Of a stretch of 60,000 bases of DNA, positions 1-60,000 are shown piece by piece. The stretch is taken from positions 74,402,001 through 74,462,000 of the forward strand of contig NC_086108.1 in NCBI RefSeq assembly GCF_963921235.1, read 5' to 3'. The stretch is from Mobula hypostoma (taxonomy: Eukaryota). Position 1 is the stretch's first letter; every line of letters starts with the position of its first letter. A program made the translations under genes and the position numbers. The notes beneath the pieces were generated by a model. That model saw only the letters and a program-made list of their open reading frames with translations. It had not been told where the DNA came from and ran no database searches.

Positions 1-190
1 AAACTAACTTATTATGAACTTGCCCTTCATCTCCTGCAATGTACTTTCTCTTTATCTGTGACACTTTGTTTTGCATTCTGTTATTTTTTCACTTTGTACT
101 AATTCATTGCACTGTTGTAATGAATTGATCTGTATGAACATTCAAGACAAAGTTTTCACTACATCATGGTACATTTGACAATAATGAGAC
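1..190 (+). mobile_element. Rex1/Babar-type LINE 3' UTR remnant
   Basis: Similar to the 3' tail at about 35380-35570. Confidence 0.55.
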
Positions 191-574
191 AATTTATCCT
201 AAACTTAGAAATTATTATATTCATTTCATTAATCAAATCTCAACCTACATCCATATATTACTCCTTGTCCCCAACCTCTAATTGTTAAATTTTACATCAG
301 ACTGCAAAAAAGAGCTTGCAACCCTGTCAAGACATTTACTCTAGTCACTCATTTGATATCTCCTCTCCCAAATCTTTGATACTGACTAGCAGAAAGGACA
401 AGGCAGTGGGTATGTTGGCAGTTGTTGGTTGTTCTCCATCTTCATTCTGGTTTTGAAATTTATTGTTATTTCTTTGTTGCTGAGAGTAATTCCTAGAGCT
501 GCTTACGCAAAAGTACAAAAGAACCTTCAGCAGAGGGTCTGCTGTAGTTCAGGAACGTCTCTGACTGAAGTGTC

Positions 575-680
575 TCCTGTAGTCTTTTCCATAGATGCTG
601 CCTGGCCTGCTGAGTTTCTCCAGCATTTTGTGTGCGTTGCTTGGATTTCCAGCATCTGCAGATTTTCTCTTGTTTGTCAT
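575..680 (+). repeat. Penelope-derived terminal repeat fragment
   Basis: ttccatagatgctgcctggcctgctgagtt...ccagcatctgcag motif shared with ends of GIY-YIG-bearing copies at 18940 and 27045. Confidence 0.7.
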
Positions 681-1005
681 TGGCAATTTATTTACATAAA
701 TAAATATTCAACTGAAAATATTATTTAAACACAATTCATCCTATTTTTGGAAGGCAAATCCAACACACACTTTCAGATTCCATCTTAACAGCAAATTCAT
801 GGATGAATTCCCAAGTGGATTTAGAAATTCTCTAATGCGGCTCTTTGACATGATGATGTAACACATGACCGGGCAGAAGATCTGACATCACAGCAAAGTT
901 GCAGAGATTTTCTTGATTCTCATGAAGGGGTTGAGGGTTCTATTTTATTTTAACCTTATGGCAATTAAATTGCTCTTGCATTTACTATACACCATTGTGC
1001 GGCAG

Positions 1006-1146
1006 TGCGTTTATCAGCAGGAATCCTCCATGTCAGATTGCAAGTCAGCACCAACATCGAGAGGAAGAATTACTCAAAAGCCAATTAATTGGCAGCCTTT
1101 CCAATGACTTAAGGGAGAGAAGGGAATGGAGTGAAAAGAATCCCAG
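1006..1146 (+). CDS. Possible upstream coding exon of the plus-strand gene (AFISRNPPCQIASQHQHREEELLKSQ...EKNPR)
   Basis: ggcag acceptor at 1001-1005; open frame; donor AG|gtacaa gives phase 2, matching the next exon (4084). Donor is weak and the peptide is not recognisable. Confidence 0.4.
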
Positions 1147-1839
1147 GTACAAACATGAAATGGAATCTACAGGCAAGTGAGAGAGTTGTCCAAAGCCCAA
1201 CTTCCCTTTTTACAGCTATCGAGCTGTGTCAAGAGGAATCCCCTTTACCAGGACTTCAGTCTAAGTCCCCTTAACTTCCCAAGAAGAATTCCTTGGGTAT
1301 GGGAGGTAAACAGTTGTATTATCATCATTAGGGATAAATGACTCCAGTGAGAAGATGATGGTACACATCATAATGGTTTGATCTTAATGCTGGACAATTT
1401 TTCAGAATAGCTCCAAAACACTATTGAATGTAAGTAGCAAAGGCCATAAAAGTCCAAATATCTGTTTTGTTTTCTGCATTACTTAAAATGATAAATATAA
1501 ATACAGGCAAGAGGTTAGTTAAACTTTGATTGAAAGACCTTGATCTTGTGCAGTATTGCATTCTTGACTTTAGGAAAGTTATTGGGTCTGTTCACATTGA
1601 AGTAAAGATTTAGTGAATTAATAGGACGCAGGTATAAGGTATGGGAACAACTTGTAAACAGGCTTTTTGAATGGAACGAGAAATAATGCAGCATCTTAGA
1701 GAGCAGACTGCAGCTGAATAGTCAGAGCAGTAAGACAGGGCATCATTTGGCTAGTAGTTATATGCTCTACAAAGTAACCCAAAGTTAAAACTCCCAATAG
1801 TTTCAGAAAACTAAAAAAATTGCTAATTTGTATACTTAC

Positions 1840-2625
1840 GTGGTCTGTAGATGTGTGTTGGAAAGTATATTAACTGGTTGCATCATGGCCTGGTATGGAA
1901 ACACCAGTGGCCTTGAACAGAAAATCTAACAAAAAGTAGCAGATACGGCCCAGACCATCACAGGTAAAGCCCTCCCCACCACTGAGCCTATCAAAATGGA
2001 GCGCAGTTCCTGGAGAGCAGTATCCATCATTGAGAACCTTCACCGCCCTGGCCATTCTCTCCTCACTGCTGCCATCAGGAAGAAGGTACAAGAGCTTCAG
2101 GACTCACACCTAGAATAGTTATTACCCCTCAACCATCAGGCTCTTCAACCAGATGGGATCACTTCACCTGCCCCATCACTGAACTACTGAACTGAAGTAG
2201 GTTATGGCCTCTTTCAAGAACTCTTCATCTCATGTTCTTGATATTTATTGATTACTTATTTAATAGGCATCCGTTAGTCTCGTGAGACCATGGATTTGTG
2301 CCTTGGAAGGCTTCCAGGGCGCAGGCCTGGGCAGGGTCATATGGAAGACCAGCAGTTGCCCATGCTACAAGTCTCCCCTCTCCAAACCACCGATGTTGTC
2401 CAAGGGAAGAGCAATTACTTATCTATTATTAATTTTTTTTGTATTTGCACCATTTGCATTATTTTGCACATTGGTTGTTTGTCTGGCCTGTTGGTTGTGG
2501 TCATTCATTGATTCTATTATGTTTCATGGATTTACTGTGTATGCCTGCAAGAAAATGAATCTCAGAGTTGTATGTGGTGACATATATGTACTTGATAATA
2601 AATTTGTTTTGAAATTTGAACTTAA
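1840..2625 (+). mobile_element. Rex1/Babar-type LINE 3' fragment, interrupted by a small insert at about 2261-2413
   Basis: Degenerate ORF2 C-terminus (SILTGCIMAWYGN...HSLLSLLPSGRRYKS) plus 3' UTR ending aataaa...tttgaa. Confidence 0.75.
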
Positions 2626-3029
2626 GCTAGACAATAAATATTACCTCATCAATATTTCCTGTATAGAACAAATGAAAATAGTGTCTATTTCTGTTAGTTA
2701 AAGTACTACTCAGGTGCCATAAGTTTAACATTATTTCTAAAAGCAAGGGAGAAATAAGACCTAATCCCATTTCCCTCTGCAAAGGAAAGTAATTGCATGA
2801 CCTTTTTACAAAAAAAGTTATGAAATAGTATTTCTAAGCATGTTCCTTCACGTACAACCCTTGAACTACATGGCTAAAATATTTAGTTCACCATGTCTAG
2901 AACCAGAACTGCTTTCTTGGTAATTGCGCACATTTTACATGTAAAATTAAATGATGATGTATTCGTAAAGAGGTCGGTTACCAATCTTTAGTTCACAGAA
3001 TAACTAAGAAAGCTAAGTTACGGTTTTGG

Positions 3030-3140
3030 CCTGATGAAGGGTTTCTTTTCCATAGATGCTGTCTGGCTTGCTGAGTTTCTCCAGCATTTTGTGTGTGTTG
3101 CTTGGATTCCCAGCATCTTCCGATTTTTTTTCTTGTTTTT
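3030..3140 (+). repeat. Penelope-derived terminal fragment with internally deleted hammerhead core
   Basis: cctgatgaagggt joined directly to ttttccatagatgct. Confidence 0.65.
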
Positions 3141-3174
3141 ATATTTAGTTATATTAACTCTCTGGTGATGAAAG

Positions 3175-3487
3175 AGAAAGATTAGCTTTTTTTCCCCTCA
3201 CACGTACATCAAAAAAGTCAGAGCAAATGTGCTGTTTTGCTTCGACGAGCACAGTCCACGGGTTTTGCTGGGGACAGCCAGCACAGTGTCACCACACTTC
3301 CAGGACTAATGCAGAATGCCCACAACTCACTAACCCAATCCCTCAACTGTATGTTTTTGGAATGTAAGAGGAAAGGAAACTCAAGCGGTCATGGGGAGAA
3401 TATGCAAGCTACTCACAGAGAGTAGCGGGAGTTAAACGCTGATCGGTGATCTCTAGCAATATAAAGTCTTGCCACAGTGCTGCCCAT
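3175..3487 (-). mobile_element. Degenerate tRNA-derived SINE (V-SINE/HE1-like)
   Basis: tttttggaatgt..ggaaac..ggggagaatatgcaagct..cacaga resembles the reverse of the V-SINE core; similar at 9060-9350 and 36290-36560. Confidence 0.5.
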
Positions 3488-4083
3488 GAGGAAACATCAA
3501 ATCCAAGTTAGTTGATCATAATACTTGACAACAGGAGGATCAAGACTGAAATTTGATAACAATTTAAATGCTGTATTTATACCTATTGCAATAACCTCCT
3601 TACTTGTGGAAGACTATTTACACAATCATGTAGAATTTCCTGTTCAAAAATCCACATGATAATGGAAAGCTATGTATCAAGAGAGAAATGTTATGGTGCA
3701 ATAACCCACAAATCCAAGCTGAGCAACAATGAGAGGTGAAGCCAAAGCACTTCTAAATAAACAAATAGGCAAAAGAAGATTAAACAACCAAGTTTGGTTG
3801 AATAATTCACAGTAGCATCAGGGGAATCAGGAATCAAATCTTCAGCCAACATCTGGATGATGGTGCAGAGTACATGAAAATAGCAAAAGGAAAAGGAATA
3901 AAGGAATGCATTCAAACTGATTTTACATCAAAAATGTAGCATTTTTCTCCAAGTATGAAACATAATGTATTGCCAAGTTTTAATCATCATTTAGTATTTC
4001 AGAAGAGAGAGATTATAAGTCATTAGATTAAAAAAAAAGAATGCTATCTGCTTAAATTTTGATATTTGTATTTTCTCTTCCAG

Positions 4084-4243
4084 ACTTGATGATGAAAGTA
4101 ACTTAGTTGTACAAACAGCCAGGGAACAGGACAATGAAAATGTACTGGATAAAGCGCTTGTATTAATTGTGGATCGTGTAAGAGGGGCCCCGAATGGAGA
4201 TGGTAGCTTGAGATTCATTGGGTACCATCAGAGAACAGGGAAA
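4084..4243 (+). CDS. CCDC17: Coding exon: LDDESNLVVQTAREQDNENVLDKALVLIVDRVRGAPNGDGSLRFIGYHQRTGK (start of C2-like module 1)
   Basis: ttttctcttccag acceptor, gtaaat donor, phase 2 to 0, open frame. Confidence 0.8.
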
Positions 4244-4434
4244 GTAAATATGTGATGTATTTTCATGAACTTCCAATTAGCCTACAAAGCAAATATCCAT
4301 TTAAGTTCAGGCCTTGTAGCTTCAAAACCAGCAATTTTTTAAAGCATATCACCCAAATATGTTTGCATATGCTTATAATAAATGCATTGTATTGTACTTG
4401 TAAGACTATCTTGAATTAAATCTTCCTTTGGTAG

Positions 4435-4527
4435 GTGATTGATACAAGGAATTCTGGCCTGTTATGGAGCACTACTCCTGTGAAATCTAATATCAAACAA
4501 GGCTACTTCATCTTTGGAGAGCAGGAG
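4435..4527 (+). CDS. CCDC17: Coding exon: VIDTRNSGLLWSTTPVKSNIKQGYFIFGEQE
   Basis: cctttggtag acceptor, gtaggg donor, 93 nt, phase 0/0. Confidence 0.8.
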
Positions 4528-4709
4528 GTAGGGTTCCTGATGAAAGTATCACTGAAAGAATGTGCAGTTAATGTAAAATGAGCATTCTAATTATTATTGA
4601 AAATAGTTACGTTGATCAGTATTTCATATAATATTTGAATACTCAGCTTGTGGAGCTTGTTGATAAGTTCAGTATTTACTGACAATCTCCTGTAGTGCTG
4701 TTTGATACA

Positions 4710-5065
4710 AAGGACCAGGCTATGCTCTTTTCTTGCTGCTGCCTTCAGGAAGGAGGTACAAATGCCTCAGGGCTCACACCACCAGGTTTAAGAACAATTA
4801 CTAATCCTCCACCATGAGGCTGCTGAACAAACTATACTCATTCCACTTCTGCTGTTCTCACAACCGATAGTCTCACTTTAAGGACCCTTTATCTTGTTAT
4901 TTCATGCTCGTTCTTTATTGCTATTTATTTGCATTCGCACGACTTGTTCCATTGATCCTGTTTACAATTAGTCTACTATGGATTTGCTAAGTATGCCCAC
5001 AGAAAAAGAATCTCAAGGTTGTATGTGGTGACATGTATGTACTCTGATAATAAATTTTATTTTGG
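4710..5065 (+). mobile_element. Rex1/Babar-type LINE 3' fragment
   Basis: ALFSLLLPSGRRYKCLRAHTTRFKN remnant plus the same 3' UTR family as 2500-2620. Confidence 0.7.
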
Positions 5066-5169
5066 ATAGCTTGGTGGCTGACATGTGCATTGGTATGGAG
5101 TTACACACAGGTCCTACTGACCAAGGAAATAAAATGGTTATTTTCATGATACTCTATTTTTATCTGCCG

Positions 5170-6035
5170 GGTTTTTTTTTTAAACATATGAGGCTGCTTA
5201 CCAATTTAAGAGCCCATGGTATAACAGAAATGTTACTGGCATGGTTAGAGCATTGGCTGATTGGTAGGAGACAGTGAGTGGGAGCAAAAGTATTCTTTTC
5301 TGGTTGGCTGCCAGTGACTAGTGGTGTTTTGCTGGGGTCAGTATTGGGGCCACTTCTTTTTATGCTGAATATCAATGATTTAGATGATGAAATAGATGGC
5401 TTTGTTGCCAAGTTTGCAGATGATACAAAGATTGGCGGAGGGATAGGTAGTGTTGAGGAAATATGTAAGCTGTAAAAGGACTTACTCAGATTAGGAGAAT
5501 GGGCAAGAAGTGGCAAATGAAATATAATGTTGGAAAATGTACGGTCAGGCCCTTTGGTATTAGAAATAAATGTGCAGACTATTTTCTAAACAGGGAAGAA
5601 ATCCAAAAATCTGAGATGCAAAGGACTTGGGACTCCTTGTGTAAAACACCCTAAAGGTTAACTTGCAGGTTGAGTCTGTGGTGAGGAAGGCAAATGCAAT
5701 GTCAGCATTCATTTCAAGAGATCTAGGATATAAGAGCAGGGACGTGATGCTGAGGCTTTATAAGGTACTGGTGAGGTCTCACCTTGAGTATTATGAATAG
5801 CTTTGAGCTCCTCATCTAAGAAAAGATGTGCTGGCATTGGAGAGGGTTCAGAGAAGGTTCACAAGGATGATTTTGCAAATGAAGGGGTTATTATACGAGG
5901 AACGTTTGATGTCTCTGGGCCAGTATTCGCTGGAATTTAGAAGGATGAGGGAGGATCTCACTGAAACCTTTTCAATATTGAAAGGCTTAGACAGAGTAGA
6001 TGTGGAAAGGATGTTTCCCATGGTGGGAGAGTCTC
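5170..6035 (+). mobile_element. CR1 LINE ORF2 reverse transcriptase fragment (degenerate)
   Basis: SGVLLGSVLGPLLF...KFADDTK and LERVQRRFTRM motifs, with stops and frameshifts. Confidence 0.9.
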
Positions 6036-7199
6036 GGAATTTTGCCATGGGTGGATATGAATGTTTAATTCAAGGATTACTGGCTCAAGTTTGGGGTTAT
6101 TAGTTCAGTAACATAAAAGTACTATCATATCCTAACCATTTATGAAACAGAGACATAATTTGTGTAATACTGCAATCAGTTAAGCCAGATTAAACATTAA
6201 AATAATACTCTGTTCACTGCATTTCCAGAGAAGTTCCAGAGAGTATAGTTCAGAAATATGAAGATGAAAGTAAAAAAAAAAATTCTGGAAATCGCAAATA
6301 AAAACAGAACACTGGAAATTCATTGGAGGTCAGTCAACATCTGTGGGAAGATAAGTGGGAATAGTGGAAGAAGAAAGAAGAGTTTGCATAAGAGACACTG
6401 ACAGTGTTCATGATTGGCTGAAGTGTAGAGTGGGATGTTTGTGGGAATACAATGAATTAAATTTTAAAGCAAGTGCCAAGAAAATAAAATTGAATTTGGG
6501 AAGCACAATGCTAGTATGGCCTAGGGCAGATAGTTTTCATGAGAAATTGAACATAGGGTATGTAGAATATTCAGTCATGGAAAAAAATGAAGCATTTGGA
6601 AGGATTCAGGATGGAGCTCTATCATCAAGTATGGTATTGAAAAAGGAATGTACAATGAATTTAGTGAAGTAGGAGTGGAACTGGCAATTGGAGGGAGTGG
6701 TATATGTTTCTGTGAAACATATCAAAATCAGAAAGAATTCTGAGTGCAGGTAGTTAAAATCTGATGAACAAGCTGTGATCCTTCAGTATGCGATATTCCA
6801 TTTTCAATACAATATTATGTCTCTATGAACTATTATCTGAATCTGTGACCCCCAAAATAAAATTCTCATGAATGAATATATCAGCTGTGCATCACTTACT
6901 GTAACATATTTACTGTAAGTCACGGTGTTGATACAACAAAGTGTAAATAAAGCTTTTGTCCTGTTGAAATAGAGGCTCCTGGTCGATTTGATGCTTCCCA
7001 CTTCAGCTCCACATCCTACTTGATGGGTCCCACTTGAAATATATGAACCTAACTGCAGTACTTGTGTCATTTTCTGCTGTAAACGAGAAACTGATGACTG
7101 AATTGGTTTGGCTAGTGTGTTCTTTAAATCTTTCCCCATTTGTGAAGAGTTGTCCCGTATGTGCTCATTAAAACCTTCCCCTGTCATCTTAAAAGTCAG

Positions 7200-7765
7200 G
7201 CCACACTTGGATTATTGTCAACAGTTTTAGGTCTCAGAAAGGTTGTGTTGTCATTGGAGAGAGTCCAGAGGAGGTTCACGGGGATGATTCTGGGAATGAA
7301 GGAGTTAACATATGAGGAATGTTCGGCAGCTTTGGGCCTGTACTCACTGGAATTTAAAAGAATGCGGGGGGGGGGTGGATCTCATTGAAACCTACCTAAT
7401 GTTGAAAGGACTCGATAGGGTGGATGTGGAGAGGATGTTTCCTGTGGTAGGTGTATCCAGAAATTGAGGGCCAGCCTCAAGATTGAGGGGCAACCTTTTA
7501 GATCAGAGATAAGGAGGAATTTTTTTTTTAGCCTAGTGGATCTGTGGAATGCTTTGCCACAAAATGCAGTGGAGGCTAAGTCCATGCGTATATTTAAAGA
7601 GGAAGTTGGTCGGGTCCTGATCGGTCAGGGCATCAAAGGATATGGCGAGAAGGCTGGTGTATGGGGTTGAGTGGGATCTGGGATCAGCTATGATGCAGTG
7701 CTGGAGCAGACTCAATGGGCTGAATAACCGAATTCTGCTCCTATGTCTTATGGTCTTATGGTCGA
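7200..7765 (+). mobile_element. CR1 LINE 3' end with (tcttatgg)n tail
   Basis: LERVQRRFTGM..LGLYSLEF, RNFF..VDLWNALP; tail tcttatggtcttatggtc. Confidence 0.9.
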
Positions 7766-7769
7766 AACC

Positions 7770-8260
7770 TCTGCCCTCAGTTTAGATTTCACTACCTTGA
7801 GGAAAAAGGCTACTCTTGAACTTATCTATGCGCCTCATAACTCTATATAAACTCACCCATCAGTTACATGCTATCCGGGGTCTCTCCTTTTAACTCAAGC
7901 CCTCTGGTCCTGGTAACACCCTTATGAATCTTTCATGCACCCTTTCCTGCTTAATGACATCATTCCTACAGCGAGGTGACCAGAACTGTACACAATGCTC
8001 CAAGTGCAATCAGAATCAAAATCAGGTTTATTATCACTGGCACGTGTTGTGAAATCTGTTAACTTAGCAGCAGCAGTTCAATGCAATACATAATATAGAA
8101 GAAAAAAAACCAAAATGTATTGCATTGAACTGCTGCTACTAAGTTAACAAATTTCACGACACATGCCGGTGATAACAAGTCTGACCACCAACAACTAGTG
8201 CAGCTGTAACATGATGTTCCAGCTCTTGTCCTCAGCGCCCTGAATTGATGTTTTGCCAAC
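7770..8260 (-). mobile_element. Degenerate CR1 fragment interrupted by an inverted-repeat insert (8010-8184)
   Basis: gtgaccagaactgtacacaatgctccaag is the reverse of the LEHCVQFWSP motif. Confidence 0.7.
8022..8184. repeat. Near-perfect inverted repeat: 70-bp arms, 23-nt spacer
   Basis: 8022-8091 is the reverse complement of 8115-8184 with about 8 mismatches, all transitions. Confidence 0.9.
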
Positions 8261-8300
8261 TAAGCCAAAAGTGACAATGCTAATTTTTTTTCCCCCACAG

Positions 8301-8484
8301 ATGTCATTCTGTGACGTGATGCCTGAAGAGGATATGATTCTGATCATCCGTTTTTACCACTGGCCAGATGGAAATGTCACAACTGCACCTTGGGACATTA
8401 ACCAGAGCATGGAAAAATTAACGGAAAGTGAGGAATGGTTGGTAGCTTGGGGAGTGCTAAAACTGTCCGCACTTGCAGATTCTC
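8301..8484 (+). CDS. CCDC17: Coding exon: MSFCDVMPEEDMILIIRFYHW...EEWLVAWGVLKLSALADS
   Basis: ttttcccccacag acceptor, gtaagt donor, phase 0 to 1; within ORF 8253..8522. Confidence 0.85.
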
Positions 8485-9404
8485 GTAAGTTGATAATAAT
8501 AGACAGGAGTTCTGAACATTGAAAATTCACAGCTGTTTCATGCAAGATTTGGCAAGCTTGTTTTATAATAAGTAAAAGAAACACTAAAGTCAATGATCTC
8601 CTGTGGTTGCATCTATATTCGAGAAACCGAACATGGGTTGAAAGACTGCTGTGTGGAGTCCACAGGGATGACACTGAGCTTCTGGTGCCTGCCACTTCAA
8701 TTCTCAATCCCTCTCCCATTCTGTGTTGTACATAGTCTCCTACACTGGTTATGAGGTTGAGGGACAGCACCTCATGTTCATCTGATCTCAAATTCAACAA
8801 CTTCGGATCGCTTGCTTTCTACGTCTGTCTAAGAAAAGGTCACTGCTGCTTTGTCACCCGTCTGTGATAGTGGCAGCATGTGATCTGCTGAGCACTGCCA
8901 ACAAACAGCTTTGCATTTCAGAGCAGACAGATTTTGTGCAATAATTTGATTTACTGATGCTTCAGAAAGGAGATGAAGGCGAGTCGATATCCATGTTTTA
9001 AGGAGGCTGCAAGAATAGAATGAGTGTCCCGAATAAAAGTTACCATCTTGTAGATGGAGTTGAGTTTAAAGTCACAGTCATACACTACAGAAACAAGCCC
9101 TTTAGCCTTTGCGTCTCTCCAAACATCCATTATTTCCTGATTCCAATCCTACATTCATTCTATTTGATCCTCCCCACATTCCATCATCTCCTCAGGTTCC
9201 ATTTGCAAATACACTTGGGGTAAATTACAGTGGACTAATAATTTTAGCAGCACACCAGTCACTTTGGTTTTTGGAGGTAACTGAAGCAGCTGGAGGAAGC
9301 TCAGAGAGTCATAAGGAATGGAGCAACAAGACTTCTAGCTGTGACATTGTGCTGTTAGTTATCAGAATAATCTTTTCTCAAGAATATTCACAGTGCAGAA
9401 TGCA

Positions 9405-9765
9405 TAGCATAAGACATAGGACAGAATTAAACCATTTGGTTCATCGACTCCAATCTGCCATTCATGACTGATTTATTTTCTCATTCGTTCTCCTTCCTTT
9501 TCTCTGTAACATTTGATGTCCACACTAATCAAGAACCTATCAACCTCTACAGCTGTCTTTGGCAATGAATTCCACAGATTCAACACCCTCTAGCTAAAAA
9601 AAATTCCTCATATTTTCTGTTCTAAAGGGACGTCCTTCTGTTCTGTGCTCTCTGGTCCTAGGCTCTCTCACCATCAGAAACATCCTCTCCACATCCCCTC
9701 TATCTAGGCCTTTCAATATTCAATGCAATCTCACCTCATTCTTCTAAACTCCAGTGAGTGCATGC
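9405..9765 (-). mobile_element. CR1 LINE 3' end (degenerate)
   Basis: Reverse similarity to 7380-7760. Confidence 0.8.
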
Positions 9766-10305
9766 AAATGTGGCTATCACTGTGACAATTAGATTTTAGA
9801 CAGAACTGAGTGTCTGTCTATGGTTATGAACAAGGAAGGGTTTATATAGAATAAACACTGTGATAAATGACCAAATGTATTGTGAAACTAATTGAAAACA
9901 TGAATTGAACTGATTAGTGGTTCAAGCCACATGGTGGCATTCTGTAACAGTCCATTTGAGAATAAAGGATCTATTTCAACATCATCATTGGATCATCTCC
10001 TGGCCTGATATACTAGAAGTGCCACTTTTCATTCCACGCACTTTTTTTAGTATTACCTGTTCAAGACCTGTTCTGGCAGTGTAAGTTGGGCGATGACGTT
10101 GTATTGCAGATGTTGCTTTCCAAGAAAACGCATTGTACAACTGAATGGCTTTATTTTCTTCCTTCATATCACCCACGTTTTATCTTGAATTCTTTGGAAT
10201 CAGCATTAGCAACCAAAGCCTGACGTGGGATAGATTATTACACTCAAAGTTTATAAATGTTATTTTTGGTACATTAAAAAAGTTTTTTTTGTGTGTTAAC
10301 TGCAG

Positions 10306-10409
10306 ACACCTTGAAGACTCAAAGCCCTGCTGTAACATGGAACTCTGGGACTCACACTGTGACATTGTTTCATGTACCTGTCCCTTCTCCTCATGATCTT
10401 CTGGTGCTG
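10306..10409 (+). CDS. CCDC17: Coding exon: HTLKTQSPAVTWNSGTHTVTLFHVPVPSPHDLLVL
   Basis: aactgcag acceptor, gtatgc donor, phase 1 to 0. Confidence 0.8.
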
Positions 10410-12320
10410 GTATGCAAGAAGTCCTCCTTCAACAATTTCCCTACCATTGTATTAAGTCAAATTTCTTCCATCAAAAAATTGTATTGTGGTAATATTAAAA
10501 GGAGAACCAGTCAAATTGGTTCATCACTCTGCAATATCAGTGATAGTTTGTATTGTGGAGATCTTCATAGGTTTTTGAATTGCCTATATTGATAAACTAT
10601 TTCCAAACCTGCTCTACACCAGCTTGACAAAGTAATAAGCTGGATATATTAAACTGTAGTATTATGCAGCTGTAGAAGAACTAAAATCATTGTCCTAATG
10701 TGACGAATGCAGTCAGACCTGATGCAAATAACATTTCAAAGTTAATGATATAAAATCTAAATGGATAAATGGATCACCCCTTCAACTTTTCATACCTTTT
10801 AAGAGAATCATGTTTCATTGATGTCCTGGACTCTTTAGATTTTGTGTTTTATATCCTGTGTTTTTCACGAGGTTTTTTTTGTTATCATTTGCGTGATTTG
10901 CTTTATTTTGTGTGTTGGGAGTGGAGTTTAATGTTTTTCTTTCCTTGGGTTCCATGGTTTTTCTTCGTTTTGTGGCTGTCTGTGGGGAAGAAGAACCTCA
11001 GGGTTGTATAGTGCAAACATTCTTTCATAATAAATGTACTTTGAATCTTTGAATAAGAAGGAAAACCACTGAATGATTGAAGGTAATATTAGGTGAGCAT
11101 TATCGCACGGCAATTATAATTTGTTGTACAATTGTCTTTGTCTGGATCAAACTAGGTTTATAATCTCAATGCCATATTGTTGTTATGAGTGAGATTTGTC
11201 ATTTAGTTATTTGTACTTCTCATCTTTTTAAAAATCTATAGTCTATCACTTTGCCAACAAGTGACCTCAGTCCTCTACTTATATTTGCTTCACTTGGTCT
11301 CCATTGTTCCTTTCCAGTCCCGAGAAGAGTCCTGAAATTTCTGATAAACAGAATGGCAAAATTTATATTTTATGTGCTAGGCTGTGCTTGATGTGACTCA
11401 CATCATCTCCTTTGAGTGTATAATCTTTGTTGCCGTAAAGTCTAACAAAGCTTAAAGACTCACTGGCATGACTGTCCTGTAAGGAAAGCAAAGAAATGCA
11501 CTGGTGATTGACATCCCATCCCCAGACTGCCCTGTGACCAATTTCACTTCTTCAACTATTTCCAAATGTCCCTGATAATATAATATCAGGCAAAATAGAT
11601 TCAAATAACATTCATGTTACTTAATATAACTAAAATCAAATATATTCTCACTAAACTTTTCTTTTTAGGCTAAACACTCTATTCAAATGAACGGGATTGT
11701 GCTAGAGATAAGAGATAGGTCTAGCACAAACCCTCCCACCAACTCTTGCATCAGAACATTTGTGCTCTGCCCTTGGACTTGGTGATGTTTTCCAGGGGGT
11801 GGAAAGGGATGCCAGAGGCACTGGCATCTGACGCCCTGCGTGTTTCACAGGTGCAACAGGCGAGAATATTCTGATCCCAGTAAAGCACCTCATTGGTCAT
11901 GCTCATCTCAGCCGTAAAAATCATATATATTTTGGACCAGAAAATTGATTGTCATTTTTAATTTACTATTTATTATAATTGATAAAAAAATCAATTGTTC
12001 ATAATCATTGAAAACAAAATTAGATTATCTTAGAAATATTATTTGTAAATAGAATGGAAAAATATATCCATTTGGAATAACCAAAGTTCTACTATCAAGC
12101 TTATCAGATATTAGGAAAAGCAGAAATTGGCTTCAGTTTAAAAATTATGTGACAAGCTGTCAACTTATCTTGTTTTCATGATTGGGAAAACAGTCTGCTT
12201 GTTCTGAGGTGAAAGTGTAGCAGTTCTCATATATCGCATTCATAAAAGATGTTGCAAATGGGTTGAGGCAGACTCGATGAAACCTGATTATTCTCTGATG
12301 TAAACATATCTTTCCTAAAG

Positions 12321-12461
12321 CCTGGAGAACACCTGCACGACATATGGCAACCTTACGGGAATGCCACAGTACGACTCCATCTGTTCACTGGTAGCAGACC
12401 CACAGCTCTCATTGCTCCAGAATCGCCTGCTGATACAAACACAACCAAAGAATGGCCTGCT
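12321..12461 (+). CDS. CCDC17: Coding exon: PGEHLHDIWQPYGNATVRLHLFTGSRPTALIAPESPADTNTTKEWPA
   Basis: tttcctaaag acceptor, gtaagt donor, 141 nt, phase 0/0. Confidence 0.8.
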
Positions 12462-13129
12462 GTAAGTAGCAGCAAATTTGCTTTCAAATAACCTTTGCAA
12501 CTCAGACAATTTGATTGCGTGTGTGGCATATTAAATTATAGGGGGGAAATTGCAACTAATCTTTACCCGATGCAGGTAAACAGAAGCAATAAGCAGAGCC
12601 TTGCACTGTTGTTGGGGACGTGGGAGACACATCCATGAGGCACATGTGAATCAGACCAAGCATTTAAATGAAGGCAAGAACCTGGTTCAGGCACTCTGGA
12701 TATTTGTGCCCCCATTCCCAAATACCCTTCAGTGCACAAGCAAATTTCTGCAGCAGCAAGTTTACAGACCTAAAGAATATTTTTAGTTTGCTTTCTTGAA
12801 TGAACAGTTTTAATTTCTTTTGCTGCATTTATTAGCGATTTCTTTTTCATTTTTGTTTACTGGGGGCCTCTTTCCACCCCCCACCCCCTTTATTTTACTA
12901 TCTACCAGTCATGGGAGTTTCACTCTGAGTTGCAGGCAAACCTGCTGTGAGAATGGGTGTTTGTTTAGAATTCTTCTTTCACTCTGGATCAGAATTGCAA
13001 GAAGGATGCCAAGAAAATTCATCACAGTATCTGAAACACGTGTTACAAACCTATTTTTTGTCAATCAGTGCTACCTGTACAGATTTTTTAAGTGATATTT
13101 CTTCTTCTTTATTAGCTTTTGCAAGCGTG

Positions 13130-13696
13130 AGGTATATTTTGGAAGGTCAAATGCAAGAGGAAGGTAGACAGTGAATGGCAGTTGCCCTAGGAGTACTGAT
13201 GTACAGGGGGATCTTTGGGTCTCCCTGAAAGTGACAACATTGGTAGATAGATAGGGTGGTAAAGATGTATGTCAAGCTTGCCTTTATTACAGGAAAGGTT
13301 CTAGATTCTAGCATGGATAAAGCAGCAGCTGACTGGCAGGAGGAAAACAGTGGGAATAAAGGGAGCCTTTTCTGGTTGGCTGCTGATGACTAGTGCTGTT
13401 CCACGGGGGTCTGTGTTGGGACCGATTCTTTTTACATTACATGTCAGTGATTTGGATGATGAAGTTGATGGCTTTGTTGCAAAGTTTGCAGACAATATGA
13501 AGCTAGGTGGAGGGACACACCTATGGTAGAAGAAATGAAAGGGATGATTATTTTCTACATGGAGAGAAAATACAAAAAAGAATGAGTGGAGATGGATAAC
13601 CAAGGATTGTTTTTGTTGGACAATGGATAGCAGTATATAAAATTGAGTGGAGTGAATAGGGGAGATGGTCAGAGTCTTTTCTCAGAGTGGAAATAA
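13130..13696 (+). mobile_element. Old CR1 RT fragments (host of the 13.7-17.2 kb insertion; continues at about 17242-17470)
   Basis: SAVPRGSVLGPILF..VAKFADN motif; 3' portion resumes after 17241. Confidence 0.75.
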
Positions 13697-16600
13697 CAGA
13701 AACATAGAAAACATAGAAACGTAGAAAACCTACAGCACAATACAGGCCCTTTGGCCCACGAAGCTGTGCCAAACATGTCCTTACCTTAGAAATTACCTAG
13801 GATTATCCATAGCCCTCTATTTTTCTAATCTCCATGTACCTATCCAGGAGTCTCTTAAAAGACCCTATCGTATCTGCCTCCACCACCACCACCGCCACCG
13901 CCACCGCCAGCAGCCCATTCCACGCACTCACCACTCTCTGCGTAAAAAAAACTTGCCCCTGACATCTCCTCTGTACCTACTTCCAAGCACCTTATAACTG
14001 TGCCCTCTTGTGTTAGCCATTTCAGCCCTGGGAAAAAGCCTCTGACTATCCACATGATCAACGCCTCTCATCATCTTATACACCTCTATCAGGTCACCTC
14101 TCATCCTCCGTCCCTCCAAGGAGAAAAGGCCAAGTTCACTCAACCTATTCTCATGAGGCATGCTCCCCAATCCAGGCAACATCCTTGTAAATCTTCTCTG
14201 CACCCTTTCTATAGTTTCCAAATCCTTCCTGTAATGGGGTGACCAGAACTGAGCACAGTACTCCAAATGGGGTCTGACCAGGGTCCTCTAAAGCCGTAAC
14301 ATTACCTCTCAGTTCTTAAACTCAATCCCATGGTTGATGAAGGCCAATGTGCCATATGCCTTCTTAACCACCGAGTCAACCTGCGCAGCAGCTTTGAGTG
14401 TCCTATGGACTCAAACCCCAAGATCCCTCTGATCGTCCACACTGCCAAGAGTCTTAGCATTAATACTATATTCTGCCATCATATTTGACCTACCAAAATG
14501 AACAACTTCACACTTATCTGGGTTGAACTCCATCTGCCACTTCTCAGCCCAGTTTTGCATCCTATCGATGTCCCACTGTAACCTCTGACAGCCCTCCACA
14601 CTATCCACAACAACCCCAACCTTTGTGTCATCAGCAAATTTACTAACCCATCCCTCCACTTCCTCATCCAGGTCATTTATAAAAATCTCAAAGAGTAAGG
14701 GTCCCAGAACAGATCCCTGAGGCACACCACTGGTCACAGACCTCCATGCAGAATATGACCCATCTACAACCACTCTCTGCCTTCTGTGGGCAAGCCAGTT
14801 CTGGATCCACAAAGCAATGTCCCCTTGGATCCCATGCCTCCTTACTTTCTCAATAAGCCTTGCATGGAGTACCTTATCAAATGCCTTGCTGAAATCCATA
14901 TACACTACATCTACAGCTCTACCTTCATCAATGTGTTTAGTCACATCCTCAAAAAATTCAATCAGGCTCGCAAGTAACAACCTGCCTTTGACAAAGCCAT
15001 GCTGACTATTCTTAATCATATTATGCCTCTCCAAATGTTCTTAAATCCTGCCTCTCAGGATCTTCTCCATCAACTTACCGACTACTGCAGTAAGACTCAC
15101 AGGTCTATAATTTCCTGGGCTATCTCTACTCCCTTTCTTGAATAATGGAACAATATCTGCAATCCTCCAATCCTCTGGAACCTCATCTGTCCCCATTGAT
15201 GATGCAAAGATCATTGCTAGAGGCTCATCAATCTCCTCCCTCACCTCCCACAGTAGCCTGGGGTATATCTCATCCAGTCCCAGAGACTTATCTAACTTAA
15301 TGCTTTTCAAAAGCTCTAGCACATCCTCTTTCTTGATATCTATATGCTCAAGCTTTTCAGTCTGCTGTAAGTCGTCCCTACAATCGCCAAGGTCCTTTTC
15401 TGTAGCGAATACTGAAGCAAAGTATTCATTAAGTACTTCCACTATCTCCTTCAGGTCTACACACACTTTTCCACTGTCACACCTTTGCAGAATTCCACGC
15501 AAATATCCCTTAAAGATTTGCCACATTTCTGCCGTACATTTCCCTGAGAACATTTGTTCCCAATTTATAGTTCCTGCCTGATAACTTCATATTTCCCCTT
15601 ATTCTAATTAAACATTTTACTAACTTGTCTGTTCCTATCCCTCGCCAATGCTATGGTAAAGGAGATAGAATTATGATCACTTTCTCCAAAATGCTCTCCC
15701 ACTGAGAGATCTGACACCTGAGCAGGTTCATTTCCCAATACCAGATCAAGTACAGACTCTCCTGTTGTAGGCTTATCTACATATTGTGTCAAGAAACCTT
15801 CCTGAACACACCTAACAAACTCCATCTAATCCCCTTGCTCTAGGAAGATGCCAATCAATATTTGGGAAATTAAAATCTCCCACCACAACTACCCTGTTAT
15901 TAATACACCTTTCCAGAATTTGTCTCCCTATCTGCTCCTCTATGTCCCTGTTACTATTGGGTGGTCTATAAAAATCACCCAGTAGAGTTATTGACTCCTT
16001 CCTGTTCCTAACTTCCACCCACAGAGACTCCTTAGACAACCCCTCCATGACTTCTTCCTTTTCTGCAGCCATGACACTATCTCTGTTCAGCAGTGCCACG
16101 CCCCCACCTCTTTTGCCTCCCTCCCTGTCCTTTCTGAAACATCTAAAGCCTGGCACTCTAAGTAATCATTTCTGCCCCGAGCCATTCAAGTCTTTCTAAT
16201 GGCTACAACATCATAGCTCCAAGTACTGATCCACGTTCTAAGCTCATTCACTTTGTTCATGATACTTCTTGCATTAATATAGACATATCTCAAACCGTCA
16301 GTCTGTTCTCTATAACCTGCCTTATCTCCCTCTCACACTGCCTACAAGCTTTCTTTATTTGTGAGCCAACCGCCTCTTCCTCTGTTTCTTCAGCTTTGTT
16401 CCCACCCCCCAGCAGTTCTAGTTTAAACTCTCCCCAAAAGCCTTAGCAAACCTCCCTGCCAGGATATTGGTCCCAATGATCCAGAAAACTGAATCCCTGC
16501 CCCTTCTCCAATCCCTCAGCCACGCATTTATCCTCCACCTCACTCTATTCCTATACTCACTGTCATGTGGCAGAGGCAGTAATCCCAAGGTTAATACCTT

Positions 16601-17241
16601 TGCGGTCCTACTTCTCAGCTTCTTTCCTAACTCCCTGTAGTCTGTTTTCAGGACCTCCTCCCTTTTCCTACCTATGTCGTTGGTGCCAATATGTACCACG
16701 ACCTCTGGCTGTGGTACTTATTGTTAAGGGGGACAACCACAGGGGTGCACTCTACTATCTGACTCTTGTCCTTCCCTCTCCTGACTGTTACCCACTTATC
16801 CATCTCCCGAGGCCCCAGTGTGACTACTTGCCTGTAGCTCCTCTATCACCTCCTCACTTTCCCTGACTAGATGAAAGTCATCAAGCTGCATCTCCAGTTC
16901 CCTAAGGAGCTGCAGCTCGACACACCTGGCACAAATGTGGCCATCTGGGAGGCTGGGAGTCTCCCAGACATCCCACATCTGACACCCAATACAGACAACA
17001 GCCTCACAGACATACTTCCTATTCCTCACAAGTAGCTTACCTCGCCTCAACCTGTTATCACCGAAGCCCTGTCGAACCCAAGCCCTCCTACTCTGACCCC
17101 CTGTACTTTACACCAGCTCTATAAAGGTGTCTTTTTTAAAATCCTACCCTCTGGTCTAACTCGCCGACGTCCACACGCTTGCACAGTCGTGCCTCGATCA
17201 AACCACTGAGGAAAAACTGTCTTTTGTAAAATCCTTCCCGC
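13697..17241 (-). mobile_element. Near full-length CR1 LINE: ORF1 (Zn finger plus SGNH esterase), ORF2 (APE endonuclease plus RT), (tttctatg)n tail; disabled
   Basis: CIGCQMW..CARC; VHIGTNDIG; FRKDR..RGGGVALL..YRPPN..GDFNFPNIDW; LDLVLGNE..SDHN; NYRPVSLT; QHGF..YMDFSKAFDKV..GVPQGSVLGPLLF..FADDTK; tail agaaacatagaaaacatagaaac on plus; stops and an internal deletion near 15480. Confidence 0.95.
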
Positions 17242-18244
17242 CCAGTACTAGATAGCAGAAGTTTAAGGCAAGAGGGAAAATTTTAAGTGAGGTGTGGGAG
17301 AAAACTATTTTTCACAGAGGGTGGTAGAGTTGGTGGAAGCAGATATGACAGCAACAGTTCACAGACATTTTGATAAATACATGAACAGCTGGGGAACAGT
17401 GGGATATTGTGCAAGCAGATGGAATTGGATTGGCAGACACAAGGCCTGTTCATGTGCTTTATCGTTCTAGACTTACTACTGTGCTTCTGAGTCAGACAAA
17501 GAGTGAAGGTCAGGGTCGGATGAGCCAAGGAAGTAGGTCTCTGGAATAGGAGTGTGGATAAAAAGCAGTGGAGGTTTTCGTGGGGTGGAAAGTCAAGGAA
17601 AGCAAGCCCAGTGATTGGGTGGATAAAGAAAGCAGAGGGGTACATCTGGTTTCCAGGGAAGGTGGAGCTGGGAATGAGGAGAAACAGATTCAATGACAGG
17701 GGCATGGAATGAAGGTGAAGGTGAAGGTCAAGATCCAGGACATGCATGGTAGGTCAGGGAATAGGGGAAGAGAATGTCACCTATTTTTAATTTATTTACA
17801 TACTATTTCATTTATTGTGATCTGGATATCACTGACAATGCCAGCATTGCCCATCTCTAAATGCCCTTGATAAAATTGTTGAGCTGCTGTGGTTCTTTTC
17901 TTGAACGTCCTCCTACACTGATGTCAGGGAGGGAGTTCCAGGATTTGGATGTGTAAACAAGATGGAACAGTGATACCTTTCCACGACAGGATGGTGTGGA
18001 GCTTGTGCGAGAACCTGTAGGTGGTGGTGTTCTGTGCACTGACTGTCCTTGTCATTCATCAAGGTAGGGGTCAAGCAACATGCCAACACAGAATGCTGTC
18101 AAGGAGGATTATCACCAGGAAAAAAAGAGAGAAACTTTAGTTCCTAAGTAACAAACATTACCAAAGCAAAGGCAAAATTGCCTTTACACCGATCCCCATA
18201 CACCTGCCTTCTCACCATATCCTTTGATGCCCTCTCCAATCAGG

Positions 18245-18995
18245 ATGCCCTTGTCCATTTGTCCCTCCCAACTGATCTCCCTCCTGGCATTAATCCTTGC
18301 AAATGGAACAAGTGCTACACCTGCTCCCTCACTACTATTTAGGGCCCCAAACAGTCCTTCAGGTGAGGCAACACTTCACCTGTGAGTCTGTTGGGGTCAT
18401 CTACCGTATCGGCTGCTCTGGGTGTGGCCTGTTTTATATCAGTGAGACCTGACATAGATGGGGAGACTGCTTTGCTGAGCACCTATGCTCTGTCCACCAG
18501 AAAAAGTAGGAACTCCCAGTGGCCACCCATTTTAATTCCACTTCCCATTCCCATTCCGACATGTCAGTCCATGGCCTCCTCTACTGTCACAATGAGGCCA
18601 GACTCAGGTTGGAGGAGCAACATCTTACATTCTGTCTGGGTAGTCTCCAACCTGATGGCCTGAACATCAAGTTGTTGAACTTCTGGTAACGGCCCCCCTT
18701 CACCAATCCCCATCCCCTTTTCCTTCTCTCACCTTAACTCCTTGCCTGCCCATCACCTCCCTCTGGAGCCCCTCCCTCTTTTCTTTCTTCCATGACCTTC
18801 TGTCCTCTCCTATTAGATTCTCCCTTCTCCAGCCCTGTACCTCTCTCTCCAATCAACCTCCCAACCCTTTACTTCACCCCTTTTCGTTTCCTCCAGTTCG
18901 GATCAAGGGTCTAGGCCCGAAATGTCGACTGTTTACTGTTTTCCATAGATGCTGCCTGGCCTGCTGAGTTCCTCCAGCATTTGATGTGTGTTTCT
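18245..18995 (+). mobile_element. Penelope-like element 3' part (Zn-knuckle plus GIY-YIG endonuclease, terminal repeat), degenerate
   Basis: CKWNKCYTC..FTCESVGVIYRIGCSGCGLFYISET; PVATHFNSTSHSHSDMS; terminal repeat with decayed hammerhead at about 18895-18932. Confidence 0.85.
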
Positions 18996-19013
18996 TTTAT
19001 AACTTATATTTAG

Positions 19014-19168
19014 CCTGTCTACGTACATCATGCAAGACAATCGCCACCATCTTTGCCATTTACTGGGGGTGATGGATTTGACCTGTATATCGATGGAGCG
19101 CGATTCCTCCCAGATGCTGTCACCATCAGCAGAGTTACTGGCTGTATGTTTGACCGGAACTATAACCA
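19014..19168 (+). CDS. CCDC17: Coding exon: PVYVHHARQSPPSLPFTGGDGFDLYIDGARFLPDAVTISRVTGCMFDRNYNQ (start of C2-like module 2)
   Basis: atatttag acceptor, gtgagc donor, phase 0 to 2. Confidence 0.85.
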
Positions 19169-20440
19169 GTGAGCACAGATTGTTTTGTGCAAGAGCAGTA
19201 ATTTTTAAGCTTGGGGTAGAAAATGCCATCAATTTTCATTTTAGTACCTATTTTCTTTTAATCTACTGTTATGATTAGACTTTTGCAGTGTATTTGGCTT
19301 TTGCTTTTTCCACGATGAGAGACTGCTGTTGTATTTTTATATTTCAATGGGGGCCTCTAGTGGTAACAAACTTGACAAATGTTCCGGACAGATTCCAGCA
19401 ATGGAAAGCTTTAGGTCCAATCTACCTAAACGCCACTGGCAATATCCAGGTGTAATTATAACTTTTTTGAGGAGGTGGTCATCCATCAAGGCTAGAATCC
19501 CTCCAAAAATTATAGGGCTAATTATCAGTGTTTACAATTGAGCTTCCTGTATTTGCTTCCTTATGAGGGCTGCATTGATTTGGTCAACTCAGTGTTTTTT
19601 AGGCCATGAATTGGCTTGAGCAGCTGTTATTTTACAGAATAATTCAGCCAAGAATTCCTCTCAAAATAAGCATTGAATTATCTGTTGATAGTGGCTGACT
19701 GATCTTATTAAGGAAACATGACCAGTTGGACAAGGCATTGGATGATGAAATTACAGAGTTCCAGGAGGCGAGAAGAAAAAATTGGGGGATACAGCATGCT
19801 TAGTTTCTGGCAAAACTTTATAAACGTTAACTTTATTTGATAGTTCTCCCTTGTCTTTACCAGTGTAAGAGTATTAAGCAGTTTAGTTATGAAGCAGTTG
19901 AATTACACTGTTGCCATTAATTATATGTTAAAATCAACTAATATCAACTGCATCTTAAAATCAATGGAATCCTGGAGAAACACAATAAACATCTTTTCTG
20001 TACAGCAAATGTGCAAATTTAAACTTAAGGCATGTGGTTAGAACTTCCAGTCGGTTTCAAATATTCACAATTTTCGATCATTTTTCCTGAGCTTCTGAGG
20101 GTCCATCACTTTCATTTGGACGCGCAGCAGAAGTGAAAGTCCATCCAAAGCCACATCACAATATTCAAATCTGTTGACTTAATTTTTCTTTTGCCCGAAG
20201 AAGACTGGACACTTTTCCCTTACCTCTTATATGATGGAATAAGAAATTCAGAGATAATTAGCAATGTGTTCTGTTTTAGAAATGTGTATTAAAGGGGCTA
20301 CCCACTGACTGGTGTTGCTAAGTGAATGTATTTCTCAACCGATAAACACTAAAATTATGGTGAAACTCACATTTATCAATTATATACTACTTCACATAAA
20401 ACATATCTTCCTTCATGTTTTTACTTCCATTTTGTCAAAG

Positions 20441-20561
20441 AATTGGTCCAAGCATATCTTCGGGGATTGATCTGAACAGTAACATATTTGAGCCCTTTTA
20501 CAATCAACGTGTTAAATTCAGGAACCCTCGGATGCCACCATCAGCTACGTTACTACTTAAG
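20441..20561 (+). CDS. CCDC17: Coding exon: IGPSISSGIDLNSNIFEPFYNQRVKFRNPRMPPSATLLLK
   Basis: tttgtcaaag acceptor, gtaatt donor, phase 2 to 0. Confidence 0.85.
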
Positions 20562-20794
20562 GTAATTGCAAATTCATAGGTATTTATTGCATATTGACAG
20601 AAAAATAACCACAATGTGCAATGGAATATGTGGAAATCAAGTATATATCTACTGGGCATTAGTAGATTAAGGTCAGAAAATGAAAGCAGGATTCAATTTA
20701 ACACACAAATTTAATACGGGGCAGTAAATAGAATGCTTAATTATATTGCTTGGAACATAACAAAACTGTAGACCAAAGGAATTAGTGAACATGT

Positions 20795-21120
20795 ATATTA
20801 TTGAAGTCTGCTTGAAGCAGGTGGACAGCTCACACTTCGAAGTGAAAGTTGAAAGATCACAGTGAACACTTCAGTCAACTGATCAGCACAAGTCTTTAGT
20901 ACTTGGTCAGGTACCCCATCTGGACTGGATGCTTTCCATGGCTTTACCCTCCTGAAGGATGCTCGCACGTTGGCCTCAGAGACTGAAATCACAGGGTCAT
21001 TTGGGGCTGTGGAAGTTCATGGAAGTGCCTCCATGTTTTAATGGTCAAAGCGGGCACAAAAGGCATTGAGCTCATCTGGGAGCGAAGCTCTGCTTATCAC
21101 CTGTGTTGCTTGGTTTTGTA
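20795..21120 (-). mobile_element. Rex1/Babar-type RT fragment
   Basis: ISVSEANVRASFRRVKPWKASSPDGVPDQVLKTCADQL. Confidence 0.75.
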
Positions 21121-22950
21121 TGATTCTGAAATCATACTTTTCTCACTTAACGATCTTAGCTTAAACAAGATCTGCTTAAATTTAGTGTGTGACTGTGATG
21201 GTTTAATAATTATTCCCAGTTTTGGAAGGCTCTGTTTGTGAAGTCTACTTGCAATGTTGTTGTTCCTAAAGAGCAGAGTGCTAGGAATGATGAGTTAAAT
21301 GTCAGAATCAGAATGTCGAGAGTTTGAGGGAAGAGTTTTCAGAGTTCTAAAAGAAAGAGGATGATGATTATAATCCACAGAAATAATTTTGAGGATCAGA
21401 AATAAAACTATTTAACACTTTGAACTTAAGAACATGAGTTTAAGATTCAAATGATTGAAATTGTAGTTGATTTGCCAAGATACAGAGACGAGCTTATCCT
21501 GCATGTTGTTAAATATTTGGGGAAGAGAACACAGAATGGAAATGAAATCTAAAAAATATCTCACTGGAATAGATTAACAGAAATTTGAGCTTACCGAAAC
21601 TTCTAAAAACTGTTAATAAAATGATTCAAAGGGCAAAAGAAATAGATGAGATATACAGGGGCAATTCACTATAGAAGCAAAGAGGGGCTTGATTATGTAC
21701 AGACTCATTGGAGCACTATATTTACTTTTAGACACCCTAGCAAAGGATAATAGCCTCATTTTAAAAGTGCTTACTGTATTACCTGACTCCATGTTAGAAA
21801 TGAGAGGATAGTGGTGTAATCTTGTGTTGGAATTTTTTATCTATGTTCATTAGAGCAGTGAACAATGGAAAAACAATAAATACTTTGATGGGATTTGAAA
21901 TTGGAATTATGATTGTCATGTGTATTGTGATACAGTGAAAAACCTGTCTTGCCTACTGTTCGTACAGGTCAGATGATTATACAGTGCATTGAGTTAGAAC
22001 AAGGAAAAACAATAACACCATTATCCTAAATAACAATGCAGATATAGTATAAAAGCTACAGAGTAAGTGCAGAGCAGGTAAACAATAAGATGCAAAATCA
22101 TAACAAGGTCAACAGTCCAACTTATCTCACTGGGGAACTATTTAATAGACTTATAACAGTACGGTAGAAGGTGTCTATATACTTCAGCCTGATCTGTAAC
22201 TGGCGATAGATACCTATCAAACTAGCTTACAAAGAAAGTGTAAAAGAATCAATGTTAAAGTGGATGGAAAGGGTGGAAGATTGTTTGAACAGTGACATTA
22301 CAGGCTAATTGGAGCCTTTGTACTTAATAAAAGTGCAAATGCAGGTCAAGAACAAACAGAAAATGGTTCATTTTTAGATTTCTAATGCCTATGTGATACT
22401 TTCAAATTGAGTATTAATGCATGATAATCTATTGATGGTAAAACTAGGTGCTGACATATGTAATAATGAATCCCAGAATGTGATTTTTACAATGGTAGTA
22501 TTTTTGCATGTGGTATTCATAATGACTCTCAAGAGGTCCTGAGAATGTGTTTCCATTTCCAACTGGATGATATATCTGCTTTGTAATGGTGGAGTAAGTG
22601 AATGGAACTGATTCTATTACTACATAGTTCAGGAACAAAAGGTCACAGATTTTAAAATCTGGGTGGAAGATACAAAGGTGATTGTTTTTTAAAACTCAAT
22701 GTAATGATCCGCTATTCACTCCTCATAGATTTTGTTGCTACAGAGCCCATCAGTATATTTACAAGAGGCATTTGAGAGAAGATCACTTGCAGGACTATGA
22801 GGAAGAGCAAGGAAATGGGACAGATGGGAGATCTCTGCCAGACGTTGGCATGCACTGTGGCCTCATGATTCCAAGATTCCAAGCAACATTTTTCAGAAGC
22901 CTCCAATGTGCTAAATGCTTACATTTTTCATTAAATGTGATGTTCCCTAG

Positions 22951-23067
22951 GTTTACACCATTGACAGATTCAGTTTGAAGTTGGTTTTGATTGGCTGGGC
23001 AGCTCTAAATGTCTTTGTGGAGTCAGGCAATGAAAGGGCCCCAAATGTGGATTCTGGAGTGGTTCAG
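22951..23067 (+). CDS. CCDC17: Coding exon: VYTIDRFSLKLVLIGWAALNVFVESGNERAPNVDSGVVQ
   Basis: ttccctag acceptor, gtaaat donor, 117 nt, phase 0/0. Confidence 0.85.
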
Positions 23068-23279
23068 GTAAATAATATCCAATGCACAGAATGAGATTGA
23101 AGTTTACAGAATTAAATATTATTGTAAGGTTTATTGCCATTCCACTAATAAAATTGTTACATTTAAAATATTATTGTCCAATAATTTTTGATGGGAAGGG
23201 CAAAATGATCCAGTCTATTGATGTTACTTCTATTTCCCTGTTCCTAGTTCCCTCTTCAATCTCTTCCACATGATCTTGA

Positions 23280-23868
23280 CTGCATTTTACAGGAGCACCA
23301 TTGAGAGCATCCTGACAAGTTGCATCTCCATCTGGTATGGGAGCAGTTGAGCATCGGACCAGAAATCCCTACAAAGGACTGTGAGAACAGCTGAGAGGAT
23401 CATAGGGGGTCTTGCTACTATCCATTAGGGACATTCATCAGGAGCACTATGTACACAGGCACTTAGTATTATTAAGGATCCCGCCCATCCATCCAACATC
23501 CGCTTTGACTTTCTACCATCAGGCAGGAGACTCCAATGCAGGAAAACAACAATAGTCAGGATACGAAACAGTTTCTTCTCCAGGCTATTAGGCTTCTGAG
23601 CTCCCTGCCGCAATGTATTCAAAGTGTTCCTGATTAATCTGTTCTGTACCTTACAATATTTAACATCAATGCACTTCAGCTTGTTATTTATGTGTGATTC
23701 ATCTGTAGATCTTATCTTTACCTTCATAAGTTATTGTGTGTTACGTGTACTACAGTACTGTGCTTTACACCCTGGTTCAGAGAAACCTTGTCTAGTTTCC
23801 ATATTCATTTTATGGTGTATATGTTACATACATGTGCATAGTTAAATGACAGTAAACTTGACTTGAGC
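23280..23868 (+). mobile_element. Rex1/Babar-type LINE 3' fragment
   Basis: FYRSTIESILTSCISIWYG..LQRTVRTAERIIG..FLPSGRRL..RIRNSFF; tail aaacttgacttga. Confidence 0.8.
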
Positions 23869-25196
23869 TGTTCATGAAAGGATTATTTGCTAAATTATTT
23901 ATGAAATCTCTTCCACTCTTCCTCTTTTCTCTCTCCCCCATTTTTATCAGCCTTTGAAATTAAACATTGGGCTTTCAAAAAGAAACAACCAGTGGGCACT
24001 CGATACTAATAGCCAGTGCACACTCCAGTGCTTGAGCTCTAATTATATTCAGTAAAACAAGTCCAGTTCCATTCGAACATTGCAGAGCAATAATACAACA
24101 TGTAGTGCTACTGTATTAATGTTCCTTTCACCTTCTTACCCTTTCACTTTGAACAAAGGAGCTTTCTTGTCCTCCTTTGTACTCGTAACTTGCACGGATT
24201 GTTTATTGTGCTAATTTTACAATGATACCAAGTACTGTAATGATTTTGGCCTGATTCCATGTCTTTTGGCTGAATAAAACAGAAGCATTCAAATCATGTG
24301 GCTTTGAACATGAATAGTGAATGTCAAGTTCTAATTGACAAAGCAGATCTTCGGTGCTCCAGGTGACACTCAATGGATGTCTTTGAAAAAGTGTTACAGG
24401 ACCGTAGACCTGATAGATTGACATAAAATTCGAGTGCACCATTTTCTGCTGGTGGCGTTATGCCTCCCCAGTCCTGTTCAACCTGTAATTTTTTTAGTCA
24501 ACGATCATCACAGTAAAAACATTTCTGTGCAGAGAAAATTTCATTGATCTTGGTAACAGTCTTGTGGGGGGAAAAAACAAATTCTTGATTATCAATCTGA
24601 ATTATTATTCACACAAGCATTTTGAAGGGTATTTGACTACTTATCACTAAAAGTTATCCTTCAAATTTAATGGCTTTCGTAGCAATAAATCTGTATAACT
24701 GAAGGGAGTGAATTAATAGAACCACAGTTAGCTTTGATGGAAACAGATCTCATCTGTTTACTGCTGAGACTGAGTTGAGATGCAGAGGAGGAAGATAACA
24801 GTACTCTCAATACAAATATTGCCTGAGCTTTCATTGAGAGATGCAGGAAAGTCAGAATTGTGTACTTAATTTTGTGTGAAAACCAATCAAACGTGTATGA
24901 ACAAGGTTATATTCACATGGTCAAGTGCTTTATACACAAATAAGATTAACTGCACAATATTGTTGTACCTGACCCCAGCAAATCTCACAGATTAAAATGG
25001 AAAACTGACACTGGAAAATCTTTAGTAAAAGCAACATTGCTCCATTTGTATACATTAGTTACTCAAAGTTCTTTTTTATATTTCACTTTTGCTATCTTCC
25101 ATATCATGATTTTTATTTCATTATTTCATGTTTTGAATTTTTTTAACTTTGGAAATCCAGCTGACCTTTTCCAAATATATCACCCTGATCTGACAG

Positions 25197-25291
25197 ATCT
25201 CACTGAACGAAGGAGCACACCAGCTGCGGTTGTACTATGATGGACCTGACCCAGATAACCCATTATCAGTCAATGCTCTTACAGTAGGAAG
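25197..25291 (+). CDS. CCDC17: Coding exon: ISLNEGAHQLRLYYDGPDPDNPLSVNALTVGR
   Basis: ctgacag acceptor, gtgagt donor, phase 0 to 2. Confidence 0.85.
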
Positions 25292-25985
25292 GTGAGTCTC
25301 ATTTCAGTGCTTCAAAATGTTGCAATGGCAACATGAGTATGAAACACACACAAAACGCAGGAGGAACTCAGCAGGTCGGGCAGCATGGAGAGGAATAAAG
25401 ATATGGCATTTTGGGCCCAGACCCTTCGTGAGTTCTGATGCTTCATGCACCCATGCTGAGCTCATCAATTTCATCAGCTTTGCTTCCAACTTCCTCTCTG
25501 CCCCTAAATTCACTTGGTCCATTTCTGACACCTCTCTTCCCTTTCTTGATCTATCTCTCTTCATCTCTGGAGACTGTCTACTGACAACTTTTATAAACAC
25601 AAACACGAGGAAATCTGCAGATGCTGGAATTTCAAGCAACACACATAAAAGTTGCTGGTGAATGCAGCAGGCCAGGCAGCATCTATAGGAAGAGGTACAA
25701 AATCTGGGAGATCGTTTGGCTGAACACCTACACGCTGTCCGCCAGAGAAAGCAGGATCTCCCGGTGGCCACACATTTTAATTCCACATCCCATTCCCATT
25801 CTGATATATCTATCCACGGCTTCCTCTACTGTAAAGATGAAGCCACACCCAGGTTGGAGGAACAACACCTTATATTCCGTCTGGGTAGCCTTCAACCTGA
25901 TGGCATGAACATTGACTTCTCAAACTTCCGCCAATGCCCAACCTCCCCCTCGTACCCCATCCGTTATTTATTTATATACACATAT

Positions 25986-25990
<5 letters not shown>

Positions 25991-26058
<68 letters not shown>
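25991..26058. repeat. (CT)34 microsatellite
   Basis: Perfect dinucleotide run inside the Penelope copy. Confidence 0.98.
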
Positions 26059-26061
<3 letters not shown>

Positions 26062-26162
26062 TTTTCTCCCTCTGTCCCTCTCACTATACCCCTTGCCCAT
26101 CCTCTGGGCTTTTTCCCCCTCCCCCTCCCACTTTCAAATCTCTTACTAGCTCTTCTTTCAGT

Positions 26163-26200
26163 TAGTCCTGATGAAGGGTCTCAGCCCGAAATGTCGACTG
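26163..26200 (+). ncRNA. Minimal type I hammerhead ribozyme motif (Penelope-associated)
   Basis: tAGTC CTGATGA a GGGT ctca GCCC GAAA tGTC GACTg: stem I AGTC/GACT, CUGANGA, stem II, GAAA, GUC cleavage triplet. Confidence 0.75.
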
Positions 26201-26996
26201 TACCTCTTCCTAGAGATGCTGCCTGGCCTGCTGCATTCACCAGCATCTTTTATAAACATACTGATTCCCACAGCTATCTTGGCTATACCTCTTCCCACAC
26301 CATCTCCTGTAAAAATGTTATTCCCTTTTCTCAGTTTAGGGATGTATCGGCAAAAACATCTTTACCTCTCCCCTTCCAACTCTCCACTTTCCACAGGAAT
26401 CACTCCCTCCGTGATTCCCTTGTTCACTCATCCTTCCTCATTAATCTCACTCCTGGCACGTATCTCTGCAAGCAACAGAAATGCTATATCTGCCCATTTA
26501 CCTTCTCTCTTAGGGCCCCAAATAATCCCAAGCAACACTTCACCTGTAAATGTGTTGGGGTTTTCTATTGTGTCCTGTGCTCCTGATGTGGCCTTTCTGC
26601 ATTGGTGAGGACCGACATAAACTGGGGACTGCTTTGTTGAGCACCTCTGCTGCATCCGCAAACCATTTTAATTCCCATCCCCATTCCTGGAGCAACACCT
26701 CATATTTTGTCTAGGTAGCCTCCAACCTATGGCATGAACATCAATTTTTCCTTACAGTATTTTTTTCTCTCCCTTCCCTCTTCTTCTATTCCTCACTCTG
26801 GCCTCTTACCTCTTCTCATCTGCCTATCACGTCCCTTGGTGACCCTCCTTCTTCTCTTTCTCCTGTGGTCCACTCTCCTCTCCTAGCAGATTCAGTCTTC
26901 TACAGCCCTTCACCTTTCCCACCCATTTGGCTTCATCTATAACCTTCTGGCTGGTCCTCCTCCTCCTCCCCCCACGTGTCCTCCCACTGACTTTTC

Positions 26997-27032
26997 AGTC
27001 CTGAAGAAGGGTCTTGGTCTGAAACGTTGACT
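26997..27032 (+). ncRNA. Minimal hammerhead motif, stem II weakened
   Basis: AGTC CTGAAGA agggtcttggtct GAAAC GTT GACT. Confidence 0.55.
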
Positions 27033-27219
27033 ATTTATTCATTTCCATAGATGCTGCCTGACCTGCTGAGTCCTTCCATCATTTTCCGCTTGTTGCTCTG
27101 GATTTCCAGCATCCGCAGAATCTCTTGTGTTAATGAAAGGGTATTGTTATGACCTTGCTGTTGAAATTTGTATTTGTGTTCATTAGTGCAATGGAGACAA
27201 AATAAATGTTTTGATGGGA

Positions 27220-27880
27220 TTTGGAATTGGAAATATTATTGTCACAGGTAAAAGTATAATCCTTTTTTTTTGCATACAGATTATGCAGATCAGATGATTA
27301 CACAGAGCATTGAGGTAGAATAAGGTAAAACAATAACAATGCAGAATAAAGAGCAACAGTTATAGAAAAGAAGTGCACTGCAGGTAAACAATAAGGAACA
27401 AATCATAATGGGGTAGATTGTGAGGTCAGGAGTCCTATTTATCATACTAAAGAACTATTTAATAGTTTTATATCGGTGGGGTGGAAACCTGGTGGTATGT
27501 GCTTTCAGGCTTCTGTATCTTCTGCCTGATGGAAGAGAGGTGAAAAGAGAATGTCCAGGGTAAGTGGGGGGGTCTTTGATTATGTGTTATTGATGCAGTG
27601 AGAGGTATAAACAGAGTCTATAGAGGAGAGTCTGGTTTCTGTGATGTGCCGAGCTACGTCAACACTATCTGCAGTTTATTATAGTCAGGTGTAGAACAGT
27701 TGCTATACCAAGTTGTTCTGCATCTACATAGGATGCTCTCTGTGGTACATTGATAAAAATTGGTAAGGGTCAACAGTGATATGCCAAATTTCTTTAGCCT
27801 TCTGAAGAAATAGAAATGCTGGTCAGCTTTCTTGGCTGTGACGTGTATGTGATTGGAGCTCAGGACAGGCCTTTGGTGAT
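27220..27880 (-). mobile_element. Rex1/Babar-type LINE 3' fragment (degenerate)
   Basis: Reverse similarity to 34950-35570. Confidence 0.7.
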
Positions 27881-28409
27881 GCAGGAAATAATCAAATATA
27901 TTTATGATAACTCTGAAATTTGAATTGAGGGAGGCATACAGTATATGTAGTTACTCCTCAAAGCATAAAGAGAAATTAGAAAGATTCTTGATTAGAAAGA
28001 GTCCTGATGTAGGGTCTCAACACAACGCATCAACTACCAGTCCCAATGGAAGGATCTCAACTGGAAATGCTGATATCCCTCCAGCACTTTGTTTTTTGTT
28101 CCAGATTGAAGCATCTGCAGTTTCTTGTGTTTCCTCATATGCTAGGTTAATAACACAAACACATTTTGCAAGTTGCTTTTAAATTTGTGTGAGTCAATTT
28201 TAAAACTGTTTTGCACGCATGAAGAAAGGTTGAAATATAAAACCTGACTTGAATATAATGCGGAATTGTCTACTTTTGCAGACATCCTACGTCTCAATAT
28301 GTGTTGGCGCATAGAAGCATTGATTAAGTGGGACTAGAAGGGATGCTAAAAAAGCAAATATTCTTTTTCACTACTACATCAGAATGAATGCTTCTGGGAA
28401 TCTCAGCAG

Positions 28410-28545
28410 ATTCACAAACATGATAAAATCTGCAGATGCTGGAAATATAAAGCAACACACACAAAATGATGGGGGAACTCAGCGGCCAGTCAGCATCTTT
28501 GGAAAAGAGTAAACAGCCGAGGTTTCAGGCTGAAACCCTTCCCAG
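28410..28545 (-). repeat. Penelope-derived terminal repeat fragment
   Basis: tctgcagatgctggaaat..gcaacacacacaaaatg..ggaactcagc is the reverse of the 575-680 motif. Confidence 0.7.
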
Positions 28546-29287
28546 CAGATTTTTTTCCTGTGTTCCTCTCCTTAACCTGTAGATATTGCAACCAATTCAC
28601 TTGTGATAAATAGAATCACAGAGTGGCCTCAGATTCAATTGGTGGTCATCTGTTTATTCAGTCCTCCAAATTTAATTTACATATGGCAACACTTTCTTTC
28701 TCAACTTGGTATGTAGCTTGCCACACAATGCAATTGGTCTTAATCAAAGATCATCGACTAAGTTAATAATAACGTTCATTACTAATCCTTCATGTTTGGG
28801 AGTCTAGTTTGAATATAATCAGCACAATGAAGACCTTGACAAAATACTGTTAGGCCTCATATGAGCTAATATACCAACTCTGGACAACTTGATTTATGAA
28901 GAATATCTGTATAATCATGCAGAAGGCTTGAGAAATTAGATTCTGTTCCTTAGAGTTTTGATAGTGGATTTGAAGTGAAATAAAGCTCCTTCCAGTGGCA
29001 GAAATATTGATGATCAAAGGGCACAAATCTGAGGTGACTGGGAAATATGGTGATATGGGAAAACATAATCTCTAATACATTATTTGAAAATGTGGTAGAA
29101 GAAGGATAAATTATAAAATCCAGAATTGAATTGGGTTTGAAAGTACAGTATGAATGAGTGGGAAAATCACAAATAGTACTAGCAATCGGATAGTTATTTT
29201 TCAAAAAGCAGACACATGCATGATAGCGCTGAGTCAACACTGTCACCTCTAGAAGGCCACATCCAAACACATTTTCTTTCCTTTTAG

Positions 29288-29500
29288 GAACATTCCATGT
29301 GCTACATTACTGGTGAGATTGGTGAAGGTACAAACTGACAAGAACCTCCAAGTCTTTGAGAGAGACAAGGTACCCAAAAGTGAATGGATTAAACTTGGCC
29401 TTTTCCAGCCAAGGCCAAACTATGAAGATAAGGTATACTATTCGGATAAGGCCAGACCAACCACAGGTGAAAGTGATCTGTACAATGCCATGGTTAACAG
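29288..29500 (+). CDS. CCDC17: Coding exon: NIPCATLLVRLVKVQTDKNLQVFERDKVPKSEWIKLGLFQPRPNYEDKVYYSDKARPTTGESDLYNAMVNR
   Basis: ctttccttttag acceptor, gtaaga donor, phase 2/2; overlaps ORF 29313..29504. Confidence 0.85.
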
Positions 29501-30809
29501 GTAAGATAGCTGAAAATTCTTCGTATTTTAAGATAAAAAAAAACATTCTTACTATATATGACAGTAATTTGGAAGTGGATTAATTGTTATTTTATATATT
29601 TGCATTCTGATATTTAAAATCAATAAGGTAAGTTTTTAGCTTAGTCTTCAAAAATTATCTGATTTATCTCTCTGTAAGTATGTTAGTTAATTTGCTTTAT
29701 TGTGTTTCTTTTCCTTATGAATTATAAGAATGTTATATTCAAAAAAGAATGAGATATAAACTTGGTCACAGGTATTAAACTATATAATTATTATATTGAA
29801 TAATGGATCATTGAAGTTTAGTGCACAGTCGGCACATATACCAATGCTGCCAGAGACTTTATACTCTGACGCCTATTATTGCAAAAATAGATAAATTGCC
29901 AGATGTAATTAAATTTTCTGTTGCCATTCTCACTTTTCAAAGTCAGTCAAGCTCTTTTCTGGCTTCAATAACAGTGCCCGATCTTTTCATTTTATCCTTC
30001 GTATTAATGTGATTAAAAAAATACTAAGGCTTGTGAAAGTGCATTTATCCCAGGTTAGGGCTGATAAGATTGCAACAAGTCATGATTGTATTTTCAGTCA
30101 GATTCTAGTTCTGTTGATTGAGTTCCATCTTCATCAATGCTTGGAGCTACCAAACAATGAGGAAATTTACCTAGGCATAAAAAAAGCAGTGGAGATCCAA
30201 TCAGCTAATTACTGCCTATTGTGAAACATCAGTAAAATGATGAAACCGAGAAGCCAACAACCTGTTTAGTCATACCCAACTTGAAATTTGTCAGGACCAC
30301 TGGGCTTTTGATCTCATAACAACCTTGATCCAAATAAGAGCAAGGGACCAAATTCCACAAGTGAAGTGAAAATGATTGCCCTTGACATCAGGGCAGTCTT
30401 TGGAAATTTGTGGCTTCAAGGCAAATAAGCAATATGAGGGGACCAATGCAATGGTTGGAATTGGACTTTGCACAGAGGAAGATGGTGGTTGGAACTCTGA
30501 GGCCCAGGACATCGCTGCAAGAATTCATCGCTGATCTTTGTCCAACAGTATGGTTAGAAAAGGAGATGAACAATATTCATTCTGATTTACCACTGAATTA
30601 ATTAGAGATCCAAGTGACTGCTGATGCTGCCATCAGCTTGAGGAACTCTGAGTCAGGCAGCAACTGTGAAGGCAAAAAGGACAGTTGACGTTTTGATTTT
30701 TTTAAACACAATTAATCAGTTTGCCCCTACATACAAACAGATCTAGACAATTTTTCAGTTTAAGTAAGTGGCAAATAACATTCATATCATGAAAGTGCTA
30801 TACAATGAC

Positions 30810-31360
30810 TCTCCCTCAATAAGACTTTATAAAGGGCTGGTGAGGCCTCAGTTGGAGTATTATGAGCAGTTTTAGGACCCATTATCTTAGAAAGGATGTG
30901 CTGAAACTGGAGAGGGTTCAAAGGAGGTTCATGAAAATGATTTGTGGATTGAATGGCTTGCCATATGAAGAGCATTTAATGGCTCAGGGACTATATTCAC
31001 TAGAATTCAGAAGAATGAGGGGAGACCTAATTGAAACCTATTGAATTCTGAAAGGGCTTGATAGCGTGGATGTGGAGAGGATGTTTCCTATGGTGGGATA
31101 GTCTAAGACCAGAGGTCACAGCTTCAAAATAGAGGCGTGTCCTTTTAGAACAGAGATGAGGAGGAATTTCTTTAGCCAGAGAGTGGTGAATCTGTGGAAT
31201 TTATCTTTATATATATTTAAGGCAGAGGTTGATGGATTCTTGATTGGTCAAGGGATGAAGGGATATAAGGGAATGCAGGAGACTGGAGCTGAGAGGAAAA
31301 ATGGATTAGACATGATGAAATGGTGGAGCATATACAATGGGTCAAATGGCCTTTATTGTC
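30810..31360 (+). mobile_element. CR1 LINE 3' end
   Basis: LERVQRRFMKM..GLYSLEFRRMRGDLIETY; RRNFFSQRVVNLWN. Confidence 0.9.
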
Positions 31361-31399
31361 TTATAAAGGGGAGTATAACCATCTACATTTGCTTTTCTC

Positions 31400-32625
31400 A
31401 TGAGCAGTTTCTAATGTATCCACTTCTACCACTACTCCTGGCAACACATTCCATGCACCCACAACTCTGTGTAAAAACCTTATTTCTGACATTCTGCCTA
31501 TACCTTCCTCCAATCATCCTAAAATTATGCCTCCTCATATTAACTAATTCCACCCCAGCCAGGGAAAAATCTCTGGCTATCTACTCCATCTATGCCTCTT
31601 GTCATTTCGTACACCTCTCACCTTCCTACACTCCAGAGACGAAAAGCACCAGCTTGCTCAATCTTTCCTTATGAAACATGCTCTGTAATCCTGGCAGCGT
31701 TCTGGTAAATCTTCTCTGTACCCTCCCTAAACCTTCCACATCCTTCCCATAACAAGAAGACCAGAACAGAACACAATACTCTAAATGCGATGTAACCAGA
31801 GTTTTATAGAGCTGGTTATCAACTCAAGCAGCAACTTTGAGGAATCTATGGATGTGGACCCCATGATCCCTCTGTTTGTTCACACTATTAAGAATCTTGC
31901 CATTAACCCTTTAATCTGCCTTCAAGTTAGATCTTACAAAGTGTAACTCTTCACATTTTTCTGGATTGAACTCCATCTGCTACTTCTCTTCCTAGCTCTG
32001 CATCTTTTCAATGTCCCATTGTAACCTGCAAATACCTTCTGCACATTCCACAACACTTCATGTCACATCTGCAAACTTACTAGCCCACCCTTCCACTTCC
32101 TCCTCCAAGTTATTTATATAAATCACAGAGCATATCACACTCCATCAACTACCACCCTTTGCCTTCTCTGGACAAGCCAATTCCAAATCCATGCAGGCAA
32201 GTTTCAATGGATCTTATGCTTCGTGATTTTTTGGAGCCCATCATGGGGAACCTTGTCAAACATCTTACTAAAATCCATATACACCACAACCACTGCTCTA
32301 CCTTTATCAATTTGTTTCATCACTTCCTTGAAGAATTCAATAAGGCTCATGCCAGATGACCTGCTCCTCTAAAAGCCATGCTGACTATCCTTAATCAGAC
32401 TATGCTTCTCCAAATGCTTGTAAATCTTGTCTCGAAGAATCCTTTCCAATAGTTTGCATACTGCTGAATAATACTCACTGGTCTATAATACCAGGATTAT
32501 TCCTACTATCTTTCTTGAACAAAGGAATAACATTTGCCACCCTCCAATCTTCTGGTCCTCCTCTGGTCCTATCATCGCCATAAGTCAGCAAACTTCTCCC
32601 TTGCTTCTTGTAGTAACCTGGAGTA
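31400..32625 (-). mobile_element. Degenerate CR1 ORF2 RT
   Basis: Colinear similarity to 13860-15270. Confidence 0.85.
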
Positions 32626-32842
32626 TATTGGAAGAATGTAGAAATCTTACTGTCTGGAAAAGTTTATAGGCTTTGGAATAGAATATTTATCTTAATTCTC
32701 AGTTCTGATGAAAGCCTCTGTATCCAAGTATTAACCAACTTGAATTCCGGATTTTCAGCTTTTATGTTTTCCTGATGCCTAGATTTCGGAGTTGAGTGGT
32801 GTGAAATTTCTTAAGTAATTACTTAGAGTGTTATGACTTAAA

Positions 32843-34030
32843 GCAGTGGATGTTGTCTATATGGACTTCAGTAAGGCCTTTGACAAGGTTCCACATGGAA
32901 GGTTAGTTAGGAAGGTTCAATCGTTAGGTATTAATATTGAAGTAGTAAAATGGATTCTACAGTGGCTGAATGGGAGATGCCAGAGAGTAGTGGTGGATAA
33001 CTGTTTGTCAGGTTGGAGGCTGGTGACTAGTGGTGTGCCTCAGGGATCTGTACTGGGTCCAATGTTGTTTGTCATATACATTAATGATCTGGATGATGGG
33101 GTGGTAAATTGGATTAGTAAGTATGCAGATGATACAAAGATAGCTGGTGTTGTGGATAATGAAGCAGGTTTTCAAAGCTTGCAGAGAGATTTAGGCCAAT
33201 TAGAAGAGTGGGCTGAAAGAAAGATGGAGTTTAATGTTGATAAGTGTGAGATGCTACATTTGGGTAGGACTAATCAAAATAGGACGTACATGGTAAATGG
33301 TAGGTCATTGAAGAATGCAGCAGAACAGATTGATCTAGGAATAATGGTGCATAGTTCCCTGAAGGTGGAATCTCATGTGGATAGGGTGGTGAAGAAAGCT
33401 TTTGGTATGCTGGCCTTTTTCAATCAGAGCGTTGAGTATAGGAGTTGGGATGTAATGTTAAAATTGTACAAGGCATTGGTAAGGCCAAATTTGGAGTATT
33501 GTGTACAGTTCTGGTCACCGAATTATAGGAAAGATGTCAACAAAATAGAGAGAGCACAGAGAGGATTTACTAGAATGTTACCTGGGTTTCAGCTCCTGAG
33601 TTACAGAGAAAGGTTGAACAAGTTGGGTCTTTATTCTTTGGAGTATAGAGGGTTGAGGGGGGACTTGATAGAGGTACTTAAAATTATGAGGTGAGTAGAT
33701 AGAGTTGATGTGGATAGGCTTTTTCCATTGAGAGTAGGGGAGATTCAAACAAGAGGACATGAGTTGAGAGTTAGGGGGCAAAAGTTTAGGGGTAACATGG
33801 GGGGGGGACTTCTTTACTTAACAGAGTGGTGGCTGTGTGGAACGAGCTTCCAGTAGAAGTGGTTGAGGCAGGTTCGTTTAAAGAAAAATTGGATAGCTAT
33901 ATGGACAGGAAAGGAATGGAGGGTTATGGGCTGAGTGCAGGTCGGTGGGACTAGGTGAGAGTAGGCGTTCAGCACGGACTAGAAGGGCCGAGATGGCCTG
34001 TTTCCGTGCTGTAATTGTTATATGGTTATA
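32843..34030 (+). mobile_element. Relatively young 5'-truncated CR1 (282-aa open RT segment, 3' UTR, gttatatg tail)
   Basis: ORF 32846..33694 with YMDFSKAFDKVPH, GVPQGSVLGP, YADDTK, LEYCVQFWSP. Confidence 0.95.
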
Positions 34031-34171
34031 CAGACTTCTTTGCTTCTCCCTGTATGCATCATTTGCTGTCATAGAAACTGTATTGTCTACATTCAAAGCA
34101 TTTTGAATTAAATTGTTTTCTGTTTTCTCCTTAAAAGATTTTCCTTTGTGACACTTGTTTTTTTTTCCAAG

Positions 34172-34352
34172 ATCTTTTGTTTCAGTCCAAGAAATGGTTC
34201 CATTGATAGCTGACAACAAAGAACAAGACTTTAGGACAGATATTGAACTACAAAATTGGATTCACATGAAACTTTCAAAATGGGTGGATGATAAGCTGCT
34301 GGCTTTTAACTTGACTTATGTAAGCAGATACCTCACTACGTATGGCATAAAG
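34172..34352 (+). CDS. CCDC17: Coding exon: SFVSVQEMVPLIADNKEQDFRTDIELQNWIHMKLSKWVDDKLLAFNLTYVSRYLTTYGIK
   Basis: ttttttccaag acceptor, gtgtgg donor, phase 2 to 0. Confidence 0.8.
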
Positions 34353-34734
34353 GTGTGGTAAGATAAATTAACTAAAGTTATTAATCTTTTATCAATAGAA
34401 GACAGTAAAAAGTATGGAACTTTTGGAGAAAAATAAATAGATACCATGCTTGTCTAAAACATTCCATTAGGCATATTCCATTGTGACCCTTAAGCACTTT
34501 ATGAGGCCCCCTTCACAAGATTCTTTTCTGCTTGACTTCAATTGGTGCTATGAATTTTATGATCAATATTCACAAGTGCTGCTAGACAAACCAATGGTTT
34601 TTAAAAAGACCATTGGAAGTTGCAACTTGAAGGGTAAATTATTTTTTTTTAACATTTTTTACTTTGGATCTTAGTTCCACACTAAATTTGTACACCACTA
34701 ACACTCTTCCAGTTGCAATCTCTACTTGGATAGT

Positions 34735-35585
34735 TTAACAAATAACGATGAGTTGGAACACAAGAAGGAGGTGGAGAGCTTAGTGACATGGTGTTATGAC
34801 AGCAACCGTTCTCTCATTGTCAACAAAAGAGCTGGTCATTGACTTCAGGATGGGGGTGGTGCTCTTGCTCCTGTTTATATCAACAGTGTTGAGGTTGAGA
34901 GGGTTAAGAGCTTCAACTTCCTAGGTGCGAACATCATCGATAGCCTGTCCATGGCCATGAAAGCTCACTAAAGCCTCCACTTCCTCAGGAGGTTAAAGAA
35001 ATCTGGCATGCCCCTCTCATCTCTTACCAATTTCTATTGATGCACCACAGAAAGCATTCTGCCTGGATGCAAAGTGACTTGGTATAGCAACTGCTCTGCA
35101 AGAAACTGCAGAGCTGTGGACACAGATCAACTCATCATAGGAACCAGCCTCCCTTCTATGTACTCTATCTACGTTTCTCAAGGTCTCAGTAAAGCAGCCA
35201 GCATAATCAAAGACCACACCCAACCCAGACATTCTCTCTTCTCCCCTCTCCCATCCAACTGAAGATAAAAAAGCCTGAAAGCACACACAACCAGGATCAA
35301 GGACAGTTTCTATTCCACTGTTATCAGACTCTTGAATAGACTTCTTTTCTGATGAGATGGATTCTTGGCCTCACAAACTACTTCATTATGATTTTACACT
35401 TTATCATTTACTTGCATTGTACTTTCTCTGTAGTTTTTACATTTTATTCTGCATTATTATTGATTTACCTTATTCTAGCTCAATGTACTGTGTAATGATT
35501 TGATCTGTGTAAACAGTATGAGAGGCAAGCTTTGCGCTGCATCTTGGTACCTGTAATAATGGTAAGCCAATACCAAATGCCAATC
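34735..35585 (+). mobile_element. Rex1/Babar-type LINE RT-end and 3' UTR
   Basis: LVIDFR..VERVKSFNFLG; HFLRRLKKSG..TESIL..WYSNCSA..IIKDHTQP. Confidence 0.8.
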
Positions 35586-36652
35586 ACAGACCTGGTTGAC
35601 ATCTAGACCATTTGTTTTTGCTGCTGCTCCTTACTGCTGAATGCCTCTTGGAAACTACCAGACCCCACCGAGCATTGTAAATAAATTGCATCCTAGGCCC
35701 AACTAGACATGTCCTATACATGACTTGCTAGGTTCATGCAATGTATACATTGAGATTGTACCCAACTTGTCTATGGTCTTACTAGTGTACTGATTTATTT
35801 TAAACTGACTTCTGTATTTTGACTTTTACCACTATCCCTTCTTCAGATGGAAGTGTTTAGTTAAAGAACATTAGTATTCAATTTGTCCAGCTGTGGTATA
35901 CTGAAACTACAGCAATCCCCATGAATTGGTCAGCTCTGCAGTGTTTGGGATTAGATTTAAGGGCAGCCGACAGTCCATGAGGAATGTGGTGGTTGGTGCC
36001 AGGTCATGTGCTGGTACTATCTGGCTTCCCTGGTATCTAAGATACTCAAAAGTATCACAGTGCTTTGCTTCAAATCCTGTCTCACTGGCTGTTTATTGTA
36101 CAGTAATATATGGTCCACCACCAATCAAAAGTATTTTCACTTTTCAGGTCTGAGTAGTTTTGTGATTTGAGCATACTGTAAAATCCCATCTCCTGCTCAC
36201 TGTATCTAAAGTTGCCTGCTTTTCTTGTCTGGTTTAAGCTTATTCAAACAGAAACAAAATGTTTCCATTTAATTCCAGGTTCAATGAGACCATTTAGTCA
36301 TAGAGTATGGAAACAAATGCTTTGACCAGCTGAGGTTTTGTTAGCCCTCAAGCATGTATTTACATTAATTCCACACTGATCTCAGTTTATTCTCACCACA
36401 TTCTCATCTATGTCCGCCCCCGCACCCCCCCCCCCCCGATTCTACCAGTCATCTGCACTCTAGGGGTAATTACAGTGGCCAAATAACCTTCCCTGCAGGA
36501 GGAAACAACATCACTCAGAAAACATGACTCACAGGGAGAATGCACAGAGCCACATGGATAGAAAATTAGATTCTGATTTTGGACTCCCTTATTTCAATAT
36601 CCTTCCAAATTTATGTGCTTGCAGTTTATTTATCTCTTTGTTTATTTTGCAG

Positions 36653-36835
36653 TTATCTGTGGACAGAGCCAATAATTTACCCTGGAATAGCTTCACATTA
36701 GCTCACACATCATTCAATCCACCAGGTGCTTACTATTACGGCAGTCCCTGGGCAAAATATGATTGCCTGGCGTTCATAGACAATGTAGATTTCAACAGTC
36801 TGCAGAAGTGCCCAGTATGGTCGGATAATTTTAAG
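36653..36835 (+). CDS. CCDC17: Coding exon: LSVDRANNLPWNSFTLAHTSFNPPGAYYYGSPWAKYDCLAFIDNVDFNSLQKCPVWSDNFK (C2-like module 3)
   Basis: ttattttgcag acceptor, gtaata donor, 183 nt, phase 0/0. Confidence 0.85.
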
Positions 36836-37424
36836 GTAATATGCATTCAGCTTCTACAGTTGCATGGTAGATTATATGTAACTGCATAGTTTACAACCTG
36901 AAGCTAATAATAGTCATGCTGAGTTGCTACTTTACTCTTTTTCTTATTAAACAAATGTATTTAATCATCTATAATACATAAGCAGGCCAGTGATGGAATT
37001 CACATGATTATCAATTCAATAATGTATTTAACAAGTATCCGTGGATTAGCTTGATATTGTTAGGATGCCTTGCTCTTCTTTTCAAACTGGTACTATGTTA
37101 TGGAAATTAATACTAATAAATGGAAATGACTAAGACTTCATGTCAAATCAGAGATTGTAGGATTAGGTGACAATCTCTGGTGGGAAGTACAAAATGTTGA
37201 TCACAGTTGCTGTGTTATTGATCAGGTGCCTAGTGTTTCTAAATATTCTAAAACTGTTCAACATACAGTGTGATGGAAACATCTGGCGAGGTTATTGAGC
37301 AGAAAGTTGGAATTTGTGATTATAGCTTTACTCCAGATGCAGCGCAACCTCTTATGCATTTTTCCAGATGTAGGTATCACTAGAAAAAACTTATTTTTAT
37401 TGCCTATTTCTAATTGCCCTTGAG

Positions 37425-38112
37425 AATGTTCAAAGGTTCATTTATTATCAAAGTATACAATTCTGAAATTCTTCTTCTCCAGATAGCCACAAAGCCAAGA
37501 AAGAAAAGAACGGTAGCAGCATCATCAACCCCCAAATCCCTCCTCCCTGCACAAAAAAAATAAAAACCGAGCAGGCACTTTGATCCCAAGTCCAGCTCCC
37601 CTGCAGACAAAAATTAAATGAGAAAGATCAGGAAAAACACAGAATACAAAAAAAACCTATAAGACTAAACAGGAGTCCATAGTCCAAGTCATATCCAAAA
37701 TGTAGAAAACCTGGACAACATTCTCCCTTTCCGTAACAGAGCGATCTCATCAGCAATTTGAAAAGGTAGCTTCCCCTCTCCGTAGCAGAGTGATGGCTCC
37801 AGCGACAATGATCCGGAAGCAATAAAAGGGCAGGTAGCCTTTCTCCCTCATTGCTTTAATCGGCAAACAATGGAAAATTGTTTGCGAAATGGAATTGAGC
37901 ATTGGCTCGCAGCCTTCTCACCATGAGGTTCCCACAACCCACCTCTGCCTCCTGGAATCCCCTCGGAGAGTGCAGACACCCAAATGATCTCCAAACCGCA
38001 AATCACAGGCTCCAACAGTTGCAGAATCACATTCAAGATGAAAACAAATATAAAAGGCATAAAAGACTTGAAGTATATGGTTTTATGATCTATCCAGAAG
38101 ATGTTGACCAAT
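37425..38112 (-). mobile_element. Non-autonomous LINE-tailed element (Rex1-like 3' end, non-coding body)
   Basis: Minus-strand aataaatgaacctttgaa tail; related to the plus-strand fragment at about 10810-11052. Confidence 0.55.
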
Positions 38113-38437
38113 CAATATCCTTGAAGACCTACCGTCCTTCTCATCAAAGTGCTCTTGGAGTTGTACAGTATCTAAGCCTGATGGACAGGGACTTGAGAAG
38201 GAACCTACAGGGTCTGTGCCGCTGCCCATATTCTTTCTGGGTGGTCATGTATGTGGGAGGTACATATACATGGAGTTGCATAGGAAACTACAGTGCATTT
38301 GTGGGTGGCACTCGCTACAGATACTTTGGAATAAATGCATAGCAACTGGACAGAATATCAGTTAAATTGGCTGGTTAGTTCTGGCAGTTGTGAGCCTCAA
38401 GAAAGTAAGTTTTACTCATCCAGGCAGGAAGGTAGTG

Positions 38438-39065
38438 AATCAGAATCAGATTAGTTATCATTGGCATGTGTCATGAAATTTGTTGTAGTACTATGACCAC
38501 TTGACATGTTAAATTAAATCAGTAGTGAAGAAGTGTTCATGGGTTCAATGTCCATTCAGAAATTTGCTAGCAGAGGGGAAGGAGATGTTCCTGTGTGTGT
38601 TGAGTGTGTGTCTTCAAGCACCTGTACCTCCTCCCGGATGGTAGCAATAAGAGGAGGGTAAGTCCTGGGTGATGGGGGCCCTTAATGATGGATTCCACCA
38701 TTTTGAGGCATTTTTCCTTCAAGATGACCTGGATGCTACGGAAGCTAATGCTGCATCTGAAATGGTGGGGGATATCCAAGATTTCATGAAACAAAAAAAA
38801 AAAAAACAGGTCCTAATGACTCTGTGGTACAGCAATCTTGCTCTTAGATCATCGATTTTACTTACCAGAGACCGTATGTTGGTCAGCAGAATAGTCAGTA
38901 GTGCTAACCAGAACCGTCGTCTCCTTAAACAAACTTTTAAACCAGTGTGGTATCCTCTCTTCCAGTGTCTTAAAGGGGAAATGCACCAGCAACCAGAGAC
39001 TGTCCAAGTTTCATTGACTTTGAGTAGCGATAGATTTTTAAAAATCACCTTAAAATGATGTCACT
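38438..39065 (-). mobile_element. Rex1/Babar-type LINE with internal deletion joining 5' APE start to 3' end
   Basis: TILLTNIRSLVSKIDDLRARL (APE N-terminus) fused to IIKGPHHPGLTLLLLLPSGRRYR; tail ctgattctgatt. Confidence 0.75.
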
Positions 39066-39289
39066 TACTGTATAGGCCGTGGCTGTAGCTGTGGATTTCA
39101 GCAGTACCAGTCTAAAACGGGAAAAGCCTTGAGTTGGCAGGTGGTGAGGCATGTGGATACCCAGCTTGTCTCGCTTGTGTAGCTATAGTAGTTATGGTAG
39201 GGAACTGCTGAAGATAATATGTCAAAGCTAAGTGATTAATGCCTGGCACATTTCAGAGGACCTGTCCTGGGCCTAGTACGCAAGTCCAA

Positions 39290-39972
39290 TTGCGAAGAAA
39301 ACACAACAGCACCTCTACTTCCTTAGGAGTTCGCAAAGACTTGGCATGTCATCTAAAACTTTGACAAACTCCTATAGATGTATGGTGGAGAGTATATTGA
39401 CTAGCTGCATCATAGCCTGGTATGAAAACACCAATGCCCTTAAATGGAAAATTCTACACAAAGTAGTGGATACAGCTCAGCCATCATGGGTAAAACCCTC
39501 CCTACCTCTGAGCACATCTACATGCAGCATTGTCGCAGGAAAACAGCATCCATCATCAGGATCTCCACCATCCAGATCTTGCTCTTTTCAATGCTGCCAT
39601 CAGGAAGAGGTACAGGAGCCTCAAGACCCACAGCACCAGGTTCAGGAACAGCTATTACCCCTCAACCAAAGGAGATAACTTTATTTGCCCCATCACTGAA
39701 ATATTCCCCACAACCTATGGACTCACTTTCAAAGAGTCTTCATCTCATGTTCTCAATATTTATTGCTTATTTATTTATTATTATTATTATTTCTTTCTTT
39801 TTGAATTTGCACAGTTTGTTGTCTTTTGCACACTGGTTGAACTCCCAGTTGGTGTTGTCTTTTGTTGATACTATTATGGATTTATTGAGCATGCACACAA
39901 GAAAACAAATCTCAGGCATGTATATGGTGTCATATACGTAATCTGATAATAAATTTGCTTTGAACTTTGAAC
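39290..39972 (+). mobile_element. Rex1/Babar-type LINE 3' fragment
   Basis: YRCMVESILTSCIIAWYEN..YRSLKTHSTRFRNSYYP; tail tttgaactttgaa. Confidence 0.85.
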
Positions 39973-40253
39973 AGCCTACACATAAATAGCTCTTACTACA
40001 TGCAGGTGTGGTCTTCATTTGTTGAGGAGATGTAGCTGTCCTTCCATTTAGGGGAGATTAATTTAAGTCCTTTTGTAGATGAAATACAAGTACAGAATAT
40101 GTGCCATTGCAAAGCGGAGGGAGTAATTCAGATGACCCTTGGTCCAGGTTGGTTAGTGGAAAGTCGCACATGTTTAAGGATTTCAGAAGCAGTTAGTTCT
40201 AGGTTAAAATGCTGCAAAAATATTTTTCTAAAGCGTTTCTTTAAACCCCACAG

Positions 40254-40451
40254 TCATTTCCAGGACGGGTTTACAACAAGTACCTCACTGTGATTATCCA
40301 CCTTCGTGAAGTCACTTGCTCCACACTGAAGGCTGATGCACTGAAGTACGAAATGAAGGAGCAGGCCTGGACTGCCTTACAGGTGTTTTCTAAAGGTTAC
40401 TGCAATACCGCAGTTTATCATCTGCCACTGTATCAAGGAGCTCCTAATCAG
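40254..40451 (+). CDS. CCDC17: Coding exon: SFPGRVYNKYLTVIIHLREVTCSTLKADALKYEMKEQAWTALQVFSKGYCNTAVYHLPLYQGAPNQ
   Basis: accccacag acceptor, gtatga donor, 198 nt, phase 0/0. Confidence 0.85.
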
Positions 40452-41569
40452 GTATGAATTTTTTGTATATATAAAAATACAGCATGCAACATCACATCAA
40501 CAATTACTGCTGGCCTCGAGATGTAGATGTAGTTCATTTCATTTGATTTACTTGGATATTTGTACCAGCATGACCACTGCAAAAGGAATGGTCAGGAGTG
40601 GTAAATAGAAAACCAAAACTTCAGAAGTTCTGGGCAATCCAGGCCAAGCTTCACTGTTTAAATTCTATCTGGTATCTAGATTGCAAATTAGGAGATGGGG
40701 ACCTAGATGAATAGAACTGCAGGAGGAATACAGATTCCTCCCAGTTCCCATAGCTATGCCTCATAGATTATCTGTCCGCTGCGAATTATCCCATAATGTC
40801 AGTAAGAAACAAGTCTAGGGGCAATTGCAGAGAAGTTGAGGAATGAAACCAAAGTATTGCTTTGGTGGGAGCTGGACGATACCCCATGAGGCAAGTGACC
40901 TTGCTACTACAAGTACTAATGGTTCCGGACAGATTAAATCCTTTCAGGACCAACTGCACCACTAAAGAATTAGAACAGCTCAGGAACTCCTATAAAGAGA
41001 ATTAAAACATTTTATAATTCTCTTACTAAGAAATTAAGTTTGTGAAGAATTGAATATTTTAAAATCATTGCCAATGTGATTCCTTAAGGAATCCCAAAAA
41101 CATGAAAGGCTGTAAAATCATCAAGTCAAACATATCCAACATTAAAGAAAAACATCAACTTTTGTAGTCTGATGTCAATGGAAACATTCCCCAGAACACA
41201 AACTCAGTAATATACCTTTAAATTCTGTATCTGCTTGTATGATAAAAAGTTAATTTCATTTTGCATGGCCACAATTAATTTGTATTGCCACTCTGACCTC
41301 CCCAAGAAAAGTGCAACACAGCACAAGCTCATAAACAGTATTAATTAACCTCCAGTAACCTACCTGGAAAGCTTGAAAACCTTACTGTACTCAAACTGTA
41401 CATGATCTACTTCATCGTTTCAAAAAAGAACAATGTTTACAAACTTCCTTCCACATCCCCCGCCCCATAAAATGGTCTGTATTCTATTTACTAAGAGTTT
41501 GTTTCCCAACTGTTATCCTCATTTATGCAAAAATGAAATTTATCGAAGTACATATAAAATAAAAAGATC

Positions 41570-42597
41570 TAGAATAGACTATTTTTGGACTTCCAGCCAG
41601 GTACAGATATTAATTTTAACCGACATTTCGATGACAAACTTTGCCATCTTCATCAGGGATGATCCTAGGCATGGCTAGTTCAGTGGTATATATCTCCCCA
41701 GTCGTCCCTCCCTCCTGATTGGTTAGTCCTCAACTAATCAAGTTTCCGCTGTCCCACCTTGTTTACAATTGAATTCCAGTTCTTACTTAGAGTGAGACCT
41801 TTGTCTTTGTTAAAATTCTTATTCCCTGGTTTTATTTCAATGGATTCCTTCACCGGGCGGTCCCAAAAGCCACTGGTGCGGCACAGTAGTTTTTTGTTGA
41901 AGTCAATCCTATGGCTATTGCAAATGCTATGCTCTGCTACTGCTGATTTCTCCGGGTAACACAAATGGATGCCTCCTATGTTCCCTGATGTGGTTGGAAG
42001 GATTGCCATAATCCTGAAGAAATACCAGATTAATACCATCCACAAACCCGTAAGGAAGCTCAAATCACAGTTTATGAGGGTCAAAGATGACCAAGGACTC
42101 AGGACGGCTAGCATTTACAGGATTGCCTGTGAATGCAGAACAGTGTATATTGGGCAGATGGAAGGCACAGTGGAAACCCACTTCAAGGAGCATAGGAGGT
42201 GTATCTGTTTGGGTTATCTGGAGAAATTGGAGACAGCAGAACATTGCATTTGCAATGGCCGTGGGAATGATTTCAATGGCATAAAACAACTGTGCTGTTT
42301 TCGGGACCGCCTGGTGAAGAAAGCTATTGAAATACGACTAGAGAAAAAGAATTTCAACAAAGATGAAGGTCTCGCTCTAAGTAATCACTGGAATTCCATT
42401 GTAAACAAGGTGGGACAGCGGAAACCTGATTGGTTGAGCACTAGCCAATCAGGAGGGTTGGATGATGAGGGTATAAATGCCACCGGACTAGACATGCCCG
42501 GGCATTATCGCTGCTGAAGGTGGCAAAGGTTGTCATTGAAATGCCGGTTAAAATCGACACTTGTACCTGGTTGGAAGCCCAAGAAGAGTTTATTCTA
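41570..42597 (+). mobile_element. Penelope/Poseidon-type element: GIY-YIG endonuclease ORF with 3' pLTR and an inverted copy upstream
   Basis: ORF 41969..42517 IYRIACECRTVYIGQ..HFKEH..AEH..RLVKKAIEI..NFNKDEG; about 41570-41990 is the reverse complement of about 42180-42597. Confidence 0.9.
41618..41660 (-). ncRNA. Hammerhead ribozyme motif in the inverted pLTR
   Basis: Minus strand: atCC CTGATGA a GATGGCAA agt TTGTCATC GAAA tGTC GGtt; long stem II, short stem I. Confidence 0.65.
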
Positions 42598-43110
42598 CAG
42601 TACATGTATGTCTCCATATCCTACGCTGAGATTCATTTTCCTGCAGTCATTCAAAGTAAATGTAAAGAAACAGAATAGAATCAATGAAAAACTGCACACA
42701 AAGCCAGACAAACAACTAATGTGCAAAAGACAACAAACTGTGCAAATCCAAAAAAAGAAAACAAAGTAATAGAGATTAAATAAATACATGAACATTGAGA
42801 GCATGAGTTGTAGAGTCCTTAAAACAGCATCCATAGATTGTGGAACCAGTTCAGTGCTGGGGTGAGTGAAGTTATCTTCTCTGGGTCAGAAGCCCGATGA
42901 TTCAGGGGTAATAACTGTTCCTGAACCTGGTGGCAAGGTTCCTGTACCACCTTCCTGATGGCAGCGGCAAGAAGAGAGCATGACCTGAATGGTGGGGGTC
43001 CATGATGATGGATGCTGCTTTCCTGCGACAGCGCTCCAATGTAGATGTGCACAATGGTGAGGAGGGCTTTACATATGATGGACCGGACTGTATCCACTAC
43101 TTCCTGATTC
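42598..43110 (-). mobile_element. Rex1/Babar-type LINE 3' fragment
   Basis: Reverse similarity to 39440-39950. Confidence 0.8.
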
Positions 43111-43401
43111 ACAGTATACTTGCAGTTGTAGGTGTAGGCTCTAGCTTTCCAGCTAGTGCCTGGACTACCATTCTGGACAAGTAGTGCAACCTCATTTCTC
43201 ACTATTTAACATAAATAATGGGTGTAGAAATCCAGCTTGGGTTTACAATTGCCAGCTGTTGCTCTAATATTTTTGCCTGGATCAAAATACCCTAAGTGGC
43301 TTATAACAGGTGGCTAAAGCAATAGCATGAACTGTACATGATGAAATTCACTTTCTCCATCAGTCCTGATTCTAATGCTCTTCACTTTTTCTTTCATGCA
43401 G

Positions 43402-43470
43402 GATGTCTTGGCTGCGTTAGCAAAGGGAGGCTGTCAGAGTATTCTGGATGATCTTGTACATAAGAATACT
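43402..43470 (+). CDS. CCDC17: Coding exon: DVLAALAKGGCQSILDDLVHKNT
   Basis: ctttcatgcag acceptor, gtaagt donor, 69 nt, phase 0/0. Confidence 0.8.
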
Positions 43471-43542
43471 GTAAGTGTCATGAGAAAAATAAGGGAGACT
43501 TAGTTTGAAATGCAATTCCCTTAAATGTATTTTCCTGCATAG

Positions 43543-43626
43543 ATTTTACGGCTGAGGGGTGCGTCAGTGCTTGTCCGTATTGCGGATGGAAGAAGGGATG
43601 AAGAGCTGGCAAGATATTCTGAACGT
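43543..43626 (+). CDS. CCDC17: Coding exon: ILRLRGASVLVRIADGRRDEELARYSER
   Basis: ttcctgcatag acceptor, gtaagc donor, 84 nt; preceded by a 72-bp intron. Confidence 0.8.
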
Positions 43627-44045
43627 GTAAGCATAGTGTTGACTCTATTTCAGTTTTACTTTCTTTTTCTATTACTTCTCAGCATTAGAACATTTTAAAA
43701 GCTTCCTATTCTTATTAGGTGAAAATATGCCTTGTAGATTTGGTCATTCCCTGTCCTGCAGTTACATCTGCCGACAACACTGACAGATTCTTCTCAAATG
43801 TAACTTGCAATGATAATATTGAGATTAAACTTTTACTTTACTAAGTTAACAGAAGCAGGCTAACAAGCTTAGTCATTTAACTAAGTGATGGATAACCATC
43901 TTCAATCTAATTACCATCTTTTTCATCCATATTAAAATACTCATGTACTGAACTTTTAGCAAGTGTGGCTCTGGTTACATTGAAGTTTATCTTATACACA
44001 TATATAGTTTTTCAGCGGGTTCTAATTATTCCTTTTCTCTTAAAG

Positions 44046-44186
44046 CATATCAATAGATCATATTTGTCACCTGAGCTCATCGAACAGTATGAACCAGAAC
44101 CCAATAATGTGTTACTGAGGCAGCTGATTCCTGCTGGCCTGTCTGTGGGAGAGTTCAAAACACAGTTATCTCAGAAATTCAGAGAG
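44046..44186 (+). CDS. CCDC17: Coding exon: HINRSYLSPELIEQYEPEPNNVLLRQLIPAGLSVGEFKTQLSQKFRE
   Basis: ttctcttaaag acceptor, gtatga donor, 141 nt, phase 0/0. Confidence 0.8.
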
Positions 44187-44284
44187 GTATGAAGATTAGA
44201 TTAGAAAACTTGTCAACATTGAAATTAGAGTGATGTGCCTTTTTCCCCTGAGCATGTTCTCAATGAAAGAATGAAAACAAGGGA

Positions 44285-44700
44285 TGTTCAAAGTCAGATT
44301 TATTATCACTGATAATCTGTCATAGATCTTGTTGCTTTGCGGCAGTACAGTCCAATGCATAAAAACTACTGTTACAATAAGAAATATAAAAAGTGCAAAA
44401 GAGCAAAATGGTGAAATAATGTTCATGGACCCTTACGAAATTTGATGGCAGGGGAAAAAAGCTGTTGCGAATCATAGTGTGCATATTTAGGCTCCTTGTG
44501 GTGGTAATGAGAAGAGGGCATTTTCTGTCTGGTGGGAGTCCTTAATGGTGGATGTTGCCTTTGAGGCATTGCTTTTTGAAGATATTCTCAATGGAGGTGG
44601 GGTGGGGAGTTCTATTGCCCATGATGAAGTTGGCTGAGCCTACAACCTTCAGCAGCTTTTTCTGATTCTGTACATTGGCACCTCCATACAAAATTGTTGG
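44285..44700 (-). mobile_element. Rex1/Babar-type LINE 3' fragment
   Basis: LYGGANVQNQKKLLKVV..SIENIFKKQCL; minus-strand aataaatctga tail. Confidence 0.7.
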
Positions 44701-45134
44701 TACTGAAGAGACACAATGCCTCAAAATCCTCGATCTAGATTTCCCTACGACAGACGAAGAACCAAAATAATGAGCTTGTCAAGCCTATAGCATTCCCCAT
44801 TGAATCATGAGGATTCTGCACTGTACAGGGAAAGCAAAGATATTTGACCATTTGCTTTAATAATTCAGAAGTGTAAAATAGTGAATCAAGCTTTCTATTC
44901 CAAATCTAACATCCATTAAGTTTTTCACCCTTGGTGCAAACTACTTCTGTTGGATGTAGGCCAGATTGACCAAATCTAACAATTCTTGGCAATTTCTTCA
45001 TCTACCCTTAAGGTCCCCTGTGGAATTATTTCCTCGCCATCATTTTAGCTGCACACATTAGCTAAATTCTGAACTACCATCACATCCTCAAAAATAAATT
45101 TCACTTTACCAACCCTGAACTTCCAATAACAAAA

Positions 45135-45545
45135 TGCCTGTCTAATGAGGATAGGCTGAGCAAGCCAAGGCTTTTTTTTCCCTCTTTGGAGTGGAGGAGG
45201 ATGAGAGGTGACTTTGTAGAAGGTGTACATGATAAGGGGCATCGATTGAGTGAATAGCTAGAGACATTCTTCAGGGCAGAAATAGCTAATGCCGGGGAGC
45301 CTGATTCTAAGATGACTGGAGGGAAGCATGGAGGAGGGAGATATCAGAGGGAAGTTATTCTCTAAACACCGTGGTGGATGCGTGAAACATGCTGCCCAAT
45401 GTGATGGAAGAGGCAGATATATCAGGGACATTTGGGCATTTAAGGCTACTTAAGTGTGTAGGGATCGATTGATCATAAGAGTAGGTTAAAAGGTTGGCAC
45501 AACATCATGGGTTAAGGGCCTGTACTGCGCTCCAATATTCTGTTC
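45135..45545 (+). mobile_element. CR1 LINE 3' end (degenerate)
   Basis: LEWRRMRGDFVEVYMI; 3' UTR gggcctgtactgcgct..tgttct. Confidence 0.75.
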
Positions 45546-45699
45546 TAAAAAAAAATCGCAACTATAAGAAGATTGCACCAGAAAGTGATGACACTTTGCG
45601 TGCAGCTGCGAAGGGAATCATCAAATTTTCCCGTTTAGAACTACTACAGCTGAAATCCACAGTCACAGCCACGAGTACTTCAGTAAGCAACATCATTTT

Positions 45700-46615
45700 A
45701 AGATGTTTTTAAAAAAAATCTATCAATTATAAAAATCGGCAGATCCCAGACTACAGGTTCAGGTTGTGAAAGTAATTTAAGCAAAAGGAAATGTGGAAAC
45801 CATGCTGGGCTGCGAGTACGATTGAAACGCACATCCTTTGGACACCACCCCCTCCCATACCCTACTATCCTGCAGGTGAATAATTGATTACCTCAGAACA
45901 AGATTGCAGTATCCCACAGTAACATCAAGGTCTGCTGTGTACTTTGCTTCAAGGAAACATGTTTCACCCCTATCATTTTGGGTGCAGCACAACAGCCGGA
46001 GAGCTTCACAATGCACAGAAGAGACTCTCAAAGCTGGAGAAGGTGGAGCTTGTTTCAGGATTAACTCATCATGGTGCACAGACATGGCAGATCTGTCCCA
46101 GTCCTGCTCACCCAACCTGGAACACTTAATGGTCAGGTGTCATTTATTTTATCTACGGAGGGAGTTTTCCACTGTTATCCTGGTAGTAATGTACAGTACA
46201 ACACCAAGCAGGCACCGGAGGAGCTGAGCACTGTGATCAGCTGTCATGAAACAACACACCCTGATCCCTTCCCTATCATTGTGGGGAATTTCAACCAAGC
46301 CAGCTTGTAGAAGTCTCTGACCAACTACTACTAACATATCACTTGTGGAACCAGAGGAGCCAAACTGTTCCCAGAAATCTATGTTCTCACTTTCAAAAAC
46401 CCTTCACCTCCTGTTCTTGATATTTATTGCTTATTTATTATTACTAATACTTAGGGTTTCTTTGGTGTTTGCAGTTTGTCTCTCGCACATTTTCTGTCCA
46501 TCTTATGTGCGATTTTTCCATTGATTCGATTGTTCCTTTTAATTGTCCCACAAGAAAATAAAGCTCAGTGTTGTATGTGGTAATATGTTGGGTAGTAATT
46601 TTACTTTGAACTTGG
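45700..46615 (+). mobile_element. Rex1/Babar-type APE fragment joined to 3' UTR
   Basis: GGACFRINSSWCTD..CSPNLEHLMVRCHLFYLRREF; PIIVGNFNQASL. Confidence 0.75.
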
Positions 46616-47128
46616 ATGTTACCTTGTGGGGTCCTCATTATTCAAAACAGTCAAGATTTAGTATCTCTGATCTCCATTTAGGGATTGCAAACACTTTCAA
46701 ACAGTTTTTCTGAGCAACAGTCCACAGTGTTTTCTGCAATCCAGGTGCCACATGGGGAATCCAGGTCTGTACCTCATCCACAAATTAAGCTAGAGATTGT
46801 GGCTTGGCAAACTGTTAGAATGAGGCTCTTCAAGCCACCTGCTTTTCAATGTCTGATCTTAGCCTCATGTCCATTTTCTTGACAGTTTTCAATTATTGGA
46901 GTCACTTCATTTAAAAATACCCCTATAATTCAATTACTCTTCTGTAAGATACACTGGAGCAGCTAAAGTGTTCTCCCTGTTTTGCTCATCTTCATTGATT
47001 AGAATTGCATCTTCTTCATTGGAGGTAAATTAATATCACTGCAGGTCTACCCAGACCCATTTGCAAGTGACTTGTCTCCTGCTCTCCCAAGGACTTTCTA
47101 TCTACAAGGCACAAGTCAGCGTGATCTA

Positions 47129-47183
47129 CAGTACTGTGAAAAAGGCTTAGGCATATATAGCCAGACTTTCCCCACAGTATTTG
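47129..47183. mobile_element. Tiny Tc1-like MITE remnant
   Basis: ta|cagtactgtgaaaaaggcttaggca...agactttccccacagtattg: imperfect palindrome with CAGTACTG ends. Confidence 0.5.
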
Positions 47184-47789
47184 TGAATGGGGAATAGAGA
47201 GTGAGTTTATAAATCTGGCAGGAGCAAAGGATGCTTGAAATGGCAAAGATGGAGTACTCTAGGAGGGTGTGGAACACACTCAACCCAGAGACACCAGGCA
47301 AGGTCATTTGATTCCCAACAATGGGTGTATTCATTAGAGTTTCTTTGATAATTCCCACTCCTCTCCTATGGCACAGTCCTGATTCCCCTTCTCCCTGACC
47401 ACAATAGAGTACTGTACCAAATCAGAATCAGGTTTATTATTACTCAGTCATGAAGTTTGTTTTTTGTGGCAGCAGTACAGTGCAATGCACAAAATTAGTA
47501 CAGCTGTAGCTACATTCTCCCTTTCAAACTGGGCATAGAGTTCATCTGGTAGTGAAGCATCGCTGCCATTCATGCTATTGGGTTTCACCTTGTAGGAAAT
47601 AAGGTCTTGCAAACTCTGCCAGTTATCATACATCTGATGTCACCTCCAACCTCATTTGGAATTGTCTCTTTGCTCTTGAAATAGCACCGCCACCCCCACA
47701 AATCATGCCTCATTTTCTGATTCTCTTAACCAGAAACTCAGTCTTATGAAAACTAAGGTTCCCTCCATTTGTTATTTTTACCTTTTATT

Positions 47790-50045
47790 CTGACAGGAAC
47801 ATACAAGCTTTGTACTCTCAAATTTTCACTTTTAAAGGCCTCCCACTTACTGTGTACCTTTGCCAGAAAACAGCCTGTCCCAATCCACACTTGCCAGATT
47901 CTTTGATAGTATCAAAATTGGCCTTTCTCCTATTTAGAATCTCAGCCCACAGAACAGATCCATCTTTTTCCACATTTACTTTGAAATTAATAGTAGTATA
48001 AACCATAGCTATAGTGTTCCCCTACACAAACTTCTGGCGCCTGCTGCTGCATTCCTTATAGCAGACGAAGTACCCCACTCTCTTGTTGGGACTTCTATGC
48101 ACTGATTAGGCAAACATTCCTGAATACATTTGACAAACTCCATCCTATCTATAACACCACCCTCCCCCCTTTAATCCCACCCACTGTCTAAAACAGAACC
48201 CCAGGCCAGCCTTGCCTCTCCTGTGACCAAGTCTCTCTAATGGCTACACCATGTGTTGATCCATGCTGAATTCATCTGCTTTACTTCATACTTCTTGCAC
48301 TGAAATATATGCAGCTCAGAACATTAGTTGCACCATGCTCAACCTTTTGATGCTCGACTTTGTCTGAAGTCTTAACCTCTTTCTCCACAACCACTCCACT
48401 ATCTGTTCTGGTTCCTATCCCCCTGCAACTTTGGTTTGAACTCCTTGGTGCAGCACCAGCAAAACCTTCTGCCAGGATATTAGTTCCCCCTCCAGTTGAG
48501 GTACAAACAGTCTCTTCTATACAGCTCCCCACTTCGCTGGAAAAGAGTCCACTGATCCAAAAATCTGACATACTACCTTCTGCAGCAACTCCTTAGGCAA
48601 GCATTAAACTCTAATCTTCCCATTTTTGGCCTCACTAGCATGTTGTATGATTATGAAGACATGCAATCCTCTTTTATTGTCATTTAGTAATGCATGCATT
48701 AAGAAATGATACAATATTTCCTCCGGTGTGATATCACAAAACACAGGACAGACCAAGACTGAAAAAAAACTAACAAAACCACATAATTATAACATAGTTA
48801 TAACAGTGTAACAATACCATAACTTGATGAAGAAGTCCATGAGCACAGTAAAAGTTCAAAGTCTTTCAAATGTCCCACATCTCACGCAGATGGGAGAAGG
48901 AAGAAAAACTCTCCCTGCCATACCCGACCACAGTCCGACTCTGAGTCATCCGAAAACTTTGAGCTCTGATCAGCTCTCCGACAGCGAGTACTGAGCGCCA
49001 TCTCTGTCCGAATGATTCAACCTCCTCCTCAGTCACCAACTGCAGGCAAAGCCAGGGATTTTGAGGCCTTCCCTCTGAAAGATTCCCGACCGTGCAGTAA
49101 TGACAGCAGCAAATGAGCATTTCAGAAATTTTTCCAGATGTTCCTCTGTGCTTTCACATCCCTCTCCAACAAATCAGAATTGTCCACGGCCCCTATTTGA
49201 CGGATACAATATCATTTTTCACCAGAGGGCTGCGCACGCACAGAGCGCTGCTTTCTCTCCTCCTGCCGAGATAGGTTGCAATCCTGAGATCACAACCCTG
49301 AAAGTCTTGTCCTTTAACTTAACGCCCAACTCACTTTGCAGAACCTCCATCACTATTCCTACCCCTGTCACTGGTAACTACAAGGAACATGCCCTCTGGC
49401 TGCTCACTCTTCCACTTAAGAATGCTGAGGACTTGATCCAAGACGTCTCAGACCCTGGCACCCAGGAGGCAATACACCACCTGGGAATCTCGTTCTCGCA
49501 ACTTCCATTCTGTTCCCTTAACTAACTCCTCCCATATCACCACAGCTTGCCTCTTCTCAGCCTTTCCTTGAGTGCTGTGACTTTCCTCTGCATTCCCCCC
49601 CGCCAAAAAAAAAGTACCCAGTGTTATTGAGGGGAATAGCCATAGGGGTACACTGCATTCATTGTTTTACCCTTCTTCCCCCTTCCTGTCATCCAGTCTC
49701 CTGCACTTTGGCTGTAACTCCTTCTCTACATGGCCCATCATACCCTCAGCCTCCCAAATGATCAGGAGTTCATCCAGTTCCAGCTCCAATCCCCAGAATG
49801 CAGAGTGGTAGAAGCTGCAGCTGGTTATACTTTTCGGTTGTAGTCTTGTCAGGAACACTGGTGATCTTCCTGCAAGAGCATTCAACTATTCTGCCTGGCA
49901 TCCCCACTGCTCACTCAAGCTTCTCCTTCTGGAGCCTCGAAGAGCTAAAGCATCAACTAACCACCATTCTCCACTCTAATGATGGCTGCTCCACTTGCCC
50001 CTGCCTTATTTTGTTCTTGCCAATCAATCCTGATCGTCAACTACT
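47790..50045 (-). mobile_element. Degenerate CR1 5' half (ORF1 esterase and ORF2 APE), interrupted by a 600-bp insert
   Basis: GGTNILAEGFA; LSCIYFSARS; LELELDEL; colinear with 15500-17050. Confidence 0.75.
48650..49267 (-). mobile_element. Non-autonomous LINE-tailed (SINE-like) element nested in CR1 ORF1
   Basis: GC-rich head ggcaggaggagagaaagcagcgc, AT-rich tail with aataaaagagg..cataatc; host CR1 sequence continues across it. Confidence 0.6.
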
Positions 50046-50157
50046 CAAAACATAAATCTGCCACGAATCAATGCCTTGTGTACCCAATTGACGAATCTGA
50101 GTGAGTGAGCCACATATTCTCATGCTTTGGATCACTGAGTGGCTGCTGCTCAAAAAA

Positions 50158-50220
50158 AAGTACTATATAAAAGTTTTACACACCCTAGCTATCTGTGGCT
50201 AAGACTTTCATACAGTACTG
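50158..50220. mobile_element. Tiny Tc1-like MITE remnant
   Basis: agtactatataaaagtttta...taagactttcatacagtactg|ta; same family as 47129-47183. Confidence 0.5.
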
Positions 50221-50710
50221 TAGAATACTCTCCACTACCTGGATAAATGCAACTCAACAAGCCAAATGCCATCCAGAACAAATGAGCCCACTTGTTTGGT
50301 CATCAACCACCCAAATCATTTCCTCTGCAACAATAATGTATGGACTGCGGGATTAAAAACAAAACTGAAAATTGCAGTTACCCACATACTTAACTTCCCC
50401 AACTTCCTATCAGGATATACCTGGATATGCATAGTAACTCCCACCTCCATTCAGACTTAATATAGCTGGTTATTGGTCCAAATCTCACAACTACTCAGCA
50501 CAGAATTAGTAATGCTTTCACCAGGACTCTAGGGCTTTCAAGTCATTCACCTCCTTTAGAAGCAGTTACAAGATGCTGGCCTAGTCAGGAATGTTCGAGC
50601 TGTAAAAATAAAACAAACTCCATCTCTACCTTATATACAAGTACCGTCACAGCTCAGTAGAATATTAAAAAAGGATAAATTTCATTTTTTTTAAACGCTC
50701 TGATGTTATA

Positions 50711-51195
50711 GGTAGTGAGGTGGTAGTGGAGATAAGCTCCCACTACTTATTAAACGCTCCCAATGTTTAGCATCTCAAATAGCTTCTGACAACCAAGTCC
50801 AACTCCTGAACTTTACATGTGGCTTAGCTACTGAACCTGGTAGGACTGTTTCTACTGACAGGAGAAAGGGTAAAGGCAGTTACTGGTGCCTTAAGACCAG
50901 TCACTTCAGGCCAATGGGGCTCGTCAACCGTGGTTGGCAGCTCACCTATGAGAATAAAAACTCTGATCTCGAACCTCCACTGCCTTGTGACTATACTCAC
51001 TCATTGGGGTGGCTTTGGGAATAAACAGAGGGAAAAATCTGGAGCTGGAGGCCCTAAGGCAGTCTCATCTTGAGTTCAATGCTGACTGGCAGCTCCTGGT
51101 GCCAAACTGAATAGCAGTGATGAACACCTCTAGATTCATCAGCTGCATGGGGAGGGGCAGCCTGCCACAATGGCAACAGCTTGCTGTCTGTATCA
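50711..51195 (+). mobile_element. Probable RTE-clade 5'-UTR-derived non-autonomous element
   Basis: GC-richer non-coding block with gagaataaaaactctgatctcgaacctc, resembling RTE 5' ends from memory; classification tentative. Confidence 0.4.
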
Positions 51196-51309
51196 CACAC
51201 ACACACACAAACAAAAAGGGGAATTTATCCCTGAGGCAGAATATTCAAATTACTTCCTCACACCCAGAGACCATTCATGGAATAAAAGGTAACCTTTAGA
51301 ACCATTGAT

Positions 51310-51910
51310 ACTACTGCCCTCACCTGCATCTACGTGCTCACCCCATCTTCCTGGCACCTTAACAGGGATAGAGCTCCTCATCCGCACCTACTACGCCATA
51401 AGCCTCCACATCCAATACATCATTCTCTGCAACTTGTGCATCTTTACCTCCCATCCACTCTCCAGAGATTGCTCCCCATGATTCCCTTGTCTATTTGTCT
51501 CTCCTCACTTATCTTCCTCCTGGCATTTATCTCTGCAAGTAGCCAAAGTGCTGCACCTGCCTATTTGCCTTCTCCCTCATGTTCATTCAGGGCCCCAAAC
51601 TGTCCTTCCAGGTGAGGCAACACTTTACCTGCAAATCTGTTGGAGGTCATCTATTGTATCCGGTGCTCCTGATGCAGCCTCTTCTACATTGGACAGACCA
51701 GTAATAATTTAGGGGACCAATTCATCAAACATCTCCTGCCAAAAGTGGAACTTCTCAGGTGGCCAAAATATTTTAATTCTGGTTCCCATTCCTTTTCTGT
51801 CATGTCAGAACATGGACCCCTTCTGTGTCATGATGAGGTCACACCCAGGGTAGAGCCTTAACACCTTGTATCGTGGGTAGCCTCCAACCTCCTGGCATGA
51901 ATAGATTGAA
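51310..51910 (+). mobile_element. Penelope-like GIY-YIG fragment (degenerate)
   Basis: FQVRQHFTCKSV..VIYCIRCS*CSLFYIGQT; same family as 18245-18995. Confidence 0.8.
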
Positions 51911-52432
51911 TGCAGAATATCATGTGTTTAACTTTAGGGGGAAAAAAAAACAACAAATTGCTATCAACCATTTCAAACATGACAATTAAGTGGAACTGCT
52001 GCCAATTTCCTACGAAACGTGTTCACTGACTTGCATTTCCATACCATTCTAAAACAGATGGTGTTATTTGGCCAATTTCATCCTCAAGCAGTTCAGAAAA
52101 AGTAACTTCCAATTTAACAGGAATCATCATTCCAATGTTTTTAATACAAAATATTAGCAAGTGGACAAAACTGCTAAAAATGGAGTGAATGAACAAGAAC
52201 ACTGAGGGATCAAGTTAAAAATCAATAGTTGCAAAAACTTTTATACCAGGGAATTTAGAAATATAGCAATTAACTATATAATTTTCCCTATCATTCCATA
52301 TGTGAATCAAAAGTCAGATAATTTCATAATCAATTAATGAACTGCTCAGTCTTACAAAAGAAAGCTAAATGTTGCAAGTTATGCAATGATAGGCTATTGC
52401 ACTCTTCCTAACACCATTTTTGAACTCTGCAG

Positions 52433-52447
52433 CTCATGTCAAGTTGA
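52433..52447 (+). CDS. Candidate terminal coding exon of the plus-strand gene (LMSS-stop)
   Basis: ctctgcag acceptor, phase 0, TGA at 52445-52447, AATAAA near 52663 and 52817 downstream in non-repeat DNA. Too short to verify; an alternative candidate starts at 47797. Confidence 0.3.
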   Translation, partial: LMSS

Positions 52448-53615
52448 AGACAAGTTCTCCAAAAGTTCCAGATTCATACCAGAGGACCAACAAGCATCAG
52501 CAAGAAACCAAGCTAATAGTATCGCATACTTTCAGCATTCAGCTAATAATAATGCAAGGGGTTTCTTGACAAATTACCCACCTTGTGAAAGATAAGCCTA
52601 CATTCAAAAAAAAAGTCACCGGGAAAGACACTGTACGTAACGGAAACCGCAAGTAAAGTTGAAATAAAAGATTAATGAGTATGTTACTTTCGTTCTTTGG
52701 ATAGCCTTGGCAGTAAAGTGGGACTTAGTGTCATGTAATAGGCATCTGGGTTTGGAGTAGGATTTTGAGAGGCAGAGAGAAGCACCTGAACTCTTGTACA
52801 AGTATTGAAGCAAAAAATAAAAAACGCAAGCGGATTAGGATCTGTATGAAATGCACTTAATGTTGAATTATGGGATCAACTTATGTAAAGTCTTTGATTT
52901 GTAGAAATCTCAATCAAATACCTATCCACCCAATTCAAGTAGCAAAATGGACAGTGCTTAAGTAACTTGAATTTTAGCAACTACAAATTTAAACATCTGG
53001 AATAAGCAACAGGCCATCTACAAATGAAACTGAACCCAAATGTTTTGGAATTTGCTCTTGTCTATTGTCCACATTTTGGCCGAGTACCCTTACTACTGGA
53101 GAATTGGTGAATTCAGATTTTCATGTAGCTCTAGTTTTATATTTGTACATGGCAATTTCAAATTTTAGAACAGTGCAGGGAAGGAAAACCAAGAAAGCCA
53201 GTTATTCCAGCTCTTTGTAACCATCATACTCAGACTTACTGAACACCAAAGTTACTGCACACCCTAAGGCTACAATTTCTAGCAACATACGGCTGCCATA
53301 TTGAAAAATGTAGTCAGAAACTGAACATATTCAGATGCAAGATAATCCCATATCCTCTACCATTTCAGAGACGTACATTAACTGGCCAAGATCTTTTTTG
53401 CCAGATAAAACATCCATTGCATCATTGGCCATAAATATTCCAAACAAACTGGAATAAATCTTATTACTGACTTCCTGGTGACAATAGCAAGCTAAATGAT
53501 ATTTTGTGTTCAAGTTATTACAAGTGTTGTAGGCTGGGGCCAGAAACACTTAAAGCTCAAAGTTTAGGCACCCAAAGCTGTTTGTTAACTGAGACCCAAA
53601 TTTGCAAATGACATC

Positions 53616-53621
53616 TTTATT
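53616..53621 (-). terminator. NASP polyadenylation signal AATAAA
   Basis: tttatt on plus strand about 100 nt past the stop codon, after a U-rich 3' UTR. Confidence 0.7.
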
Positions 53622-53723
53622 GAAGATTTCCACAATGTTACAAAAAGTTCAAAAAGCCAATCAAAAATACATTATATACAAAAACAGTCCTGTATGTGGA
53701 GGAGTATGCCAACCATCTAAATA

Positions 53724-53780
53724 TTAACTCGTACTTTGAGCTTCTGGATCAGATTTCTTTGGTGAAGCAATTTCTTCTGA
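53724..53780 (-). CDS. NASP: NASP last coding exon: SEEIASPKKSDPEAQSTS-stop
   Basis: ttttcag acceptor, TAA at 53726-53724, followed by U-rich UTR and AATAAA. Confidence 0.85.
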   Translation of the reverse strand, partial: SEEIASPKKSDPEAQSTS

Positions 53781-54534
53781 CTGAAAAGAAGAAAAAGTAA
53801 TTAGTTGCACACAACAGACCACACAAGCCTTTACAGTCAGTCTTACCAGTTTACAAGTTATTGCAAATACAACAGTCATTGCCAGTTGCAAATTCAGTTT
53901 TCCACCTGAATTTTCAAATATATACTTTGTATATGTCATGCTTTTGACTCTTGATCAATGAATGTCAAGATTTTCCCTTTCTTCAATGTACAAGTCATGG
54001 CTCCAGAGGGGGAAAAAAAATATACACACCATCAAGTGGGAAAGATCTTTTCATTAGATATACAAATCAGATTTAGTTTACCAAAATGCACAGGTAGCAT
54101 GTTACTAAGTCAATTACCTCCACACCGACATGTTAATTTAATAAGCCCATCCTTCTTGGTAAAATGTAGACAACATTGTACATACAGTATGTTGTACTGA
54201 ATAGCAATAGCTTAAGAAAAAGTTAATTTTGAGTCAGAATACCCCAAATACAATTACACCACAGTAATACTATAAAGTCAGGTGTCATCTTTGAGATAAA
54301 GGTGAGATTAAGGCTTCAGCCAACTACAAAATTTTGTTTTGAAGTATTATTGTTTTGGCATATACCCATTTCAAAACTGTTTTGATTTTCAGATATTGGA
54401 TCATTATCACAATGTAGTTAGACAACTTTCAATACTGCAATGATTTATGGGTAAATATAAAAATTAAACCAAAGTAATAGGATATGAGAGCAAGAGAAGA
54501 CAGGTATAAAAATCCAATGGATACAAAAACTCAC

Positions 54535-54657
54535 TTCCATTTTCGCAGGAACTCCATTCTTGTCATGGGCATCACCACAGCCACCATTCACTGAAGACTC
54601 CTCCTGCTTCGCTTTTTTAGGATCCTTAGTGTCCCTCTCAGAGTCTTCTGGCTTCCT
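54535..54657 (-). CDS. NASP: NASP exon: RKPEDSERDTKDPKKAKQEESSVNGGCGDAHDKNGVPAKME (second half of NLS)
   Basis: ttacag acceptor, gtgagt donor, 123 nt; RKPE...KKAKQE matches the vertebrate NASP C-terminus. Confidence 0.92.
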
Positions 54658-54779
54658 CTGTAATGAGGACTTGAGAATTGTAAATATTTTTACTTAAACA
54701 TTCTATACACATCCATACTACCACGTGATTAAGGAACAGTCCAAATTACAAATTGCCGTTTTTTTTCCCTTGCATTTTC

Positions 54780-55171
54780 TTTCTTTCTTTTTAAATCTTT
54801 TTATTGAATAAGTATACAAAAAGGTAAACCATATAAACATTAATACAATGTTAAAATATAATAGAATTCCAGAAGGTATCAATACCAAAAAAATACTACA
54901 AACAATGTAATTTAAACATAAAAAACCAAGATAACATAATAGTATACTAAATTTTATATATACATCAATGGAAAAAAAAAGAAAAAAACCCCCAAAAAAA
55001 AACCCACCGTGCAACTAACTAAAAGCAAAGCAAAGCAATGGGCTAACTTGAAACCAAACAGAGTTAAACTTAAAATCACGTCCTCAATCCCGACCTCCTT
55101 TAAAAACAGTGAAAAAAGACAAGAAGGGTATGTATTACATTAAATGAAAGTATCGAATAAAAGGTCCCCAA
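54780..55171 (-). mobile_element. 5'-truncated L1/Tx1-type LINE in a NASP intron, 13-bp TSD
   Basis: Minus strand WGPFIRYFHLM-stop, U-rich UTR, AATAAA, (GAAA)n tail; TSD cccttgcattttc at 54767-54779 and 55172-55184. Confidence 0.85.
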
Positions 55172-55799
55172 CCCTTGCATTTTCAATACAGGAACTTTAT
55201 AGATGCCATGAAAAAAATTTTATTCTACAATTTCACGTTAGTCACACTGTCCTTCAGTTTGTTTTTAACAAATTATTGATTTGGGCAATTTGGTTTTCTG
55301 TATTTTTGATAGGAGGGAAGATGTCAAATTCAGGGCTTCACATACAAAGGCAAGTTGTCACAACTATTCAATTACTTAGGTGTGAGCAATAACTCTATTT
55401 TACTTTATTAACCAGATTTCCATGAGACTAGACATGGAAAAATTAAAGTACCTCCTTTAACTGAACTGAGGCAATAGGGGGCTGGATGGGACGAACCCTT
55501 GACTTATTTCAGGAGCAATGAATCTTCACAGCCAACCTGAAGTACAGATGGGTGTCTTTAAGTGCCTAAAAATGGCATAGTTTTAAAAAAATGAAATTTA
55601 CTACATCCTCCTCCTCTAGTCTCTCCATATCCATTGGCAAGCTAAAACCCCCTTTTCTAAAACTAGTGTATATTTAAAGGTTGTTTAGCCAGTTTGCCGA
55701 CAATCCAATTCTTGTGTAACAAACTTGGCTAAAATATACAACCATGGCACAGAAAAGTTACAACAATTCCAAACAGAACAGTTCAAATAATAAACGCAC

Positions 55800-55880
55800 C
55801 TTCTTCCTTACTAGGTGAGAGATGTTGGATACAGAATTTGAACTTGATGTAGGTGCTTCACCCGTTTTTCCAGCCTGAAT
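55800..55880 (-). CDS. NASP: NASP exon: IQAGKTGEAPTSSSNSVSNISHLVRKK (first half of NLS)
   Basis: ttgtag acceptor, gtgcgt donor, 81 nt; conserved ISHLVRKK. Confidence 0.93.
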
Positions 55881-55964
55881 CTACAAAATTCAGACAAGTA
55901 ATATTAACAATCTACCCAAAGAATTACAGAACATTTGTAGTGAAGATATAGTACAAATACTCAC

Positions 55965-56024
55965 AGCTGATGTTGGAGCACTGTTTGCGATGCCTTCTGT
56001 AACCGGAAATGCTGTTGTTCTTGA
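55965..56024 (-). CDS. NASP: NASP exon: SRTTAFPVTEGIANSAPTSA
   Basis: ttgttag acceptor, gtgagt donor, 60 nt, phase 0/0. Confidence 0.8.
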
Positions 56025-56537
56025 CTAACAAAAGAAATTCATAGTATAAACTGGGGTAAAGCTAATACAGAAAATAAACTTTGTGAAATTAAATGACAAA
56101 AAATTGCACTTTAGGAAATAAAGAACAGTAGGATTATTAGGTAAAGTGAACAAATTGCAAATTGTATTGCAATTTAATTACAACTCTAAACAGGATAACA
56201 TGGCATTTGTAATGGATTCTTTTACAGAACGCAAGAACCACGTAGCGTTTTGGTCTGTACACAGGACAGAATTGTCTGCAAAGAAAATTAGCTTAATGTT
56301 GCAACCTTTAAATTGATTAAGAAATGAACATGTTCTCAACTGAAGAGAATCCAAGGCCAAGTCGCTAATATAAATCGTACCAGTTAAATCCAATAATGAA
56401 CAGTGAACACAAGACTCAAGTGAGACAAATCAAATGATTTCAAACGTAGGCATGGAAAATTGGATTTAAAAAAAAATTATTCAGACACTAGTCGTGTAGA
56501 GCCTGCCAGTTAATGAATTGCATACACAAACACTGAC

Positions 56538-56728
56538 CAAGGTTTCCTGAAGTGCTTTAGTTGCTTTCCCATCTTTGGATTCTTCTGCATCTTCAATTTT
56601 TGCCTTTATTTCTGGTAACAGCTCTTTAAGTTCTTCAACTTCCTGCTTATCTTCAGAAACTGTCTCATTATCTTTTGCTGGCGATTTGCCTTTCTCTTCT
56701 GCTTTTTCAATTCTTTCTGTTAACATAG
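56538..56728 (-). CDS. NASP: NASP exon: AMLTERIEKAEEKGK...EELKELLPEIKAKIEDAEESKDGKATKALQETL
   Basis: ttgcag acceptor, gtcagt donor, phase 1 to 0; ORF 56481..56759. Confidence 0.93.
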
Positions 56729-57421
56729 CTGCAAATAAAGCACAAATCTTGAAGGCCAATACAATTCTTCCCCAACATCACCAAAATCAAGTGGTTGGTA
56801 GCCACAAGTTATTCACTCAAACCACAGGTTCCCCAACCAAGGGCAAAAACGACATGAACAGAATTTTCTTGCCTACTGCTATGCCTTTGGTACATCCTCC
56901 CTACCAAAAATCTCTGGCTTCAAGTGGGCATTCAACCCTTTAGGAAAAGTGTCAAAGATTTCTCAATGCAACCAGAAGTTTTAAGCTTAGATGGCACACC
57001 CTATATCCTGAGAATAGGACCCTTTTCCAATCGTTAACCAGTGTGAACTGCTCTATTTTCTGTTTAAATCACCTCATTTCCTGATGAGTATTGGCCCATG
57101 ACATCAACAGCATATTCTTCTCCCGACTTTGAGTTGCTCCAGTATTTTGTGTGGATTTCCAATATTGACATAAGCTCTTGTTTATGACCTCCAATTTCAC
57201 TTTTTTAAATTAACCTTGCTGGTTAATCTCCCAACAGAACAATTCCATCATTCCAACCCTAGAAACAGCTTAATGAACTTTGTATTTGGAATTTATCTGG
57301 TAAACTAAAACTGGACACCTCATTAGGCTAGTAACACAATCCTTACTGGAACCATGAAAACCAGCTTCTTTTGACAACAGGGCACAAAATTTAAGTTTGA
57401 ATGAAAGTTTATTTTCCTTAC

Positions 57422-57610
57422 CTAACCTTTTCTCTATAACACTGAAAGACTCTTTGAAGTGCTTCAGAGAGAAATCATGTTGATTATTAAAACTGTATGC
57501 TAGCCCCAGTTGGTAATGGGTCTCCGCCAGCAGCCGGTTGTGTGGATCAAGGTGTTTTTCCTGAATGGTCAGGCATTCATTAAAATCCTCAATAGCTTGT
57601 ACATAGTTCT
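57422..57610 (-). CDS. NASP: NASP exon: ENYVQAIEDFNECLTIQEKHLDPHNRLLAETHYQLGLAYSFNNQHDFSLKHFKESFSVIEKRL (TPR3/4)
   Basis: ttctag acceptor, gtaagg donor, 189 nt, phase 1/1; ORF 57270..57632. Confidence 0.95.
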
Positions 57611-57735
57611 CTAGAACAGAAAAAAATTTCAATCAGCAGTTATTATTCTACCCAATGCAATACATGATAAACCTCATGTTCAGCTTGCTCAATGCCAAAA
57701 TTTTTCCAACACAGACCACAGGTTTTTCAACCTAC

Positions 57736-57809
57736 CAGATTCTATTCCCACTTCACCCAACTTCAGGTAAGCCTGTGCTGCACAGAGTTGTATTTCTTTG
57801 GTTTCCTGT
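57736..57809 (-). CDS. NASP: NASP exon: QETKEIQLCAAQAYLKLGEVGIES (SHNi-TPR region)
   Basis: tttcag acceptor, gtaggt donor, phase 2 to 1. Confidence 0.95.
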
Positions 57810-57923
57810 CTGAAAATTTGACCAAAATTGAGTAATGTAGATTACAAGTAAACTGATTTGTGCAACAAGTACTCAATTCTTATTCAGAAATAAAATTTAG
57901 AAGTCCAAATACTGAAAATTTAC

Positions 57924-58000
57924 CTTTTGAAGATGATTTTTGCCAATTCAAGCATTTCCCAAGCTAACTGCAAATTGTCCACCTCTTCACTTTCACCATC
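57924..58000 (-). CDS. NASP: NASP exon: [26 protein letters not shown]
   Basis: ttacag acceptor, gtaaat donor, phase 0 to 2; conserved motif. Confidence 0.95.
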
Positions 58001-58076
58001 CTGTAACAAATAGTTGATCTTTTAAATTCCAGATTAAAATCTCAGATGGATTTTGTAGATAAAGCATTAAACCCAC

Positions 58077-58135
58077 CTTTTCTGTAGTTTCTTCATTCTC
58101 ATCGTCACCTTCACTAGCATCTGCTGCATGAGCAC
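58077..58135 (-). CDS. NASP: NASP exon: GAHAADASEGDDENEETTEK
   Basis: ttccag acceptor, gtgggt donor, phase 1 to 0. Confidence 0.85.
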
Positions 58136-58780
58136 CTGGAAATTTTGTAAATTAGGAAGTAGAGCTTAAAATTTGTGATAATAGAAGTTGGTTGTATTAT
58201 TGGTTGGTCACTTAATTTAGAGAAGTCCTTCAATTAAATTTAATACCTAGACTTTTCTACCCAGGAACTTTGTCCAAAGGATGAAGTGCCAGAATAATAC
58301 TGAACAAGTACCACAGCCAGTATCTGGAAATGTTTTGACCAATTCTTAATCCCATTTTACAAAAGCTCCCAATGCTGCAGAACAAAACAATATTTAACTA
58401 TGTAACCCACTAAACTTGTCCCTGGAAATTACAATCTTATGACTTAAGTGTTGGTCTTTGGCCTTTAATCCATTTGAATCACAAGTTAATGCAAAGTTAA
58501 AGCCACTTTGAATTAGACTTTTCCACTAAAGGCACAATATACCACACAAATGTTTAAAACAAAAACCATACACCATACAGTGATTTGTGACAAAGTTTGC
58601 AACTCCCGTGATGTCAGTTTTATCCCAGCAAATAGTAAACATTTAAAAATACCACTTTCCTCCATGCTCTTCATAGTTAGTATTAAGTAGGAAGTTTTAC
58701 AAAAGAATGCAAAAGAGTTTAAGAGATTTGTGCCATTTTACCCAATTTGTTAATCGGAACACTTGTCCTTTAGTTTATAC

Positions 58781-59341
58781 CTTCACCCTCATCCATTGGT
58801 TCCTCACATCCTGTAGTTCCATCCACTAGCTTGCTATCAGTCTTCTCCGTGACTTTGTTTCCTTCACTGTCGGCACCTTTGATGTTCTCTTGTGCTGGTT
58901 TCTCATTCAATTTGTCTTGAACCTTTTGGGTGTCTTTTTCCAAAGGAGGACAGATTTTTCTTTCGAGGTCAATTTTACCACTTTCCACTGATGCATCAGT
59001 AATTGCCTTCTCATCCCCATCTTCTGGCGCAATAATCTCTTCAGCCAAAATGTTTCTGTCCTCTGGAAATTTCTCCACATCTTCCTGATGAGAACCCACT
59101 TCAGCCATTGGTTCACTTTTACCATCCTTATCGAGGTCATCCAGGGATTCAGTTTCCATCCTTATTTCACTTTGAGTTGTCTGGAGCTCCTTTCCAAGAG
59201 TGTTCACTTTATCAGCTTTCTCTGGAGGATTTATTCTTTCTTCATGGTCTACATCCTCATCACTAGAAATGTTTTCAACTTGTACATTGGCTTCAGCTAG
59301 TGCTGCATAGACCTGTTCCCTCAATTCTTCCCTCTCTTTTT
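58781..59341 (-). CDS. NASP: NASP large acidic exon (tNASP-type insert), 561 nt, phase 1/1
   Basis: tgtag acceptor, gtataa donor; EKEREELREQVYAALAE...EEPMDEGE; ORF 58770..59399. Confidence 0.9.
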
Positions 59342-59454
59342 CTACATGTATTAAGGGAAAAATGCACAAAATTGGAATTCCCAAGACTGGTATGAGCAAA
59401 TTAAAAAATAGTCACAATTGAAAAGGTGATCAAAGTGGGGAAAAAAACACAGGA

Positions 59455-59965
59455 TGAGACCATTAAGACATAGGAGCAGAATTACACCATTTGGCTAATG
59501 AAGTCTGCTCTGAAATTTCACCATGGCTGATCATTCCCCCCCCCCAGCCCTCTCCCCACAACCATTCATTCCCTGACTAATCAAGAATCTATCAATCTCT
59601 GCCTTATATATAAAAAAATGATTTGGCCTCCACAGCAACCTGTGGCAACAAATTCACCACTCTTGACTGAAGAAATTATCATCTCCATTCCAAATGGACA
59701 CCCCTCTATTCTGTGGCTGTGCCCTCTGCTCAGAGACTCCCCACCGAGGAAACATCCTCTACACATCCACTCTATCGAGGCCTTTCAATATGTTTAGATG
59801 AGATTCCCCCCCCCTTCTAAATTAATGCTCCTATGACAAGCTTATGACCTTCTTTTGAATCCTCTCCATTATCAGAACACTTGGGAGTATGGTGAGCACC
59901 CAAAACTGCTCACAATACTCCAAATTCACCAGTGCCTTCTAAAGCCTTTAGTATTACATCTTTGC
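59455..59965 (-). mobile_element. CR1 LINE 3' end in a NASP intron
   Basis: Reverse similarity to 7200-7765 and 30810-31360. Confidence 0.8.
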
Positions 59966-59970
59966 TTTTA

Positions 59971-60000
59971 CAGTTCAAGAAAAAGTTTGGGAACCCTTTG
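59971..60000 (+). mobile_element. Possible left terminal inverted repeat of a Tc1/mariner element (cut by window edge)
   Basis: TA|CAGTTCAAGAAAAAGTTTGGGAACCC resembles the Tc1-family TIR start. Confidence 0.45.

What the first reader, a model, noticed from the sequence alone, without database searches (positions are those of the whole stretch)
4084..44186. Hidden 746-codon spliced frame encoding three tandem C2-like modules: probable long ancestral form of CCDC17
Seen: 16 small exons, several absent from the ORF track, splice with consistent phases into one open frame. The protein repeats one pattern three times. Module 1: LVLIVDRVRGAP..LIIRFY..VAWGVLKL..NSGTHTVTLFHVP..GNATVRLHL. Module 2: FDLYIDGARFLP..LLLKVY..IGWAALNVF..NEGAHQLRLYYDGP..PCATLLVRL. 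Module 3: IKLSVDRANNLP..VIIHLRE..QAWTALQVF..NTAVYHLPLYQGAP..GASVLVRI. Known: W-x-x-L-x-h-F...G-x-x-x-L-x-L is typical of Ca2+-independent PI3K-C2/NPHP4-like C2 folds, many of them in ciliary transition-zone proteins, and human CCDC17 sits tail-to-tail with NASP and is much shorter with one such module. Inference: this lineage keeps a multi-C2 C-terminal extension that mammals lost, possibly an uncharacterised ciliary or flagellar membrane scaffold.
Basis: partly seen in the sequence, partly recalled or inferred. Interest (0 to 1): 0.7.

Follow-up and report, generated by a model that had tools for sequence, protein, structure and literature searches.

The report
Ancient long four-C2 form of CCDC17
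These exons are the back half of a ray's CCDC17 gene, adding three predicted membrane-binding C2 domains to a protein known only as a short ciliated-cell marker in humans; this long form is shared with reptiles, molluscs and flagellated protists, so it is likely the ancestral cilia-associated protein that mammals cut short.

Summary
Observation confirmed: 16 AG/GT exons give 746 codons without a stop, and a 17th exon ends the gene tail-to-tail with NASP. Residues 310-746 are identical to a 441-aa RefSeq model of Mobula hypostoma. Three RNA-type contigs from two studies splice the first exon to an upstream exon whose end matches the C-terminus of sawfish CCDC17, so this is CCDC17's 3' half. Modules 1 and 3 fold as C2 domains closest to DOCK/AIDA/PI3K C2 (Z 12.7, 9.9); module 2 is supported by profile homology. 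It is not ray-specific: 76 of 83 long hits (turtles, lizards, amphibians, gar, eels, amphioxus, molluscs, sponge) carry all four modules, many already named CCDC17 by automatic annotation, and related architectures occur in chytrids, choanoflagellates, oomycetes, Cyanophora, Rhodelphis, jakobids. Short CCDC17 entries stop at the phase-2 splice donor (49 of 120), suggesting short and long isoforms of one gene. Monotremes are short; loss in placental mammals was not tested directly. Ciliary membrane-scaffold function is inferred. In databases, not found in print; moderate interest.

The parts
4084..12461 (+). Exons 1-5 (4084-4243, 4435-4527, 8301-8484, 10306-10409, 12321-12461): C2 module 1 (aa 24-203 of the 746) and linker; exon 1 begins in phase 2
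   Evidence: junctions upstream-1, 1-2, 2-3, 3-4 seen in contigs; orthologue model matches Dock180 DHR-1 Z 12.7, AIDA 12.2, PI3K 12.0
19014..29500 (+). Exons 6-10 (19014-19168, 20441-20561, 22951-23067, 25197-25291, 29288-29500): C2 module 2 (aa 246-404), the best conserved module, and start of the helical linker
   Evidence: eight-strand sandwich in model; hhalign to modules 1 and 3 prob. 90-91%; PI3K_C2 E 1.4e-5, below the Pfam cut-off, in the Xenopus orthologue
34172..44186 (+). Exons 11-16 (34172-34352, 36653-36835, 40254-40451, 43402-43470, 43543-43626, 44046-44186): end of helical linker, C2 module 3 (aa 518-687), helical tail
   Evidence: catshark orthologue model pLDDT 90.5, best matches DOCK8 DHR-1 Z 9.9, myoferlin C2A 9.7, AIDA 9.6
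52433..52447 (+). Exon 17, terminal coding exon (LMSS-stop); AATAAA at 52663 and 52816
   Evidence: P0001 ends in the same residues; not checked with reads
53724..59411 (-). NASP, 3' part, tail-to-tail with the gene (last coding exon 53724-53780; poly(A) signal near 53616)
   Evidence: SHNi-TPR 26.0 bits over cut-off 21 at 57273-57632; CCDC17-NASP synteny in PMC4082323 (passages)
11668..11859 (+). Cryptic exon in intron 4 joined to exon 4 in one contig; carries an in-frame stop
   Evidence: (X2 record 9); one contig only

Best explanation
The exons are the 3' half of the NASP-linked CCDC17 gene of a ray and encode three domains predicted to fold as PI3K/DOCK/AIDA-type C2 domains; spliced to the upstream exons they would give a ~1450-residue protein (zinc finger, coiled coil, four C2 domains) that likely acts as a calcium-independent, multi-point tether between the membrane and the skeleton of motile cilia. 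Shown: the open spliced frame; spliced contigs across four junctions, including the join to an upstream exon that ends like CCDC17; long orthologues across animals and protists. Predicted: the C2 folds. Inferred: (1) short CCDC17 (about 600-700 aa, one C2) comes from the same gene when the phase-2 donor after the D-x-P-P motif is not spliced and reads Arg-stop; (2) lineages that dropped the downstream exons (monotremes and probably all mammals, many teleosts, snakes in part) were left with this ready-made short form; (3) lipid binding, calcium independence and ciliary localisation.
For: Frame: 16 of 16 exons AG/GT, 746 codons, 0 stops. Link: loose ends before 4082 in 3 contigs (X2, X3, X6; 2 studies) read GHSDLRKSNQ then R in frame; the sawfish entry named CCDC17 ends GHSDLHKSNQR and lies on a contig of the same length as the sawfish C-terminal model. 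Long form: 76 of 83 hits of 806-2568 aa carry modules 0-1-2-3 (profiles built from part of this set). Protists: module 0 ... 2-3 in 57 of 150 and all four in 15 of 150 representatives; iterating the module-1 profile finds a module-1-like region in 37 of 66 intervals, 0 in reversed controls. 15 of 30 looked-up representatives carried an organism name, all from lineages with flagellated stages (flagella recalled). Folds; ESM features nearest NPHP4-like and AIDA C2. Short-form switch: 49 of 120 short entries end in Arg 8-20 aa after the motif; at that position 4 of the 19 long or extended forms listed have Ser in register (e.g. Alligator KPDQS vs Gavialis short KPEQR), as expected of an AG|N split codon. 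Tree: long and short entries interleave; platypus and echidna fall in a 99/98 clade with long tetrapod forms. Human CCDC17 marks ciliated cells and stains their cytoplasm and membrane (10.1101/672626, passages) and co-precipitates with DNAAF9 in multiciliated cells (PMC12700831, passage).
Against: No full-length long model from a cartilaginous fish was among the 83 hits; shark and ray annotations are split in two or three, and no read here spans the whole transcript. The link rests on 28-30 letters of loose end; the upstream exons are outside the window and no genome is held. Contig depths are 2.5-9.5 and the runs' RNA status is a guess by the tool. Module 2 was not fold-searched alone. Module 2 keeps conserved acidic residues (D279 56/56, D286 55/56, D349 50/56), so metal binding is not excluded. 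Net charges of the modules are -6, 0, +4: no obvious basic lipid patch was shown. Absence from non-ciliated eukaryotes was not tested; I chose which representatives to name. All localisation data concern the short human protein.
Confidence: 0.68

Rival explanations
1. Same gene and folds, but the added C2 domains work as protein-binding modules in the axoneme or cytoplasm (as C2 domains do in central-pair and tip complexes or AIDA), not as membrane tethers.
For: C2-bearing ciliary tip and central-apparatus chains are among fold matches (9nw3_3A, 9ijj_k, 7som_G); PMC12700831 lists CCDC17 among 'ciliary tip proteins' (passage); modules 2, linker and 3 form a confident compact model (pTM 0.76); no strong basic charge.
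Against: Best matches are the lipid-binding DOCK DHR-1 and PI3K C2 domains, though Z differences under 1 are ties; ccdc17 not found in 7 supplementary files of the ciliary-tip paper PMC12796433.
Confidence: 0.17
2. In rays and sharks the ancestral gene has split: the C2 exons form a separate transcript (as RefSeq models it, from exon 7 or so), and the join to CCDC17 is minor read-through.
For: RefSeq splits the locus in Mobula, Pristis, Scyliorhinus, Heptranchias, Leucoraja, Chiloscyllium and the lizard Elgaria; a short batoid CCDC17 ending at the donor exists in assembled runs (P0268); cryptic stop exon after exon 4.
Against: 3 of 3 contigs that reach the 5' end of exon 1 are spliced to the CCDC17-like exon in frame; exons 1-6 are intact and 87% conserved with sawfish; a basking-shark model runs from CCDC17 into module 1 (P0255).
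Confidence: 0.1
3. The short CCDC17 entries in non-mammals are only annotation artefacts (models trimmed to the human protein), so there is no regulated short/long switch.
For: Most short entries are automatic models; alignment to human CCDC17 would end at this exon.
Against: Short forms ending at the site also come from assembled sequencing runs (P0242, P0243, P0252, P0268), though contig breaks or retained introns could give the same.
Confidence: 0.3

Closest known systems
CCDC17 (Pfam PF28454 CCDC17_middle_coil, PF28455 CCDC17_C)
   Same: Same gene by synteny with NASP, by splice join and by long orthologues named CCDC17.
   Different: The two Pfam families cover only the N-terminal half; the region here has no Pfam family and adds three C2 domains and a helical linker. 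Human length of about 620 aa is recalled; atlas clusters of short CCDC17 are 596-689 aa.
PI3K-C2, DOCK DHR-1 (DOCK-C2) and AIDA-C2 domains
   Same: Top structural matches for modules 1 and 3; weak Pfam hits PI3K_C2 in 10 of 56 and DOCK-C2 in 4 of 56 members.
   Different: All Pfam scores are under the curated cut-offs; 5-18% identity; no kinase or GEF domain; four copies in tandem.
NPHP4 and other transition-zone C2 proteins (NPHP1, RPGRIP1L, CC2D2A, C2CD3, AHI1)
   Same: Coiled coil plus several divergent C2 domains, traced to early eukaryotes (PMC3495828, abstract, passages and section 8); ESM features 0.93-0.94 to NPHP4-like clusters.
   Different: CCDC17 is not among the proteins named in the section and table passages I read; no Ig-like repeats; no transition-zone localisation shown.
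CCDC17-like vertebrate paralogue
   Same: Same N-terminal half; ends 11-23 residues after the same motif.
   Different: Separate branch in the tree (weak support, 83/95), other contig in Mobula, short in all 16 sampled rows.
Jhc1 (10.64898/2026.02.04.703868, abstract only)
   Same: Example of a motile-cilia protein kept in non-mammalian vertebrates only.
   Different: Unrelated fold and a vertebrate novelty; here an ancient protein is truncated.

Membership tests
CCDC17 orthologue group | Neighbour of NASP | tested here: met
   NASP on - strand, tail-to-tail; synteny in PMC4082323
CCDC17 orthologue group | Joined to the CCDC17 coiled-coil and CCDC17_C exons | tested here: met
   3 contigs splice to an exon ending like sawfish CCDC17; only the last 28-30 nt were seen
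CCDC17 orthologue group | Collinear homology to long CCDC17 proteins | tested here: met
   55% to turtle, gar, bichir; 47% amphioxus; 37% sponge over about 700 aa
C2 domain superfamily | Eight-stranded beta-sandwich matching solved C2 domains (modules 1, 3) | tested here: met
   Z 12.7, rmsd 3.4, 154 aligned; Z 9.9, rmsd 4.2, 150 aligned; predicted models of orthologues
C2 domain superfamily | Same for module 2 | tested here: inconclusive
   Eight strands at high pLDDT, hhalign 90-91% to modules 1 and 3, PI3K_C2 E 1.4e-5; not fold-searched alone
Pfam PI3K_C2 / DOCK-C2 | Score above the gathering threshold | tested here: not met
   best 25.6 vs 26.4 bits and 16.8 vs 33.6; works like them, not filed under them
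Ca2+-binding PKC-type C2 | Five aspartates in loops 1 and 3 (motif recalled) | tested here: inconclusive
   Full set absent in all three modules, but 2-3 conserved acidic residues per module remain
NPHP4-type C2 | Profile match to NPHP4 C2 families | tested here: inconclusive
   ESM features only; no NPHP4 family hit in Pfam scans
Ciliary or transition-zone proteins | Localisation to cilium or basal body | not testable with these tools
   literature on short human protein only
Ciliary or transition-zone proteins | Present in ciliated, absent from non-ciliated eukaryotes | tested here: inconclusive
   15 of 30 named, all flagellated lineages; absence not tested; 150 of 2011 hits listed

The most novel reading that the evidence does not exclude
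CCDC17 is an overlooked four-C2 ciliary scaffold dating to the last eukaryotic common ancestor. A single phase-2 splice donor that reads Arg-stop when unspliced gives vertebrates a regulated switch between a one-C2 and a four-C2 protein, and this built-in short isoform let mammals, several teleost groups, snakes and a paralogue independently discard the three-C2 half, marking a motile-cilia substructure that human cilia no longer have.
Probability: 0.3. Interest if true: 0.6.

Novelty: new variant of a known kind. Interest (0 to 1): 0.35.

Why it matters
CCDC17 is used as a ciliated-cell marker but has no known mechanism. The long form shows that the human protein is likely a truncated remnant of an ancient multi-C2 protein, gives testable domains, and points to Xenopus, eel or protists as the places to study it. 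It also corrects split gene models in sharks, rays and lizards. Interest is limited because automatic annotation already holds long CCDC17 models and function is untested.

Tried and rejected
A piece at about 1021-1176 that resembles the first exon of the sawfish model (frameshifted relative to it) was considered as the upstream exon and rejected: contigs join 4084 to a different exon that is not in the window (0 matches at 3 mismatches). No whole genome held. No run was on record as RNA. Laying reads on 1-12700 was swamped by repeats. No solved relative by sequence: only coiled-coil hits at E 0.03 or worse. No Pfam family over cut-off for the three-module region. VIA searches of the 777-aa model returned mostly module 1. 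The helical linker gave no fold match of its own and was not searched alone. Literature: searches for CCDC17, with cilia (42), multiciliated (64), knockout (79), flagell (80), 'coiled-coil domain-containing 17' with C2 domain (69, 0 papers), and C2/transition-zone terms showed no paper on a long form or on its C2 domains; I saw listings, and passages of the papers cited; mentions in PMC11317154 and 10.1101/153437 were CCDC170. Supplements of PMC11317154 could not be read and bioRxiv supplements are closed; ciliome tables there may list CCDC17. Subscription journals are not covered. Earlier scan findings: none. No complex prediction was sent, for want of a partner.
Full report
Observation. Sixteen exons between 4084 and 44186, all AG/GT, give 2239 nt and 746 codons with no stop. 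Residues 310-746 are 437/437 identical to RefSeq LOC134354536 of Mobula hypostoma (441 aa, uncharacterized), and the whole is 650/746 identical to a sawfish protein, so the window is from a devil ray or a very close relative (inference). A 17th exon at 52433-52447 gives the last residues and the stop, with AATAAA at 52663. NASP lies tail-to-tail on the minus strand, ending near 53620. Introns hold LINE reverse-transcriptase fragments.

Expression and link to CCDC17. No run was on record as RNA, but contigs from runs guessed to be RNA skip the introns. One contig joins exons 1-2-3-4 (junction 4243/4435 listed as GT..AG), and loose ends after 4527 in 2 contigs are the start of exon 3. All 3 contigs that reach the 5' end of exon 1 (X2, X3, X6; 2 studies) continue into the same upstream exon, which in frame reads GHSDLRKSNQ followed by an Arg codon split AG|A (translated by hand). 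That exon is not in the window. The sawfish entry named CCDC17 ends GHSDLHKSNQR. So the exons are spliced to the last coding exon of short CCDC17. Limits: low depth, 28-30 letters seen, junctions beyond exon 4 not seen, and one contig leaves exon 4 for a cryptic exon with a stop.

Homologues. A search with the turtle C-terminal region among proteins of 806-2568 aa gave 83 hits; 76 of 83 carry the CCDC17 C2-like module (module 0) plus modules 1-3 (profiles were built from 56 proteins, most of them in this set). They come from turtles, lizards, alligator, amphibians, gar, bichir, eels, amphioxus, molluscs, annelids, a nemertean, an acoel, a sea anemone, a sponge and a chytrid; many are already named CCDC17. 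No mammal, bird, snake or cartilaginous fish is named among them; the search scored only 7986 candidates. A profile search of 1.84 billion representatives found 2011 hits, 150 listed. Of 30 that I looked up, 15 carried an organism name: sponge, Chromosphaera, two choanoflagellates, two chytrids, three oomycetes, Hondaea, MAST-4, Rhodelphis, Cyanophora, Gefionella, Andalucia. All have flagellated stages (recalled). These keep module 0 ... module 2 - linker - module 3; module 1 is divergent but detectable in 37 of 66 intervals against 0 in reversed controls. The long architecture is therefore likely as old as the eukaryote common ancestor (inference from spread across supergroups).

Structure. 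AlphaFold2 of the 87%-identical sawfish protein (pLDDT 82.9, pTM 0.76) shows three beta-sandwiches with a helical linker between the second and third. Module 1 matches Dock180 DHR-1 (Z 12.7), AIDA (12.2) and PI3K C2 (12.0). Module 3, folded from the catshark orthologue (pLDDT 90.5), matches DOCK8 DHR-1 (9.9), myoferlin C2A (9.7), AIDA and Dock180 (9.6), a tie; Foldseek's top rows are DOCK and PI3K. Module 2 was not searched alone; it aligns to modules 1 and 3 with probability 90-91%, module 0 to module 3 with 82%, while module 0 to modules 1 and 2 scored only 6% and 2%. ESM features are nearest NPHP4-like and AIDA C2 clusters. Pfam hits to PI3K_C2 and DOCK-C2 are all under cut-off. The five-aspartate calcium site (recalled motif) is incomplete, though module 2 keeps three conserved aspartates.

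Short and long forms. Among the 120 listed of 365 short hits, 49 end in Arg 8-20 residues after the D-x-P-P motif, the position of the junction seen in the ray contigs. Long forms continue there, and 4 of the 19 long or extended forms listed have Ser at that position where short entries of relatives have Arg. This is what a phase-2 donor gives: AG plus the next exon's first base when spliced, AG plus G then a stop when not (inference; the intron itself was not seen). In a tree of module 0 from 49 rows that I chose, long and short entries interleave, platypus and echidna (short, ending at the same site) sit in a 99/98 clade with long tetrapod forms, and a short-only CCDC17-like paralogue branches apart with weak support. 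Snake entries keep at most module 1 and a smelt entry has decayed modules. Placental mammals were not among the listed rows; their short length is recalled and fits atlas clusters of 596-689 aa.

Mechanism. Most likely a ciliary scaffold: the coiled coil (with an N-terminal C2H2-like finger, weak Pfam hit) would oligomerise or bind the ciliary skeleton, and four C2 domains of the lipid-binding PI3K/DOCK type would give multivalent, calcium-independent membrane contact, as argued for transition-zone C2 proteins in PMC3495828 (abstract, passages, section 8). Support for cilia: human CCDC17 marks ciliated cells (10.1101/672626 and 10.64898/2026.03.14.711768, passages), is among Foxj1-linked genes (PMC12832812, passages) and co-precipitates with DNAAF9 in multiciliated cells (PMC12700831, passage). 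None of this tests the long form. Rivals: protein-binding C2 domains in the axoneme; a split gene in cartilaginous fish; short forms as annotation artefacts.

Novelty. The gene is known and long models sit in RefSeq. The four-C2 architecture, its age and the donor read-through were not found in nine literature searches, and Pfam covers only the N-terminal half.

Noticed in passing
window 11668-11859 (+): Cryptic exon in intron 4 joined to exon 4 in one contig (X2); carries an in-frame stop, a possible poison or alternative terminal exon.
   Followed up: partly
window about 1021-1176 (+): Exon-like piece homologous to the first exon of the sawfish model but shifted by one base and with a stop in that frame; not used in the contigs seen.
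   Followed up: partly
P0298, P0282-P0345: A second, short-only vertebrate paralogue, CCDC17-like, in sharks, rays, coelacanth, lungfish, amphibians and ray-finned fish; some entries are named plain CCDC17 (P0289, P0293) but group with the paralogue.
   Followed up: partly
window 53724-59411 (-): NASP 3' exons with an acidic large exon and SHNi-TPR repeat.
   Followed up: partly
window 13300-17100 (-), 32837-33694 (+), 5160-6100: LINE fragments with reverse-transcriptase domains in the introns; the 13-17 kb copy also has endonuclease-like and ORF1-like pieces.
   Followed up: no
window 25986-26082: (TC)49 microsatellite.
   Followed up: no
P0090, P0052: Likely fused gene models in databases: a chytrid CCDC17 joined to RNase PH domains and a turtle entry named tolloid-like.
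   Followed up: no
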